Below are positions 1-64,000 of a stretch of DNA of 64,000 bases, piece after piece; position 1 is the first letter of the stretch; each line of letters opens with the position of its first letter. Origin of the DNA: an uncultured Verrucomicrobiae bacterium (GTDB taxonomy: Bacteria > Verrucomicrobiota > Verrucomicrobiia > Limisphaerales > Palsa-1400); contig CAVPOM010000012.1 in NCBI GenBank assembly GCA_963707025.1, positions 431,187 to 495,186 of the forward strand, given 5' to 3'. The notes below the pieces were generated by a model. That model saw only the letters and a program-made list of their open reading frames with translations. It had not been told where the DNA came from and searched no databases. A program made the translations under genes and the position numbers.

Positions 1-1
1 T

Positions 2-3000
2 GGGCAATTCCAAAACGGGCGCGCCCTGGCCGAATTGCTTCAGCCAAAAGGCCTCGTCCGCCAGTTGCCTGTCAAAATGTGGCGATTGCCGGCAGACGTA
101 TTCCCTCAATTGCAATGGCGCGACCAATTCGACGCGTCCGCCCCGGCATTCGCCAGAATAAATTTCCGCCAACTCGCGCAGAACAATTCCAAGCGAATGG
201 CCGTCACAAATGATGTGGTGAACGGTAACCAGGAGAACGTGATGATCTTCGCCCAGGCTGATCAGGCGCGCGCGGAGCAGCGGGCCGTGGACTAAATCGA
301 ACGGTCGCGCGGATTCTTCAGCTTGAATCGCGTCCAGGCGCGTCGCGCGCTCCTCTGGGCTAAGCTTCAACCAGTCCAGCATTGGAACTTCCATGTTCAA
401 AGTGGGATGGACTTGCTGAGTGTTGCCATCGGGCGCCAAAGTGGTTCGCAGGGCCTGGTGTCGGTCCACCAATTTCCGCACAGCCCCGAGCAGCGCGTCC
501 CGGTTCAAGGCTCCGCGCAAATGCAGCAGCCGGGATTCGTTGTAAGCGCAGGAAGCGGCGTCGCTCATTTGCGAGGCAAACCACAATTCCCGTTGCGCCT
601 CCGTCAACGGAATGGTGACCATGTGTTTTGGCTCATTTTGGGCGGCCGCCGCCGTTTCCTTTGCGATGACGGCGGAATTTTTGTCCGTCGCGCTTGGCGG
701 GGCTTTCGCCAGGCGGGCCGCCAGCGCGTTCAGGGTGGAAAATTCCTCGAGCAATTGCCGGAACGCGACGCGCACGCCGAACTTCTTTTCCATCATCACG
801 GTGGCTTGGGTAAGGAACAGGGAATCGAAACCCATTTCGATGAACGTCGTCGTGCCGTTCATGGTCGCGAGGTTCAGCCCTGACAACTCGCCGAAAAGTT
901 GGAGCAAGGTTGCCGCAATTTGATCTTCCCGCGTCGCCGGGCCAGTTGCGGTCGAATGATGAATAGGGATGACCACCGCTTCTTCCACCTCGCGATCCCG
1001 TGCCTGGGCCAGGGGTGCGATCGTTTGTTCCTGGATGGACTTCGCCGGCTCGACCCAAAAGCGCTTGCGCTCGAACGGATAGGCCGGCAAAGGCACACGG
1101 CGGCGCTTCTCGCTCGTGTAGAAAGATCTCCAATCTATTCTGACCCCAGAGAGCCACAGTTGGCCGAGCGCGCTCAACAGAATGTCCCAACCCGAAGCAG
1201 ATTCTGTCGCGTGCCGCAGAGAAGGAATGCTGACGCCGCCGGCGTTCCATGCTGGATGCCGCCTCGCCAAATTACTCAAGGTCCGTCCCGGACCGACTTC
1301 CAAAAGAATTCGTCGCTCGTCTTTGCAGAGTTCGGCGACACCGTTGGCAAAGCGCACGGTCTGGCGCAGATGTGTCGCCCAATAATGGGGATCGGTGGCC
1401 TGCAAGGCTGAGATCCAGGCGCCAGTGACATTTGAAATGTAAGGAATTTGCGGGGCGTGCAATTCCACTTTGCCAACGAGTTGGGCGAACGGTTCCAAAA
1501 TCGCATCCATCATGGCCGAGTGAAACGCGTGCGAGGTTTGAAGGGGCGTCGAGGCGACGTTGCGCTGGGTCAACTCGCGCCGCATCCTTTCGACGGCCTC
1601 GGCCGGGCCGGAGACGACGCAGAGAGAGGGCAAATTGATGGCGGCCAGGGAAATTCTATCGTTGAGAAATGGCACCACTTCGTTTTCAGGGAGACGCACC
1701 GCGAGCATCGTGCCGCCGGGCAACTGTTGCATCATGCGCCCGCGCGCGGCGATGAGCAAAAGCGCGTCCTGAAGTGAGAACACGCCGGCCAGACACGCCG
1801 CCACATATTCGCCGACGCTGTGGCCGATCATCGCTTCCGGCCGCACTCCCCAACTGATCCACAGTTTCGCCAACGTGTACTCGATGACGAACAGCGCGGG
1901 TTGTGTGACCGCGGTTTGCGTGAGGCGGCTTTCAGCTTCCTCCATCTTATCCGCCGCTGGATAGAGCACAGCACGCAGATCCAATCCGAGGTGCGGATTT
2001 AGAATCGCGCCGCAGGCATCCACTTGCTCACGGAAGGTGGGTTCGTGTTCGTAGAGGTCCAAGCCCATGTTCACGTGCTGCGCGCCCTGGCCGGGAAACA
2101 TGAACACGATGGGCGGATTGTCCTGCTTGGCGACACGTGTGAAAAGTCGTTTCGTGTCCGGGGCTTGCAATGCGTTCACAGCGTCGGTCGCGCCGCGGCA
2201 AACCAACATGCGGCGGTGCGCGAAATGATGACGGCCCACCTGCAAAGTGTAAGCCGCGTCGGCCAGGTTGACCGCGGGATTCTGTTGCAGATGCGCGGGC
2301 AGATTCGCCGTCGCCTTGGCCAGCGCCGTTTCCGTTTTGGCAGAGAGCAGAAGCAACTGCGCCTGGCCGTGTCCGGACAGGAGATGGCGGCGCCGGCGCT
2401 TCTTCCAGAACGACATGAGCGTTGGTGCCGCCGATGCCAAACGAACTGACGCCAGCGCGGCGCGGGGCCGCCCCGGCTTTCCATTCGGCCAGCTCTCCAT
2501 TGACGTAAAAGGGACTGTTGGCGAAATCAATTTTTGGATTGGGCGACTCGAAATGCAAGCTGGGCGGCAGCTTCTTGTGATGCAGCGCCAGCGCGGTTTT
2601 GATCAAGCCAGCGACGCCGGCGGCCGTGTCAAGATGACCGATGTTGGATTTAAGCGAACCGACCGCACAGTAATTTTTGGCAGGCGAACGGGCGCGAAAG
2701 GCCCTGGTCAGCGCTTCGATTTCAATGGGATCTCCCAGCGGCGTGCCCGTGCCGTGGGCTTCGATGTAACTGATGGTCTCGGGCGCGAAGCCAGCCATGG
2801 CCTGCGCGGTGGCGATGACCTCGGCCTGGCCTTCAACGCCCGGCGCAGTGTAGCCAATTTTATTGGAACCGTCGTTGTTGATGGCGAAACCCTTGATGAC
2901 GGCGTAGATCGTGTCCCCATCCGTCAGCGCGTCTTCGAGCCGCTTCAAGAGGACGATGCCGACGCCATCGCCTGGCACCGTACCCGCAGCCTGCGCGTCG

Positions 3001-3701
3001 AACGCGCGGCAGTGCCCATCCGGGGACCCAATTCCGCCTTCTTGGAAAAAATAACCGCGCTTTTGCGGAAAGGTGATGGAGACGGCGCCCGCCAGCGCCA
3101 TGTCGCACTCGTAATTGAGCAAATTTTGGCACGCCACACAGACCGCGACGAGCGAAGTGGAGCAGGCGGTCTGGATGGTCAGGCTGGGTCCGCGCAGGTT
3201 CAGCTTGTAGGAAACGCGCGTGGGCAAAAAGTCCTTGTCGTTGCCGAACATCACCTGATGTTCACTCAGTTGCGCCATTAGTTCCGGGCGGGTGAGCAGG
3301 TTTTGCGCAAGGTAAGTGTTCATGCTCATGCCGGCGAAGACGCCGATGGCGCCGTTGAACCTGGCGGGATCGTAGCCGGCGCTTTCCAACGTCTCCCAGG
3401 CGCATTCGAGGAAGACGCGATGCTGTGGGTCGAGCACTTCGGCTTCGCGCGGATTCAACCCAAAAAATGCGGCGTCGAACAAATCGGCTTCTTCGAGAAT
3501 GCCGCGCGCTTTGACATAATTTGCATTGTCTTTCGGCGCTCCCACGCCCGCCGCTGCCAGTTCCTCGTCGGTGAAGAAGGAAATGGCATCAACGCCCTGG
3601 CATAAATTGCGCCAGAACTCATCCATGCTCTTTGCCTTCGGAAAACGTCCGGCCATCCCAATGATGGCCAGGCCATGTTCGGTGCTGGGTCGGGGATTCA
3701 T
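2..3701 (-). CDS. Hybrid PKS-NRPS (KS-AT-ACP-C...), one frameshift near 2365, runs off the left window edge
   Basis: ORF 2028..3701 has KS motifs TACSTS, HGTGT, NIGHLD. After about 2365 another minus frame continues open to position 2: QLLLLSAKT, FMFPGQG, GHSVGE (AT serine), HAFHS (malonyl-type), GFDSL (ACP), HHIICDG (C domain). Confidence 0.9.
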
Positions 3702-6700
3702 GCCGTCACTTCGGGTTTGCGCTTCTGATGCTGGTTGAAGATGGCTTGTTTTAGGCGGCCACGATCGGGTGTCTTGCCTGGAGAAGTGGGTTCGCTTTGG
3801 TCGAGAAATCCGGCCAGGGCGTTGATGGTGGGGTACTGAAATAATTTGACCACGGGCAAGGTGCGGCCCAGAGCCTCACCCAAACGGGCTTGCGCCTGCA
3901 CGACCAGCAGGGAATTGCCACCCAGATCAAAGAAATTGTCATGCAAACCTGCTTGCTCGACGCCCAGCAGTTCCCGCCAAACTTTGGCGATCGTTTTCTC
4001 GATCCTGCTGCGGGGCGCGAGGTAAGCCGTATCCAATTCCGGCCGGCGACCCTCGGGCACGGGCAAGGCGACGCGATTGACTTTGCCGTTGGGCGTCAAG
4101 GGCAGCGCGTCGAGAAACACAAACGCGGAAGGGATCATGGCTTCAGGCAGGGTCGCTTGGGCAAAGCGGCGCAGTTCGGATGCGGTCGGTTTTGTATTCG
4201 AAGCGGCCACAACGTATGCAACCAGTCGTTTGTCACCGGGCGAATCTTCGCGGGCGACCACGACCATTTCCCGCACCGCTGCATGGCGGCTGAGCGCCAG
4301 CTCGATTTCGCTCAACTCGATGCGATGGCCGCGAATCTTCACTTGATGATCAAGACGCCCCAGAAATTCAATGGTCCCGTCGGCGCCAAAACGGCCCAGG
4401 TCCCCTGTGCGATAGAGGCGCGCGCGGGCATCGGCGCTGAACGGATGGCGTATGAATTTTTCCTCCGTTAATTCGGGGCGATTGAGATAGCCGCGCGCGA
4501 CTCCTTCGCCGCCGATGAGAATTTCTCCCGGCACGCCGATAGGCACGGGACGGAGATGTGGATCGAGAATGTAGATTTCGGTATTGGCCAGCGGCCGGCC
4601 AATCGGAACGATTGGGTCCCTTCCATCCAGGCGATGGACGGTGGACCAAACGGTGGTTTCCGTTGGGCCATACATATTGAGGATCTCGCCGCGCATGATT
4701 TCGCGCAGCCGCTTGGCCAGGGAATTAGGCAGCGCCTCCCCACCGACCAGCAATGTTTCCAGTTGCCGCATGGCCTGCGACGCCTCCGGCGCCAGGACCA
4801 GCATTTTCGCCAAAGAGGGAGTGCATTGCAGGTGGGTGGCGCCGTGGCGGCGGATTTGCTCCGGCACGGATCGCCCGGCGGTACGGCTGGAGGCTGGGGC
4901 GTTGCTCAATTCCAGGAGTCGCTGAAGCTCCGGCAAACTGTCTATGACCGAATGGTGATCGACGCCGAAATTGATTAGGCAGGCGACTTCATCCACGCCG
5001 ATGGATTTGAGTTGGTTGATGAGCGGTTGGCAGCTTTCCGGCGTCCCCAGCAGGCCAAAGCGCGTGAAATAGCGGTCAAAGGCGCGTTGCGCCATGGCAT
5101 CGAGGTCATGCTCGGCAACATTCTTTAAATCACTTCCCTCGCCCGATCCATCGCGGCCCAGACTTTTTAGCAGGTCGGTCGAGGATTTCAGATAATCACA
5201 GAAAGGCTTGCGCACTTTTTCGCGGACGGCATTCAGGTCCTGACCCACGAAGGTGTGCAGCATGAGGGCGACTCTGCCTTCGCCCTCGTGATGTTCCGCC
5301 CGCGCCGCGCGGTAAATCCGGATTTTTGCGGCCAGCTCTTCCAGGCTCTGGCCGAGCAAATGCGTGAGCAAATTCGCCCCCAGTTCGCCCGCTTTGCGAA
5401 AGGTCTCCTGCTGGCCCGAGCCCGTGATCCAGACCGGCAATTCCGTTTGCACAGGCCGGGGGAAAGTCCTGATCTCTGTTTCCACGCCCGCGCCGGTCAG
5501 GCAGCGCACGGTCTCACCACGCCAGAGTTTGCGGACAGTTTCGATGCCGTCGAACATGATCTTCTTGCGGCTCTCATAATTTACCGGGGCGAACGCAAAA
5601 TCCCGATCATGCCATCCAGAAGCGAACGAAACGGCGATGCGACCATTGGATAGATTATCCACCACCGACCATTCCTCGGCGATGCGAATAGGATGATGGA
5701 GCGGGAGCACGACGCTGCCAGCGCGAATCTGAATTCGCTTCGTCACCATTGCAAGGGCCGCGCTGGTGACCGATGCGTTCGGAAACAGCGCGCCAAAAGC
5801 ATGAAAATGCCGTTCCGGAGTCCACACCGCGGCAAATCCGTGCTCGTCGGCAAATTTAGCGCCTTCGATGAGCAATCGGTATTTGTCCCCGTTTCCATTT
5901 CCGGCGTCGTTCGCGAAATAAAACAAGCTGAAATCCAACTTCTTGTCTGGGGCCTCTCCGCCCGGCGCTGAAGTTGGAACGCGGTCGTCCTCGGACTGGA
6001 TGATGACCTTGAATCCGCGGGCGAGCGTCCAAAAAAGTTCCAGCACGGAAATGTCGAAGGAAATACTTGTGACCGCCAGCCAGACGCCAGGGTCTGTTCC
6101 CAACACCGCATCGATGCCGGCAAAAAAATTGACCACGTTGCGGTGCGTCACCATGACGCCCTTGGGCTTGCCGGTCGAACCGGATGTGTACATCACATAG
6201 GCTAAATTCTCCGGCTTTACGTCAGTCTGCCGGGTGGCGGCGGGGTTGGCGCCGGGCGCCTTGGGGTGTGGCGCGTCAAGGCAGAGCAGTTTGAGATTTG
6301 GCGCCTCTAATTTCAATTCATCCCGCAACTTCTCCTGGGTGAGCAGCACCGGCACTTGCGCGTCTTGGAGCATGAATGCCAGACGCTCCTTCGGATAAGC
6401 CGGGTCGAGTGGCACGTAACAGCCGCCCGCTTTGAGAATGGCCAGCAGTCCGACCATCATGTCGAGCGAACGTCTCACACAAATGCCGACGCGCGTGTCA
6501 GGCCCGACGCCGAGGCTTTGCAACTCCATCGCCAAATGATTCGCGCCATCGTTCAGTGCGCGATAAGTGAGCGGCTTATCTTCAAAGACCACTGCCACGG
6601 CGTCGGGCCTCCCTTCCGCTTGCTCCTCGAAAAGCTGGTGAACACATTGATCTTGCGCGAATTCAGCTCGCGTATCATTCCACTCGGTGAGAATCTTCTT

Positions 6701-9700
6701 TTGTTCGACTTCGGTTAGCAGCGGCAGTTGCGAAACGCGTTGCTCCACATCGGCGGCGATGCCTTCGAGCAGCCTTTGATAATGCCCCAGCAGCCGCGCG
6801 ATGGTTTCCCGCTGGAACAAGTCCGTGTTGTATTCGATAAAACCGCCCAAACCGCCGGCCATTTCCTCCAGCGAAAGCATGAAATCGAACTTCGCCGTGC
6901 CGCTGTGCGTCGGAAGGAGCGTGAGCTTCAGCCCGGCAAGCTCCAGCGGCTGCATCGGCTCGTTTTGCAGAACGAACATGACTTGGAAGAGAGGTGGGCG
7001 ACTCAAATCGCGCCCGGGTTGCAGCGCATCAACGATTTTTTCAAAGGGCACTTCCTGATGGGCATAAGCATCCAGCGCCACGCGCCGGTTCCGTCTCAAC
7101 AATTCCCGGAATGTCGCATCGCCGGTCAAATCGCCTCGCAGCACAACGGTGTTGAGGAAAAGGCCGATGAGGCATTCCGTCTCAACGCGCGTTCGTCCTG
7201 CAACAGGCGAGCCAATAAGAATGTCCTGTTGTCCCGTGTAACGATGCAATAAGGCCTGAAACGCTGAGAGCAGAAGCATGAACAGCGTGACGTCCTCTCT
7301 CCGACTCAATTGCCGCAGTTCCTCCAGCAGGTTCGCTGGCAGCGCGAAGTGTTGTGTCGCGCCGCGATAGGTCTGCATAGGCGCACGCGGGTAATCGGTG
7401 GGCAAAGCAAGCGCTGTGGCCGCGCCCTGGAGTTGTTTTATCCAGAAGTTGAGTTGTTTTTCAAGGGCGCCGCCTTGCAGGCGCTCGCGCTGCCAGCGTG
7501 CGAAGTCCGCGTAATCAAATTTCAATTCCGGCAGCGGCGAGGGTTTTTCATTTGAGAAAGCCTGGTAAAGGGCCGAAAATTCGCGATAGAACACACCCAT
7601 GGACCAGCCGTCGCAAACGATGTGGTGCGTGGTCAGCAGGAGCAGATGCTGGGCCTCAGCGAGCCGAATCAACGTTGCCCGGAGCAACGGCCTTTTTGCC
7701 AGATCAAACGGTCGCCGCGCCTCTTCCAACATGCATCGCTTTGCCCTGTCCTCCTGCGCCGTGGCCGTCAACAAACTCAGGTCAACGATGGGAATGGCGA
7801 CGGCCGCTGCGGGGACAACCACAGCCACAGGTCGGCCACCGGCGTCCTTGAAGGAGGTTCGCAATGGTTTGTGACGGCGGACCATTTCCGCCATCGCACG
7901 CTCCAACGCCGACAGGTTGAGCGCGCCTTCCATCCGGAAGGCAACCGGAATATTGTTGAACGGCTGGCCCGGCTCGAGCTGCTCCATAAACCAGAGCCGT
8001 TCCTGCGCGAATGAGAGCGGAGATGCGCCGTTGCGCTCCGGGGGCGCGGGCGCGGGGCCTGCCGGCGGCGTGGCGTGGCTTAAGGCCTCCATCTTTTCCG
8101 CCAACTCCGCCACGGTGGGCGAACTGAATAAATCCTGGAGCGGCAGATCAACCTGAAAGGCGTTGCGCGCCCGCAAGACCACCTGGGTGGCCGTGAGTGA
8201 GTGGCCGCCGATGGCAAAAAAATCATCATGCACCCCGACTTCTTTGCGGCCGAGAACTTCGCTCCAGATTTGAGCCAGCGCTGTTTCAGCCGGCGTTCGC
8301 GGCGCGACAAATGATTTCTCCGAATCGGCCGAAAAATCCGGCGGCGGCAGAGCTCTGCGGTCCACTTTCCCGTTCGGTGACAGCGGCAGCGCGTCCAGCA
8401 GCACGAAAGCTGAAGGCACCATGGCTCCGGGCAGTATCTGTTTCAGAAATTCGCGCAAAACGCCGGGAGTCAAGGACGGCCCCGGCGCCGGCACCACGTA
8501 AGCCGCCAGACGATTCTCTCCGCGCGCATCCGCACACGCGACGACGACGGATTCACGCACGCCGACATGCCGGAGAAGAGTGGCTTCGACTTCACCCAGT
8601 TCGATGCGCTGACCGCGAACCTTGACCTGATAGTCCAAGCGACCGAGGAACTCGATTTGGCCGTCCGGCCGCCAGCGGACCAGGTCGCCTGTTTTATACA
8701 GACGCGCCTGGGGATTTCTGTGGAACGGGTTGGGAATGAATTTCTCGGCCGTGAGTTCAGGGCGGTTGTGGTAGCCGCGCGCCAGGCCAACGCCGCCGAT
8801 GTGCAACTCGCCCGGCACGCCAAGGGGCACGGGTTGGGCGTGCCGGTCCAGAATGAAAACCTGCGTGTTGGCAATAGGCCGGCCGATGGGCGGTGGCTTG
8901 GCCGGGGCCTCCTGCGCAGGAACCAAAGCCGAGGTTGCCACCACCGTGCTCTCGGTCGGCCCATAGTGGTTAATCAAACCACAGGGCAGATCTGGCCGCG
9001 GGCCATGGTGCAGCTTGTCGCCCCCGGTCAGCAAGGCCCGCAACGCGCTTTGCCCCGGCCACGATCCGTTGAGCATCGCTTCGGCCAGGGGGGTGGGCAC
9101 GAACGCCAGCGTGATGTTGTTGGCGGCCAGCCAAGCCGGAAGCTTCTCCGGCGAAAGGCGGGTTTCTTGGTCGGGAATATGGATGCTGGCGCCCGCCGTC
9201 AGATACGGCCACAATTCCCAAACGGAAGCATCGAAGGCCGGCGTGGCGATCTGACTGGCGCGATCGGCGGGCGTCACTCTGTAAGTGCGCTGGTGCCAGG
9301 CGATCAGATTGACCAGGCTGGCGTGTTCGATCTCCACGCCTTTGGGCGCGCCGGTGGAGCCGGAAGTGTAAATGACATAGGCCAGATGGGTTGGAGATGG
9401 ATTGGCCGCGCGCGAGTTGCAGCCCTCTTCGGGCGGTGCGGCTGGCGGCGCGGCATCAAGAGAATCCACGCAGACAAATTTTAGATTTGACCTCTCGAAA
9501 TTCAGTGTCTGGCTCCAGGATTGCCGCGTGATCAGCACGGGCGTTCTGGCGTCTTCCAGCATGAACTTGAGCCTTTCGTTTGGAGAGGCCGGGTCGAGTG
9601 GCACGCAAGCTCCGCCGGCTTTCCATACGGCCAGCCAGGCCACCACCATTTCGGCCGAGCGTTCCAGGCACACTCCCACGCAAACATCCGGTCCAACTCC

Positions 9701-11236
9701 GAACCTTCGCAATTCCGCGGCCAACCAGTTGGCGCGAGCATTCAATTCGCAGTAGCTCAACCGCGTTGATGGATCTGCCACGGCCAGCGCGTCCGGAGTG
9801 CGCCCGGCTTGTTCCTGGAAGAGTTGATGGACGCATTTGTCTTTTGGAAAATCAGCGCGTGTATTATTCCATTTGACGAGCAACTGATGGCGCTCGCTCT
9901 CGCTCAACATGGGCAGCTCGGAAACCTTCCCTCCCGCATCCGCCGCCATGCCTTCGAGCAGCGTTCTGAAATGGGTCAGCATCCGCGTGATGGCCTCGTC
10001 GTCAAAACGGGTGCGGTGGTAAAGAATCTTGATCAACACCGTTTCGTCGCCGTAGGCGTCCACGACCAGAGGATAGTTGGATTGGCTGCATATTCCGAAC
10101 TCGCGTGCCGTCCACGGGCCGCCTTGCGCGCGCAAGGCGGCGTCCCAGGACGGGGCTTGGAAATTCAAAATGCTCTCGAACAACGGCTGGCCTCGGGGCG
10201 CCTCACTCCAGCTCTGGATGTCCACCAGCGGTGTATGCTCAAATTCGCGCAACTCGACCCACTGGCTTCTTAACTCCGTCAGCCAGCGCACAACCTCGCT
10301 GTCCGCCCTCACCTGAACCCGCAGCGGGACGGTGTTGATGCAAAGCCCGACCAGGGATTCCGCCTCTTCGATGGTGGCATGACGGCAGGCCCGGACCACG
10401 CCGAAGACCACGTCTTCCTCGCCGCTGTAGCGGCTCAGCAGAAGAGCCCACGCGCCTTGGACCAGAGTGTTCAGCGTCAATTTATTTGTTTTGGCGAAGG
10501 ACTTGAGCGCCGAGGTGGTCAGTTCGGACAACTGGATTTGCTGCTCGCCACGAATTCTACCAGCTTCGTCCTCACCACTTGCGTTGCGGGCCACGACCAA
10601 TGATGTCGGCGTGTTGAAGCCTTTGAGGTGCTGCCGCCAAAAAACTTCTGCCTTGGCCCTGTCCCTTTTCCGCACCCAATCAATAAAACCGCGGTAGGAA
10701 CGAGGCGGAGGCAGTTCCAAATCTGCACCGCGACTGAAGGCTTCGTAGGAGGCGAAAACTTCGTTGAGTAAGATGACCACGGCGCGGCCATCGAGCAAAA
10801 GATGGTGGAAAGTCCAAAGAAACTGCCATGCCTGCTCGCCAAGGCGGAAGATCGCCAGGCGCATCAGTGGCGCAGTGGCCAGATCAAAACCGCGTTTGCG
10901 CTCGGTTTCGAGCCAATCGGAGAACAGCTCTTTCCGTTCGGTATCGGAAAGGCCGCGCCAGTCTTGCTGGGAGAACTCAATTTCGGCTTGGGGATGAACT
11001 TCCTGCCACGGCTCGGTGGATTGGTGCCAGTGAAAGCTTGTGCGCAGCACGGCATGGCGGGCCACCGCGCGCCGCCAAGCCGATTGGAAGGCCGCCACAT
11101 TCAAGTCCTCGTGCAACGCGCAGAATATCTGTTCCACATCCACGCCTGCCGCGGGCGTGGAGGACAGGCTGTGGAAGAGCATCCCCTGCTGCATAGGAGA
11201 GAGTGGATAAGAGTCTGTTGTCAGTTCCGTGCTCAT
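3698..11236 (-). CDS. Two-module NRPS: C-A-PCP-C-A[LLM insert]-PCP
   Basis: HHLLLDG and HHIVCDG C motifs, two YTSGSTG A3 motifs, YGPTE, GGHSL and GGNSL PCPs. Start placed at ATG 11236 (MSTEL); the ORF track begins at 11341. Hand-read specificity codes DAWFLGHVVK (Leu-like) and DILQLGMVWK (Gly-like). Confidence 0.95.
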   Translation of the reverse strand: MSTELTTDSYPLSPMQQGMLFHSLSSTPAAGVDVEQIFCALHEDLNVAAFQSAWRRAVARHAVLRTSFHWHQSTEPWQEVHPQAEIEFSQQDWRGLSDTERKELFSDWLETERKRGFDLATAPLMRLAIFRLGEQAWQFLWTFHHLLLDGRAVVILLNEVFASYEAFSRGADLELPPPRSYRGFIDWVRKRDRAKAEVFWRQHLKGFNTPTSLVVARNASGEDEAGRIRGEQQIQLSELTTSALKSFAKTNKLTLNTLVQGAWALLLSRYSGEEDVVFGVVRACRHATIEEAESLVGLCINTVPLRVQVRADSEVVRWLTELRSQWVELREFEHTPLVDIQSWSEAPRGQPLFESILNFQAPSWDAALRAQGGPWTAREFGICSQSNYPLVVDAYGDETVLIKILYHRTRFDDEAITRMLTHFRTLLEGMAADAGGKVSELPMLSESERHQLLVKWNNTRADFPKDKCVHQLFQEQAGRTPDALAVADPSTRLSYCELNARANWLAAELRRFGVGPDVCVGVCLERSAEMVVAWLAVWKAGGACVPLDPASPNERLKFMLEDARTPVLITRQSWSQTLNFERSNLKFVCVDSLDAAPPAAPPEEGCNSRAANPSPTHLAYVIYTSGSTGAPKGVEIEHASLVNLIAWHQRTYRVTPADRASQIATPAFDASVWELWPYLTAGASIHIPDQETRLSPEKLPAWLAANNITLAFVPTPLAEAMLNGSWPGQSALRALLTGGDKLHHGPRPDLPCGLINHYGPTESTVVATSALVPAQEAPAKPPPIGRPIANTQVFILDRHAQPVPLGVPGELHIGGVGLARGYHNRPELTAEKFIPNPFHRNPQARLYKTGDLVRWRPDGQIEFLGRLDYQVKVRGQRIELGEVEATLLRHVGVRESVVVACADARGENRLAAYVVPAPGPSLTPGVLREFLKQILPGAMVPSAFVLLDALPLSPNGKVDRRALPPPDFSADSEKSFVAPRTPAETALAQIWSEVLGRKEVGVHDDFFAIGGHSLTATQVVLRARNAFQVDLPLQDLFSSPTVAELAEKMEALSHATPPAGPAPAPPERNGASPLSFAQERLWFMEQLEPGQPFNNIPVAFRMEGALNLSALERAMAEMVRRHKPLRTSFKDAGGRPVAVVVPAAAVAIPIVDLSLLTATAQEDRAKRCMLEEARRPFDLAKRPLLRATLIRLAEAQHLLLLTTHHIVCDGWSMGVFYREFSALYQAFSNEKPSPLPELKFDYADFARWQRERLQGGALEKQLNFWIKQLQGAATALALPTDYPRAPMQTYRGATQHFALPANLLEELRQLSRREDVTLFMLLLSAFQALLHRYTGQQDILIGSPVAGRTRVETECLIGLFLNTVVLRGDLTGDATFRELLRRNRRVALDAYAHQEVPFEKIVDALQPGRDLSRPPLFQVMFVLQNEPMQPLELAGLKLTLLPTHSGTAKFDFMLSLEEMAGGLGGFIEYNTDLFQRETIARLLGHYQRLLEGIAADVEQRVSQLPLLTEVEQKKILTEWNDTRAEFAQDQCVHQLFEEQAEGRPDAVAVVFEDKPLTYRALNDGANHLAMELQSLGVGPDTRVGICVRRSLDMMVGLLAILKAGGCYVPLDPAYPKERLAFMLQDAQVPVLLTQEKLRDELKLEAPNLKLLCLDAPHPKAPGANPAATRQTDVKPENLAYVMYTSGSTGKPKGVMVTHRNVVNFFAGIDAVLGTDPGVWLAVTSISFDISVLELFWTLARGFKVIIQSEDDRVPTSAPGGEAPDKKLDFSLFYFANDAGNGNGDKYRLLIEGAKFADEHGFAAVWTPERHFHAFGALFPNASVTSAALAMVTKRIQIRAGSVVLPLHHPIRIAEEWSVVDNLSNGRIAVSFASGWHDRDFAFAPVNYESRKKIMFDGIETVRKLWRGETVRCLTGAGVETEIRTFPRPVQTELPVWITGSGQQETFRKAGELGANLLTHLLGQSLEELAAKIRIYRAARAEHHEGEGRVALMLHTFVGQDLNAVREKVRKPFCDYLKSSTDLLKSLGRDGSGEGSDLKNVAEHDLDAMAQRAFDRYFTRFGLLGTPESCQPLINQLKSIGVDEVACLINFGVDHHSVIDSLPELQRLLELSNAPASSRTAGRSVPEQIRRHGATHLQCTPSLAKMLVLAPEASQAMRQLETLLVGGEALPNSLAKRLREIMRGEILNMYGPTETTVWSTVHRLDGRDPIVPIGRPLANTEIYILDPHLRPVPIGVPGEILIGGEGVARGYLNRPELTEEKFIRHPFSADARARLYRTGDLGRFGADGTIEFLGRLDHQVKIRGHRIELSEIELALSRHAAVREMVVVAREDSPGDKRLVAYVVAASNTKPTASELRRFAQATLPEAMIPSAFVFLDALPLTPNGKVNRVALPVPEGRRPELDTAYLAPRSRIEKTIAKVWRELLGVEQAGLHDNFFDLGGNSLLVVQAQARLGEALGRTLPVVKLFQYPTINALAGFLDQSEPTSPGKTPDRGRLKQAIFNQHQKRKPEVTA
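4905..5945 (-). other. Luciferase-like monooxygenase domain inserted in the second adenylation domain
   Basis: FSLFYF, AVWTPERHFH, IAEEWSVVDNLSNGR, VDEVACLI lie between A4 (FDISV) and A5 (NMYGPTE). Boundaries approximate. Confidence 0.9.
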
Positions 11237-11259
11237 TTGGCCGTTTAAAACATGCCGCA

Positions 11260-11326
11260 ACGTTAAACGAGCCAGCGCCGGGAGTATAAGTGGGTGAAAA
11301 CCTCTAATGAGGCGGATGAACACCCC
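11260..11326 (-). promoter_or_regulatory. Tandem boxes plus -10-like hexamer upstream of the NRPS
   Basis: Minus strand reads GGGGTGTTCATCC...GAGGTTTTCACCCAC (22 bp period) followed by TAACGT; same layout at four other promoters. Confidence 0.5.
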
Positions 11327-11526
11327 AGTCAGTGACACCACATTGTAACAGTCGCTGAAAAGAGAGGGCCATCAATCCATGTCGCCGCACGGCTTTGGCG
11401 CGTTATTAATCAATCATGCCGGCAACGACTTTATCATTCAGGAGGACGCGCGGCGTGGGATTACGCCGGACGAAGTTCGGCTCCCCAGCCCGCCTCCAAA
11501 TCAAGAAAGTGTCTGACAAAATCAAA

Positions 11527-11603
11527 CCCGGCGCATGGGGTTGATTACCCCGAGGTTTTCCGGGTTTCACCCATCTATTAAAAAAATTCAGCCGCCGTAA
11601 GGT
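11527..11603 (+). promoter_or_regulatory. Tandem boxes plus -10-like hexamer upstream of the S8 protease
   Basis: GGGGTTGATTACCC and CGGGTTTCACCCAT at 21-22 bp period; TAAGGT at 11598. Confidence 0.45.
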
Positions 11604-11652
11604 TGGCGGCGACATGAGTAGATTAAACAAGGAAAAATTCGCCTTATGAATT

Positions 11653-14600
11653 ATGAAAACAGGAAAAACACTTTCGCACGCAACCGACCTTCTCCGGACA
11701 CGGTGGCCTCGGCCCATTATCATCGGCGCCACACTGCTGCTGGGCCTTTGGGCGCCAACGCAAGTCCGCGCCCAAACCAGCGTCAATACCAAATTGACCG
11801 CGAGTGTGAGCGGCGGCCAGGTTCAATTGCGACTGCAAGGTCAGGCCAACCAAACCTATCTCGTTCAGGTCTCCTCGGACTTGAAAAACTGGACGACTGT
11901 CGCCAGAGGGCAGACGGCAGGCGATGGCAGCATGACCGTTACGGACACGTGGGCCACGCGTGTTCAAGGGCGATATTACCGCTCCGTGCTGTTGGGTTTC
12001 CCGACCGGCAATGCGTCGGCGAGCCTGTACCGGCCGGATCGAATCCTGGTCAAACCCAAAGCGGGCGTGAATTTGGGCGGGCTGAACCTGACCCTGGGTG
12101 TGAATATGTTGCAGGAATTCCCTGCCATCGGACATTTGCAAGTTCTACAAGTGCCGCCCGGCAAGACGGCGGATCTGCTCATCGCCTCTTTTCAAGCCAG
12201 CGGTCAGGTTCAATACGCCGAACACGATTACATCGTGCATGCGCTGGTGACGCCCAACGATTTTTATTACAACGACGATGACACGCTTTGGGGATTGCAC
12301 AACGACGGTTCAAACGGCGGCCTCACCAATGCCGATATCCACGCACCGGAAGCCTGGGACATTCAGAACACTGCCAGCAACGTGACCGTGGCCGTCATTG
12401 ATACGGGCGTGCGCTACACCCACGAAGACCTGGCCTCCAACATGTGGGTCAATCCCAACGATGGCAGTCACGGCCTCAATACCGTGACCAACGGCAATGC
12501 CGCCAACGACCCCAACGACGATTACGGTCACGGCTCACACGTGGCTGGCATCCTTGGCGCCGTGGGCGACAATTTCGTCGGCGTGGTCGGAGTGGCCTGG
12601 AGTGTGCCGATCATGGCCTGCTGTTTCCTGGATTCCACCGGCAACGGCACCATTTCCGACGCCATCGCCTGCATGGACTACGCCCGCACCAACGGCGCGG
12701 AAATTGTCAACGCCAGTTGGGGCACCACCAATTTCGATTCGCAGGCCCTGTATGATGCCATTGATAATTTGCGCCAGGCCGGAATTATTTTTGTGGCGGC
12801 CGCCGGCAATTCGTCCTACGACAACGATATGACCCCCATTTATCCCGCTAGCTACAACCTGGACAATATTATCGCCGTGGCCGCCACAACGCGCAGCGAT
12901 CAATTGGCCAGCTTTTCGGATTACGGACCGACCAACGTGGCCCTCGGCGCGCCCGGCGTGGACATTGAGTCGTGCTGGAACGGGTCCGACCACGATTACG
13001 AAAGCCAATCCGGAACGTCCATGGCCGCCGCCTATGTTTCGGGTGCGTGCGCCATCTTGCGCGCGCATTTTCCCAACGAGGATTATCACCAGATCATCAG
13101 CCAAATTTTAACCAACGTCGATCAGGTGCCCAGCCTGCAAGGCCAATGCCGCAGCGGCGGTCGCCTGAATCTGTACAGAGCGCTGACGTCCGGCTCTCCG
13201 GCGCATCCTCCCTTGGCGGCCAATTTCACGGCCAGTCCAACCAACGGCCAGGCGCCGTTAGCCGTCCAATTCACCGACACGTCCACCGGCAGCCCGACGG
13301 CGTGGGATTGGAATTTTGGCGACGGCTCGACGGACAGCACAACGGAGAATCCGTCGCACATTTACACCAATGCGGGAACTTTCACGGTGACCTTGACCGT
13401 GACCGGCAGCGGCGGCGCGACCAGCAGCGCGAGTGGAACGATTACGGCCACCAACACGAGTCCGCCGCCTCCGCCTCCCTTGGCGGCCAGTTTCACGGCC
13501 AGTCCAACCAACGGCCAGGCGCCATTAACCGTCCAATTCACCGACACGTCCATCGGCAGCCCGACGGCGTGGGATTGGAATTTTGGCGACGGCTCGACGG
13601 ACGGCACAACGGAGAATCCGTCGCACATTTACACCAATGCGGGAACTTTCACGGTGACCTTGACCGTGACCGGCAGCGGCGGCGCGACCAGTAGCACGAG
13701 TGGAACGATTACGGCCACCAACGCCAGTCCGCCGCCTCCTCCACCCTTGGCGGCCAATTTCACGGCCAGTCCGACCAACGGCCAGGCGCCGTTAGCCGTC
13801 CAATTCACCGACATGTCCACCGGCAGCCCGACGGCGTGGGATTGGAATTTTGGCGACGGCTCGACGGACAGTACAACGGGGAATCCGTCACATACCTTCA
13901 CGAGCGCGGGCAATTTCACCGTGACTTTGACCGTGAGCGGCAGCGCTGGGCAAACCAGCAGTGGCAGTCAATCCATCACCGTCACAAACCCACCGGCAGC
14001 AGTAACGGCGCAATTCTCGGCGAACCCGGCTTCGGGCCAGGCGCCTTTGGCGGTGCAGTTCACCGATCAATCCACCGGACCGGTGACGGCCTGGAAGTGG
14101 AACTTCGGCGACGGCTCGACCAGTTCGGCGCAAAATCCGTCGCACACTTACAGCAGCGCGGGATCGTTCACCGCCATGTTGACCGTGAGCGGCAGCGCTG
14201 GGCAAACCAGCAGTGGCAGTCAATCCATCACCGTCACAAACCCACCGGCAGCCGTGACGGCTCAATTCTCGGCGAACCCGACTTCGGGCCAGGCGCCTTT
14301 GGCGGTGCAATTCACCGATCAATCCACCGGACCGGTGACGGCCTGGAAGTGGAGCTTCGGCGACGGCTCGACCAGTTCGGCGCAAAATCCGTCGCACACT
14401 TACAGCAGCGCGGGATCGTTCACCGCCATGTTGACCGTGAGCGGCAGCAGCCAACAGATTAGCAGCGCAAGTCAGACCATTACGGTCACCAATGCGCCAC
14501 CGCCACCCATTGTGGTGACCGTGGTTACCTCGCAATCGTTGGCCACGACTTTGACCCCTGGAGCGTTCACCCTGACGCGCACCGGGAGCACCAGTTCGCC

Positions 14601-14829
14601 TCTGACAATCAACTATGGTCTTGGCGGCACGGCGGTGAATGGAGTTAATTACGAGTCGTTGAGTGGTTCGGCGGTGATTCCTGCTGGCTCGTCCTCCGTC
14701 ACGGTGCTGGTCGAGCCCATAGGGCTGCTGGACTTGTTGAGGACCGTCGTGCTGACCGTTTCGCCCGGCCAGGCTTACGCTGTGGGGTCGCCCGGTTCAG
14801 CCACGGTGACCATTGTGGTCTCCTTTTAA
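11653..14829 (+). CDS. Secreted S8 (subtilisin-like) serine peptidase with 5 PKD domains and a C-terminal Calx-beta-like domain
   Basis: Signal-peptide-like N-terminus; catalytic triad motifs VAVIDTG, HGSHVAG, GTSMA; oxyanion AAAGN; five W(N/S)FGDG PKD repeats. Confidence 0.93.
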   Translation: MKTGKTLSHATDLLRTRWPRPIIIGATLLLGLWAPTQVRAQTSVNTKLTASVSGGQVQLRLQGQANQTYLVQVSSDLKNWTTVARGQTAGDGSMTVTDTWATRVQGRYYRSVLLGFPTGNASASLYRPDRILVKPKAGVNLGGLNLTLGVNMLQEFPAIGHLQVLQVPPGKTADLLIASFQASGQVQYAEHDYIVHALVTPNDFYYNDDDTLWGLHNDGSNGGLTNADIHAPEAWDIQNTASNVTVAVIDTGVRYTHEDLASNMWVNPNDGSHGLNTVTNGNAANDPNDDYGHGSHVAGILGAVGDNFVGVVGVAWSVPIMACCFLDSTGNGTISDAIACMDYARTNGAEIVNASWGTTNFDSQALYDAIDNLRQAGIIFVAAAGNSSYDNDMTPIYPASYNLDNIIAVAATTRSDQLASFSDYGPTNVALGAPGVDIESCWNGSDHDYESQSGTSMAAAYVSGACAILRAHFPNEDYHQIISQILTNVDQVPSLQGQCRSGGRLNLYRALTSGSPAHPPLAANFTASPTNGQAPLAVQFTDTSTGSPTAWDWNFGDGSTDSTTENPSHIYTNAGTFTVTLTVTGSGGATSSASGTITATNTSPPPPPPLAASFTASPTNGQAPLTVQFTDTSIGSPTAWDWNFGDGSTDGTTENPSHIYTNAGTFTVTLTVTGSGGATSSTSGTITATNASPPPPPPLAANFTASPTNGQAPLAVQFTDMSTGSPTAWDWNFGDGSTDSTTGNPSHTFTSAGNFTVTLTVSGSAGQTSSGSQSITVTNPPAAVTAQFSANPASGQAPLAVQFTDQSTGPVTAWKWNFGDGSTSSAQNPSHTYSSAGSFTAMLTVSGSAGQTSSGSQSITVTNPPAAVTAQFSANPTSGQAPLAVQFTDQSTGPVTAWKWSFGDGSTSSAQNPSHTYSSAGSFTAMLTVSGSSQQISSASQTITVTNAPPPPIVVTVVTSQSLATTLTPGAFTLTRTGSTSSPLTINYGLGGTAVNGVNYESLSGSAVIPAGSSSVTVLVEPIGLLDLLRTVVLTVSPGQAYAVGSPGSATVTIVVSF
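13210..13935 (+). repeat. 267-bp intragenic tandem repeat (PKD type 1), 2 full copies plus a partial third
   Basis: CCCTTGGCGGCCA recurs at 13210, 13477, 13744 with near-identical sequence between. Confidence 0.95.
13927..14448 (+). repeat. 252-bp intragenic tandem repeat (PKD type 2), 2 copies
   Basis: TTGACCGTGAGCGGCAGC recurs at 13927, 14179, 14431. Confidence 0.95.
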
Positions 14830-14914
14830 CTGGGGGAGGAAACCAGGAATGAGAAGGTTTTGGACGATGACAACGGCCGCTCCTGACATCCAGGTGACGC
14901 GGGGCCAAATAACC

Positions 14915-14978
14915 GGTGTTCAACCCACCGGTTTTAGGGTGTTCACCCACTTTCCAACGGCGGGAGGCGTTCTATGCA
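14915..14978 (+). promoter_or_regulatory. Tandem boxes plus -10-like hexamer upstream of the sensor kinase
   Basis: GGTGTTCAACCCAC (14915) and GGTGTTCACCCAC (14938); TATGCA at 14973. Confidence 0.55.
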
Positions 14979-14989
14979 GAAAATAAATT

Positions 14990-17362
14990 GTGTTTGTGAA
15001 AAAGGAGATACGCGTTCTATGTGTGGAAGACACGCCGGCTGACGTGGTGATGCTGAATCGTGCCTTGCGCCGAGGCGGCTTCAATTTTCGCTTGAAGCGG
15101 GTCGAAACCAAAGAGGTGTTTCTCGATGAATTGGAGCATCAACCGCCGGATTTGATCCTGTCCGATCACGGTTTGCCCACTTTTGACGGCTTCACGGCGC
15201 TGGAGATAGCGCGCCAAAGATGCCCAGACATTCCCTTCATTTTTGTCGCCGGCGCGCTGGGCGAGGAGAAGACGATCGAGACCTTTGAACGCGGCGCCAC
15301 GGGTTACATCCTCAAAAAGGATCTTTCCAAACTTGTGCCGGCGGTCGAGCGCGCCTTGCAGGCGGCCGAGGAGCGGAAGGCGCTCAAACTTAAAGAGCAG
15401 CAATTGCGCGAAAGCGAGGAGCGCTACCGCCGGTTGATTGAATTCTGCCCGGATGCCTTCCTGGTCGAATGCGACCGGCACATTTTGTTTGCCAACATGG
15501 CCGCCGCCCGTTTGTTCGGCGTCGAAAACGCCGAACAACTCGTCGGCCAACCGATCCAGAACGTCGTCCACCCGGATTCCTGGCAAGTGCTTGAACAACA
15601 GATGGCCCGCCTGCGCGAAAATGGCACCACCTTCTTCTGGAGAAGAATTGCCAGGGGCAACGTCCAAAGCCTCGGTAATCAGGGCACCATTGTCCCGTTC
15701 ATGGAGGCCAGATTCATCCGCCAGGACGGCTCGGTGGTGGAGGTGGAAGTGGCGGCCACGCCCATGACCCTGCGCCAGCGCCAGGCCGTTCAAATCATGG
15801 TCCGCAACATCACCGAGCGCAAAGAAACCGTGGAAAAATTGCGCCGCAGCGAGAGCATAAAAGCACTCATTCTGGAAACCGCGCTCGACGCCATTTTATT
15901 CATTGACTCCGAAGGGAGAGTCCAGGAATGGAACTCCGCCGCGCAGAAAATGTTCGGTTACAGTCGTGACCAGGCCGTGGGACAATTGATGGATGAATTG
16001 ATCATTCCGCCCGCGCTGCGGGAAGTCCATCACGACGGCTTGACCAATTACCTGATGACCGGCGCGGGCAGCTTGATTGGGCGGCCCATCGAATTGACGC
16101 TTCGTCGCAAGGACGGCCGCGAATTCCGCGCGGAAATCGGCATCAGCCGCATTTTGACGGAAGATTCCACGCACTGCACCGTGCTCATCCGCGACATCAC
16201 CGAACGCAAGCAGGCCGAGGCCTCCTTGCGCGAAAGTGAGGAACGGTCCCGTTTGCTCTTGGAAAACGTGAAGGACTATGCCATCTACATGCTCGACTCA
16301 CAAGGCAACGTCGTGACCTGGAACGCGGGGGCGGAGCAGGTCGAAGGTTTTCGGGCCGGGGAAATTATCGGAAAACATCTCTCCGCATTTTTCACTCCGG
16401 ACGACGTGGCGCGCGGCGTGCCGCAGGAGGCGTTGCAACGCGCGGAACGCGAAGGCCGGGTTCTTAGCGAAGGCTGGCGCGTGCGCAAGGACGGCTCGCG
16501 CTTTTGGTTGCAGGGCGTCATCACCGCCTTGTACGATGAAGCGGGTCATCTGCAGGGTTTTTCCAAGATCGCCCACAACGTCACCAAAGAGAAGGAAGCG
16601 GAGGAAAAAATCCGTCAGATCAACGAGGAGTTGGAACAGCGCGTCCGCCACCGCACGGCGCAACTGGAAGCCGCCAACAGGGAACTGGAGGCCTTCAGCT
16701 ATTCGATTTCGCACGATTTGCGCGCGCCCTTGCGCCACATCACCCGCCACGTGGAAATCCTGCAAAACGAACTGGCGGCCAGCTTGGACGAAACCCGCCG
16801 CCAATACCTCCAAACCATTGCCGATTCGGCCAAAAATCTCGGCAACTTGATCAACGCCCTGCTGGCCTTCTCTCGCATGGGCCGCTCGGAAATGCGCGTG
16901 CAACGCGTGAATCTGGCCGCCCTGGTCGAGGAGGCGCGCCAGGAGTTGCGCCACGACCTGGAGGGCCGCGACATTGACTGGCAAATCGGCCCTTTGCCCG
17001 AAGCGCAAGGCGATCCGCTCATGCTCAGGCAGGTCATCGTCAATCTTATTTCCAACGCCTTGAAATACACCCGCCCGCGCGCGCAGGCCAAAATCGAAAT
17101 CGGCGCCACCGATTCCGAAAACGAGATTGTATTCTTCATCCGCGATAACGGGGTCGGCTTCGAAATGGAATACATGGACAAATTATTCGGTCTTTTTCAG
17201 CGGCTGCATCCGGCCAACGAATTCGAAGGCATCGGCATCGGGCTGGCCAATGTGCGGCGCATCGTCCACCGGCATGGTGGACGCACTGGCGCCGTGGGCA
17301 AAGTGAACGACGGCGCGACTTTCTATTTCTCGATTCCAAAAATTCCAAAGGAGGGAACATGA
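14990..17362 (+). CDS. Hybrid sensor histidine kinase REC-PAS-PAS-PAS-HisKA-HATPase
   Basis: REC (LCVED, ILSDH), three PAS/PAC segments ending (D/N)(I/V)TE/K, H-box SHDLRAPL, NLISNALKY, DNGVG, GIGIGLA. Confidence 0.93.
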   Translation: MFVKKEIRVLCVEDTPADVVMLNRALRRGGFNFRLKRVETKEVFLDELEHQPPDLILSDHGLPTFDGFTALEIARQRCPDIPFIFVAGALGEEKTIETFERGATGYILKKDLSKLVPAVERALQAAEERKALKLKEQQLRESEERYRRLIEFCPDAFLVECDRHILFANMAAARLFGVENAEQLVGQPIQNVVHPDSWQVLEQQMARLRENGTTFFWRRIARGNVQSLGNQGTIVPFMEARFIRQDGSVVEVEVAATPMTLRQRQAVQIMVRNITERKETVEKLRRSESIKALILETALDAILFIDSEGRVQEWNSAAQKMFGYSRDQAVGQLMDELIIPPALREVHHDGLTNYLMTGAGSLIGRPIELTLRRKDGREFRAEIGISRILTEDSTHCTVLIRDITERKQAEASLRESEERSRLLLENVKDYAIYMLDSQGNVVTWNAGAEQVEGFRAGEIIGKHLSAFFTPDDVARGVPQEALQRAEREGRVLSEGWRVRKDGSRFWLQGVITALYDEAGHLQGFSKIAHNVTKEKEAEEKIRQINEELEQRVRHRTAQLEAANRELEAFSYSISHDLRAPLRHITRHVEILQNELAASLDETRRQYLQTIADSAKNLGNLINALLAFSRMGRSEMRVQRVNLAALVEEARQELRHDLEGRDIDWQIGPLPEAQGDPLMLRQVIVNLISNALKYTRPRAQAKIEIGATDSENEIVFFIRDNGVGFEMEYMDKLFGLFQRLHPANEFEGIGIGLANVRRIVHRHGGRTGAVGKVNDGATFYFSIPKIPKEGT

Positions 17363-17859
17363 CCGAAGGCAGATGGATTTTGCTGGCTGAAGACAACGCC
17401 AATGACGCCGATTTGGCCCTGCGCGCTCTGGCGGCTCACCAAGTGCCCAGCAGCGTCGTTCTGGTGGCCGATGGCGTGGAGGCGCTCGATTGCCTCTATC
17501 GGCGCGGCGCGTTTCGAGGCCATGATCCCGGTCTGCCGGCGGTGGTGCTGCTGGGTTTGAAGATGCCTAAAGTGGACGGCTTGGAAGTGTTGCGACAAAT
17601 CAAGAACGACGCCGCGCTGAAGCACATTCCAGTCGTCGTCTTCACTTCTTCCCGAGAAGGAGCGGATCTCACCCGGACTTACCAATTGGGCGTCAACTCC
17701 TATGTCGTCAAGCCGCTCGGCTTTCAGGAATTTGTGGCTACGCTCAAGGACGTGAGAAGTTTCTGGCTCACCATTAGCGAGTTGCCGCCGGTGGCATCAA
17801 CACCCGGCACGGGTCCGCCGGTCCAACTCGCGCAACCGGAACCGGCCCAGGCCGTTTGA
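17359..17859 (+). CDS. Single-domain response regulator (Rcp1-like), phosphoacceptor Asp replaced by Gly
   Basis: ILLAEDN, VVLLGLKMPKVDG, VVVFTSS, NSYVVKP; ATGA overlap with the kinase stop. Confidence 0.88.
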   Translation: MTEGRWILLAEDNANDADLALRALAAHQVPSSVVLVADGVEALDCLYRRGAFRGHDPGLPAVVLLGLKMPKVDGLEVLRQIKNDAALKHIPVVVFTSSREGADLTRTYQLGVNSYVVKPLGFQEFVATLKDVRSFWLTISELPPVASTPGTGPPVQLAQPEPAQAV

Positions 17860-17864
17860 ACTTA

Positions 17865-18445
17865 TTGAAAAATGAAATTCGCATCCTCCTGCTTGAGGAC
17901 AGCGCGACCGATGCCGACCTTATCCGGCACGCGCTGCGCCTGGGCGGTTTTGTCTTTTCCTGGGCCCAAGTGGACAACAAAACCGACTTCATCCGGTAAT
18001 TGGGCCAATTCGCGCCGGATTTGATCCTGGCCGATTTTTCCTTGCCCTCGCTGGACGGTTACACGGGGCCGGACCTGGCCCGGGAAGAATGTTCCGACGT
18101 GCCCTTCATTTTCGTCACCGGCACCCTGGGCGAGGAAGTGGCGATTGAAACGCTCAAGAAGGGCGCGACCGATTACGTGCTCAAGCATCGCCTCTCGCGC
18201 CTGGTGCCCCCCGTGCAGCGCGCCCTGCGCGAAGCGGAGGGCAGGGGGTGCGCAGACTCGCCGAGGAACAACTGCGGGAATCGCACGCCCAACTCCACCA
18301 AAGTCGCGGCGCGCTTGTTCGAGGCGGCCGAACATTTCATTCTGGAAGTCAAGGACAACGGGCGCGGCATTTCCCAAAGTGAGACGCTGAACACCAAATC
18401 CATCGGGTTGATTGGCATGCGCGAACGGGCCTCCTTGCTGGGGGC
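17865..18445 (+). pseudogene. Degenerate REC plus NarX-like kinase remnant
   Basis: Frame from TTG 17865 reads KNEIRILLLEDS..., has an in-frame TAA at 17997, resumes LILADFSLP...DYVLK, then jumps directly to a HATPase tail (EVKDNGRGI...GLIGMRERA). Confidence 0.8.
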
Positions 18446-18477
18446 GAAGTGCGCTGGCGCGGTGATGCGGGCAAGGC

Positions 18478-18622
18478 CACCACCGTCAGCCAGATCGCGA
18501 GGGAACTTTCCTTGAGCGTCAAAACGATCAGCACCTATCGCGCCCGTCTGCTGCAAAAGATGGACCTGAAAAACAACGCCGAACTGACGCACTACGCCAT
18601 GCAAAATGAACTGGTGGATTGA
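18478..18622 (+). pseudogene. LuxR/NarL HTH C-terminal remnant
   Basis: Translates TVSQIARELSLSVKTISTYRARLLQKMDLKNNAELTHYAMQNELVD*; no receiver domain or start upstream. Confidence 0.8.
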
Positions 18623-18692
18623 TTCGGGTCCGAACCCGCGCCGCACCCACCCAGCTGACAGTTGATCATCCGGGCCCTGAACGCGCCGGCCC

Positions 18693-18900
18693 TTACGGAC
18701 TGACACTGCTTTTGATGATCCCTCGGGAAATGGCGGAACGCGTCAGACCGGCCGTGTGGTGAATGTTGAGCTTGTTCATCACCTCCTGGCCGTGTTTCTC
18801 CACCGTCTTGACGCTAATGCACAGTTCGGCAGAAATCTGTTTGTTGACCTTGCCTTCGGCCACCAGTTGCAACACTTCCGCCTCGCGGGAAGTCAGCCGC
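18693..18900 (-). pseudogene. Second LuxR/NarL HTH, isolated and probably a remnant
   Basis: LTSREAEVLQLVAEGKVNKQISAELCISVKTVEKH...; no recognisable receiver upstream. Confidence 0.72.
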
Positions 18901-19283
18901 TCCCTCTGTGTCCCGGCTGGAACTCCATTCCAGAACGCCTAGGACCGTGGGTGTCGGACAGAATCGGACAAGCAGACAGGCGGAACACTGACGGAAAAAT
19001 CAGACGGCCAAGACATGGCTGCACTGGAGTGAATGGGCCATGCTGGTAACGCATGAGAAGGATTGCTGAGCAAATCGCGGGCCGCACCGCTGGCCAGGCG
19101 CTCTGTCACAAGACAGCGCGTCCGACTGGGCGCCTGCCACAAAAAAGGGCAACCGCCAGGTTCTCAATCGCACTGGAAAAGGAAATCTTCCTGGGAAAAT
19201 CAACTGGCCTAAGAATTAGCTGCCAATTTGCTCAAGGAATCTCATGAACCGGGTCCACAAACAGATTGGGACCTTCCTCTTGC

Positions 19284-19338
19284 TGGCGGAGCAAGCAACC
19301 GCCTCTCCTGACGTGACATCGGTCAGGCTCAAAGGGTT
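19284..19338 (+). promoter_or_regulatory. 55-nt double-hairpin or inverted-repeat leader element, copy 1
   Basis: GGCGG-AGCAAGCAA-CCGCC then CCTGAC-N9-GTCAGG; identical to 21658..21712 amid diverged flanks. Confidence 0.4.
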
Positions 19339-19382
19339 GGCCATAACGAACCGGACAGTCACACCGAAAACGTAGATTAGAA

Positions 19383-21186
19383 ATGAATTCCATCAAGCAT
19401 CAAACGCTGGCGTGCCGGTGTCTCTTTACCTCCTGGCTCCTCTTGACCTTGGCCTGCCTTTGGTCGCCTTCGGCTCAAGCGACGGAATATTATGTGTCCA
19501 CCCAGGGCAGCGATTCGAATCCGGGAACGGCGGCGCAGCCGTTCCAGACCGTAACGCATGCCTACAGCCTGGCCGGTCCGGGTACCACCATCATTGTTCT
19601 GCCCGGGGTCTATACCGACTACACCAGCGGCTGGGGACTGCATTTGGGCGCCAGCGGGACGGCCGCCAACCCCATCGTGCTGGTCTCGCAAGTCCGCGGC
19701 GCAGCCATTATTGATGGCCAGAACGCTTCGGATCGCAACCTGGCCATCTATCTGGACGGCAGTTACAATGTGGTGCAGGGCTTTGGCATCCGCAACGGCC
19801 CCAACGGCGGCATCTCCATCTGGGGCAACGGCAATCAAATCCTGGACAACGAAATTTATAACAACGGCAACCCGGCCAGCACCAGCAGCAACGGCCGGGA
19901 TGGGGTCTATTCCGACCAGACCACCAGCGCCAACGTGTATGCGGGCAACTTGGTTCACGACAACGGGCGGCCGGGCAGCAATCTCGATCACGGTTTGTAT
20001 CTGTGCGGCCAGAACGAGTTGGTCATCAACAACGTCCTGCTGCGCAATGCCGCCTGCGGCCTGCAGATCGCCGGCTACACCACGGTGGTCAATCTGCGGG
20101 TGTATAACAACGTCATCGCCTGGAACGGCCATGACGGCATCATCCTCTGGCAGGCGCTGAGCGGGGTGGACATCCAGAACAATGTCCTTTACCAAAACGG
20201 CGAATACGGGCTGGGCTCTTATGCGGCCACGGGCAGCGGGGTGGTGGTTGATCACAATCTCTGCTTTGGCAACGGCTCCGGGGACTACGATTTCACCGCC
20301 GGAGGCTCCACTTACAGCTACACCCTGGGCACGGCGCTCTCAGCCGACCCGCTCTTCGTCAATGAGAACCTCGTCCGGGTTCGACGCGCACTTGGGCGCC
20401 GGCTCCCCGGCCATCGGTGCCGGACTCAATTTTTACACGACCTTTACCACCGACCTGGCCGGGGCGGCGCGGCCAGCCTCCGGCCCGTGGGGCCTGGGCG
20501 CCTATGTCTATGGCGGGGGCGCGACGACGCCACCCGCCGCTTCCATGAGCACGCCGGCCAACGACGCGACGGTGTCGGGTTCCATCACCGTCTCCGCCAC
20601 CGCCTCGGACCAAGTTGGCGTGGCCAGTGTTCAATTCCTGCTGGATGGCGCGAACCTTGACGCCGCGCTGACCGCCGCCCCGTTTGCCATCACATGGGAT
20701 TCAACCACGGTGGCCGACGGCTCGCATACGCTGACCGCGCTGGCCACCGACGCCTCCGGCAACCAAGCCACGGCCGCGCCGGTCAACATTCTGGTCAGCA
20801 ACACCGTCTCCTCGCTTGGCTTGCCGACGGTGGCGGTGGTGGCTAACCCAGCCACGGCCGTGATCGGCACGGCCAACGACGCGGTGTTGACGTTCGTGCG
20901 GACGGGGGACACCACGCAGCCGTTGACGGTGAATTTCGCCCTCGGTGGCACGGCGGCCCAAGGGACCGACTACCACACGACTAGCGGCGACATGCCAGTG
21001 TCTGTGACCATTCCCGCCGGCTACAGCCAGGCCAATCTGACCATTGTGGGCGTGAGCAATTCCACCGGCGCAAATCCAGAAACGGCCACGTTTACACTGA
21101 CGCCCAGCGCAGCCTACACCATCGGCTCGCCAGACAGCGCGACCATTACGATTGTCAAGCAGGCAGTTCGTAAGAGAAAACATTGA
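19383..21186 (+). CDS. Secreted right-handed beta-helix protein with Ig-like and Calx-beta-like domains, copy 1 (frameshift near 20368)
   Basis: Signal peptide, YYVSTQGSDSNPGT..PFQT start, Asn-rich beta-helix repeats. An extra A relative to copy 2 (GAGAACC vs GAGACC) splits ORFs 19383..20660 and 20182..21186. Confidence 0.85.
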
Positions 21187-21215
21187 GGCCGGGACGACCC
21201 TCAAGCGCAATGGCT

Positions 21216-21243
21216 GGCGGGGCTATTCTCAGATAGCCCTGTC
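21216..21243 (+). other. Stem-loop after beta-helix copy 1
   Basis: GGCGGGGCTAT-TCTCAG-ATAGCCCTGTC, 11-bp stem with G-U pairs; no U-tract. Confidence 0.35.
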
Positions 21244-21657
21244 GCCTCATCAGCACGGACCGGCCTCGGGTCCAATGGCCCGCCACATCCATCGAGGCTT
21301 GGGTAATCCAAATACTAGCGTAGTGTAACAGCCTCAGGCTTACAATCGCCCCGGCCTTCTTGCCCAGCGTACGCCAATTCAACGCTGGAGGGCATTGTAA
21401 AGACATCTCTGTTACACATCACTAGCATCAGGGGCATCCCTAGACCCAATCCTGGACCGCGGCTCCAGCCAGGCCCCGTGTCGCAAATCCGGGCGTCCGA
21501 CCATGCGCCTGTCGCAAAAGGGGGCAACCAGGAGGTCCTTGATCGTGATGGAGAAAAGAAGCCTCCGGGGAAAATCAATCGGACTAAGAAGTGGCCAGCG
21601 ATTTGCTTAAGAGAGTCATGAAGCGGATCGACACGTGGCTGGGGATCCCCCTCTCGT

Positions 21658-21712
21658 TGGCGGAGCAAGCAACCGCCTCTCCTGACGTGACATCGGTCAG
21701 GCTCAAAGGGTT
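21658..21712 (+). promoter_or_regulatory. 55-nt double-hairpin or inverted-repeat leader element, copy 2
   Basis: Identical to 19284..19338. Confidence 0.4.
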
Positions 21713-21756
21713 CACCATAACGAACCCGACAGTCACGCCAAAAACTCAATTAGATA

Positions 21757-24103
21757 ATGAAATACATCAATCATCATACGCTGGCGTGCCGGTGTCTCTT
21801 TACCTCCTGGCTCCTCTTGACCTTGGCCTGCCTTTGGCCACCTTTCGGCTCAAGCGACAGAATATTATGTGTCCACCCAGGGCAGCGATTCGAATCCGGG
21901 AACGGCGGCGCAGCCGTTCCAGACCGTAACGCATGCCTACAGCCTGGCCGGTCCGGGTACCACCATCATTGTTCTGCCCGGGGTCTATACCGACTACACC
22001 AGCGGCTGGGGACTGCATTTGGGCGCCAGCGGGACGGCCGCCAACCCCATCGTGCTGGTCTCGCAAGTCCGCGGCGCAGCCATTATTGATGGCCAGAACG
22101 CTTCGGATCGCAACCTGGCCATCTATCTGGACGGCAGTTACAATGTGGTGCAGGGCTTTGGCATCCGCAACGGCCCCAACGGCGGCATCTCCATCTGGGG
22201 CAACGGCAATCAAATCCTGGACAACGAAATTTATAACAACGGCAACCCGGCCAGCACCAGCAGCAACGGCCGGGATGGGGTCTATTCCGACCAGACCACC
22301 AGCGCCAACGTGTATGCGGGCAACTTGGTTCACGACAACGGGCGGCCGGGCAGCAATCTCGATCACGGTTTGTATCTGTGCGGCCAGAACGAGTTGGTCA
22401 TCAACAACGTCCTGCTGCGCAATGCCGCCTGCGGCCTGCAGATCGCCGGCTACACCACGGTGGTCAATCTGCGGGTGTATAACAACGTCATCGCCTGGAA
22501 CGGCCATGACGGCATCATCCTCTGGCAGGCGCTGAGCGGGGTGGACATCCAGAACAATGTCCTTTACCAAAACGGCGAATACGGGCTGGGCTCTTATGCG
22601 GCCACGGGCAGCGGGGTGGTGGTTGATCACAATCTCTGCTTTGGCAACGGCTCCGGGGACTACGATTTCACCGCCGGAGGCTCCACTTACAGCTACACCC
22701 TGGGCACGGCGCTCTCAGCCGACCCGCTCTTCGTCAATGAGACCTCGTCCGGGTTCGACGCGCACTTGGGCGCCGGCTCCCCGGCCATCGGTGCCGGACT
22801 CAATTTTTACACGACCTTTACCACCGACCTGGCCGGGGCGGCGCGGCCAGCCTCCGGCCCGTGGGGCCTGGGCGCCTATGTCTATGGCGGGGGCGCGACG
22901 ACGCCACCCGCCGCTTCCATGAGCACGCCGGCCAACGACGCGACGGTGTCGGGTTCCATCACCGTCTCCGCCACCGCCTCGGACCAAGTTGGCGTGGCCA
23001 GTGTTCAATTCCTGCTGGATGGCGCGAACCTTGACGCCGCGCTGACCGCCGCCCCGTTTGCCATCACATGGGATTCAACCACGGTGGCCGACGGCTCGCA
23101 TACGCTGACCGCGCTGGCCACCGACGCCTCCGGCAACCAAGCCACGGCCGCGCCGGTCAACATTCTGGTCAGCAACACCGTCTCCTCGCTTGGCTTGCCG
23201 ACGGTGGCGGTGGTGGCTAACCCAGCCACGGCCGTGATCGGCACGGCCAACGACGCGGTGTTGACGTTCGTGCGGACGGGGGACACCACGCAGCCGTTGA
23301 CGGTGAATTTCGCCCTCGGTGGCACGGCGGCCCAAGGGACCGACTACCACACGACTAGCGGCGACATGCCAGTGTCTGTGACCATTCCCGCCGGCTACAG
23401 CCAGGCCAATCTGACCATTGTGGGCGTGAGCAATTCCACCGGCGCAAATCCAGAAACGGCCACGTTTACACTGACGCCCAGCGCAGCCTACACCGTCGGC
23501 TCGCCGGCCAGCGCGACCATCACGATTGTGAGCAATCCCGTCGCCCCATTGCCGACCGTCTCCGTGACGGCCACAACGCCCAACGCTTCGCGCGTGGGCC
23601 CCACCGAAGGCAATTTCACTCTCACGCGCAACGGCAGCACGGCGTCATCACTCACGGTGAATTTCTCGCTCGGCGGCACGGCGGCGAACGGGGTCGCTTA
23701 CGGCACGCTTGGCACGTCCGCCACGATTCCGGCGGGCGCGGTTTCAACCAACGTCACTATCGCGCCCTTGGACAGCGCGAGCTATGTCGGCGCGGAAACG
23801 GCCGTGCTCACACTGTCGGTCAATTCGGCCTATACGGTGGGTTTGGCGGACAGTGCCACGGTCAAGATCGCGGGCAATAATGTGCCGGTCAGCGGCCGCA
23901 AAACTACGGCCAACAACCTCAAAATTACCTGGCCCAGCGTGGTGGGCAAAGTTTATCGCGTTGCCTGCGTGACCAGCCTGAGCGAGACGGTCTGGAGCAA
24001 CTTGAGCGGCCTGATCACCGCTACCGGCACCACCACTTCCTATACCGACACAACGGCCAACAAGGTTGCCACCCGCTATTACCTGGTCTATGTGACGGAT
24101 TAA
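21757..24103 (+). CDS. Secreted beta-helix protein, copy 2, with an extra Calx-beta-like domain and a C-terminal beta-rich domain (frameshift near 21844)
   Basis: ATG 21757 gives a signal peptide homologous to copy 1. An extra T (CCTTTCGG vs CCTTCGG) shifts the frame; ORF 21869..24103 carries the rest. Confidence 0.87.
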
Positions 24104-24132
24104 TCCTGAGGCGCCTCCCTCAGAGACAAGAC

Positions 24133-24165
24133 GGCCGCTGTTTTCGGCGGCCCTTTTTTTTGTTT
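24133..24165 (+). terminator. Rho-independent terminator
   Basis: GGCCGCTG-TTTT-CGGCGGCC stem followed by C and TTTTTTTTGTTT. Confidence 0.85.
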
Positions 24166-24290
24166 ATGGAAGGCGGTGGCCATGAATTCAGCAATGGGTT
24201 CCAGAGACTGGCGGGTCCCAAGCCGGCCTTCACCCTCCTCCCGCCCCCGTCCGGGCGCCTTGGTGTTACGAAGGAGCAACATCCGCCTAG

Positions 24291-24355
24291 GGTGTTTCCA
24301 ACCCGCATTTTGCGGGTTCCAACCCATATCCACGCGGCCAGGCAGTGAGTAGCCT
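24291..24355 (+). promoter_or_regulatory. Tandem boxes plus -10-like hexamer heading the polysaccharide operon
   Basis: GGTGTTTCCAACCC (24291) and GCGGGTTCCAACCCAT, 21 bp period; TAGCCT at 24350. Confidence 0.55.
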
Positions 24356-24416
24356 GTTCGCGCTTACCGGCACGGGTTCGTGCCGCAAGCAAGTGCGGCA
24401 GACAATTTACGCCAGC

Positions 24417-25064
24417 GTGAAAACGGAGTTGGAAACCACTTCTTCACCAAGTGCGGAGCTTTGCCCGCGCCGCACCGAGACGGGCTGGTATTGTATTCGC
24501 ACCCATTTGAAACATGAGCACATTGCCTCAGCTCACCTGCGGCGGCTTCCCGGCGTGGAGGTATTCAATCCGCAACTGCGCATTTTGCGCTCCACGCGGC
24601 AGGGTCGCCGGTGGAGCACGGAATCTCTGTTCCCCAATTACGTCTTCGCGCGTTTTGTTTTGGAATCCATGCTGGAGAAGATCATCTACACTCCGGCCGT
24701 CAAGGTGGTGCTCCGGTTTGGCCCCCGGACGCCGGCCATCCCGAACACGGAGATTGAGGAGTTGCGGCAGGGGCTGGACGGGCTGAGTTCCACCGTCTTA
24801 GTGGATGCACCGGCGCAGGGGGAGGAAGTGGAAATCGCCTGCGGAGCCTTCGCCGGTCTTAAGGCCTCGGTCACCCGCGTCCTGCCAGGCAAACACCGCG
24901 CCAAGATTCTTCTGGAAGTCATGGGGCGCTCCGTGCCAGCCGAACTGAGTCTGGACTTGGTGCTCTTTAACCGCAGGGACGCGTTGCAGATAGCGCTCGG
25001 CCGGGTTGAGCCGGTGATCGGGTGTCGGGCGGATGATTCCACTCTTGCCCTGATGTCGCTTTAA
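24417..25064 (+). CDS. NusG/RfaH-family antiterminator paralogue
   Basis: NGN motifs WYCIRT and SLFPNYVFARF; KOW motif GEEVEIACGAFAG; first gene of the polysaccharide locus. Start uncertain (GTG 24417 or 24345). Confidence 0.88.
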   Translation: MKTELETTSSPSAELCPRRTETGWYCIRTHLKHEHIASAHLRRLPGVEVFNPQLRILRSTRQGRRWSTESLFPNYVFARFVLESMLEKIIYTPAVKVVLRFGPRTPAIPNTEIEELRQGLDGLSSTVLVDAPAQGEEVEIACGAFAGLKASVTRVLPGKHRAKILLEVMGRSVPAELSLDLVLFNRRDALQIALGRVEPVIGCRADDSTLALMSL

Positions 25065-25078
25065 CCACGGATGCAGCG

Positions 25079-26779
25079 ATGTTCCACCCCGCCCTCAGCG
25101 TCCGCTTACTGGTTCGCTGCCTTCTCCTTGTTCCGATCGGGATGGAAGGAGAAGATCTGTATGTTTCCCCAAACGGGGCTCCGTCAGGGCCAGGCACGAT
25201 CACCCAACCCTACGACCTGGCTACGGCCCTCTCCGGCAAGGTGGGGCAACCGGGTGACACCTTCTGGCTGAATAGCGGGGACTATGTGATCGGACACATC
25301 AACACGAGAATCCAGGGAGCGCCCGGGCTGCCCATCACCTTTCGCCAATTGCCCGGAGCGTGGGCGCGCCTGGATGGTTCGCTGACCTTTTATGAAAGCA
25401 CCGGCAATGTGATCCTCAGGGATTTGGAGCTGTATAGCTCGGACACCAACCGGGCCAGCGCCGAAACCAACGTCGGGTTCAACCCGACTGACATCAATAT
25501 CATACCAGGCATTTCCTCCTATTCGCCGAATATGTGCTTCATCAACCTCTTCGTGCATGATCAAACACGGCACGGCTTTTACGTTTCGCAGGAATCTTCC
25601 AACAACCTGATTTATGGCTGCGTAATCTGCAACAACGGCTGGAGGTCACCCGACAATGCGGAGGGGCACGGCATTTACGTGCAGGGGTCCAACGGGGGCA
25701 GGTGGGTTTCCAACAACATCGTCTTCAATAATTCCGGGGTCGGCCTGCATATTTACGATAACACGGCCAATCTCTACTTGGCCGGCATCACCCTGGACGG
25801 CAATGTGGCCTTCAATGCGGGTGCCATTCAAAATGTGCGCTTTTACCGGGATTGGATCGTGGGAGTGGACGCCCCGGCCATCAGCGCGGATCGAATTGAG
25901 TTTGACAACAATCTGGGTTACTTCCTGCCCACCGCGGGCCAAGAAGACCAGGTGCAGATCGGTCGCCAAGGGGTCAACGGCAGTGTGACTATCCTCAGCA
26001 ATTACCTGCCCCAGGGACTGGAAATGAACAACTGGACCGTCGCGACGGTGGCCGGCAACGCGTTCTCAGCGACGGCCGGAAATCCCATGGTCACTTTGAA
26101 CCAGACCTTCACGCATTTGGCGGCCGGTTGGAATAACAACACTTACGTGGCGCCGGCCACAGACACAGAGTTCTTGTACAACTTCATACCGCTCGGCTTT
26201 CAAAGCTGGCAAAACGCCACGAGATACGACTCCCACAGCCTCTGGAGCATAGGGAGCCCGAGCGGCGCCAAAGTTTTTATACAGCCCAACCTGTATGAGA
26301 CCGGACGGGCGAACATCATTGTCTATAACTGGGAGAATCTGAGCAATGTCGCCGTTGATCTTAGTTCCGTGTTGGCTGCCGGCGCGGCCTATGAAGTGCG
26401 CAATGCCGAGGATTTCTCCGCTGCACCTGTGTTGACCGGGGTCTTCGATGGCAATCCGGTGATCCTGCCCATGACCGGGTTGGCGGCGGCTGTTCCCAAT
26501 GGTCCGATGTTGGCTCCGGCGCCCACCGGACCGACATTCAATGTCTTTGTCCTGCTGCCGCGCCAGATTCGGCTGGAAGCCACGCTCGCGGATGGCCAGG
26601 TCCAGATTTCCTGGCCGACGAACAGCGGCAATTGGGTCCTGCAATTCGCCCCCAGCCTGTCACCGGGGGCGACTTGGACGGATGTGCCAACCAATCTTGC
26701 CGTTCTTGGTTACCAAACATCCTGGGCCGTGCCCGTGTCCGGAAACTGCGCGTTTTATCGGCTCAGAGGCGTCCCGTGA
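25079..26779 (+). CDS. Secreted beta-helix (pectin-lyase-fold-like) protein with a C-terminal beta-rich domain
   Basis: LYVSPNG..GTITQPYDL start, Asn/Ile beta-helix repeats, GHGIYVQ; ends QISWP...W...FYRL. Confidence 0.75.
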   Translation: MFHPALSVRLLVRCLLLVPIGMEGEDLYVSPNGAPSGPGTITQPYDLATALSGKVGQPGDTFWLNSGDYVIGHINTRIQGAPGLPITFRQLPGAWARLDGSLTFYESTGNVILRDLELYSSDTNRASAETNVGFNPTDINIIPGISSYSPNMCFINLFVHDQTRHGFYVSQESSNNLIYGCVICNNGWRSPDNAEGHGIYVQGSNGGRWVSNNIVFNNSGVGLHIYDNTANLYLAGITLDGNVAFNAGAIQNVRFYRDWIVGVDAPAISADRIEFDNNLGYFLPTAGQEDQVQIGRQGVNGSVTILSNYLPQGLEMNNWTVATVAGNAFSATAGNPMVTLNQTFTHLAAGWNNNTYVAPATDTEFLYNFIPLGFQSWQNATRYDSHSLWSIGSPSGAKVFIQPNLYETGRANIIVYNWENLSNVAVDLSSVLAAGAAYEVRNAEDFSAAPVLTGVFDGNPVILPMTGLAAAVPNGPMLAPAPTGPTFNVFVLLPRQIRLEATLADGQVQISWPTNSGNWVLQFAPSLSPGATWTDVPTNLAVLGYQTSWAVPVSGNCAFYRLRGVP

Positions 26780-26788
26780 GCGCCCGAT

Positions 26789-28096
26789 TTGAAACCCGTG
26801 AATGCTCTCCCGCCACGATGCGGTCGCGCGAAACCAACCGGGCGCTTCCGGCTCCTGCTGGCCCTGCTCGGCTGCGGAGGACTATTCGCCGGAGAAAACG
26901 GCCGCGCCCAATCCTGGGGATCACTGGGCAGCGAGAACGCGGCTGAGGCCCTGGCCCGGGCCATCCAGAACGAACCCTACAGCCAAATTTACGGCCCGCT
27001 GCGGGTCAGAGCCGGGGCGGGCGTGAGCGTCAACTACACGGACAATGTCTTCTACTCCAGTCAACCAAAGGAAGACATCATGATCGAACCCCAGGTTTCG
27101 CTGGACGCTTTATGGCCCATCAGCAAACTCAACACGCTCAGGCTGTCCCTGGGCCTGTCCTACCAGTGGTACTTGAAAAATCCGGTGCTGAACGCCGATG
27201 CCCCTCTGGTTAACCCGGGTTCGGAACTGGCCTTCAATTTTTTTGTCGGCGATTTTCACATCCAGGTGCATGAGCGTTTTTCCTATCAGAAAAGCCTGTT
27301 CTTCAACAGCATCGCGACTGAGAACATGCCCTTTTACAATGTCCACGACGTGGGCTTGTTTTCTCAGCTCAATAACGACGCCGGCGTTGATGTCACCTAT
27401 AACCTGCACAAGGCCGTGCTTTCCGCCGGCTACAATCACGAAGATTTCGATACTTCAACGAGTCTTTTCGAGTATCTGAATCGGGCCTCTGAACAGTTGA
27501 CCGCCAGCGCCAGTTATGCTTTGGGTGACCACCTGCAAACGGGTTTGGAAGCACGGGGGTCCTTCAACGATTATTATCGCGAGACCATTCTGAACGACAA
27601 CTGGCGGGCCCGCGGCGGGGCGTTTGTGGATGTGACTCTTTGGCATGGCCTCAGCTTGCGGGCCGGCGGCGGCTACGACACGGCCGACTACGATGCGACC
27701 GCGCTTCCAAACTGCGATTATGCCAGCTACTATGCCTACGCCCGAATTCGCCAGGACACACGGCTTTTCTCGCACGCGCTGGACGTGGGGCGCGACAACG
27801 TGCTGGGTTTCAACGCCAACAATCTGAGAATGGCCCACGCGCGATACTCCATCTCCTCACCCATCGTCAGCCACGTGGACCTGGGAGCTTTTGCTTCGGT
27901 GAATGCGGGGGAGGAGTACGGCGGGGTTTACGACGAAAGATTCACTTACTACGGCGCGGGCTTTGGTGTTGGCTACGTTTTGGCCAAGCATTGGCGGACC
28001 AACCTCGCCTACGAGTTTGAATCCAAGCACTCGGACCTGGCGCTGGAGAGTTTCCAGCGCAACCGGGTGACTTTGGGCATAGACTGGAGTTTCTGA
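26789..28096 (+). CDS. Outer-membrane beta-barrel protein, polysaccharide-export associated
   Basis: Signal peptide, YTDNVF motif, alternating aromatic beta-strands, terminal Phe (NRVTLGIDWSF); directly upstream of OPX. Confidence 0.8.
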   Translation: MKPVNALPPRCGRAKPTGRFRLLLALLGCGGLFAGENGRAQSWGSLGSENAAEALARAIQNEPYSQIYGPLRVRAGAGVSVNYTDNVFYSSQPKEDIMIEPQVSLDALWPISKLNTLRLSLGLSYQWYLKNPVLNADAPLVNPGSELAFNFFVGDFHIQVHERFSYQKSLFFNSIATENMPFYNVHDVGLFSQLNNDAGVDVTYNLHKAVLSAGYNHEDFDTSTSLFEYLNRASEQLTASASYALGDHLQTGLEARGSFNDYYRETILNDNWRARGGAFVDVTLWHGLSLRAGGGYDTADYDATALPNCDYASYYAYARIRQDTRLFSHALDVGRDNVLGFNANNLRMAHARYSISSPIVSHVDLGAFASVNAGEEYGGVYDERFTYYGAGFGVGYVLAKHWRTNLAYEFESKHSDLALESFQRNRVTLGIDWSF

Positions 28097-28214
28097 CTGC
28101 CTCACCGCTTCCGCCCAAGCGCTCCGTCGAAATCGGCGCGGCCACGCGGAACTTGGAAAAGATTCGTTCACCGTGCAATTCGCGCTCCAAATGCGCTCGG
28201 AGAGTCTCGGCTTT

Positions 28215-28859
28215 ATGACCAGGCGATTTATCATTCTAGTGGCGGCCCTTGCCGCCTTGCAATACGGCGGCCCCGCGCTGGCTGGGGACACCAACCAAAC
28301 GGTTTGGGCGGCCACCGGCATGGCGATGGACTCTCTGGACGACCACTACAAGCTCGGCCTCGGCGACGTCGTGATCTATCAGGTGACCGAGGACCGGGAC
28401 CTGCCTCGTTCCCTCAAAGTCACCGATTCCGGGGATCTGCAAGCGCCTTACTATGGATTGGTTCACGCGGCCGGCAAAACCTGCCGCCAACTGGCCCAAG
28501 AGATCAAGGCCTTGTTGGAGAAGAAGCTTTACTATCGAGCCACGGTCGTGATTGCGCTGGAGGTGACGGATAAGGCCTGGGTCACAGGCAAGGTCTATGT
28601 CACCGGTCAAGTGCGCCTGCCCGGCGGCTTTAACCTGAAGGGGGGGGAGAATCTGACGGTCAGCAAGGCGATTCTGGACGCGGGAGGATTCAGCGACTTT
28701 TCCGATAAAAAGCACGTCCGGCTCATCCGCAAGACGGCCCGCGGAGACAAACCTTTCATCGTCAACGTGCTCGACGTTTGGGCTGGGCACCTGGACAAAG
28801 ACCTCGCTGTGCAACCAGGCGACATGATCGTGGTGCCGGCCCGCCTGGTCAATTATTGA
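28215..28859 (+). CDS. Short OPX (Wza-like) polysaccharide export protein, Poly_export plus one SLBB
   Basis: YKLGLGDVV, AAGKT..QL, VYVTGQVRLPG, AGGFS, QPGDMIVVP; no lipobox Cys and no C-terminal helix. Start placed at ATG 28215. Confidence 0.88.
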   Translation: MTRRFIILVAALAALQYGGPALAGDTNQTVWAATGMAMDSLDDHYKLGLGDVVIYQVTEDRDLPRSLKVTDSGDLQAPYYGLVHAAGKTCRQLAQEIKALLEKKLYYRATVVIALEVTDKAWVTGKVYVTGQVRLPGGFNLKGGENLTVSKAILDAGGFSDFSDKKHVRLIRKTARGDKPFIVNVLDVWAGHLDKDLAVQPGDMIVVPARLVNY

Positions 28860-28870
28860 GGCGCAATTTC

Positions 28871-31189
28871 ATGAAACTCAACGGAAACAGTTTTAACACC
28901 GGCGTGGTGGATTTCTTTGCTCCCTCCAGCCGGTTTGTGTCGGCATCCAGGATCTATCGTCGGCTGCACCGGTGGTGGCTTGTTCTGCTCAGATACTGGT
29001 GGATGCTGGTGGTGATCGTGGTGGCCGTGACCGGTGCGGCTTATGCCTACACCACTCGCTCCGGGCCGACGTATGAGTCCAAAGCGCGCATGTGCCTGAC
29101 GGGCAAAATCAACATCTCCGGGGACCAGCTCTACACGGAGGAGTTGATCAATTTCCTCGGCACCCAGGCCGAGTTGCTCCGCAGTCCAGCCATTCAGAGG
29201 CGGGCCATGGCCAGTTTGCCGGCGGAGTTCAGACCGGCCCCTCGTCGAGGCGTGGTTGGCGGCGGGCCCGATTTGAAGGACCTCGGCAAGGCCCAAGTGC
29301 CGGCGCGAAAACTTTTTGCCTCCGGCTCGGCCCCTGGCAGCAATGCGCCCCCCCCGATTCCTTTTGACGTCAAAGTTCAGGAAGGGTCCAAAAGCAGCAC
29401 GCTTGATTTGCGAGTGACGGGACCGGACCCAATCTCCACCCGGAGATTTCTGGATAGCTTGATGGAGGCCTACCTGAGTTACAAAAAGGAATCTCTTGAC
29501 CAGGCTTCCGCGCAGGCCACGGCCTCTCTGACCGCCGAGGCGGGGCAGTTGAAGAGCCAGTTGGACCAGGCCCAAGCCAAGCTGCACGACTTGGAGGCCT
29601 CCAACAATGTGGTCTTTCTCCAGCAGCAAGGCGCTGGGGCCGAAAGCTACCTGGCCTCCTTGAACCGGCGACTTGCCATTCTGCGCACTGAACTCAGGCT
29701 GCTCGATTCCCTTACGCCCGAGCAGTGGGTGGAGACCGATGCCGCCGGCGCAAGCGCCCTCTCTGGTCCATCTTCCGGCGACGAAGCGGCGGCCCGGCAA
29801 ACTCTGGCCAACCTGAAGGAATCCCAAACTGCCTTGTTCCAGGCAGACCAGAAGATGCATCAGCTTATGGCCGAGCGTGATGAGCTGGCCCGTTTCCTGC
29901 GGCCGGCGCACCCCAAGATCGTCAATCTCAACCAGCAGATTGCGGCCCAGGATGCTGTGGTGGGAGCGTCGCGGGAGGAAGCAGCCAAGGAGCTGACGCT
30001 TCGGCGCCAGGCCCTGCAGTTGCAGGTGCGAAATCTGGAAGCCGCCTTTGAAGATTGGAGTGCCAAAGCCATTGCGGCCAGCCACACCATGGCCGATTAT
30101 GAACAAATCCGCCAAACGGTGCAGCGCCTTCAAAACGCCTACGACAAGACCCTTGATATCATCCAGAACATTAACGTCCGCAAACGGGTCGAGCAGGAAA
30201 ACGTCGGCATCCTTGATCCGGCCTCCGTCGCGACGCCAACCCATCGGGTGTTGATCAACATGACGATCGCGACCGCCGTTTCTCTCCTGTTGGGTTTTGG
30301 CTTGCTCTATGGTACGGCCCTGTTTCAGGATGACTTTGCCTCGCACATGGAATTGGCCGAGGAGCTGGCCGAGCCGGTGGTGGGTCAGGTCCCGTCCATC
30401 TCCATGAGCAAGTCCAAGTCCCCCCTGGGCATCGAGGGGTTGGAAAGGGGACATTATGAGTTCCTGGAGGCCTTTCGCAACATCCGGGCTTCGCTCCTGT
30501 TTGGGAAAAATGGCGGCGCCAGGCCAAAAACGATCATGGTCGCCAGTTCGGTGCCAGCGGAAGGCAAATCCACCCTCGCACTGTATCTGGCCGCTATGCT
30601 GGCCCGAGGCAACTCGCGTGTGCTCCTGGTTGATGGAGATTTGCGCCGGCCCAGCTTGCACAAGTACCTTCGCCTGCCACCCGGTCCGGGCCTGGCGGAG
30701 GTTCTGGGGGATGAAATTTCTCCCCCGGACGCGATTCTCGCCACTGACGTTCAGAATCTGTCCTTGCTGCCGGCCGGCCAAGCCGCGCGCAATCCCGGAG
30801 ACCTTCTGCTCAGTCCCATCTGGGAGCAATTCCTGGCCTCGGTCAAGCCGCGCTTCGATTACATCCTGGTGGACACCCCGCCGGTGATGGCCACCGACGA
30901 TGCGGTCGCCCTGGCCTCCAAAGCGGACGGCGTTCTTTTTGTGGTGCGGGCCCTGTCCACTTCCGCTCGCGTCGTGCGCGGCGCGTTGGACTTGCTCCGG
31001 CAGCGGCAGGCGCATGTGGTCGGCTTGGTTTTCAACCGCGCTGTGTCTTCACCCTGCGAGCGTCAGTATTACAAGCCCTACGCCCGCGCCTATCGCTGGC
31101 AGCCGGAGAAGACCGGGCTTGGCGGCGTGCTGGTGGCGGGCAACCCTGCTCCCAACACCACGGCCGCCGGTTCCAGTGAATCGGCCTGA
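28871..31189 (+). CDS. wzc: Polysaccharide co-polymerase / tyrosine autokinase (Wzc-like)
   Basis: Two TM segments flanking a coiled coil; Walker A PAEGKS, A-prime LVDGDLRRP, B LVDTPP; Tyr tail YYKPYARAY. Confidence 0.92.
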   Translation: MKLNGNSFNTGVVDFFAPSSRFVSASRIYRRLHRWWLVLLRYWWMLVVIVVAVTGAAYAYTTRSGPTYESKARMCLTGKINISGDQLYTEELINFLGTQAELLRSPAIQRRAMASLPAEFRPAPRRGVVGGGPDLKDLGKAQVPARKLFASGSAPGSNAPPPIPFDVKVQEGSKSSTLDLRVTGPDPISTRRFLDSLMEAYLSYKKESLDQASAQATASLTAEAGQLKSQLDQAQAKLHDLEASNNVVFLQQQGAGAESYLASLNRRLAILRTELRLLDSLTPEQWVETDAAGASALSGPSSGDEAAARQTLANLKESQTALFQADQKMHQLMAERDELARFLRPAHPKIVNLNQQIAAQDAVVGASREEAAKELTLRRQALQLQVRNLEAAFEDWSAKAIAASHTMADYEQIRQTVQRLQNAYDKTLDIIQNINVRKRVEQENVGILDPASVATPTHRVLINMTIATAVSLLLGFGLLYGTALFQDDFASHMELAEELAEPVVGQVPSISMSKSKSPLGIEGLERGHYEFLEAFRNIRASLLFGKNGGARPKTIMVASSVPAEGKSTLALYLAAMLARGNSRVLLVDGDLRRPSLHKYLRLPPGPGLAEVLGDEISPPDAILATDVQNLSLLPAGQAARNPGDLLLSPIWEQFLASVKPRFDYILVDTPPVMATDDAVALASKADGVLFVVRALSTSARVVRGALDLLRQRQAHVVGLVFNRAVSSPCERQYYKPYARAYRWQPEKTGLGGVLVAGNPAPNTTAAGSSESA

Positions 31190-31252
31190 TGGATTTGGCA
31201 TCCTCGCAGGGTGATCACAATCCCGTCCGTATGATGGGAACGAAATCTAAAT

Positions 31253-32413
31253 ATGCGCCAACTGCAACTTGATTCCTTGCGCGGCTTGGCGGCTTGTATC
31301 GTCGTGTTTTGCCATGCCACAAATTTGCTGCCGGGGGTCTATGACGATCCGCGGCAACATTGGTGGCTGACGGAGACGCCGTTGGCGCTGCTGCGGGAGG
31401 GCCACGCGGCGGTGATTTTCTTCTTTGTTCTTAGCGGTTATGTCCTGGCACTGCCTTTCTTGAAGGGACCGGTGGCTTACGAGGCGTTTATATTCCGGCG
31501 CATTTGCCGCATCTGGATCCCCTACATTACGGCCACGGCCGTGGCCATGGCCTGTGCCATTTGGTTCTATCCAGGCAGGGTAGCGGGTCTGAGCCACTGG
31601 GCCAACCGACCCATCCCGTTCCCCAGCGCGCGGTTGATTCTGGATCATCTCCTTTTGGTGGGGTCCTTTGCCCACCAGACGTATAACGGCGTCATTTGGT
31701 CTTTGGTTTACGAGATGCGTATCTCGTTGGTTTTCCCGCTCCTGGTCCTTCTACTGCGGCTGGGCGCCTGGTGGCGGGTGCTGGGCGCCGCGGCGGCCTT
31801 GTCGGCGGCCGAGTTGGTGGTGGAACGATTCCCGTTCTGGTCCGGTTCGGACGATTTGCCCATGACGTTGCATTACGCGGGACTTTTTGTGCTGGGGATG
31901 GTCTTGGCGCGGGACATGCCCAAGGTTCAGGCGCTCTACAGTCGTTTTACATTTTGGGCTAAAGCCTGGCTGTGGCTGTTGGCGTTGGCTTGCTTCGGCC
32001 ATGAGACATGGCTCTTCTCCAGTTCCAGGATACAACATCTCCCGATTTATCGGGATGGGATGACCGCCATGGGCGTGTCGCTCTTGATTATTTTCGCCCT
32101 TTCGCCGTCACGGTTCTCCACTTGGTTGGAAGGAAGGATACCGGTTTTTCTGGGGAAAATCTCCTACAGTGTCTATCTTTATCATGCGGTGATCCTCCTG
32201 TCGTTGGCGCATGTTTTTTACCCAAGGGCTTCCTGGAGTTTGCTCTGGCTGGGGACCGGTGTGCTGACCCTCGGCGTGGCGGCGCTTTCCTACCAGTTCG
32301 TGGAGCTTCCGTCCATCCGGCTAGGCAAATGTGTCTGCTTGCAGCGCGAAGCGGCGGCCACTCCGCGCATCGAACTATCGGCTAACGGGAAACAAGATTC
32401 TGCTGTCGGTTAA
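31253..32413 (+). CDS. Membrane acyltransferase family 3 (OafA-like)
   Basis: LDSLRGLAA..VVFCH, FFVLSGY, RRICRI, WSLVYE, GKISYSVYLYH. Confidence 0.92.
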   Translation: MRQLQLDSLRGLAACIVVFCHATNLLPGVYDDPRQHWWLTETPLALLREGHAAVIFFFVLSGYVLALPFLKGPVAYEAFIFRRICRIWIPYITATAVAMACAIWFYPGRVAGLSHWANRPIPFPSARLILDHLLLVGSFAHQTYNGVIWSLVYEMRISLVFPLLVLLLRLGAWWRVLGAAAALSAAELVVERFPFWSGSDDLPMTLHYAGLFVLGMVLARDMPKVQALYSRFTFWAKAWLWLLALACFGHETWLFSSSRIQHLPIYRDGMTAMGVSLLIIFALSPSRFSTWLEGRIPVFLGKISYSVYLYHAVILLSLAHVFYPRASWSLLWLGTGVLTLGVAALSYQFVELPSIRLGKCVCLQREAAATPRIELSANGKQDSAVG

Positions 32414-32426
32414 CTTAAGGTTTAAG

Positions 32427-33983
32427 ATGGGAACAGAAGCATCAGCCGGCACCATCCCGATGGTGGCGCCAGCCAGGTCGGGCCGCTTTGCACTCAACCT
32501 GGCCAGCAATGTTGGCAAGCTCGGCTTGACCATGCTGGTGGGCGCCTGGTACGTGCCCTTTCTGGTCCGCCGGCTTGGCCCGGCTGCCTACGGGCTCGTG
32601 CCGCTGGCTTCCACGATCACCTCCTACATGGCGCTGATCACCTTTGGCCTCGACGCGGCCATGGGACGGTCCCTGACCATCACCCTGGAGCAGAAGGATT
32701 ACCGAAAGGCGAACGTGATCTTCAACGTGGCCTTTTGGGGCAATCTGGCCATCGCCCTTCTGCTGGTGATTCCCGCAGTCTTCGCCATTGCCAACGTGGA
32801 GCATTTGGTGCGGATTCCGCCAGGTTATGAGTCGGCCACACGCTGGCTCTTTGCCGCCACGGTCGCCGCCTTTCTGCTGAACCAAGTCAAGTCTCCGTTC
32901 GGCGTCTCTTGCTTCAGCCTTAACCGGCTCGATTTGGCCAACGTGGTCATCGTTGGCGAAACGCTGACACGAGTGGGGTTGGTCGTTTGCTTGTTCCTCG
33001 TCGTAGCGCCCAGGATTGAGTTTGTCGGGGCCGCCATCCTGGCCGGAACCATCTTTTCCACCATCGGAGCCATCTGGCTGTGGAAGCTGCTGACGCCAAG
33101 CCTTCATCTCCGTCTGGGCGATTTTGACTGGACCATGCTCAAGGGGTTGTGCAGCACGGGTGGCTGGGTCATTGTCAGCCAGATTGGCGTCATGTTGTAT
33201 ATGAACATTGACCTGTTGCTGGCGAATCGGCTTTTCGGTCCCTCGCAAAGCGGACGCTATGCGGCCGTCCTCCAATTGCCAGCCTTGTTGCGCTCACTGG
33301 GCATCGCGGTGGGCGAAATCTTCGCGCCAACCATGTTTCACATGTATGCCCGCGGCGACATGGACGGCTTGGCCGTTTACCTGAACCGCGCCATCGAGTT
33401 CCTGGGCTTCGTCATGGCCCTGGCCATCGGGCTGATTTGCGGATTTGCAAAACCGCTGTTGCACCTGTGGCTGGGCGCGGATTTCGGGAACATGGCACCC
33501 TTGTTGTTCCTCATGTCTATTCACTTGTGCATTAATCTTTCCATGTATCCACTCTACGCGGTCCCCTTGGCAGCTAATCGGGTCAAGATTCCGGGGTTGG
33601 TGACGCTGGCTGTCGGCGCGCTTAATTTGGCGCTGGCCTTGCTCTTGGCGAGGGCGCTCGGTTGGGGTCTTTATGGTCTGGCTGCGGCAGGCGCCATTTC
33701 CTTGACACTCCGGCATCTGGTGTTCACGCCGCTTTACGGCGCGCGAGTTCTCCACCGACCCTGCAAGACTTTCTACCGCAGGGTGGTTCCAATAATTGGC
33801 GCCACGCTGGCCACCATTGGACTGTGCCGGTTGATCTTGTGGGGATGGACTATTTCCAACTGGTCGGATTTGGCCACGGCGGCGATGGCGGTCTCGGCCT
33901 TGTTTGCAGCCATTACCTACTGGCTTCTCAAGCCGGAAGAACGCCTGGCGCTCAAGGAAATAATCGTGCGCTGGCGGAAGTAA
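32427..33983 (+). CDS. wzx: Wzx-type oligosaccharide flippase
   Basis: About 12-14 hydrophobic segments, LGPAAYG, NIDLLLANRLFG; locus context. Confidence 0.85.
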   Translation: MGTEASAGTIPMVAPARSGRFALNLASNVGKLGLTMLVGAWYVPFLVRRLGPAAYGLVPLASTITSYMALITFGLDAAMGRSLTITLEQKDYRKANVIFNVAFWGNLAIALLLVIPAVFAIANVEHLVRIPPGYESATRWLFAATVAAFLLNQVKSPFGVSCFSLNRLDLANVVIVGETLTRVGLVVCLFLVVAPRIEFVGAAILAGTIFSTIGAIWLWKLLTPSLHLRLGDFDWTMLKGLCSTGGWVIVSQIGVMLYMNIDLLLANRLFGPSQSGRYAAVLQLPALLRSLGIAVGEIFAPTMFHMYARGDMDGLAVYLNRAIEFLGFVMALAIGLICGFAKPLLHLWLGADFGNMAPLLFLMSIHLCINLSMYPLYAVPLAANRVKIPGLVTLAVGALNLALALLLARALGWGLYGLAAAGAISLTLRHLVFTPLYGARVLHRPCKTFYRRVVPIIGATLATIGLCRLILWGWTISNWSDLATAAMAVSALFAAITYWLLKPEERLALKEIIVRWRK

Positions 33984-34012
33984 ATCCGTCCGGACTGCTT
34001 CAAACGATTTCA

Positions 34013-35359
34013 ATGAACTGGCGCAAATCAGCTTGCCTTTCCTACGCGGCCTTGCGCGGCTACCGTTTCCCCTCCTTGCTTTCGGGCTATTGGCGGGAAT
34101 ATGAGCGCGGGGCGGGTTATGAGACGGCCGCCCGCGCGCTGGTCAAACTGCTGCGCCACTGCCGGCAATCCGTTCCCTTTTATGCCGGGCCGGTGCAGCG
34201 CCTGGACCATATCCGCTGGGAAGACGCGGACCCCAGCGTGTATCTGCCCCGCCTGCCCATCTTGACCAAAGAAACCATTCGGGCCAATTTCCTCGGACTC
34301 CAGTCTGTGGATCTGGACCGGCGAAAGTGGTCCTATAACACCTCCGGCGGCTCCACTGGCCAGCCTGTCCGGCTGATTCAAGACCAGGAATATGACGACC
34401 GCAGCACAGCCACCAGCCTGCTCTGCCATGCCTTGCTGGGCTGCGACGTGGGACAGCCCATCGTCCGCCTTTGGGGATCGGAGCGCAACGTCCAGAACGG
34501 CACGCAGTCGGCCAAGGCCGCATTTTTTAACTGGCTGAGCAACACGACCTGGCTCAACGCGTTTCGCATGTCACCGCCGCGCATGCGCCAATACATTGAC
34601 GCCCTCAACCGGGTGCGGCCGCATTTAATCCTGGCTTATGCGCAGGCCGCGTATGAACTGGCGCGGTTCGCCGAACGCGAAAAGCTTTCCGTGGCGCCGC
34701 AGCAGGCCGTTCTGGCTTCAGCAGGCACCCTTTATCCATTCATGCGCGAGAAAATCGCCCAGGTGTTCGGCTGCCGGGTCTATAACCTCTATGGTTCGCG
34801 TGAAGTGAGCGTCATCGGTTGTGAGGTTCCGGAACGCAACGGTCTTTGGGTCGTCCCTTGGAGCAATTATGTTGAGATCCTGGACGACGACGCAAGCCCC
34901 GTGCGCTCCGGCGAAGAAGGGAACATCGTCGTGACCTGCCTGACCAACCTTGCCATGCCGCTGGTCCGCTATTGGATCGGCGATCGGGGCGCCTTGGTGT
35001 CCGATCTCGCGACCGGCGGTCGCTGGACCTCGCAGGTGCTCAAGTATGTGTCCGGTCGCAGCGTGGACGTGTTCCGCACACGGGACCAGCAACTGGTGGA
35101 CGGGGAATACTTTACCCACCTGCTCTACTTTCGGCCCTGGGTCTGGAAATTTCAGGTCGTGCAGAAAGCGCACGAGCACATCTTGTTCAAGATCGTCAAA
35201 ACCAACGGCGGCCCGAGCCGTATTGAACTCGAAGACATCGCCGCCAAATCGCGCCTGGTGATGGGCCATGACTGCCGGATTGATTTTGAATTTCCCGGCG
35301 AATTGCCACCGCATCCCGCTGGCAAATACCGCTACACCATCTCGGAAGTGAGCGCTTAA
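34013..35359 (+). CDS. Phenylacetate-CoA ligase family / CapK-like adenylate-forming enzyme
   Basis: LPILTK, TSGGSTGQP, YGSRE, MPLVRYWIGD, GKYRY. Start placed at ATG 34013. Confidence 0.88.
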   Translation: MNWRKSACLSYAALRGYRFPSLLSGYWREYERGAGYETAARALVKLLRHCRQSVPFYAGPVQRLDHIRWEDADPSVYLPRLPILTKETIRANFLGLQSVDLDRRKWSYNTSGGSTGQPVRLIQDQEYDDRSTATSLLCHALLGCDVGQPIVRLWGSERNVQNGTQSAKAAFFNWLSNTTWLNAFRMSPPRMRQYIDALNRVRPHLILAYAQAAYELARFAEREKLSVAPQQAVLASAGTLYPFMREKIAQVFGCRVYNLYGSREVSVIGCEVPERNGLWVVPWSNYVEILDDDASPVRSGEEGNIVVTCLTNLAMPLVRYWIGDRGALVSDLATGGRWTSQVLKYVSGRSVDVFRTRDQQLVDGEYFTHLLYFRPWVWKFQVVQKAHEHILFKIVKTNGGPSRIELEDIAAKSRLVMGHDCRIDFEFPGELPPHPAGKYRYTISEVSA

Positions 35360-35423
35360 GGAGATTGGTCCTTCTCAATATGCGCCCGGCTGCACTTTCT
35401 TGAGTCAGGGTATTGCCATAGTC

Positions 35424-36398
35424 ATGATTACCTATCGATCCCGTTTTCTGATCCGCGGGGAAGTTTGGTTCGACGACGAGCCGGATCACACCCGCGCGGT
35501 GGATTGGATGATCTATCACCAGCGTTCCCAACCGGTTCCGGGAGCCAAGACGTCGCATTTCCACACCTACGTCATTGATCTGAAGCAGGGCCGTGAGCAA
35601 CTGCTGGCCAATTTGAACAAGGACGCCGCCTACAAAATCCGGCGCGCCCGCGAGCGGGACCATATCCTCTGTGAATGTTGCGATCCGCGCGGGGAGGGTA
35701 TCCTCGATCAGTTCGAGGAGATGTACAACACCTTCGCCACCCTCAAAGGCCTGGCCCCGCTGGACCGGCCACGCCTGGAGGGCATGGCCGCCGCAGGGGC
35801 GCTGGATTTGTCCGTCGCCAAAGCACCGCAAGGCAACGCCTTGGTGTATCACTCCTATTATCGCGATCACCGCCGAGCCAGGGCCTTGGAGTTGCCGTCT
35901 CTCTACCGGAACATGGCGGACAGCGCGGCGCGGAACCTCATCGGCAGGGCCAACCGCTACCTGACCTGGAGTGACATGGTGCGATTCCAAGAGCAAGGAT
36001 TGAAATGCTTTGACTTCGGCGGCTGGTATCAGGGCGCCGATCCTGCCATGCTCAAGATCAATGACTTCAAAAGGGGCTTTGGCGGACAGGTCGTGCGTGA
36101 ATACCAATGCGAACGGATCCTGACCTTGAAGGGTTGGGTCGTGCTCCAGGCCGCCCGCCTGCTCAAACAGGCCAGACTGTTTCCGTCTGTGTCAAAGCAG
36201 CCGAGTGCCATCGCCCAACCAGATTTTGCTCACGGCTGCGCTTCGGTTTCAATGGATGAGCAAGACCGGGATCGGACGCGCCACCGTCCCGCGAGCCTCG
36301 AGGATTTCACCCATGCCATACCCAAAAACCGCCCAGTATCTGCTGCGATTCGACGACCTCTGCCCGACCATGAATTGGGCGGTCTGGTCGGAGATTGA
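35424..36398 (+). CDS. GNAT/FemAB-like acyl- or aminoacyl-transferase
   Basis: TYVIDL...YKIRRA, FDFGG, INDFKRGFGG. The C-terminal tail overlaps the next gene and is uncertain. Confidence 0.7.
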   Translation: MITYRSRFLIRGEVWFDDEPDHTRAVDWMIYHQRSQPVPGAKTSHFHTYVIDLKQGREQLLANLNKDAAYKIRRARERDHILCECCDPRGEGILDQFEEMYNTFATLKGLAPLDRPRLEGMAAAGALDLSVAKAPQGNALVYHSYYRDHRRARALELPSLYRNMADSAARNLIGRANRYLTWSDMVRFQEQGLKCFDFGGWYQGADPAMLKINDFKRGFGGQVVREYQCERILTLKGWVVLQAARLLKQARLFPSVSKQPSAIAQPDFAHGCASVSMDEQDRDRTRHRPASLEDFTHAIPKNRPVSAAIRRPLPDHELGGLVGD

Positions 36399-37152
36399 AG
36401 CGGCTTTGCTCGAGCATCGGCTCAAGCCCATCCTGGCGGTGGTTCCCGATAACCAGGACCCGGTGCTGCGGGTCGCTGCGCCAATACAAGATTTTTGGCA
36501 ACGCGCGCGCCAATGGCAAGCGCGCGGTTGGACTCTCGCCCTGCATGGATTTCAGCACAAATACACCGCCAGACGCAGCGGCCTCGTTACGCCCAGAAAG
36601 TTGACAGAATTCGCCGGCCTCCCGGCCGCGGAACAAGAGGAAAAGCTGCGGCGCGGCGCGGAGATCTTTGAGCGGCAGGGCATCAAACCCCGGGTCTGGA
36701 TCGCGCCCAACGACTCCTTTGATCGCACCACCGTTTCCCTGCTTGCTCAATTCGGCATTCGCATCATATGCGATGGCTATTTCCGCGTCCCATTCGTGTG
36801 CCGGCAGAAGATGGTTTGGATCCCACAGCAACTCTACGGCTTTCGCCCCGCTCCGCCCGGGGTTTGGACGGTGTGCTATCACCACAATCACTGGACCGCT
36901 TCTGACCTGGGCCGATTTCGAAAGGACCTGATTTGGCACCGGCCTGACATCTGGTCGCTCGACCAAGTCACGCAGGCTTGGGCCGACCGACGATGGCGCG
37001 GGCCGGCCTGGCTCTATACATGGCCGCGTCTTTCCCAACTGGTGATCCGTTGCGAACTCAAACTCTGGGAGAAGTGGATCTCGATCCGAGACCAGCTCCG
37101 GCCGATCAAAAGTTCACCTCGACCTGCTGAACAAGGCGGCACTTTGAACTAA
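36313..37152 (+). CDS. Polysaccharide deacetylase-like protein (DUF2334-like)
   Basis: YLLRFDDLCP, ALHGFQH, WIAP, YHHN. Start placed at ATG 36313. Confidence 0.8.
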   Translation: MPYPKTAQYLLRFDDLCPTMNWAVWSEIEAALLEHRLKPILAVVPDNQDPVLRVAAPIQDFWQRARQWQARGWTLALHGFQHKYTARRSGLVTPRKLTEFAGLPAAEQEEKLRRGAEIFERQGIKPRVWIAPNDSFDRTTVSLLAQFGIRIICDGYFRVPFVCRQKMVWIPQQLYGFRPAPPGVWTVCYHHNHWTASDLGRFRKDLIWHRPDIWSLDQVTQAWADRRWRGPAWLYTWPRLSQLVIRCELKLWEKWISIRDQLRPIKSSPRPAEQGGTLN

Positions 37153-37154
37153 GT

Positions 37155-39158
37155 ATGTGCGGTATTGCTGGATTCTGGGATGCGTGCGGCCGGGCTGGGT
37201 CGGCTGAACTGGAGCAGAGCGCCCTGCGCATGGCTTCGGCCCTGCAACATCGGGGGCCGGATGATCAAGGGACGTGGGCGGACGAGAATGCGTCTCTCGC
37301 GCTGGGGCATCGTCGTCTGGCCATCCTGGACCTCAGCCGTGAAGGCCACCAGCCCATGTTTTCGGCCGACCAGCGATTTGTGCTGGTTTTTAACGGAGAG
37401 ATTTACAATTTCCAGGCCTTGCGAACTGCCTTGGAAGACCGGGGTCACGCTTTCCGCGGGCGATCCGATACGGAGGTCATGCTGGCCGCCTTTGGTGAAT
37501 GGGGGCTCCGCCCGGCCCTTGAGCGGCTGGCCGGCATGTTCGCCTTCGCGCTGTGGGACCGGCGCTGTAGAAGGTTGCATCTGGCTCGCGATCGGGCGGG
37601 TGAAAAGCCGTTGTATTATGGCTGGATCGGCGGCGCGTTCGTCTTCGGTTCGGAATTGAAAGCGCTCCGGGCCCATCCCCGATGGCGCGGGGAAATCAAC
37701 CGCGGCGCTTTGGCGCTGCTGGTCCGCTATGGCTACATCCCGGTGCCCCACTGCATTTATGATCACATTCAGAAGTTGCCGCCGGGTTGCGTGCTGACCT
37801 TGACCGAGTCCCATCTCCGGGCCTGGAGCACACCCGAGCCGGAGCCGTACTGGTCGGCGCAAGCCATGGCTGAAGCGGGGGCGGCCCATCCCTTCCGAGG
37901 CGGCGAAGATGAGGCGCGGGAACGGCTGCGGGCACTGTTGCTGGAGTCGGTCGAGCAGCAAATGGTCGCTGACGTGCCTCTGGGGGCCTTCCTTTCAGGC
38001 GGGATCAATTCCTCGCTCGTGGTCGCGCTCATGCAGACGCAAAGCCGGCGGGCCATCAAGACCTTCAGCATTGGATTCCAGCAGGAGAAGTTTAACGAGG
38101 CCCCCTTTGCCAAAGCCGTTGCCGCACACCTTGGCACCGACCACACGGAATTGTATGTCCAGGACTGTGACCTTCGGCGGGTCATTTCCCGGTTGCCCAA
38201 CATCTATGATGAACCCCTGGCCGATCCCTCCCAAATCCCGACCGTCCTGCTCTGCCGATTGGCAAGTGCCAACGTGAAGGTAAGTTTGTCAGGCGACGCG
38301 GGGGACGAGTTGTTCGGAGGCTACGATCATTATGACAAAGCCCGGCGCCTCTGGCGCGCGATGGGCCGGACACCCGGTCCGTTGCGCCAACACATGGCCC
38401 GCAGTTTGAAGTCCTTCTCCAGCGCCGGGCTGGAGCTGGCCACCGGCTCTGGGCGGGTCCGGCAAATTCTTAACCGCCTCTCCAATCTGGCGGACGTTCT
38501 GCCTGCGCCGAGTGACCTCTGGCTTTACCATCTGCTGATGTCGCCCAACCGCGATCCCCGAGCGTGGTTGAAAGATGCAGATGAGCCGCCGACCCATTTT
38601 GAAGAGACGGCAACCTGGGCGAGTTTGCCTGAGCCGTTGCAGCGAATGACGTATCTGGACTTCGTTACTTATCTGCCGGACGACATCCTGGTGAAAGTTG
38701 ACCGCGCCGCCATGGCGGTCGGCCTGGAGACTCGTGTGCCCTTACTGGACCATCGCGTCATCGAACTTGCCTGGCGTCTTCCAGCTTCCTTCAAACAAAA
38801 CAGGAGCCAAGGCAAATGGCTGCTGCGGCAAATCCTGCATCAGTATGTCCCGCCCGCCCTGGTGGACCGCCCAAAGAAAGGATTTGCGGCGCCGATTGCC
38901 GAATGGCTGCGCGGCCCGATGCGCGAGTGGGCTGAGCAACTCCTAGGCGAAACCCACCTGCGCCAGGAAGGGTTTTTCGATGCCCGCCAAATACGACGAA
39001 AGTGGCAGGAACACCTGGCTCAAAAGCGGGATTGGTCGCCTGGACTCTGGCACGTGCTGATGTTTCAGGCTTGGCTGGAGGAGCAATCTGTTGCCCCGTG
39101 CTCAACGGATACGAACACGCCCCCGGCTGCCCGGAACCTGATGGAAGCGCGGGTATGA
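37155..39158 (+). CDS. asnB: Asparagine synthase-like glutamine amidotransferase
   Basis: MCGIAG, HRGPD, FNGEIYNF, SGDAGDELFGGY, KVDRAAMA; PP-loop reads SGGINSS. Confidence 0.93.
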   Translation: MCGIAGFWDACGRAGSAELEQSALRMASALQHRGPDDQGTWADENASLALGHRRLAILDLSREGHQPMFSADQRFVLVFNGEIYNFQALRTALEDRGHAFRGRSDTEVMLAAFGEWGLRPALERLAGMFAFALWDRRCRRLHLARDRAGEKPLYYGWIGGAFVFGSELKALRAHPRWRGEINRGALALLVRYGYIPVPHCIYDHIQKLPPGCVLTLTESHLRAWSTPEPEPYWSAQAMAEAGAAHPFRGGEDEARERLRALLLESVEQQMVADVPLGAFLSGGINSSLVVALMQTQSRRAIKTFSIGFQQEKFNEAPFAKAVAAHLGTDHTELYVQDCDLRRVISRLPNIYDEPLADPSQIPTVLLCRLASANVKVSLSGDAGDELFGGYDHYDKARRLWRAMGRTPGPLRQHMARSLKSFSSAGLELATGSGRVRQILNRLSNLADVLPAPSDLWLYHLLMSPNRDPRAWLKDADEPPTHFEETATWASLPEPLQRMTYLDFVTYLPDDILVKVDRAAMAVGLETRVPLLDHRVIELAWRLPASFKQNRSQGKWLLRQILHQYVPPALVDRPKKGFAAPIAEWLRGPMREWAEQLLGETHLRQEGFFDARQIRRKWQEHLAQKRDWSPGLWHVLMFQAWLEEQSVAPCSTDTNTPPAARNLMEARV

Positions 39159-40441
39159 CGCAGATGATTTCAGCCTATAGCCCGACGAGCGTGGGCGGTT
39201 TGCCGCCGCCCGCGTGGACGGAATCCAGCGCGGTTCAGCCCGGTTCCGGTGGGCCGGCGAGCGCTGCGTTAAGACCCAACGTGTTGGTGCGTTGGGCCTT
39301 TTATCTGTCGGTGTTCTCAATCCCGTTGAGCCATCTCTATCTGCCCGGCACGGGTGGGAGAGTCGGTGTGCTCCGGTTGGTGCAGATGGTTCTCGTCTGC
39401 GCCGTCCTCTCCCAACCCCGAATCTGTCTGCGCATGGCGCCAACGGCGCTGTTCTGGTTTCTGGCCTATGTCGCGCTGCGCATTCTGTGGGGCTTCTGGC
39501 TCACTCCGGAGATGTTCTCATTATGGTGGCCGAACAGTCGTGAATTCCTGGAATTTGTCCTGTGGCTCTGGGTGATGTTCAACGTGCTCCAGTTTCCTGA
39601 GACGCGCCGGGGCGGCTTGTGGGCTTTGGGTTTGGGCTGTGCGCTCTGCGCCTTGTTCCACCTTGCCGGGATCGGCGTGGCTGAAGTGGCCGACGATCCC
39701 AATGGTCGTTCATCCGTCTTTGGTTTGAATGCCAATGAGCTTGGCGCCACCTACGCCACGGCCGCGGTCGCCCTGCTCGGACTGTGGATGGTCCGGCCCG
39801 GCACCTGGACCCAACGGCTTCTGCCCTTTCCGTTGATCGCTTTGATCGGAGTGGCCATGGCCAAAACGGGTTCCCGCACCGCCCTTCTAATCCTGGCTTT
39901 GGGCGTTTTCGTGCTGCTCCTTTTGGGCCATTCGTTCGGCTCAAGAACCAGACGTTTCGCCAGCCTGCTCGCGTTTGCAGCGGTCCTGAGCGCGATCATG
40001 TGGAGGATACCGACTGTCATGGAACGGTTCGAAGAGATCAACCCGCAAAATATCGGCCAGGACAACCCTCGGGCACGCATGGCGCCTGTGCTGTGGGAGA
40101 TGTTCCTGAGAAGCCCGATCTACGGATCAGGGCCGGATGGTTACGAATTCGAATTGACACGGCGGGCGATGCCGTATTTGATCAAACAGCAAGGGCTCAT
40201 CGTCGCTCATAATCTCGCTCTGCTGTTGTTGGTCGAAACGGGAATCGCGGGACTGCTGCTTTTCTCCTTCGGCCTCAAGGCGGCCCTGGCGGCGGCCTGG
40301 AGGGCGAGGCTTAATCCTTGCGGCTCGCTGCCTCTGGCTCTGCTGCTGCCGCTGGCCATCGCTGGCGCCACTGTCTGTAATCCAAGTCATCACATGGTCT
40401 TCTGGGTGGCCATGGCCTATGGGCTGGCCGGAGTGGCCTGA
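39155..40441 (+). CDS. O-antigen ligase family / Wzy-like polymerase
   Basis: Multi-TM; NANELG, TGSRTA, PIYGSG, AHN...LLVETGIAG. ATGA overlap with asnB. Confidence 0.83.
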   Translation: MTQMISAYSPTSVGGLPPPAWTESSAVQPGSGGPASAALRPNVLVRWAFYLSVFSIPLSHLYLPGTGGRVGVLRLVQMVLVCAVLSQPRICLRMAPTALFWFLAYVALRILWGFWLTPEMFSLWWPNSREFLEFVLWLWVMFNVLQFPETRRGGLWALGLGCALCALFHLAGIGVAEVADDPNGRSSVFGLNANELGATYATAAVALLGLWMVRPGTWTQRLLPFPLIALIGVAMAKTGSRTALLILALGVFVLLLLGHSFGSRTRRFASLLAFAAVLSAIMWRIPTVMERFEEINPQNIGQDNPRARMAPVLWEMFLRSPIYGSGPDGYEFELTRRAMPYLIKQQGLIVAHNLALLLLVETGIAGLLLFSFGLKAALAAAWRARLNPCGSLPLALLLPLAIAGATVCNPSHHMVFWVAMAYGLAGVA

Positions 40442-40452
40442 ATTTCGCTGCG

Positions 40453-41694
40453 ATGTCCGATCTCTCCATCAACTTAGGACGGCCGAGCGCCCGGACCCGC
40501 CCAGTGCGCGTTGCCGTCATCGCTTCCAGCCTGAGGTTGGCCGGGGCGGAGAAACAGACCGTTTATATGGCGCGAGCCTTGCTCGAGGCCGGGCTCCATG
40601 TGAGATTATTTTACCTCGGCGCCGGCGGGCATTACGAAACTGTCTTGCGACAAACCGGCGTGCCCCTGTGCCAGATTTACACCCCGAACCGACCGTGGGT
40701 CATGCTGGCCTGCTTGATCGGGGCCTTATCTCGGTGGCGGCCCCAGATCGTCCTGGCGGCCCAATTCAGCGACTTGCTATACGGCGCCGCAGCCGGTCGT
40801 TGCTGCTATGCGCTGATTCTGGGAGGCGTAAGAAGCGATGGTCTGTACGAACTCAACTCTCATGGCCGCCTCAGCCGGTGGATGGTCCGCCTGACACATG
40901 GTCTGGTGGCCAATTCCTGTCGCGCCAGACAAAATCTGGTCTCCCAAGGGGTCCACTCCCGAAGAATTGAAGTGCTGCCCAACGTCATTGACCTGCAAGA
41001 TTTTGACCTGCGAACCTCGCTGCCTTCCAGCGTTTCTCTGCCATCGGAACGCCTTATCGTGGCCGCCGTTGGCAGCCTCCACCCGTGCAAGCGGTTTGAT
41101 CGTTTCCTGGAGGCGCTGGCGCTGGCGCGCCGCAGCGAGCCGGCGCTGGCGGGCGTCATTGCTGGAGCTGACTGCGGGCTCAAGGGGGAATTGCAGGCCA
41201 GAGCCAATGCCTTGGGCTTGGCCCCGCGCGATCTGGCGTTTCTGGGGGAGGTTGACACGGTTCCAGCCCTGCTTGCCCAATCTGCGATGCTCGTCCTAAC
41301 CTCGGATTACGAGGGGTTTCCCAATGTCATTCTCGAGGCGATGGCGGCTCGGTTGCCGGTGATTTCGACTCCGGCTGGAGAGGCCGGTTCCATCATACAA
41401 CATGGAAAAACCGGCTATGTCGTGGAGGCGGAGGACACCCGGAGCATGGCCGCATTCATGGTTCAATTGGCGCGATTGCCTGCGACGAGAAGGAACTTTG
41501 GCCAAGCAGGCCGCCAGCGCGTTGAGCAGGAATATAACTATCAATCGCTGGCGGATCGCCTTCTGGCTGCCTTTCATGGTTTTGCCCGCCAAGGGCGAAG
41601 ATTCTCCTTGAGCGAAATGCTGGAGTGCAGCGTCCACGCCAAGTTCACCGAGACGCTTTCCGGGGATTTGTTACGCCAGCGGCCTGCAGTTTGA
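40453..41694 (+). CDS. GT4 glycosyltransferase
   Basis: GAEKQ, KRFD, EGFPNVILEAMA (EX7E). Confidence 0.92.
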   Translation: MSDLSINLGRPSARTRPVRVAVIASSLRLAGAEKQTVYMARALLEAGLHVRLFYLGAGGHYETVLRQTGVPLCQIYTPNRPWVMLACLIGALSRWRPQIVLAAQFSDLLYGAAAGRCCYALILGGVRSDGLYELNSHGRLSRWMVRLTHGLVANSCRARQNLVSQGVHSRRIEVLPNVIDLQDFDLRTSLPSSVSLPSERLIVAAVGSLHPCKRFDRFLEALALARRSEPALAGVIAGADCGLKGELQARANALGLAPRDLAFLGEVDTVPALLAQSAMLVLTSDYEGFPNVILEAMAARLPVISTPAGEAGSIIQHGKTGYVVEAEDTRSMAAFMVQLARLPATRRNFGQAGRQRVEQEYNYQSLADRLLAAFHGFARQGRRFSLSEMLECSVHAKFTETLSGDLLRQRPAV

Positions 41695-41743
41695 TTTCCC
41701 CGGCGTGCGGGTGCCGGCCCGCGAAAACTGTCACTACAATCTC

Positions 41744-42892
41744 ATGCGCAACTTATCCAGGTTGAAGGTCTGTTTTTTGGCCGGGACGCTGGAGCACGGT
41801 GGAGCCGAACGCCAACTTTTTTATATCCTTCAGGCCCTCTGTCAGGCGGGAACCGCACCCCGATTGCTTTCATTGGATCAGGGCCAATTCTGGGAGGAGA
41901 GGATCAAGCGCCTGGGGGTTCCCGTCACCTGCGTGGGTGATCAACCCTCGCGCCTGAAGCGGCTTCTTCGCGTCCTGAAGGAAGTGCGCAAGGATCGGCC
42001 CGACGTGCTGCAGAGCCAGCATTTCTATGCCAATGCCTACGCCGGTCTGGCCGCGCGGCTCTGTCAGGCCGGCGGCATCGGCGCCATGCGCAACAACGGA
42101 CGCACGGAAGTCAGTCAGAGTGGGCTTTTAGGAGGATGCCTCAATCTGCACTGCCCCGGAACATTGGCGGCAAACTCGCTCATGGCCATCCAATTCGCCA
42201 TCGCTCAGGGCGTCCCTGCGTCGCGCCTCTATTTTCTGCCGAATGTGGTGGATACGGAGTGGTTCAAGCCGCCCGGCGATTTTCCCAAGGAACCATTGAC
42301 GTGCCTCGCGGTGGGACGCTTGGTAAAACAGAAGCGGCTGGATCGGTTCATTACCATACTCGACCGTCTGCGCACGGCTTTTCACTTGAACGTCAGAGGG
42401 CTGATCGTCGGGCCAGGATGTCAAAACGAGGACTTGCGACCCGAGCTGGAACATCAGGCCCGGCGACTTGGTTTGTTGCCGGACTTCGTTCAATTCCGAG
42501 GCGGCGTCTCCGACAGCCGAATGGTTTATCGCCAGGCAGCGGTTTGCGTTCTGACCTCGGATTATGAAGGCACACCCAATGTTTTGCTGGAGGCGATGGC
42601 CTCTGGTTTGCCCGTGGTGGCGGCCAGGGTGGGTGGAGTGCCCGATATTGTCCAACACGGGCAGACGGGCTATTTGCTCCAGCCCGACGATATCGAAGGA
42701 TTCACGGCGGCCTTGGTTAAGTTGGTGAGCAGCTCCGAACTTAGAACCGAAATGGGGCGGCGTGCCCGGGCCTACGTGGAGGAGAACCATTCGCTGCGCC
42801 GGCTGCCCGCCTATTTGGAAGGCCTCTACCAACTGGTTTTCCCGACCGCACGCCCTGCGAGCACCCCTGTTGCCGAAAGGGCCTCGATCTGA
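41744..42892 (+). CDS. GT4 glycosyltransferase
   Basis: GGAERQ, GRLVKQK, EGTPNVLLEAMA. Confidence 0.92.
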   Translation: MRNLSRLKVCFLAGTLEHGGAERQLFYILQALCQAGTAPRLLSLDQGQFWEERIKRLGVPVTCVGDQPSRLKRLLRVLKEVRKDRPDVLQSQHFYANAYAGLAARLCQAGGIGAMRNNGRTEVSQSGLLGGCLNLHCPGTLAANSLMAIQFAIAQGVPASRLYFLPNVVDTEWFKPPGDFPKEPLTCLAVGRLVKQKRLDRFITILDRLRTAFHLNVRGLIVGPGCQNEDLRPELEHQARRLGLLPDFVQFRGGVSDSRMVYRQAAVCVLTSDYEGTPNVLLEAMASGLPVVAARVGGVPDIVQHGQTGYLLQPDDIEGFTAALVKLVSSSELRTEMGRRARAYVEENHSLRRLPAYLEGLYQLVFPTARPASTPVAERASI

Positions 42893-42917
42893 TCCGGACC
42901 ACCGTCGCCGCCTCAGG

Positions 42918-43871
42918 ATGGTGAGTAGCACAGGACTTCACATGTTTCACTTTGTGACGTCGTTTCTTCTGGCGCTGGCCAGCAAGTTGCAGCGGGGAGG
43001 GATCATTGTGAACGGACATACCCTCACGCGCAGTCAGACGCGCCGGCAAATAAAGACGCTGGGCCGGTGGTTCGACTTTATCCGCCTGGAAGAACTCCCG
43101 CGCCATTTGATCCGAGAGGGCGGACGCCCCTTCTGTCTGCTCACCTTTGATGATGGCAAGCGCAACAATTTCACGGAGATCGCGCCCGAACTGGAACAAG
43201 GACGCGTGCCGGCCGTCTTTTACGTCACCACCGAGCCTCTCTCGACGGGGACTTGCCTTTGGTTTGATCGGCACAGCCGTTTGGTGAAGCAACTGGGCTA
43301 TTGTCCAATCGGCCTCGAACTCCCGACTCTGAAACAGCTCCCCTTCGACATCCTGATGGACCATTTGGACCGTGCCTGTGCGCACTATGGCTTCACGCCC
43401 AGCCACGAATCGGACAACTTCCTGCCCATGTCTTGGGAGCAGGCGCGGGATTTGGGCCGACGGGGTTTTACCATCGGCGCCCATGGTCTGACCCACGCCA
43501 TTCTGACCCGAGAGACCCAAGACAAAGCCTTCGCGGAAATCGAAGGCAGCCTGGCCAAAGTAAGCTCTGAACTGGGCCGCCCTTGCACCACTTTCGCTTT
43601 TCCCAACGGCAATTACACGCCGGAATTGGCCCGGCATGCATTTCGCTGCGGGGCCACCACCGCCATGACGACCGAGCCAATGTGGGTGGATAACCGGTCG
43701 CCCTTCTGGCGGCTGCCCCGCATCCAGCTCTTTGGAGGGTTTGTTGAAGCCAGCATTGAACTCAAGATCGCGTTGGCGGCGTTGCGCGGAGTGTTAGCCA
43801 ATCCAGACGGCTCAGGACGGACCTACCGACAGGCCGATCAACAAAGCGAACAAAGAATGCCCTGGACCTGA
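42918..43871 (+). CDS. Polysaccharide deacetylase (NodB homology)
   Basis: LTFDDG, IGAHGLTH, FAFPNG, LPRI. Start uncertain (42918 or 42942). Confidence 0.87.
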   Translation: MVSSTGLHMFHFVTSFLLALASKLQRGGIIVNGHTLTRSQTRRQIKTLGRWFDFIRLEELPRHLIREGGRPFCLLTFDDGKRNNFTEIAPELEQGRVPAVFYVTTEPLSTGTCLWFDRHSRLVKQLGYCPIGLELPTLKQLPFDILMDHLDRACAHYGFTPSHESDNFLPMSWEQARDLGRRGFTIGAHGLTHAILTRETQDKAFAEIEGSLAKVSSELGRPCTTFAFPNGNYTPELARHAFRCGATTAMTTEPMWVDNRSPFWRLPRIQLFGGFVEASIELKIALAALRGVLANPDGSGRTYRQADQQSEQRMPWT

Positions 43872-43874
43872 TCT

Positions 43875-44978
43875 ATGACAACATCCCAATCAAATCCCTT
43901 GGTTTCAATCGTGCTGCCCTGTCGCAATGAGCAGGGTTACATCCAGGCCTGCCTGCAATCCATTCTCCAGCAGGAGCCGCCGGCGGGTGGCCTCGAAATC
44001 CTGGTCGCGGACGGGATGTCAACCGATGGCACGCGCGAATACTTGCAGCAGATTGCCAGGGAGCAGCCCCAAATCCGTGTCCTTGACAATCCTGGCCGCA
44101 TTGTCTCCACGGGGCTGAACGCCGCCATCAGAGCTGCCCGGGGCGAAATCATCGTGCGCATGGACGCCCACACGATCTATGCGCCGGACTATGTGCGGCA
44201 GTGCCTGGCCGTGCTGAGTGAAACCGGGGCCGACAATGTGGGCGGGCCGATGCAGACCACCGCCACGACGATTATGGAACGAGCGATTCGCGCCGTGTTT
44301 CATTCCACCTGCGCGGTGGGCGGAGCACGCTCCCATCAAGCCGGCTATGAGGGCTATGTGGACACCGTCATTTACGGTTGCTGGAACAAGGCGGTCTTTG
44401 AACGCATCGGCAATTTTGACGAAGAATTAGTCCGCAACCAGGATGACGAGCACAATCTGCGCCTCGTGCGGGCGGGCGGTAAGATTTATCAGTCCACGCG
44501 CATTCGCAGTTGGTATCATGTGCGAGGCTCGTTGCAGGCTCTGTTCCGTCAGTATATGCAATACGGCTACTGGAAAGTTCTGGTCATTCGAAGGCATCAC
44601 ACGCCCGCTTCCTGGCGGCACGTGGTGCCCGGAACTTTTCTGGCCTGTCTTTGCCTGCTGGCAGCCTTGGGCTTATTCTGGACTCCGGCATGGTGGGGGG
44701 CGGTCGCGCTGGCAGTCCTCTACGCTGCCACCGCTCTGGCCGCCGCGGTGGTCATCGCGGCTCGCACATCCTGGATCTTGCTCCCCGTCCTCCCGGTGGT
44801 CCTGGGCTGCTTCCATTTCGGTTATGGATACGGATTCCTGCGCGGCATTCTAGATTTTGTGGTTCTGAATAATGCGCCTGAAGCGAAGTTTGTTCAATTA
44901 ACCAGGGAACGCTCTCGCAAGCTGGGCCGTGCCTCGGCCCTTAAATCGAATGGGTCGCCTGGCACCGGGCAGCTCTGA
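43875..44978 (+). CDS. GT2 glycosyltransferase (ExoA-like) with C-terminal TM segments
   Basis: VSIVLPCRNE, DGMSTDGT, RMDAH, RNQDDEHNLR, QYMQYGYWK. Confidence 0.92.
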   Translation: MTTSQSNPLVSIVLPCRNEQGYIQACLQSILQQEPPAGGLEILVADGMSTDGTREYLQQIAREQPQIRVLDNPGRIVSTGLNAAIRAARGEIIVRMDAHTIYAPDYVRQCLAVLSETGADNVGGPMQTTATTIMERAIRAVFHSTCAVGGARSHQAGYEGYVDTVIYGCWNKAVFERIGNFDEELVRNQDDEHNLRLVRAGGKIYQSTRIRSWYHVRGSLQALFRQYMQYGYWKVLVIRRHHTPASWRHVVPGTFLACLCLLAALGLFWTPAWWGAVALAVLYAATALAAAVVIAARTSWILLPVLPVVLGCFHFGYGYGFLRGILDFVVLNNAPEAKFVQLTRERSRKLGRASALKSNGSPGTGQL

Positions 44979-45027
44979 CCACGGACGGCTTGCCGAAAGT
45001 CACCAATCACGAGAATTTGATTGCCCC

Positions 45028-45729
45028 ATGCAAACCAGCCTCGAAGTTGATCGCCTTAGGAAAGTTTACCGCTTCTACGCGCTGCGCGGATTCGGACAAT
45101 CGAAATGGTCGCTGGCCAACAAGGGTAACCAAGCCATCCTGGAGGAATGTCTTCTCAGAATCCGCGCGAGTTTGCAGAACTCCGGTTTTTTCCCGCTGGA
45201 TGAGAGGCAAATCCTCGATGTCGGTTGCGGCACAGGACAACGCCTGGCGGCGTTCGCCGATTTGGGAGCCAAGCCGGAACACCTGTTTGGGGTTGATTTG
45301 ATCGCCGATCGCATCAACGTGGCGCGGCAGCACCACCCGCGGATCACCTTTCAATTGGCCAATGCGGAGGCTTTGCCCTTTGCCGATGGCACTTTTGATC
45401 TGGTGACGGTCTTCACGGTGTTCAGTTCGATTCTCCATGCCCGCATGGCGGCCAATGTCGGCCTCGAAATCAATCGTGTCCTCAGGCGCGGTGGCGCTGT
45501 CCTCTGGTACGATTTCAGGATGCATAACCCATGGAACCGGCATGTCCGCGGCATCTCACGCCACCGGATTCAGAATCTGTTTCCTGGCTTCAAGACAGAC
45601 CTGGAGACCATCTCCTTGCTGCCGCCGCTGGCGCGGCGCCTGGGACGGCTGACCAAACTGCTCTATTCTCCTCTCAGTTCACTGCCATTGCTACGGAGCC
45701 ATTATTTGGGAGTGCTGACCAAGCCGTGA
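45028..45729 (+). CDS. Class I SAM-dependent methyltransferase
   Basis: ILDVGCGTG, LPFADGTFDLV, VLRRGG. Start placed at ATG 45028. Confidence 0.9.
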   Translation: MQTSLEVDRLRKVYRFYALRGFGQSKWSLANKGNQAILEECLLRIRASLQNSGFFPLDERQILDVGCGTGQRLAAFADLGAKPEHLFGVDLIADRINVARQHHPRITFQLANAEALPFADGTFDLVTVFTVFSSILHARMAANVGLEINRVLRRGGAVLWYDFRMHNPWNRHVRGISRHRIQNLFPGFKTDLETISLLPPLARRLGRLTKLLYSPLSSLPLLRSHYLGVLTKP

Positions 45730-45768
45730 CTAACCGGAGGTTCATTCCATTTCGTTCATAAAAACATT

Positions 45769-46998
45769 ATGCGTTCCATTCCTTTCTATAAACCCAGCAT
45801 CGGCCGGCCCGAAATCGATGAGGTGGTTGATTGCCTGCAATCGGGCTGGCTCACCACCGGCCCGAAGACGAAGCAATTCGAGCAGGAATTCGCCGGCTAC
45901 CTTCAGCGCCGTCACGCCGTGGCGGTCAATTCCTGCACCGCGGCCCTCCATCTGGCGTTGGAAGCGATCGGCCTTAAAGCCGGACAGCGGGTGGTGGTGC
46001 CGACCATGACATTCGCGGCCACGGCCGAAGTAGTGCGCTATTTCAATGCCGCTCCTTTGTTTGCCGATTGCCGGCCGGAGGACTTCAACCTCGATGTCGC
46101 CGATGCCGCTTGCAGGATCGAACGCGCCCGGGCCAGCGGCGAAGAAGTCGTCGCCATTATCCCGGTGCATTACGGGGGACAGATCGGCGACGTAACCGGC
46201 GTGACCGCACTGGCCCGCAAGTATCACCTTCGGATTATTGAGGATGCCGCCCACTGTTGCCCCGCCTATTATCGCGACGAGGTGGCTGCGCCTTGGAAAA
46301 CGGTCGGAAGCGACGCGGAGATAAGTTGTTTTTCCTTTTACGCCAATAAAACCATTACGACTGGGGAAGGCGGCATGGCCTGCACCGACTCTCCGGAACA
46401 GGCGGACAGGATGCGGATCATGTCCTTGCATGGCATTTCGCGCGATGCCTGGAAGCGCTACACTGCGGAAGGCTCCTGGTATTATGAAATCGTTGCGCCC
46501 GGTTACAAATACAACCTCACCGACTTGGCAGCCGCCATCGGCCTGCACCAGCTTCGCAAGGCCGACCTCTTGCACGAACGCCGCACCCAGTGGGCCAGGC
46601 TTTACTCGCAATGCCTCGGCGACGTTGAGGAACTGGTCCTCCCCACCGTCATGCCCAACCGCATCCATTCCTGGCACCTCTTTTCCGTCCGTTTAAACCT
46701 GGACCGATGCCATCTGGGCCGGGCGGAACTGATTTCCGAGATGAAAAGGGCCGGCATCGGCACCAGCGTGCATTGGATGCCGCTGCATCTGCACCCCTAT
46801 TACCGCCAGCAACTTGGCTGCACACCGTCCGATTATCCTTGTGCAACTTCCCTTTATCCCCGGTTGATGACCCTGCCTCTCTATCCGGACATGACGGCCG
46901 AGGATGTGCAATATGTTTGCCGAACCTTGAAGGGGATCATGGCGGATTCCAAATCCACAGTCGCGGGCGCGAGCCTCTTGGCGGGCCGCTCACCTTGA
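45769..46998 (+). CDS. DegT/DnrJ/EryC1/StrS PLP-dependent sugar aminotransferase
   Basis: SGWLTTGP, NSCTAALH, IEDAAH, SFYANKTITTGEGG. Confidence 0.95.
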   Translation: MRSIPFYKPSIGRPEIDEVVDCLQSGWLTTGPKTKQFEQEFAGYLQRRHAVAVNSCTAALHLALEAIGLKAGQRVVVPTMTFAATAEVVRYFNAAPLFADCRPEDFNLDVADAACRIERARASGEEVVAIIPVHYGGQIGDVTGVTALARKYHLRIIEDAAHCCPAYYRDEVAAPWKTVGSDAEISCFSFYANKTITTGEGGMACTDSPEQADRMRIMSLHGISRDAWKRYTAEGSWYYEIVAPGYKYNLTDLAAAIGLHQLRKADLLHERRTQWARLYSQCLGDVEELVLPTVMPNRIHSWHLFSVRLNLDRCHLGRAELISEMKRAGIGTSVHWMPLHLHPYYRQQLGCTPSDYPCATSLYPRLMTLPLYPDMTAEDVQYVCRTLKGIMADSKSTVAGASLLAGRSP

Positions 46999-47065
46999 CG
47001 CAGATGGCGCCGCCGCTGGCCTTGGCCATGCGCCCGCATCGCCCGTGACGATAAACCAATGGGAT

Positions 47066-47131
47066 GAGGTGTTTACCGGCGACTTTTGCGGGTTTTAGCC
47101 CTCTTTGATGGACGCCAATTGGCGTTAAACT
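47066..47131 (+). promoter_or_regulatory. Tandem boxes plus -10-like hexamer (internal promoter)
   Basis: GAGGTGTTTACC and TTTTGCGGGTTTTAGCCC; TAAACT at 47126. TTTTGCGGGTT is shared with 24308. Confidence 0.45.
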
Positions 47132-47297
47132 GGTGGCGGTTTTTACGTTAGCGGTGTGCCGCGAATGACCCATGGCTGATGTGACAAACGGAAATGGTCC
47201 TGACAATAGCGAAAGAGGCAATGCATGCGCCGATTCAAACGGACGACGGTGACACCGGGCCAACGAGGCTTTCCCGCAGGGTTGCCTTCCCCCGCTT

Positions 47298-48749
47298 ATG
47301 AGTTACTCTGATTACAATACCCCCGATGACAATCTGGCAGACGCGGCCCTTTGCCGCCGCACTCCATCGGATTCCGCCCCCATCCTTACGCCTAAGCGTC
47401 TCTACGACGTCTGCCTTTCTTTCTGCGGCCTGGCGCTGCTCAGCCCCCTGTTCGTAGTCATCGGGGCCTTGGTGAAATTGGCCGACGGCGGCCCCATTTT
47501 TTACCGTCAGGCGCGGGTGGGCCGTGGCGGCCGGCAATTCCTGATCTGCAAATTCCGCACCATGGTGGTTCCGGCAGAACAGACCGGGCCCTCCCTCACC
47601 AAAAGCGGCGACGCGCGCGTTACCCGGATTGGCCGGATCTTGCGCCAGACCAAGCTGGACGAATTGCCCCAGCTTTGGAACGTGTTCAAAGGCGACATGA
47701 GCCTGGTCGGCCCCAGACCGGAAGTGCCTTGCTACGTTCAACATTACACCCCGGAACAGCGCGCTATTTTGCTGCTTAAACCAGGCATCACCGATCTGGC
47801 CTCGCTCTGTTTCCGCGAGGAGGAGGCCTTGCTGGGCAACGCGGACGATTTGGAGCAGTTTTACATTCGCCACTGCCTGCCGCGCAAGCTGCAACTCAAC
47901 CGGGACTACGCTCAGCGCGCCAACCTGTTCAGCGATACCTGGATCATCCTGCAAACCATTTGCCCTTATTGGGCCGGCGTGCTGGCCTGTTATGGAATCA
48001 TCCTGGCCGCGTCCTTTTGGCTTTCCTGCGCCCTGATTTTCAATTTCGCTCCGCTGCCCCTTTCCGCCCTTGCCTTCAGCCGCGATCTTGCTGTGGCGCT
48101 CGCCTTGCAACTGGCCAGCCTGACCTGGCGCAAACAGTGGCGGGGCTTGCTCAGCTACTTCAGTTTTCCCGAACTGAGGCAACTCGGTGCCGCCCTCGGC
48201 CTGGCCGGGGCCGGCCTGCTGGCCTGGTCGGCCCTTGGCGATGGCCGCCCTCCGCGCAACCTCATTCTGGTTGATGCTCTCCTGTCCTTCGCCTTGCTCG
48301 CCGGCTTTCGACTCATGCTGCGGCGCTGGCGCGAACGTTCGGAGGGAGAAGAGGATGCGCGGACTAATCCCCCGAACGCGAGTCGGCATCATCGGGCCGG
48401 CAGCACAGGCGCGCAACTCGCCCTGGAACTGACCGGTCACGGGAATTCCGGCCGCATGGCCGTCGCTTTTTTTGACGATGACTTTCACAAATGGCAAAAG
48501 AGCATTCATGGCGTGCCGGTGGCGGGCATGCCGGAATGCCTGCTGGAGGGCTGGAAGGACAAGCTGGACGAGGTGGTCATCGCCCTGCCCGCTGCTCGCG
48601 CGCATCGGCTCCGTGAAATCGAGCAACTGCTCCGCAAAACCAATTTGAAGGCATATACGGCCTCCCGCCCCGCTCGATTCTGGGAGCGGCAGCCTGTGGC
48701 GTTATCCACCGCCAACACCCCTTGCGCCACCGCCTTTTCCACCGACTGA
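47298..48749 (+). CDS. Initiating phosphoglycosyl transferase fused to a TM plus Rossmann-like domain
   Basis: KRLYD, KFRTM, KLDELPQLWNVFKGDMSLVGPRPE, KPGIT; C-terminal half resembles the N-terminal half of the next gene. Confidence 0.88.
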   Translation: MSYSDYNTPDDNLADAALCRRTPSDSAPILTPKRLYDVCLSFCGLALLSPLFVVIGALVKLADGGPIFYRQARVGRGGRQFLICKFRTMVVPAEQTGPSLTKSGDARVTRIGRILRQTKLDELPQLWNVFKGDMSLVGPRPEVPCYVQHYTPEQRAILLLKPGITDLASLCFREEEALLGNADDLEQFYIRHCLPRKLQLNRDYAQRANLFSDTWIILQTICPYWAGVLACYGIILAASFWLSCALIFNFAPLPLSALAFSRDLAVALALQLASLTWRKQWRGLLSYFSFPELRQLGAALGLAGAGLLAWSALGDGRPPRNLILVDALLSFALLAGFRLMLRRWRERSEGEEDARTNPPNASRHHRAGSTGAQLALELTGHGNSGRMAVAFFDDDFHKWQKSIHGVPVAGMPECLLEGWKDKLDEVVIALPAARAHRLREIEQLLRKTNLKAYTASRPARFWERQPVALSTANTPCATAFSTD

Positions 48750-48762
48750 ACTGCCCTTCGCC

Positions 48763-50784
48763 ATGAAATCTACACGCGCCAACCTTGTCCTGTTCTATGC
48801 TGCCGGCCTGGCCGCCAGTCTTTGGTTGGGATACCAAGTCCGGTTCAACTTCGCTGTCCCGCCGGACACCGAGCGCACTTGGCCGCTGGTCTTCGCCTGG
48901 GTGATTGGATTCAAGCTTTTTTGTCTCTGGCGCTTCCGCCAGTTCGACGCCTTTTTGGGCTCTTTCAGTCTGGCGGATTTTTCGCGGCTGGCCTGGGTCT
49001 TGTTGGCCACAGGCTTCTTTGTCTTCGGTGTCTCCACCCAACTCGGCTCGGATTGGGCTCCGCCCCGGGGGGTGGTTTTGGCCGACTTCAGTTTCTCCCT
49101 GCTGGCCTTGGCGGCCGTGCGGCGGGCCTTCCACCAGGCCCAGCGCGCCCGCGACACCGCCCGCGCGCCTGTCCAACCCCGCCAGCGCGCGCGGCGCGCC
49201 GGCATTGTCGGGGCGGGGCTGGTCGGAACAGCACTGGCGCAGGAATTCGCCACCCGTCGTGACTTGGGCTTGCAGGCCGTCGCTTTCTTTGACGACGACC
49301 GCATGAAATGGGGCAAGCATGTGCATAACGTTCCGGTGGTCGGTGCGCCGGAGATTTTGCTCAACGACACGATGGATTTGGCGTTGGAGGAAGTCATCAT
49401 CGCCATGCCCAGCGCCCCGGCTGGACGCGTGGCAGAAATTATCAAAACACTGCAGCGGCTCCGCATCAAGTTCAGCACCGTGCCGTCCTTCTACGAGCTT
49501 ACGACCGGCCAGGCCAAAGTCAGTCAGTTGCGGTCCGTGGACGTTCAAGACCTGCTCGGCCGGGAGCAAGTGCGCCTGGCCACCGAAGACATTCGAGACC
49601 TGGTGCAAGACTGCGTGGTGATGGTGACGGGGGCCGGAGGGAGCATCGGCAGCGAATTATGCCGGCAAATTGCTTCCTATTCGCCGCGTCGGTTGTTGCT
49701 GCTGGAGCAGTCGGAGGTGCAGTTGTTTCAAATTGAACAGGAACTGCTGGTCTCCGGCTGCGCTAAACGACTCGTCCCCCTGGCCGCCAACGTCCAGGAT
49801 AAGGCGCGGCTGGAGCGCATTTTCCGCCAGCATCAACCGCAGGTCGTCTTTCATGCCGCCGCCCACAAGCACGTGCCCTTGATGGAGTCGCAACCGGGGG
49901 AGGCCGTCAAAAACAACGCGCTGGGAACTTTGCGTCTGGCGGAAACGTGCTTGAAACACGAAACGGACCGTTTTGTCCTCATCTCCACCGATAAGGCCAT
50001 CAACCCGACCAGCGTCATGGGGGCGAGCAAAAGGCTGGCCGAAATGTGCGTGCAGTCGCTCCACGCCAGAAATCCGACCGGCACCCGCTTCATGGCCGTG
50101 CGCTTCGGCAATGTGCTCGGCTCCTCCGGGAGCGTCGTCCCGATTTTCAACAAGCAAATCGCCGCCGGCGGGCCGGTCAAAGTCACCCATCCCGAGATGA
50201 GGCGCTATTTCATGACCATCCCGGAAGCGGTGGGCTTGGTCCTGCAAAGCGCAGCCTTGGGATCAGGCGGCGAAATTTTTATGCTGGACATGGGCCAGCC
50301 GGTTAAAATCGTGGATTTGGCGCGGCAGTTGATCGAGCTTTCCGGTTTTGTCCCCGACCGGGATATTCGCATCGAATTCACCGGCCCACGGCCGGGCGAA
50401 AAACTTTTCGAAGAACTCAACTACGGTAGCGAAACGCTCATCCCCACCCGCCATCCCAAGATTACGCGATTGCTGTGCAAACCTCCCTCTTACGAATGGG
50501 TCCGCGGCTTCGTGCTCAGATTGGCCGGGCAGGCCGATCAGTTGGAGCCGGACGAGATCAAGCGTTTCTTGCAAAGCGTCGTTGCCGAATACCGGCCGCA
50601 ATTCAACCAGCGTTTTGCCGGCGCAACCCATGCAAAAGGACCGCGCGCGGGCAGCGGGCATCAGGATGAGAAGAAGGGCGGCCCATCCCAGCCAGCCGCC
50701 GGCATCCGGGATGCCGTCTCCGGCGGCGCGGAAGCCGTCACCTCCGAAAATGGACTTCCCGCGGATGTGCTATGCGAATTCTAG
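48763..50784 (+). CDS. PglF/CapD/WbpM-like UDP-HexNAc 4,6-dehydratase
   Basis: 4 TM segments, GAGLVG, TGAGGSIGSE, HAAAHKHVP, STDKA, MGASK, RFGNVLGSSGSV, RPGEKL. Confidence 0.94.
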   Translation: MKSTRANLVLFYAAGLAASLWLGYQVRFNFAVPPDTERTWPLVFAWVIGFKLFCLWRFRQFDAFLGSFSLADFSRLAWVLLATGFFVFGVSTQLGSDWAPPRGVVLADFSFSLLALAAVRRAFHQAQRARDTARAPVQPRQRARRAGIVGAGLVGTALAQEFATRRDLGLQAVAFFDDDRMKWGKHVHNVPVVGAPEILLNDTMDLALEEVIIAMPSAPAGRVAEIIKTLQRLRIKFSTVPSFYELTTGQAKVSQLRSVDVQDLLGREQVRLATEDIRDLVQDCVVMVTGAGGSIGSELCRQIASYSPRRLLLLEQSEVQLFQIEQELLVSGCAKRLVPLAANVQDKARLERIFRQHQPQVVFHAAAHKHVPLMESQPGEAVKNNALGTLRLAETCLKHETDRFVLISTDKAINPTSVMGASKRLAEMCVQSLHARNPTGTRFMAVRFGNVLGSSGSVVPIFNKQIAAGGPVKVTHPEMRRYFMTIPEAVGLVLQSAALGSGGEIFMLDMGQPVKIVDLARQLIELSGFVPDRDIRIEFTGPRPGEKLFEELNYGSETLIPTRHPKITRLLCKPPSYEWVRGFVLRLAGQADQLEPDEIKRFLQSVVAEYRPQFNQRFAGATHAKGPRAGSGHQDEKKGGPSQPAAGIRDAVSGGAEAVTSENGLPADVLCEF

Positions 50785-51774
50785 CTATCACCAATATGTA
50801 CCCCTCGACGGCCTGCCCCAGTCAGGGTGTCTTTGTGGAAGAACAAGTCAAAGGCCTGCGCTTAATCGGCTTGGAGGTGCGCGTTTTGGTGGTGGATCGC
50901 CGGCGCGACGGACCGACGGCCTACTATCGTCTCCGCGCCAATGTCCGCAGCGCCGTCGCCGAGTTCGCCCCTGATGTCGTTCACGTGATGTACGGTGGAG
51001 TCATGGCCGACCAGATCCTGCGCCACCACCATGTCTGCCCTATCGTGGTCACCTTTCATGGTTCGGATTTGCTGGGCGAGAACCTTTCCGGTTGGACGCG
51101 GAAAATGATTTCCCGCTATGGAGTGCAATGTTCGAAGAGGGCAGCCGAGGTGGCCGACGCCGTCGTTGTCGTGGCACGACATCTGGTGGGCGCTTTGAAA
51201 GGAGCCGCGGCGCCGCACAAGGTCCGAGTCATCCCTTGTGGGATTGACCTGGAACGGTTCAAGCCCATGGATCCGATGGCCTGCAAGCACTCGCTGGGCT
51301 GGAACCCTCAATCTTTCCATGTTCTCTTTGCGTCCGGCAACGGTTGACCCTGTCAAACGACCCTGGCTCGCCGGTGCGGCCCTGGCGCAATGGGAAGGGC
51401 CGGGCCGTTCGGCGGAACTTCATTGCCTGCGCGGCATTCCCAACGCCGCAGTGCCACTCTGGCTGAACGCCAGCGATGTGTTGCTGCTGACATCAATGCA
51501 TGAAGGATCGCCCACCATTGTCAAGGAGGCCCTGGCTTGCGGCCTGCCGGTGGTGTCGGTGGACGTGGGAGACGTGGCCGAGCGCATCGAAGGGATTGAA
51601 GGCTGTTATCTGGCGCCCTCTGACCCAGCCGAGCTGGCCGGAAAACTTTCTCTGGTTTGGCAGCGCCGCCAGCGCCTCGACTGTCGCACCCGGCTGGAGG
51701 AGCTTTCCATCGTGAGGGTGGCCGAAGACTTGAAGCGGTGTTATGAAGACATCCGAATTGCAAAGCCGCGTTGA
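50772..51774 (+). CDS. GT4 glycosyltransferase (frameshift near 51345)
   Basis: MRILAITNMYP...FASGNG, then frame changes to DPVKRP...EGSPTIVKEALA; removing one T in GGTTGA restores one ORF. Confidence 0.85.
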
Positions 51775-54700
51775 GTCCCCTGGCCGAAACGGGGCTGGTT
51801 CCCGGCTCAGGCCGGCGGCCCCTCGCCTGGAGGCGCTCGCTCACCCCGGTCCTACTGAGCTCTCCTTCTCGCAGCAGCGGCTTTGGTTCCTGGATCAGAT
51901 GGAACCCGGCCGGACGACTTATACCATCCCGATGGCAATCGAACTGCGCGGGGCCTTGGACGTGCGGGTGCTGGAACGCGCGCTCGGGGCGCTGGTCAGC
52001 CGCCACGAATCGCTGCGCACGGTCTTTGTCGCCGAGGCGGGACGCCCGCTGCAAATCGTCTCGGCACCGGGCGTGTGGAAGCTGCCGGTGACGGACTTGG
52101 GCGGCGAGCCAAAGGCGCGCGAGCAATTGGATAAGTCGCTGCGGCAGGAAGTCTCGCAGGGCTTCGATCTGGCGCGTGGGCCGCTGTTTCGGGCCCGCCT
52201 CTACCGGCTGGCCGCCGGCCACTACGTGTTGTTGTTGGCCATGCATCACATCATTTCGGACGGGTGGTCCATGGGTATTCTCTTCCGGGAGCTGGGCGAA
52301 CTCTATGGATGCTTCTCCAGGGGTCTGGCGGCCACCCTCCCGCCCCTTGCTCTCCAGTATCGAGACTTCGCGCCTTGGCAGCGCCGTTTCCTGCAAGGGG
52401 ATGTGCTGGACAAGCTGCTGCGGCACTGGTGTTCGCGCCTGGCGGGAGCTCCCCAGGTGCTCGAGTTGCCCGCCGATCATCCGCGACCGGCCGTGGAAAG
52501 CAACCGTGGGGCCATGTATTCCTTCTCGCTGCCTCTGGAACTGGCCGAGTCTTTGCGCCAGTTCGCCCGGCGCGAATCGGCCACGCTGTTCATGACGTTG
52601 CTGGCCGCCTTCAACGTGCTGCTGGCGCGCTACTCTGGTCAAGAAGATATTCTTGTCGGTACCCACGTGGCCAACCGCAACCGGCTCGAGATCGAAGATG
52701 TCGTGGGCTGTTTCGTCAACACGCTGGTGTTGCGCGCTGATCTCTCGGGTGATCCCTCCGTCAGTCAGTTCCTGGGCCGGGTGCGCGAGGCTTGCCTGGA
52801 CGCCTTTGACCACCAGGACCTGCCCTTCGAGCGGCTGGTGGAGGAGCTGCGGCCCGCCCGCGACCTGAGCCGCAACCCGATCATCCAAGTGATGTTCGCG
52901 ATGGAGAATATGCCGCTGCGGCCGCTGGACCTGCCCGGGCTGACGCAAGCGCCGCTCGAAATTGATCCGGGAGTGGCGCGCACCGACCTCATGCTCCTGG
53001 TGCAAGAGACGAGCCAGGGGCTTGTCGGCCTCTTCGAGTATGCCACCGATTTGTTTGACGCGCCGGCCATTGTGCGCATGGCCACCCATTGGCGCGCGCT
53101 GCTCGAAGCGATGGTCGCTTCACCCATGGGCCGCTTGTCGGAACTGCCGCTGCTGACCGAACTTGAGCGCCAGCGATTGCTGGTGGAGTGGAACCGCACC
53201 GCCGCGGACTACCCGCGCGCTTCGTGTGTCCACGAACTGTTCGAAAGGCAAGCGCAACGGACCGCGCAGGCTGCGGCGGTTACGTTTGGAGACCAACACC
53301 TCAGCTATGGGCAATTAAACCGCCGGTCCAATCAAATCGCTCATCATTTGCGCAATTTGGGCATTGGTTCAGGTGCGCGCGTGGGTCTCTGCGTGGAACG
53401 GTCGTTGGAAATGCTGGTCGGCCTGTTGGGCATCCTCAAGGCTGGCGCCGCCTATGTGCCTCTCGATCCTTCGTTCCCCCCGGACCGCCTGCGCTTCATG
53501 GCGGATGACGCTCAATTCTCTTTGCTGGTGGCCACCACATTCCTGGCTGGTTCCTTCGGTCTGCCGCGCGAGCGTCAAGTGCTGCTCGATGCCGATGCCA
53601 AGACCCTCGCCGCGGCCCCGGATACCCCCCTTGCGATGGATGTCCATTCCGCGCGCCCCGAAAACCCGGCCTATGTCATCTACACTTCCGGTTCCACCGG
53701 CAAGCCCAAGGGTGTGGTCGTCCCGCACCGTGCGGTCGTCAATTTTCTCGCGAGCATGTCGCGTACGCCCGGACTGGCAGCTAGCGACGTGCTGGTCGCG
53801 GTCACCACCTTGTCCTTCGATATCGCTGTGCTCGAGCTGTTGCTGCCGCTGACGGTGGGCGCCCATGTCATGATTGCGGACCAGGATCAAACCATGGACG
53901 GTCATGCCCTCGGCTCCCTTCTGCATCGGGAAAAGGCCACCGTCATGCAGGCTACCCCGGTCACCTGGCGTTTGCTCTTGGAGGCCGGCTGGACTCCCGA
54001 GCGGGCCTTCAAAGCCCTGGTTGGAGGCGAAGCTCTGCCTAAATCCCTTGCCGATCAACTCATCGCGCGCGGTGTCGAATTGTGGAACATGTATGGCCCC
54101 ACCGAAACCACGGTCTGGTCCACCTGCGCCCGCATCACCGACACCTCCAACGGCATCACCATCGGCAAGCCTGTCGCCAACACCACCATCCGCATTCTGG
54201 ATGGGCGGAAGAACCTCTGCCCCATCGGCGTCCCCGGCGAACTGTGCATTGGCGGCGAAGGAGTCTGTCTCGGTTACTGGAATCGGACCCAACTGACTGC
54301 GGAGCGATTCATCCCGGACCCCTTGGGCACGACGCCGGGAGCCAGGCTTTACCGCACCGGCGACCGCGCGCGTTGGCGCGGTGACGGTACGCTCGAACAC
54401 CTGGGCCGGCTGGACTGCCAGGTCAAGCTGCGCGGTTTTCGCATCGAACCGGGGGAAATCGAATCCGCCATTGCACAGCATCCGGCGGTCCGCGAGGCCA
54501 CAGTTACCGCACGTGAGACCCGCCCTCAAGACAAGCGCCTCGTGGCCTATCTTGTCGCCCCAAATCCACCCGACGACTTGCCCGGCCAATTGCGCGCCCT
54601 GTTGCGCGCTGCCATGCCCGAATACATGGTTCCCGCCCACTTTGTCATGCTCGACGCTCTGCCACGCACTCCCAACGGCAAACTGGATCGCCAGTCGCTT

Positions 54701-55036
54701 CCGGCCCCAGGCCCGGGGGATGACTCAGCGCGCCGAGCGGCCGATTTACCGCCAACTTCCGCCGAACAGATGGTCATGGACGCATTCCGCGCCGCGCTGA
54801 ACCGGACGGATTTCGGCGTGTGCGACAGCTTTTTCGACCTCGGCGGCCATTCCCTCATGGCCGCCCGACTCATGTTCACGCTTCGCGCTGCCTCGGGCAT
54901 TGATTTGCCGCTGCGCCTGCTCTTCGAGCGCCCGACGGCGGCCGCGTTGGCCAAGGCAGTGGAGGAGTTGACCTGGCTGGAGAGGTCCAAGGTACCGAGC
55001 CACAGCGCCAGTGGCCGGGAAGAAATCGAGATGTGA
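51743..55036 (+). CDS. Single-module NRPS C-A(Gly-like)-PCP with C-terminal docking motif
   Basis: SFSQQRLWFL, HHIISDG, YTSGSTG, code DILQLGMVWK, PNGKLDR, GGHSL; ends REEIEM. Confidence 0.95.
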   Translation: MKTSELQSRVESPGRNGAGSRLRPAAPRLEALAHPGPTELSFSQQRLWFLDQMEPGRTTYTIPMAIELRGALDVRVLERALGALVSRHESLRTVFVAEAGRPLQIVSAPGVWKLPVTDLGGEPKAREQLDKSLRQEVSQGFDLARGPLFRARLYRLAAGHYVLLLAMHHIISDGWSMGILFRELGELYGCFSRGLAATLPPLALQYRDFAPWQRRFLQGDVLDKLLRHWCSRLAGAPQVLELPADHPRPAVESNRGAMYSFSLPLELAESLRQFARRESATLFMTLLAAFNVLLARYSGQEDILVGTHVANRNRLEIEDVVGCFVNTLVLRADLSGDPSVSQFLGRVREACLDAFDHQDLPFERLVEELRPARDLSRNPIIQVMFAMENMPLRPLDLPGLTQAPLEIDPGVARTDLMLLVQETSQGLVGLFEYATDLFDAPAIVRMATHWRALLEAMVASPMGRLSELPLLTELERQRLLVEWNRTAADYPRASCVHELFERQAQRTAQAAAVTFGDQHLSYGQLNRRSNQIAHHLRNLGIGSGARVGLCVERSLEMLVGLLGILKAGAAYVPLDPSFPPDRLRFMADDAQFSLLVATTFLAGSFGLPRERQVLLDADAKTLAAAPDTPLAMDVHSARPENPAYVIYTSGSTGKPKGVVVPHRAVVNFLASMSRTPGLAASDVLVAVTTLSFDIAVLELLLPLTVGAHVMIADQDQTMDGHALGSLLHREKATVMQATPVTWRLLLEAGWTPERAFKALVGGEALPKSLADQLIARGVELWNMYGPTETTVWSTCARITDTSNGITIGKPVANTTIRILDGRKNLCPIGVPGELCIGGEGVCLGYWNRTQLTAERFIPDPLGTTPGARLYRTGDRARWRGDGTLEHLGRLDCQVKLRGFRIEPGEIESAIAQHPAVREATVTARETRPQDKRLVAYLVAPNPPDDLPGQLRALLRAAMPEYMVPAHFVMLDALPRTPNGKLDRQSLPAPGPGDDSARRAADLPPTSAEQMVMDAFRAALNRTDFGVCDSFFDLGGHSLMAARLMFTLRAASGIDLPLRLLFERPTAAALAKAVEELTWLERSKVPSHSASGREEIEM

Positions 55037-55114
55037 GAATCCAATAACCATGTGTTCCAGGAGGATTAAACTGCCCAATAGTCTCTCATCACAATTTTAA
55101 TTCTGGAGGTTCAA

Positions 55115-56935
55115 ATGAATATCATCGGCATCAGTGGTGTGCATCAGAATATCGCCTTTAAGACCCGGCAGTTCCCGGGCTTATCCCACCGGCAGTACCG
55201 GATCAATCAGGGCTTCGACTCCGCCGCCGCCCTGGTCGATGCCAGCGGAGTTGTCGCGGCCGCCGCCGAAGAGCGGTTCACCCGCGATAAGGCCACGGGA
55301 GATTTTCCGGTGGGCGCCATTCGGTATTGTTTGCAGGCGGGCCAGATCAACATCAACCAGGTGGATTTCCTGGCTCATGGCTTCGCCTACCAACCGTTCC
55401 AATCCGCCTTCCAGGAGCCTGAGTACGCGCGCCGGCAATACCTGGAGTTGTACTCGCCCGAAGCCCAGAAGGGGCATCTGCACCATCATTTTCCGGGTCT
55501 GGACTGGGACAGTAAGTTCATGGCCGTGCCGCACCACTTGGCGCACGCGGCCAGCGCGTTCTACCCCAGCGGCTTTGAGGAGGCACTGGTCCTGGTGAGT
55601 GATGGCATGGGTGAAGTCCATAGTATGACGGTGGCCCTGGGACAGGGGACGGAATTAAGCATCTTGAAGCAGGTGCCTGCGTTCCATTCCCTGGGAATTT
55701 TATACGGCGTTTTCACGCTTTACCTGGGTTTCTTCATGAACATGGACGAATACAAGGTCATGGGTCTGGCCCCGTACGGCAATCCGCGCCCGTACTTTGA
55801 TAAGGTGATGGAGTTGGTCCATCTGAACAATGACGGGACCTACATCGTTCCCGCGTTTGGCCACAACAAAACACAAATTGAAAAGGAAACACACGCGGGA
55901 GTCCTCAGCTTGTTGACGGAACGCTTCGGCCCGCCGCGCGAGCCCGGGAGCCAGATTACCCAGAAACACAAAGATATCGCCGCGGCCCTCCAAGCCGTGC
56001 TCCAGAAGTGCCAACTGCACGTCGTGCGCCATTTCAAAGGCGAAACCGGCCAGCGCCACCTCTGCCTGGCCGGGGGCGTGGCCTTGAATTGCTCCATGAA
56101 CGGCGTCCTGCGCCGCAGTCGCTTGTTTGACAACATCTTTGTTCAACCTGCGGCGGGAGATGATGGCTGCGCCTTGGGTGCGGCCCTTTTCGCGCATAAG
56201 CGGCATGATCCCGGCTTCAAACCGCGCAAAATGACCGTGCCCTTGTGGGGACCGGAGTTTGGGGAGGACGAAATTGCCAGGGCGCTCGAAGACCAGGCGG
56301 ATTGCGTCTGGACAAAAGTGGACTTCTTCGACGAGCTGTGCCGGCAAATCGCCGAGCGCATCGCCTCCGGGGAGATCGTGGCCTGGTTCCAAGGGCGCAT
56401 GGAGTTCGGGCCTCGCGCGCTGGGCAGCCGGAGCATCCTGGCGGACCCGCGCGACCCCGGCATGAGAGATCGCGTCAACAGCCTGGTCAAGAAGAGAGAA
56501 GGCTTCCGCCCTTTTGCACCCGTCGTCACAATCGAGGCGGCCCGGCGGTATTTCGAGATCGCCCCGGGCGAGGAGGATTGTTTTGCTCACATGCTCTATG
56601 TGACGCAGGTCCTTCCCGCCTACCGGCAAAATCTCCCGGCCACCACGCACGTGGATGGGTCGGCCCGAGTGCAGACCGTCTCCGAGCAAGACAACCCACG
56701 GCTGTGGAAACTGTTGAAGGCGTTCGAACGAGTCACCGGCCTGCCCATCGTCCTCAACACTTCCTTTAATGTCAAAGGCGAGCCCATCGTCTGCACGCCC
56801 CGTGAAGCGATCAACACGTTTAGGAATGCCCGCTTGGACGCCCTGGTCCTGGGGGACTATTTGGTCGAACCTAAGCGTGCCGCTCAGGGCTGGCAGGACA
56901 GGGAAAGGCAGCCGGCCACGGCTTTAGCTGGGTGA
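55115..56935 (+). CDS. Carbamoyltransferase (NodU/CmcH/TobZ family)
   Basis: AAAEERFTR, HHLAHAASA, EYKVMGLAPYG, AGGVALN, EFGPRALG, FRPFAP, HVDGSAR, LNTSFN. Confidence 0.95.
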   Translation: MNIIGISGVHQNIAFKTRQFPGLSHRQYRINQGFDSAAALVDASGVVAAAAEERFTRDKATGDFPVGAIRYCLQAGQININQVDFLAHGFAYQPFQSAFQEPEYARRQYLELYSPEAQKGHLHHHFPGLDWDSKFMAVPHHLAHAASAFYPSGFEEALVLVSDGMGEVHSMTVALGQGTELSILKQVPAFHSLGILYGVFTLYLGFFMNMDEYKVMGLAPYGNPRPYFDKVMELVHLNNDGTYIVPAFGHNKTQIEKETHAGVLSLLTERFGPPREPGSQITQKHKDIAAALQAVLQKCQLHVVRHFKGETGQRHLCLAGGVALNCSMNGVLRRSRLFDNIFVQPAAGDDGCALGAALFAHKRHDPGFKPRKMTVPLWGPEFGEDEIARALEDQADCVWTKVDFFDELCRQIAERIASGEIVAWFQGRMEFGPRALGSRSILADPRDPGMRDRVNSLVKKREGFRPFAPVVTIEAARRYFEIAPGEEDCFAHMLYVTQVLPAYRQNLPATTHVDGSARVQTVSEQDNPRLWKLLKAFERVTGLPIVLNTSFNVKGEPIVCTPREAINTFRNARLDALVLGDYLVEPKRAAQGWQDRERQPATALAG

Positions 56936-56992
56936 TCCCGATTTTGCGCCGCTCGCTTGCCGCGGCGGCGCGCCCTGTTCATAAACACCGAG

Positions 56993-59900
56993 ATGATGGA
57001 GCCACGCATTATGAATGCAATTGAGCAGCCGACCGCCTATTGGCTGAGGCAGCTATCCGATCTGCCTCCCCCTCCCAATCTGCCTTCGGACAAAGAACGC
57101 CCACCGGTTTCTTCTTTCCTCCGGGAGACCGTCTCAACGAAGCTCGCCCAAGAAGTCTGGAATGGCGCCAAGGGCCTGGCGGCCCGCGCGGACACCACTC
57201 CTCATGTGGTGCTTCTGGCCGCGCTTAAGACCCTTTTGTTCCGCTATACCGGTCAATCGGACCTGCTCATCGGAACTGTTCTCAGCACAAACTCGGTGCC
57301 GGCGCATCATGAGACGGTGGCTTTGCGGACTCGATTGTTGAGCCACCGCACGGCCCTGGATTTGGTGCTGGAGGTCGCCACCTCCGTCCACGACGCCGCA
57401 GGGCACCTTCATCTGCCTTTTCGCCAAGTGCTCCAAATGTTGAAACATCAGCCGGGAGCGCACGAGGAAGGTCTGTTCAACGTTGCCCTTATCTTCGACG
57501 AGGCAAAGCCTGGTCTGGCCCGGCCCTCGCCCCCGGCTGAATCTGCTGCGGCTGAACACTTGATGACTTGCGCGCTGGTGCTGCGCGCCAAGGAGGCGGA
57601 TGAGGCCCTGGCTCTCGGTTGTGAGTATGATGCCGAACTCTTCGAATCCGCGACGGTAGAGAGGCTGGCTGGACATCTCGGCAACGTGCTGGCCGCGATG
57701 GCGGCCGAACCGCATACCACTCTCGACCGGCTGAATCTGCTCGGCGCGGCGGAGCGCCGGCAGTTGTTGGTGGAATGGAATGCGACCGGGACCGAACTTC
57801 CTAAAGCAACCTGTATCCATCAGCTCATCGAAGCCCAGGCGAGCAAGACTCCCCACGCCATAGCCGCTATCTGCCGGGCCCGTCAGCTTACTTATGCGCA
57901 ACTGAATGCGCGCGCGAACCAAGTTGCATCTTACCTTTCCAAACTCGGTGCAGGTCCGGACCTGCTGGTAGGCCTGTGCGCCGACCGCTCGTTGGAGATG
58001 CTGGTGGGCTTGTTGGGGATTCTCAAATCGGGAGGCGCTTATCTCCCTCTTGACCCCGCCTATCCCCCCGATCGCCTCGCCTTCATGATCGAGGATGCTC
58101 AAGTCAAAGTGCTGCTCACTCAGCAGCGCCAGATGGCCGCCTTGCCTCCCGGCCAAGCGGCACGGGTGTGCTTGGACGCGGACTGGCCTTTGATAGCAGC
58201 CGAACCCGCGCAGAATGTGGATCGGGGCGTGGCCTCCCATCATCTGGCCTATGTGATTTACACCTCCGGCTCGACCGGCCAGCCCAAAGGGGTGATGGTT
58301 GAACATGGCAACGTGCTCAACTTCTTTGCCGGCATGGACGCCCGCATTCCGCATGATCCGCACTCCACCTGCCTGGCGGTGACGAGCCCTTCCTTCGATA
58401 TTTCCGTGCTGGAGCTTTTTTGGACGCTGGCTCGAGGTTTCAAAGTCGTGCTCTATGCCGGTGATGAACCCAAGCGCCCTGCCCGCCCTCACGCCAGGGC
58501 GGCGGCGGCGCGCCCAATGCAATTCAGTCTTTTCTACTTTTCCTCCGATCAATGCGACGGCCCGGGCGGCGCTTACCGGCTGCTGACCGAGGGCGCACGC
58601 TTTGCCGACGCGCACGAGTTTGTCGCCGTCTGGACTCCAGAACGGCACTTTCACGAATTCGGCGGGTTGTATCCCAACCCCTCCGTCACCAGCGCGGCTC
58701 TGGCCATGATCACCCAGCGCGTCCAAATCCGCTCCGGCAGCGTGGTCGCTCCTCTGCATTCGCCCATTCGCATTGCCGAAGAATGGTCGGTCGTGGATAA
58801 CCTCTCCAACGGCAGGGTGGCCATTTCCTTCGCTTCCGGTTGGATGCCCGAAGACTTCACGGTCAGCCCCGCCAATTACGCCCGGCGCAAAGAGATTATG
58901 GTCCAGGATATTGATCTCGTCCGCCGACTCTGGCGCGGCGAACGGGTGCCCTTGCCCGGTCCGCTGGGCCAAGATGTGCCCATCAAGATCTTTCCCAGGC
59001 CGGTTCAGCGGGAATTGCCCTTGTGGTTGACAGCCGCGGGCAATCCCGAAACTTTCCAGATGGCGGGGCGCCTGGGCATGAATCTCCTCACCCACCTCCT
59101 GGGCCAAAGTATTGAAGAGGTCAGCCATAAAGTGGCCCTTTACCGCCAAGCCTGGAAGGAGGCCGGACATGCCGGGCGCGGCCACGTCACCTTGATGCTT
59201 CACACCTTCGTGGGCGAGAATCTGGAGATGGTCAAAGCGACCGTGCGAGAGCCTCTTACCGAATACCTTCGCAAATCCGCCGATTTGATCAAAAGCTACG
59301 CCTGGGCCTTCTCCGCCTTCAAGCATCATGCAGAATCCAAGGTAAAGGTGGATTTCAGCGCTTTGCCCAAGGATGAGATGGAGGCGATTCTGGCTCATGC
59401 CTTTGATCGCTATTTCGACACCAGCGGCTTGTTCGGCACACCCCAAAGCTGCCTGAACTTCATCGCTAATTTGAGCGCCAATGATATTGACGAAGTAGCT
59501 TGTCTGATCGATTTCGGAGTCAGTCCCGACCTGGTGCTGGATCACTTGAAGCACCTCGACGCCCTGCGTCTGGCCGTCAGCGAAGGAGCGGAGGATGAGC
59601 CGACGGATTACTCTATCCCGGCTTTGATTCAGCGCCATGATGTGACGCACCTGCAATGCACTCCCTCGCTCGCCGGCCTGTTGCTTCAGGACGAGCGAAC
59701 GCAGCGTGCCTTGGGCCGGCTGCGCGCCCTTTTGATCGGCGGCGAAGCGTTCCCCGTGGCCCTCGCCAAGCAACTCCAAACTTTGGTTCAGGGCGACATC
59801 CTTAATATGTACGGACCGACCGAGACCACGGTCTGGTCCAGCGCGTATCTGTTGCCGCCGGCGGCGCCCCGCCTTCCCGTCGGCCGCCCCATTGCCAATA

Positions 59901-60754
59901 CAGAAATCTACATTCTGGATCACAACCTGTTGCCGCTGCCCGTGGGCATCGCGGGTGAATTGATGATCGGGGGCGCGGGCGTGGCGCGCGGCTATCTCGG
60001 CCGGCCCGAACTGACCGCCCAACGTTTTATCCCCGATCCATTCCAAGGCCAGGGCGCCAAACGACTCTACCGGACCGGAGACCTCGCCCGTTTTCTTGCC
60101 AGCGGTGATATCGAGATCCTGGGACGCATGGATCATCAGGTCAAAATTCGCGGCCACCGGGTCGAACTGGGCGAGATCGAAGCGGTGCTCAGCGGCCATC
60201 CTACCGTGCGCGAAAGCGTGGTTGTGGCCAAAGCCGCCGCCGGCGGGGACAAGCGCTTGGTCGCCTACGTTATCTCGCGCGATGGACAAAATCCGACTCC
60301 GCTCCAATTGCGCAAATACCTCCAGCAAAAAGTGCCCGATCACATGGTGCCGGCACAAATCGTGTTCATGACGGCGTTTCCACAAACGCCCAACAAGAAA
60401 ATAGATCGTAACGCGTTGCCAGCCCCGGACCCAGACCCGGCCGAAAGCCAGAGTGACTTCGAGCCGCCTGCCACAGTCGTGGAGGAGACTTTGGCCGCCC
60501 TCTGGAGCCAGTTATTGAACGTTCCGCGAGTGGGCCGGCGCGACAACTTTTTCGAGCACGGTGGCCATTCCCTTTTGGCCATGCAACTGGTCAGCCAGGT
60601 CCGTCACCGTTTCGGCGTGGATCTGCCTCTGAAGAATTTGTTCGAGCGCCCGACCGTCTCCGGGCTGGCTGAGGCCATTGATGCCTTGTCCTGGTCGGCC
60701 CCTTCCAGCGCCCCAGTCCGCGCGCAGGGTGATCGAGAGGAGGTCGAGGTGTGA
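56993..60754 (+). CDS. Single-module NRPS: half C domain-A(Gly-like)[LLM insert]-PCP with C-terminal docking motif
   Basis: No HHxxxDG; YTSGSTG; LLM motifs WTPERHFH and EEWSVVDNLSNGR at about 58517..59580; code DILQLGMVWK; GGHSL; ends REEVEV. Start uncertain (56957-57011). Confidence 0.93.
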   Translation: MMEPRIMNAIEQPTAYWLRQLSDLPPPPNLPSDKERPPVSSFLRETVSTKLAQEVWNGAKGLAARADTTPHVVLLAALKTLLFRYTGQSDLLIGTVLSTNSVPAHHETVALRTRLLSHRTALDLVLEVATSVHDAAGHLHLPFRQVLQMLKHQPGAHEEGLFNVALIFDEAKPGLARPSPPAESAAAEHLMTCALVLRAKEADEALALGCEYDAELFESATVERLAGHLGNVLAAMAAEPHTTLDRLNLLGAAERRQLLVEWNATGTELPKATCIHQLIEAQASKTPHAIAAICRARQLTYAQLNARANQVASYLSKLGAGPDLLVGLCADRSLEMLVGLLGILKSGGAYLPLDPAYPPDRLAFMIEDAQVKVLLTQQRQMAALPPGQAARVCLDADWPLIAAEPAQNVDRGVASHHLAYVIYTSGSTGQPKGVMVEHGNVLNFFAGMDARIPHDPHSTCLAVTSPSFDISVLELFWTLARGFKVVLYAGDEPKRPARPHARAAAARPMQFSLFYFSSDQCDGPGGAYRLLTEGARFADAHEFVAVWTPERHFHEFGGLYPNPSVTSAALAMITQRVQIRSGSVVAPLHSPIRIAEEWSVVDNLSNGRVAISFASGWMPEDFTVSPANYARRKEIMVQDIDLVRRLWRGERVPLPGPLGQDVPIKIFPRPVQRELPLWLTAAGNPETFQMAGRLGMNLLTHLLGQSIEEVSHKVALYRQAWKEAGHAGRGHVTLMLHTFVGENLEMVKATVREPLTEYLRKSADLIKSYAWAFSAFKHHAESKVKVDFSALPKDEMEAILAHAFDRYFDTSGLFGTPQSCLNFIANLSANDIDEVACLIDFGVSPDLVLDHLKHLDALRLAVSEGAEDEPTDYSIPALIQRHDVTHLQCTPSLAGLLLQDERTQRALGRLRALLIGGEAFPVALAKQLQTLVQGDILNMYGPTETTVWSSAYLLPPAAPRLPVGRPIANTEIYILDHNLLPLPVGIAGELMIGGAGVARGYLGRPELTAQRFIPDPFQGQGAKRLYRTGDLARFLASGDIEILGRMDHQVKIRGHRVELGEIEAVLSGHPTVRESVVVAKAAAGGDKRLVAYVISRDGQNPTPLQLRKYLQQKVPDHMVPAQIVFMTAFPQTPNKKIDRNALPAPDPDPAESQSDFEPPATVVEETLAALWSQLLNVPRVGRRDNFFEHGGHSLLAMQLVSQVRHRFGVDLPLKNLFERPTVSGLAEAIDALSWSAPSSAPVRAQGDREEVEV

Positions 60755-61815
60755 AGGTTCTGGAATTCCTTGTCATGCTCCGTGACCGCGATATCCAGGT
60801 CTGCGCGGACGGTGATCGGCTCCGATGCAACGCCCCGGCCGGCGCACTCACCCCCGAGTTGCGCCATGAACTGCGCCAGCGCAAAAAGGATATTCTGGAA
60901 TTCCTCCGCTCGGCCGAGGCCCTGGCGCAACAGCAGCGCGCCATCGTGCCTCTTCAGCCGCATGGCTCAGCCACTCCCGTTTTCGCCGTCGCAGGACACA
61001 ATGGCGACGTCTTCTGCTTCCGCGCCCTGGCACGCCACTTGGGCGAGGATCAACCGTTTTTCGGCTTGCAGCCCCCGGGTCTCGACGGCAACCGCGCGCC
61101 GCTGACGCGCGTGGAGGATCTGGCCGCGTATTTCGCGGCGCAAATCCGCACGGTCCAACCCGACGGCCCTTATGTCATTGCCGGCTATTGCGCGGGCGGA
61201 ACGATCGCTTTCGAATTGGCGCGACAGCTCCTCCGGGACGGAGCGGCGATCCGTGTTCTGGCCCTGTTCGGCAGCCCTTTTCCGACCTCGTACCGCCTCC
61301 TGCCGCAACTGCGCGAGCTCCTGTGCCAGGGGGTGGGCCGCGTGGTCAGGCACACCCGCACACTGGCATCGCTGCCGGCTGCGGAATTATGGGGATACGT
61401 CGCCCAAAGGCTGCCACGCCGCAACGCGCCCGAGGCCGCCGAGCGTGACGCGCCGCCCGACCCCGTGCTGGTCCAACGCGCCAAGGTTGGGCGCGCCACC
61501 CTGGAGGCGATTCGTCGCTATGCGCCCAAACCATTTTCCGGCCGTATGATGTTGTTCTGGCCAAGCCCGTTATGGCGGTGCTGCGGCGACGCGCCGAGGC
61601 AGTGGCCTTCCGTCGCCCCATCCGCCGAGAAGTATTTCGGACCGGACGGCTGCACGGGGGACACCATGCTCCGTGAACCCTACGCCGCGACGTTGGCCCA
61701 GCTTTTCAGGCGCTTCGCACCAGCAGCGAACGATAGAAGAACCAACCTCCCAAGCCAGCCCCTGACGAAGTCCCCATGTTGGGAGGGTGGACACATGAAC
61801 GCTTTGTCGCCCTGA
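60751..61815 (+). CDS. Thioesterase-like alpha/beta hydrolase with N-terminal TubC-type beta-hairpin docking domain
   Basis: N-terminus LEFLVML...DGDRLRCNAPAGALTPELRHELRQRKKDILEFL; TE motifs LGEDQPFFGLQ, GPYVIAGYCAGG. GTGA overlap with the NRPS stop. Confidence 0.85.
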   Translation: MKVLEFLVMLRDRDIQVCADGDRLRCNAPAGALTPELRHELRQRKKDILEFLRSAEALAQQQRAIVPLQPHGSATPVFAVAGHNGDVFCFRALARHLGEDQPFFGLQPPGLDGNRAPLTRVEDLAAYFAAQIRTVQPDGPYVIAGYCAGGTIAFELARQLLRDGAAIRVLALFGSPFPTSYRLLPQLRELLCQGVGRVVRHTRTLASLPAAELWGYVAQRLPRRNAPEAAERDAPPDPVLVQRAKVGRATLEAIRRYAPKPFSGRMMLFWPSPLWRCCGDAPRQWPSVAPSAEKYFGPDGCTGDTMLREPYAATLAQLFRRFAPAANDRRTNLPSQPLTKSPCWEGGHMNALSP

Positions 61816-61970
61816 AACGGCAAAGCGGCGGAGCCTCGCGCGAAACTCCGTCGGGTTCGACCACCAGAAACGCGCTTCGAATGGCGAAAGCGCTCGGCGG
61901 AGCTTTCGACCCTGGTCGCAACGCGAATGCCGCAGAGCTCGGCCACCGCAACGATAGATTCGAGCTACCC

Positions 61971-62696
61971 ATGCCCTTTCCACTGGCTCATCCGGCAGCG
62001 GTGCTGCCTTTGCGCCGATATTGCCCGCGGCGGCTCAACTTTCCCGCGCTGGTCATCGGCAGCATCTGCCCCGATGTCGGTTACTGTTTTGGCCGCCTTC
62101 GCCTGGAGAAGTTTTCTCATCGCTTTCTGGCCGGCAGTTTCGGCTTCTGCCTGCCGGTGGGATTATTGCTGCTCCTGCTGTTTTATCTCCTCCGCCGGCC
62201 ATTGGTGCAACGGCTGCCCGCGCCTCACCGGCAAATCTACGAGCCGCTTTGCCAGCGCCCGCCCGGTTCGTTTCCTATCCTTGTCGTGTCCCTGCTGATA
62301 GGCGTGTGGACGCATATCTTGCTGGATTCCTTCACCCACGAGGACGGATGGCTCGTCGAGCATCTGCCCGTCCTGCAAGACAACCTGCTGGCCGGGAATT
62401 GTCACGTCCGCATTTGCGACCTGCTCTATGCGGGCTGCACCTTTGCCGGCACCGCCTGCGTGGCTTGGTCCTACCTGAATTGGCTCGGAGGGACCTCGCG
62501 GACTCAAGGCTGGCCGTGGCCGGGATTGAAGCTGGTCGCGGGCCTGGTGCTGGCGGCTCTGACTCTTCTCATCTCTTCCTTCAGTCACAGCACCCACCCT
62601 TCCCTCGGTCTGCTTTCCATCGGCGTCCTCACTACGACTCTGGTGGCGATGTTTCTCGCGGCGACAGGATGGACGTTGCGCAATGTCCGGCGCTAG
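61971..62696 (+). CDS. DUF4184-like membrane protein
   Basis: MPFPLAHPAAVLPL, LVIGSICPD, THILLDSFTH; several TM segments. Confidence 0.8.
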   Translation: MPFPLAHPAAVLPLRRYCPRRLNFPALVIGSICPDVGYCFGRLRLEKFSHRFLAGSFGFCLPVGLLLLLLFYLLRRPLVQRLPAPHRQIYEPLCQRPPGSFPILVVSLLIGVWTHILLDSFTHEDGWLVEHLPVLQDNLLAGNCHVRICDLLYAGCTFAGTACVAWSYLNWLGGTSRTQGWPWPGLKLVAGLVLAALTLLISSFSHSTHPSLGLLSIGVLTTTLVAMFLAATGWTLRNVRR

Positions 62697-62775
62697 TGCA
62701 TCCAAAGTCGAGCCTTGCCCGACGATGCCTGGGGCTTCTTCCATTTGCTCCACCGCCCTGCGAAGTTGATGGTAC

Positions 62776-63255
62776 TTGCCGAAAGTCGCCGACTTTCGCC
62801 GGCGACCGAACACAATTCAAACTGGCCGAATCTACGCCGTATCCATGCGGTTGAGGTGTGGTTTTGGGGAGAACGCGGATTATGGCCAGATCGTAAAAAC
62901 CTGCTCGGTATCGCATCTGGGTAATTTCAAAGAAGCGGCGAGGCGGTATTCCCCGGCGGAGGTTGTGCTCGTTGAAAAAATGGTCATCGCGGGCGACCCG
63001 GACAAATGCCGCATTACGACTTCGCACGTTGAAAAGCAAAACCACACCCTGCGGATGCACGTTCGCTGGTTGACCCGGCTCACGAACGCTTTCAGCAACA
63101 AACTGGAAAATTTTAAAGCTGCGGTTTCCCTCCACATGGCGTATTACAACTTCTGCAAAACGCACATGGCGATTCGATGCACCCCGCCAATGGAGGCGGG
63201 CATCGAAAAGAGCCAATGGACGGTTGCAGAACTTGTCGAACGTTGTGGCGAATAG
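62776..63255 (+). pseudogene. IS1-family-like transposase, C-terminal fragment
   Basis: DYGQIVK, RYSP, TSHVEKQNHTLRM...RLTNAFSNKLEN...YYNF...TP..EAG; N-terminal part missing or degenerate. Confidence 0.75.
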
Positions 63256-63552
63256 AGAATACATCGAGCGGATTCAGAGCGTGATCTTGCACCTTCACGG
63301 CTGCCAATCTTCATGGGTTGAATCTGTGACCGTCCAAGAGGTCTTTCGCGGCCAAACCGCTTGGATGGGCGATGTGGAGGTTTTCCCCTGTCTGGACAGC
63401 CCAAAGCCAAGAAAGCCTACGCCTGGAGCCACGCAGACGGCAACGACGACAAGGAGGAACGGTTCGTGACCGTGCTGGAAATACCGCCAGTGGACTCACC
63501 GCAAACGGCGGTCAAAGTGGCGATTGCGGCAGAAGCGAGGGGGAAGATGTAA
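63245..63552 (+). CDS. Small hypothetical protein, frameshift near 63387
   Basis: GTG 63245 ...LHGCQSSWVESV...GDVEVF joins, with one added base, LSGQPKAKKAYAWSH...PPVDSPQTAV; overlaps the transposase stop. Confidence 0.55.
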
Positions 63553-63783
63553 GTGAAAGAGGTAAATGCATCTCAAAGAGCAGGATATGCAGCTTCTTTT
63601 TTTACGATTGCCACGTCAATTCTGTCTTACTTTCATCTAAAAGTAGTGAGCTACGTAAGGCCCGATTCTGATTTGATACTCATTTTTGCGATCTTCTGTG
63701 GGATGTTGGCCGTTTGTTCAAGCGTGGTTTGCCTCGTTTCAGGCATATTTGATTACTTCCGAAATCGCAAAAATCCAAATTAG
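63553..63783 (+). CDS. Possible small membrane protein in AT-rich DNA
   Basis: 76-aa ORF with two hydrophobic stretches; no recognisable motif. Confidence 0.3.
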   Translation: MKEVNASQRAGYAASFFTIATSILSYFHLKVVSYVRPDSDLILIFAIFCGMLAVCSSVVCLVSGIFDYFRNRKNPN

Positions 63784-63919
63784 GACACTACCCAGGATTC
63801 GGCTTGCTCGGTCTTGCGTGATGCGTTAAGTTTGATGCACGACAATGTTGCAATGTGTCAAGCCTATGCGTGATTGTGATGCGTTAAAACACACGCAAAT
63901 GACTTACATACAGTTAGTT

Positions 63920-64000
63920 GGAGAGGTGGCAGAGTGGCCGAATGCGGCGGTTTGCTAAACCGTTGTACGGGTAAAACTGTACCGGGGGTTCGAATCCCCC
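63920..64000 (+). tRNA. tRNA-Ser(GCT), 3-prime end cut by the window edge
   Basis: Acceptor 5-prime GGAGAGG, D-loop AGTGG, anticodon arm GCGGT-TTGCTAA-ACCGT, long variable arm, T arm GGGGG-TTCGAAT-CCCCC. Confidence 0.95.

Follow-up and report, generated by a model that had tools for sequence, protein, structure and literature searches.

A single run of co-oriented, closely packed genes (24345-62696, plus strand) in the analysed stretch of 64,000 nucleotides, hereafter the window, forms a 38-kb Wzx/Wzy polysaccharide locus of a soil bacterium, as identified by Pfam and NCBIfam scans. Its polysaccharide genes pass straight into a nonribosomal peptide synthetase with C-A-T domains (NRPS1), a carbamoyltransferase (CT), a second synthetase (NRPS2), and a thioesterase with a docking domain (TE). 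We interpret the run as a single polysaccharide locus that has an NRPS cassette built into it; this cassette would make a modified glycyl thioester for a glycan amine instead of a free peptide. We give this reading a probability of about one half. The cassette product is likely a carbamoylated, alpha-hydroxylated glycyl thioester, here probably glycyl-glycyl, and we infer every step by which it would be transferred to a sugar amine.

Layout and recurrence of the locus

The locus contains an RfaH-like factor, Wza, Wzc, Wzx, Wzy, five glycosyltransferases, and DegT, PGT, and PglF genes (Table 1). Wzx, Wzy, Wzc, Wza, and the initiating phosphoglycosyltransferase (PGT) were all matched on the same strand by Pfam and NCBIfam, which identifies a Wzx/Wzy-dependent locus. 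The first-pass annotation had placed the NRPS genes in one co-oriented run with the Wzx/Wzy genes and had seen only glycan exporters there. The domain scans bear out both points, with all genes on the plus strand and no ABC or MFS exporter found in the run by Pfam or NCBIfam. The junctions of the cassette measure -13, -32, 78, 21, and -4 nt (negative values are overlaps), an operon-like spacing. The second of these is the previously noted overlap of the last GT4 with NRPS1, and it is real: the GT4 frame ends at 51774 and the first NRPS1 ATG is at 51743, giving 32 nt. The fifth is the overlap of the TE start with the NRPS2 stop.

Table 1. Features of the polysaccharide locus and its NRPS cassette
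Feature	Position	Strand	Basis
NusG paralog (RfaH/UpxY/LoaP-like), first in run	24345-25064	+	Pfam NusG 3.3e-09
Beta-helix protein	25079-26779	+	Pfam Beta_helix; orthologs in G431, G495
Putative outer-membrane barrel	26789-28096	+	Weak porin matches; orthologs in G431, G495
Wza-like exporter	28173-28859	+	Poly_export and SLBB
Wzc tyrosine autokinase/co-polymerase	28778-31189	+	P-loop domain; TIGR01007 126 bits (cut-off 108)
Acyl_transf_3 O-acyltransferase	31253-32413	+	Pfam
Wzx flippase	32331-33983	+	Pfam
PaaK-like AMP-dependent ligase, start uncertain	33662-35359	+	NCBIfam DVU_1553 family 5.9e-29, below cut-off
FemAB/Acetyltransf_6-like GNAT acyltransferase (unk332), candidate transferase	35400-36398	+	Remote matches
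DUF2334 deacetylase-like protein	from 36205	+	Pfam, NCBIfam
AsnB-type amidotransferase	37155-39158	+	Pfam, NCBIfam
Wzy polymerase (Wzy_C)	39002-40441	+	Pfam, NCBIfam
GT4a (from 40453), GT4b (from 41705), polysaccharide deacetylase, GT2 (from 43875), SAM methyltransferase	40453-45729	+	Pfam
DegT aminotransferase	45769-46998	+	Pfam, NCBIfam
Initiating phosphoglycosyltransferase (PGT; Bac_transf)	47298-48749	+	Pfam, NCBIfam
PglF-like 4,6-dehydratase	48763-50784	+	Pfam, NCBIfam
GT4c, last GT4, split; 3' end overlaps NRPS1 ATG	50772-51774	+	Pfam
NRPS1, C-A-T	51743-55036	+	Pfam C, A, PP-binding domains
NodU/CmcH/TobZ-family carbamoyltransferase (CT)	55115-56935	+	Pfam
NRPS2: half-C, A interrupted by LLM monooxygenase, T	56957-60754	+	Pfam, NCBIfam
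Stand-alone TE with N-terminal TubC-type docking domain	60751-61815	+	Pfam TubC_N and thioesterase
DUF4184/YdjM-like membrane metal hydrolase, last in run	61776-62696	+	Pfam

The core cassette (CT, then half-C-A(MOx)-T, where MOx is the embedded monooxygenase, then docking TE) occurs in orthologous Wzx/Wzy loci of four other assemblies: G495, G431, G432, and the metagenome contig L012. The first three are other species-level genomes; they and L012 are collinear with the locus, including the cassette, at 54-85% amino-acid identity. In G495, everything from the NusG-like gene through the TE lies on one 75-kb contig; the G431 locus is spread over contigs C70 and C119, and that of G432 over C584 and C125, with the GT4a gene split at the contig break. 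L012 reads PglF-GT4-NRPS1-CT-NRPS2-TE, and in G432 PglF and GT4c flank the cassette at distances of 57 and 21 nt. Across five glycan loci the position of the cassette is kept despite rearrangement: NRPS1 may be there or missing, and GT4c may precede or follow. The shared position in the four orthologous loci speaks against the NRPS genes being accidental neighbours of the glycan genes, and because the layout recurs in other assemblies, it goes beyond chance. CT orthologs were found in none of 30 relatives and none of 400 sampled genomes of the phylum. Since the nearest kin are without both locus and cassette, gene content indicates that the locus moves as a unit. The glycan-embedded loci are all fairly close kin (CT 78-84% identical), and part of their synteny could come from shared descent.

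Counting against the first-pass annotation, the cassette also turned up outside glycan loci. G502 carries it without neighbouring glycan genes, between DUF1501/DUF1800 genes and glycerol kinase/MIP, with a FemAB-like gene alongside; in G524 it lies outside a glycan locus, with a GH20 gene upstream. In G510, an ordinary NRPS-PKS that comes with an ABC transporter uses CT-A(MOx)-T as its loader. The unit is therefore self-contained, need not be tied to a glycan, and can serve small-molecule synthesis. Another NRPS/PKS that contains an MOx is encoded 13 kb upstream within the window.

Several of the individual polysaccharide genes merit comment. The NusG paralog, whose 59% ortholog heads the G495 locus, stays below the NCBIfam cut-offs for RfaH (6.6e-21, 75 bits against 144.5), UpxY (60 bits against 100), and LoaP. 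The PaaK-like ligase is not conserved in G431 or G495. The candidate transferase unk332 has no Pfam match at 1e-5 and a faint FemAB match at E 0.11; its G432 ortholog matches PF13480 at 1.3e-06, its first Atlas match scores 0.96, with Acetyltransf_6 and FemAB on 25% and 18% of members, and a 53% homolog stands immediately upstream of CT in the stand-alone cassette of G502. The genes from GT4a to the methyltransferase have orthologs of 57-82% in G431, G432, and G495. Between the PGT gene and a public contig there are two indels, at 48375 and 48393, that compensate each other. In this assembly GT4c is spread over two frames (50772-51347 and 51238-51774); it is unbroken in L009, L012, and G495. 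The split is probably a 1-nt assembly indel, because an otherwise identical 321-nt public read-derived contig (one contig, depth 2.9) is without one base at 51344. The DUF4184 gene after the TE is kept in G431 and was not found at that place in G495.

The enzymes of the cassette

CT carries both domains of its family by Pfam, Carbam_trans_N (Kae1-like, 3.7e-55) and Carbam_trans_C (YrdC-like, 5.2e-70). In the PDB it matches GdmN at 1.1e-114 over residues 34-589, and also NovN and TobZ; these solved relatives are all O-carbamoyltransferases. In all 8 loci CT stands upstream of the A(MOx)-T module, and the two are fused in P0078 (921 aa), P0252 (1704 aa), and a G510 open frame of 2395 aa. Structure prediction gave the CT-NRPS2 complex a score of 0.70, against 0.02 for the best of three controls; runs agreed in at least 97% of contacts, and partner pLDDT was at least 90. 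Among solved complexes, 116 of 157 scored at least as high, as did 2 of 215 mismatched pairs; these counts apply only roughly, own alignments having been used. The predicted contacts fall on residues 47-56 of the half-C remnant of NRPS2, including the invariant P49, P50, and R56. Together, the fusions and the predicted interface indicate that the partner of CT is the NRPS and not a sugar. CT would then be a tailoring partner of an NRPS loading module, an oddity whatever the acceptor.

NRPS2 retains only the C-terminal lobe of a condensation domain (residues 21-271; Pfam profile positions 190-456), and the HHxxxDG motif is absent from it. The remnant of its orthologs begins at profile position 190 in L009 and 187 in L010, and G502 matches positions 162-283 only. 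Residues 523-871 are a MupA/Atu3671-type luciferase-like monooxygenase inside a split AMP-binding domain (TIGR04020, 503 bits, cut-off 244). NRPS1 has HHIISDG in its C domain and GGHS in its T domain, the features of an elongation module. Its best PDB match is LgrA residues 782-1795 (2.6e-263), which we take to be glycine module 2 of LgrA, with AB3403 at 1e-180. NRPS1 orthologs are present in G495 (71%) and L012 (57%), bringing the count to three of five glycan-embedded loci. By this distribution NRPS1 is an optional elongation module, dispensable because it is absent from the G431 and G432 loci. Both A domains do read DILQLGMVWK, the Gly-type code reported before, by GrsA numbering. The C-terminal tails, ...REEIEM in NRPS1 and ...REEVEV in NRPS2, are conserved among the orthologs of both as REE[IV]E[MVLI]. 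With these TE-type tails on both proteins, the order NRPS2 to NRPS1 is a tentative one.

The docking domain of the TE matches PF18563 at 3e-18 and, in the PDB, AerJ, TubC, and EpoB. The TE model (mean pLDDT 79.5) finds NRPS/PKS thioesterase domains as its top Foldseek matches, with E down to 9e-17, which indicates a type I TE fold. We mapped its catalytic residues by motif and secondary structure, without superposition. The GxCxGG motif is invariant, with Cys147 in 29 of 29 aligned sequences, and an invariant Gly174, +27 from Cys147, occupies the canonical Asp site. No His after residue 83 is conserved, and the loop after the last strand (297-310) is without His and has an invariant Cys301 instead. 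The enzyme therefore departs from the Ser-His-Asp triad (GxSxG; Asp after strand 5; His after last strand). The family is widespread, with 1772 database clusters matching at E <= 1e-10, and its invariant Cys without a catalytic His would be an oddity whatever the acceptor. Judging by these residues, the TE might be slow or inactive.

Proposed pathway and competing explanations

In the pathway that we propose, NRPS2 would load glycine onto its own T domain, and CT, docked on the half-C remnant, would cap the tethered glycine, an idea modelled on the F-A-T initiation module of LgrA. N-carbamoylation seems to us the likelier chemistry, since alpha-hydroxyglycine in its free form is an unstable hemiaminal; the alternative is O-carbamoylation of the new hydroxyl, and the O-carbamoyltransferase nature of the solved relatives argues, by analogy, against N-capping. 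Where present, NRPS1 would append one further glycine. The acyl group would move onto Cys147 of the docked TE, and the TE, the FemAB-like GNAT, or both would pass it to a sugar amine: either the 4-amino-4,6-dideoxyhexose from PglF/DegT or a residue freed by a deacetylase. Transfer would be cytoplasmic, on the lipid-linked repeat unit ahead of Wzx flipping. The GNAT could also do no more than N-acetylate the amino sugar. In favour of the pathway, Pfam found no Hexapep or PglD-type N-acetyltransferase next to DegT/PglF, and no PglD-type acetyltransferase in the locus. In its most specific form, our proposal is of a first NRPS-tailored Wzx/Wzy polysaccharide, in which a CT-docked or CT-fused Gly-A(MOx)-T loader makes a ureidoglycolyl-type (N-carbamoyl-alpha-hydroxyglycyl) group that the His-less Cys TE and the FemAB-like transferase install on an undecaprenyl-linked amino sugar before flipping. 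We regard this version as tentative and, taken whole, doubtful.

The cassette might instead be a self-contained small biosynthetic gene cluster that releases a free small acid, such as N-carbamoyl-(hydroxy)glycine or its dipeptide, and hitch-hikes in a mobile polysaccharide locus while the polymer stays unmodified. We judge this unlikely, though it is a rival to be taken seriously: in G502 and G524 the cassette has no glycan genes around it, in G510 its CT-A(MOx)-T unit is the starting point of an NRPS-PKS that has an ABC exporter, and the upstream MOx NRPS/PKS implies that the genome uses such modules for secondary metabolism. However, a hitch-hiker fits less well with a position that is constant through the rearrangements of five glycan loci, with flanking glycan genes at short gaps or overlapping, and with a run that lacks a dedicated exporter. 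The TE, with Cys as its nucleophile and without His, is also ill suited to hydrolysis.

Another reading gives the glycine the role of a nitrogen donor only. NRPS2 and the TE would form a MtaG/MelG-like amide-forming device, in which an acyl or uronyl group is placed on the glycine nitrogen and alpha-hydroxylation splits the product into a primary amide and glyoxylate, which the TE discards. In published terminal-amide modules, an MOx is embedded in a Gly-type A domain and a TE comes after it (PMC11342130, PMC11411415), and NRPS2 shares the Gly-type A domain and the LLM monooxygenase. It lacks a competent C domain and an in-cis hydrolytic TE, however, and the C domain that would have to acylate the glycine nitrogen is without its N-lobe and HHxxxDG. 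The locus already has an AsnB-type amidotransferase, a carbamoyl as the acyl group would yield urea and glyoxylate in a futile reaction, and hydroxyglycine can be retained, as solanimycin B illustrates (PMC10204066). We consider this device improbable. We give equally little credence to CT O-carbamoylating a repeat-unit sugar, as NodU or BlmD do, with the NRPS as a mere neighbour that separately adds a plain (hydroxy)glycyl group. The solved relatives, which act on hydroxyls, and the place of the CT gene within a glycan locus fit such a role, but CT is fused to A(MOx)-T in three independent sequences, including an NRPS-PKS without sugar context, accompanies the module outside glycan loci too (G502 and G524), and has a predicted interface with a motif that is conserved in the half-C remnant.

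Relation to known systems

If the reading of a glycan-directed cassette is true, assembly-line peptide chemistry feeds surface-polysaccharide synthesis directly, and the known glycan substituents widen to carbamoylated and hydroxylated glycyl groups. Genome-mining tools would then mislabel such loci as "NRPS BGCs" for free metabolites. In the literature that we searched, we found no description of an NRPS cassette in a polysaccharide locus or of such glycan tailoring.

Alpha-hydroxylation of a T-bound N-acyl-glycine is described for MtaG and MelG (myxothiazol and melithiazol; C-A-MOx-A-T-TE) and for SolF (solanimycin) (PMC11342130, PMC11411415, PMC10204066). NRPS2 resembles these in that a luciferase-like monooxygenase splits its Gly-type A domain, with T and a TE next in order. 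It differs in its C-lobe remnant without the catalytic motif, its separate docked Cys TE without His, its attached CT, and its Wzx/Wzy setting.

In the F-A-T initiation module of LgrA (linear gramicidin), a formyltransferase acts on the T-tethered starter amino acid. The cassette may share this logic of a tailoring enzyme acting on a tethered starter, although here the enzyme is a TobZ/GdmN-type carbamoyltransferase and mostly a separate protein. The TE shares with ObiF (obafluorin) a Cys nucleophile and a Gly at +27 (Gly1173 from Cys1146 in ObiF) at the usual Asp site; ObiF keeps its His and has a relocated Asp, whereas the TE here has no conserved His and an invariant Cys in the His loop. 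In the alignment, AB3403 shows GWCFGG where the nucleophile lies. The Pks13 TE of mycobacteria transfers an acyl group to a trehalose hydroxyl with a Ser-His-Asp triad, a precedent for a sugar instead of water. Its likeness to our TE is at the level of the type I fold only (17-19% identity), and our TE is without that triad and has an amine, not a hydroxyl, as its proposed acceptor.

Envelope decoration that depends on carrier proteins is familiar from Dlt D-alanylation, the tetronate genes rfbKLMNO of V. cholerae O1, and Neisseria PglB2, which places glyceroyl on a 4-amino sugar; the N4-acyl of bacillosamine-type sugars is a known variable position. As in these systems, an adenylating enzyme and a carrier protein would supply the acyl group for a cell-surface glycopolymer, but here they belong to a true NRPS module with an MOx, a carbamoyltransferase, and a TE.

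Gene content and packing of the run

The window (G000:C12:431187-495186) belongs to a metagenome-assembled genome with 18 contigs and 88% completeness. The first-pass annotation had described a single co-oriented run in which the last GT4 glycosyltransferase is followed by an NRPS, a carbamoyltransferase (CT), a second NRPS, and a thioesterase (TE), with only glycan exporters present. The ORF listing and the Pfam and NCBIfam scans bore out this description, and the scans detected no ABC or MFS exporter within the run. We refer to CT, NRPS2, and TE, with NRPS1 as an optional member, as the cassette.

Features of the run, in 5' to 3' order, and of related loci
Feature	Place	Coordinates	Strand	Size	Basis or remark
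Complete run		24345-62696	+		ORF listing, Pfam/NCBIfam
NusG paralog, RfaH/UpxY/LoaP-like	heads run		+		scores under family cut-offs
Beta-helix protein, then possible outer-membrane barrel	after NusG paralog		+
Wza-like, Wzc, Acyl_transf_3 protein, Wzx	in this order		+		Pfam/NCBIfam
PaaK-like ligase, then protein without Pfam match	after Wzx		+	332 aa (second protein)
DUF2334 deacetylase-like protein, AsnB-type amidotransferase, Wzy	in this order		+		Pfam/NCBIfam
Two GT4, polysaccharide deacetylase, GT2, methyltransferase	after Wzy		+		Pfam/NCBIfam
DegT, Bac_transf phosphoglycosyltransferase (PGT), PglF-like dehydratase, third GT4 (GT4c)	in this order		+		Pfam/NCBIfam
Widest gap	DegT to PGT	46999-47297		299 nt
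GT4c, two frames	before NRPS1	50772-51347, 51238-51774	+
NRPS1 (C-A-T)	after third GT4		+	1097 aa
CT	between NRPS1 and NRPS2		+	606 aa
NRPS2	after CT		+	1265 aa
TubC_N docking domain + TE	after NRPS2		+	354 aa
DUF4184 protein	after TE, end of run		+
Separate NRPS/PKS cluster	runs past left edge of window	2-11341	-
C-A-T NRPS (HHLLLDG) + GlmS-like gene, G495	beyond TE, in place of window's DUF4184	L027:11218-14547	opposite	1109 aa (NRPS)
Extra AsnB / NAD-synthase-like / ACP / AMP-ligase set, G431/G432	upstream of GT2	L016:2813-3163, L010:1965-3902, L010:55-1870		645 aa (AMP ligase)	free-standing carrier protein seen in G431
GT2...DegT-PGT-PglF locus without cassette, family relative	G007:C52	L024:6408-10787			1459-aa ORF without any Pfam match; 944-aa protein with weak AMP-binding match

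Junctions in the cassette region measure, in order, -13, -32, 78, 21, and -4 nt in the ORF listing. Across 44000-63900, the promoter scan returned 1 promoter-like site against 4.5 expected, with a consensus scan no better than shuffles, and the terminator scan returned 24 terminator-like sites against 21.2 expected, again no better than shuffles. Since the PGT ORF of locus L009 is 41 codons longer, the widest gap of the run may reflect a mis-set start, the alternative being an internal promoter.

The GT4 reported to precede NRPS1 is present, but it occupies two frames in this assembly. Its sequence suggests one extra T at ~51344, and a 321-nt contig from a public soil run is identical to the window except for exactly one letter fewer at 51344 (depth 2.9, single contig). 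Of the public runs listed as containing the stretch, none was RNA; a single soil DNA run covers part of it, and this check drew on that run. Compared with the same run, the PGT gene of the window shows a compensating indel pair (48375/48393), and the ORF listing holds further overlapping split ORFs (KS/AT at 2-3701; 19383-21186). Together, these comparisons point to an assembly indel error in GT4c rather than a pseudogene. Single-base indels split or shift genes at 17359-18515 as well as at 19383-21186, 48375/48393, and 51344, and in the two places checked, a public contig differs by indels at those very positions. Indel errors seem frequent in this assembly, and without reads its frameshifts are no ground for calling a pseudogene.

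NRPS modules, carbamoyltransferase, and thioesterase

Both NRPSs had been called single-module proteins. NRPS1 has the layout C-A-T. The C domain of NRPS2 is partial (Pfam positions 190-456 only), and the HHxxxDG motif is absent from it. A MupA/Atu3671-type luciferase-like monooxygenase (MOx; TIGR04020, 503 bits, NCBIfam) is inserted in the NRPS2 A domain. The Gly-type code DILQLGMVWK noted earlier was read in both A domains, using GrsA numbering. In PDB comparisons, NRPS1 was closest to LgrA residues 782-1795 (2.6e-263), which we take to be the glycine module 2 of LgrA. It also matched AB3403 (1e-180), whose crystal was obtained with glycine according to excerpts of PMC10510592. The NRPS1 C domain was rejected as a pointer to the donor: its identity is 47% to the C domain after the loader of genome G510, equally 47% to C2 of the cluster upstream, and just 39% to the C domain of its ortholog in locus L012.

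That upstream cluster encodes a 2547-aa NRPS with the order C-A-T-C-A(MOx)-T, whose second A domain carries the same Gly-type code; KS and AT-T-C come next, split over two overlapping frames by an apparent frameshift. Over residues 20-1256, NRPS2 shares 48% identity with module 2 of this NRPS and therefore, judged from sequence, looks like a C-A(MOx)-T module that has lost the N-lobe of its C domain. A metagenome protein of 1363 aa, P0286, is a relative with 46% identity within the half-C region; its precomputed Pfam domains are C, T, radical SAM (PF04055), and A, with luciferase-like monooxygenase not listed.

CT lies upstream of the A(MOx)-T module in 8/8 loci. It is fused to the half-C in one protein (P0078, 921 aa), to half-C, A, and MOx in another (P0252, 1704 aa), and to A(MOx)-T in G510. 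In the window, CT and NRPS2 share one frame with a single stop between them; programmed read-through was rejected, as this frame relation is broken in loci L010 and L013. Modelled as a complex, CT and NRPS2 residues 1-290 gave a score of 0.70, compared with 0.02 for the best of three controls. Among solved complexes, 116 of 157 attained that mark, and among mismatched pairs, 2 of 215; since our own alignments went into the model, these counts apply only roughly. At least 97% of contacts agreed between runs, partner pLDDT was at least 90, and the modelled contacts on NRPS2 residues 47-56 fall on a conserved ERPPVSSF-type motif. As no CT/C-domain complex is, to our knowledge, among the solved structures, the predicted interface is unlikely to have been memorised by the modelling method. 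The modelling supports binding of CT to the half-C region of NRPS2.

TE belongs to a large family, with 1772 clusters matching at E <= 1e-10, and structure model comparison places TE in the type I TE fold. In 29/29 aligned members, the nucleophile is a Cys in the motif G-[YF]-C-x-G-G and the residue at +27 from it is Gly, as excerpts of PMC6668435 also give for ObiF. The loop beyond the last strand holds an invariant Cys301 and no His in the same members (alignment and model), and TE departs from the canonical triad in having neither a Ser nucleophile nor a conserved His. Alignments from the PDB sequence and profile searches were confined to the N-terminal half of TE, so the absence of His rests on alignment A1 and the secondary structure of the model. 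All NRPS1 and NRPS2 orthologs end in the tail REE[IV]E[MVLI], a plausible candidate ligand for the docking domain of TE. For the 332-aa protein, the probable identity is a FemAB/Acetyltransf_6-type GNAT: its own match to FemAB is faint (E 0.11), its G432 ortholog matches PF13480 at 1.3e-06, and its first Atlas match (0.96) carries FemAB/Acetyltransf_6 families on a minority of its members.

Distribution of the cassette

Metagenomes contain many CT homologs at 75-84% identity. Context was inspected in eight distinct loci with CT identity of at least 62%, plus L013, a near-duplicate of L009. The proposed association with glycan genes held in five of the eight (the window, G495, G431, G432, and L012) but not in G502, G524, and G510. 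In G495, the entire locus lies on a single 75-kb contig and is collinear from the NusG-like gene to TE, including NRPS1, at 54-85% identity. The same gene order recurs without NRPS1 in G431 (contigs C70 and C119) and G432 (C584 and C125, with the first GT4 cut by a contig break), and L012 reads PglF-GT4-NRPS1-CT-NRPS2-TE. The G432 cassette is flanked by PglF and GT4c with gaps of 57 and 21 nt, and the position of the cassette is retained through two rearrangements. The extra set of G431 and G432, which brings a second AsnB and is wholly absent from the window, is by its predicted functions a second carrier-protein-dependent acyl pathway within the same polysaccharide locus.

No CT or NRPS2 ortholog was found in 30 relatives or in a sample of 400 genomes from the phylum, and a search of 61 genomes around G431 returned G431 itself only. 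The PglF loci of relatives G003, G004, G007, G012, G021, and G023 were rejected as the same locus at only 48-59% identity. Given this absence from the closest kin, whose PglF loci differ, the locus behaves as one mobile unit. Pattern-based collection scans yielded merely 3 and 2 loci, and L011, from Actinomycetota, has a CT at 49% identity.

The remaining three loci have other neighbors. In G502, FemAB-like, CT, NRPS2, and TE genes have DUF1501/DUF1800 genes on one side and glycerol kinase/MIP on the other; in G524, a contig ends at CT-NRPS2, with a GH20 gene ahead; and in G510, an NRPS-PKS accompanied by an ABC transporter has the fused CT-A(MOx)-T as its first module. These loci show the CT-A(MOx)-T unit to be portable, and their gene neighborhoods are evidence against an obligatory glycan link.

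Proposed route and comparison with known systems

Excerpts of PMC11342130, PMC11411415, and PMC10204066 describe MOx domains as sitting in Gly-recruiting A domains and hydroxylating C-alpha of T-bound N-acyl-glycine. According to the same excerpts, hydroxylation splits off a primary amide in myxothiazol and melithiazol, leaving glyoxylate for the TE, and alpha-hydroxyglycine is retained in solanimycin B. Our best reading of NRPS2 is a module with no competent C domain ahead and a carbamoyltransferase bound or fused in its place. CT would cap the tethered glycine, with N-carbamoylation favored because a free alpha-hydroxyglycyl thioester would be an unstable hemiaminal; by family analogy, the cap could instead be O-carbamoylation of the new hydroxyl. 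In the favored N-carbamoylation route, MOx would hydroxylate C-alpha, NRPS1, if present, would contribute a second Gly, and the acyl group would pass to Cys147 of the docked TE. TE and/or the FemAB-like GNAT would transfer it onto an amine in the repeat unit linked to Und-PP. PglF/DegT imply a 4-amino-4,6-dideoxyhexose, which would be the obvious acceptor, and a Pfam scan found no PglD-type acetyltransferase for it in the locus; amines freed by the two deacetylases could serve as alternatives.

We put the probability that the cassette decorates the glycan at about 0.5. With the NRPS-PKS of G510 on one side and the glycan-embedded loci and exporter content of the run on the other, we regard a free small product as unlikely, though a serious contender. 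An amide-forming and a sugar-carbamoylating reading share the remaining probability. As to the former, the cassette falls outside the MtaG type of amide-forming module, since it has no catalytic C domain and its TE acts in trans and lacks the His; as to the latter, the solved CT relatives GdmN, NovN, and TobZ are O-carbamoyltransferases (PDB comparison), and the CT studied here is predicted to engage NRPS2.

The literature searched, with most subscription journals outside it, described neither an NRPS cassette placed in a Wzx/Wzy locus nor an NRPS loading module that includes a carbamoyltransferase. We rate the novelty as lying in the combination, of which that literature gave no description, and not in the parts, which are of known kinds: a Wzx/Wzy locus, an MtaG-like A(MOx) module, a TobZ-like CT, a Cys-TE, and a TubC docking domain. 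Decoration of envelope polymers via a carrier protein is likewise known, from Dlt, the V. cholerae O1 tetronate genes, and Neisseria PglB2.
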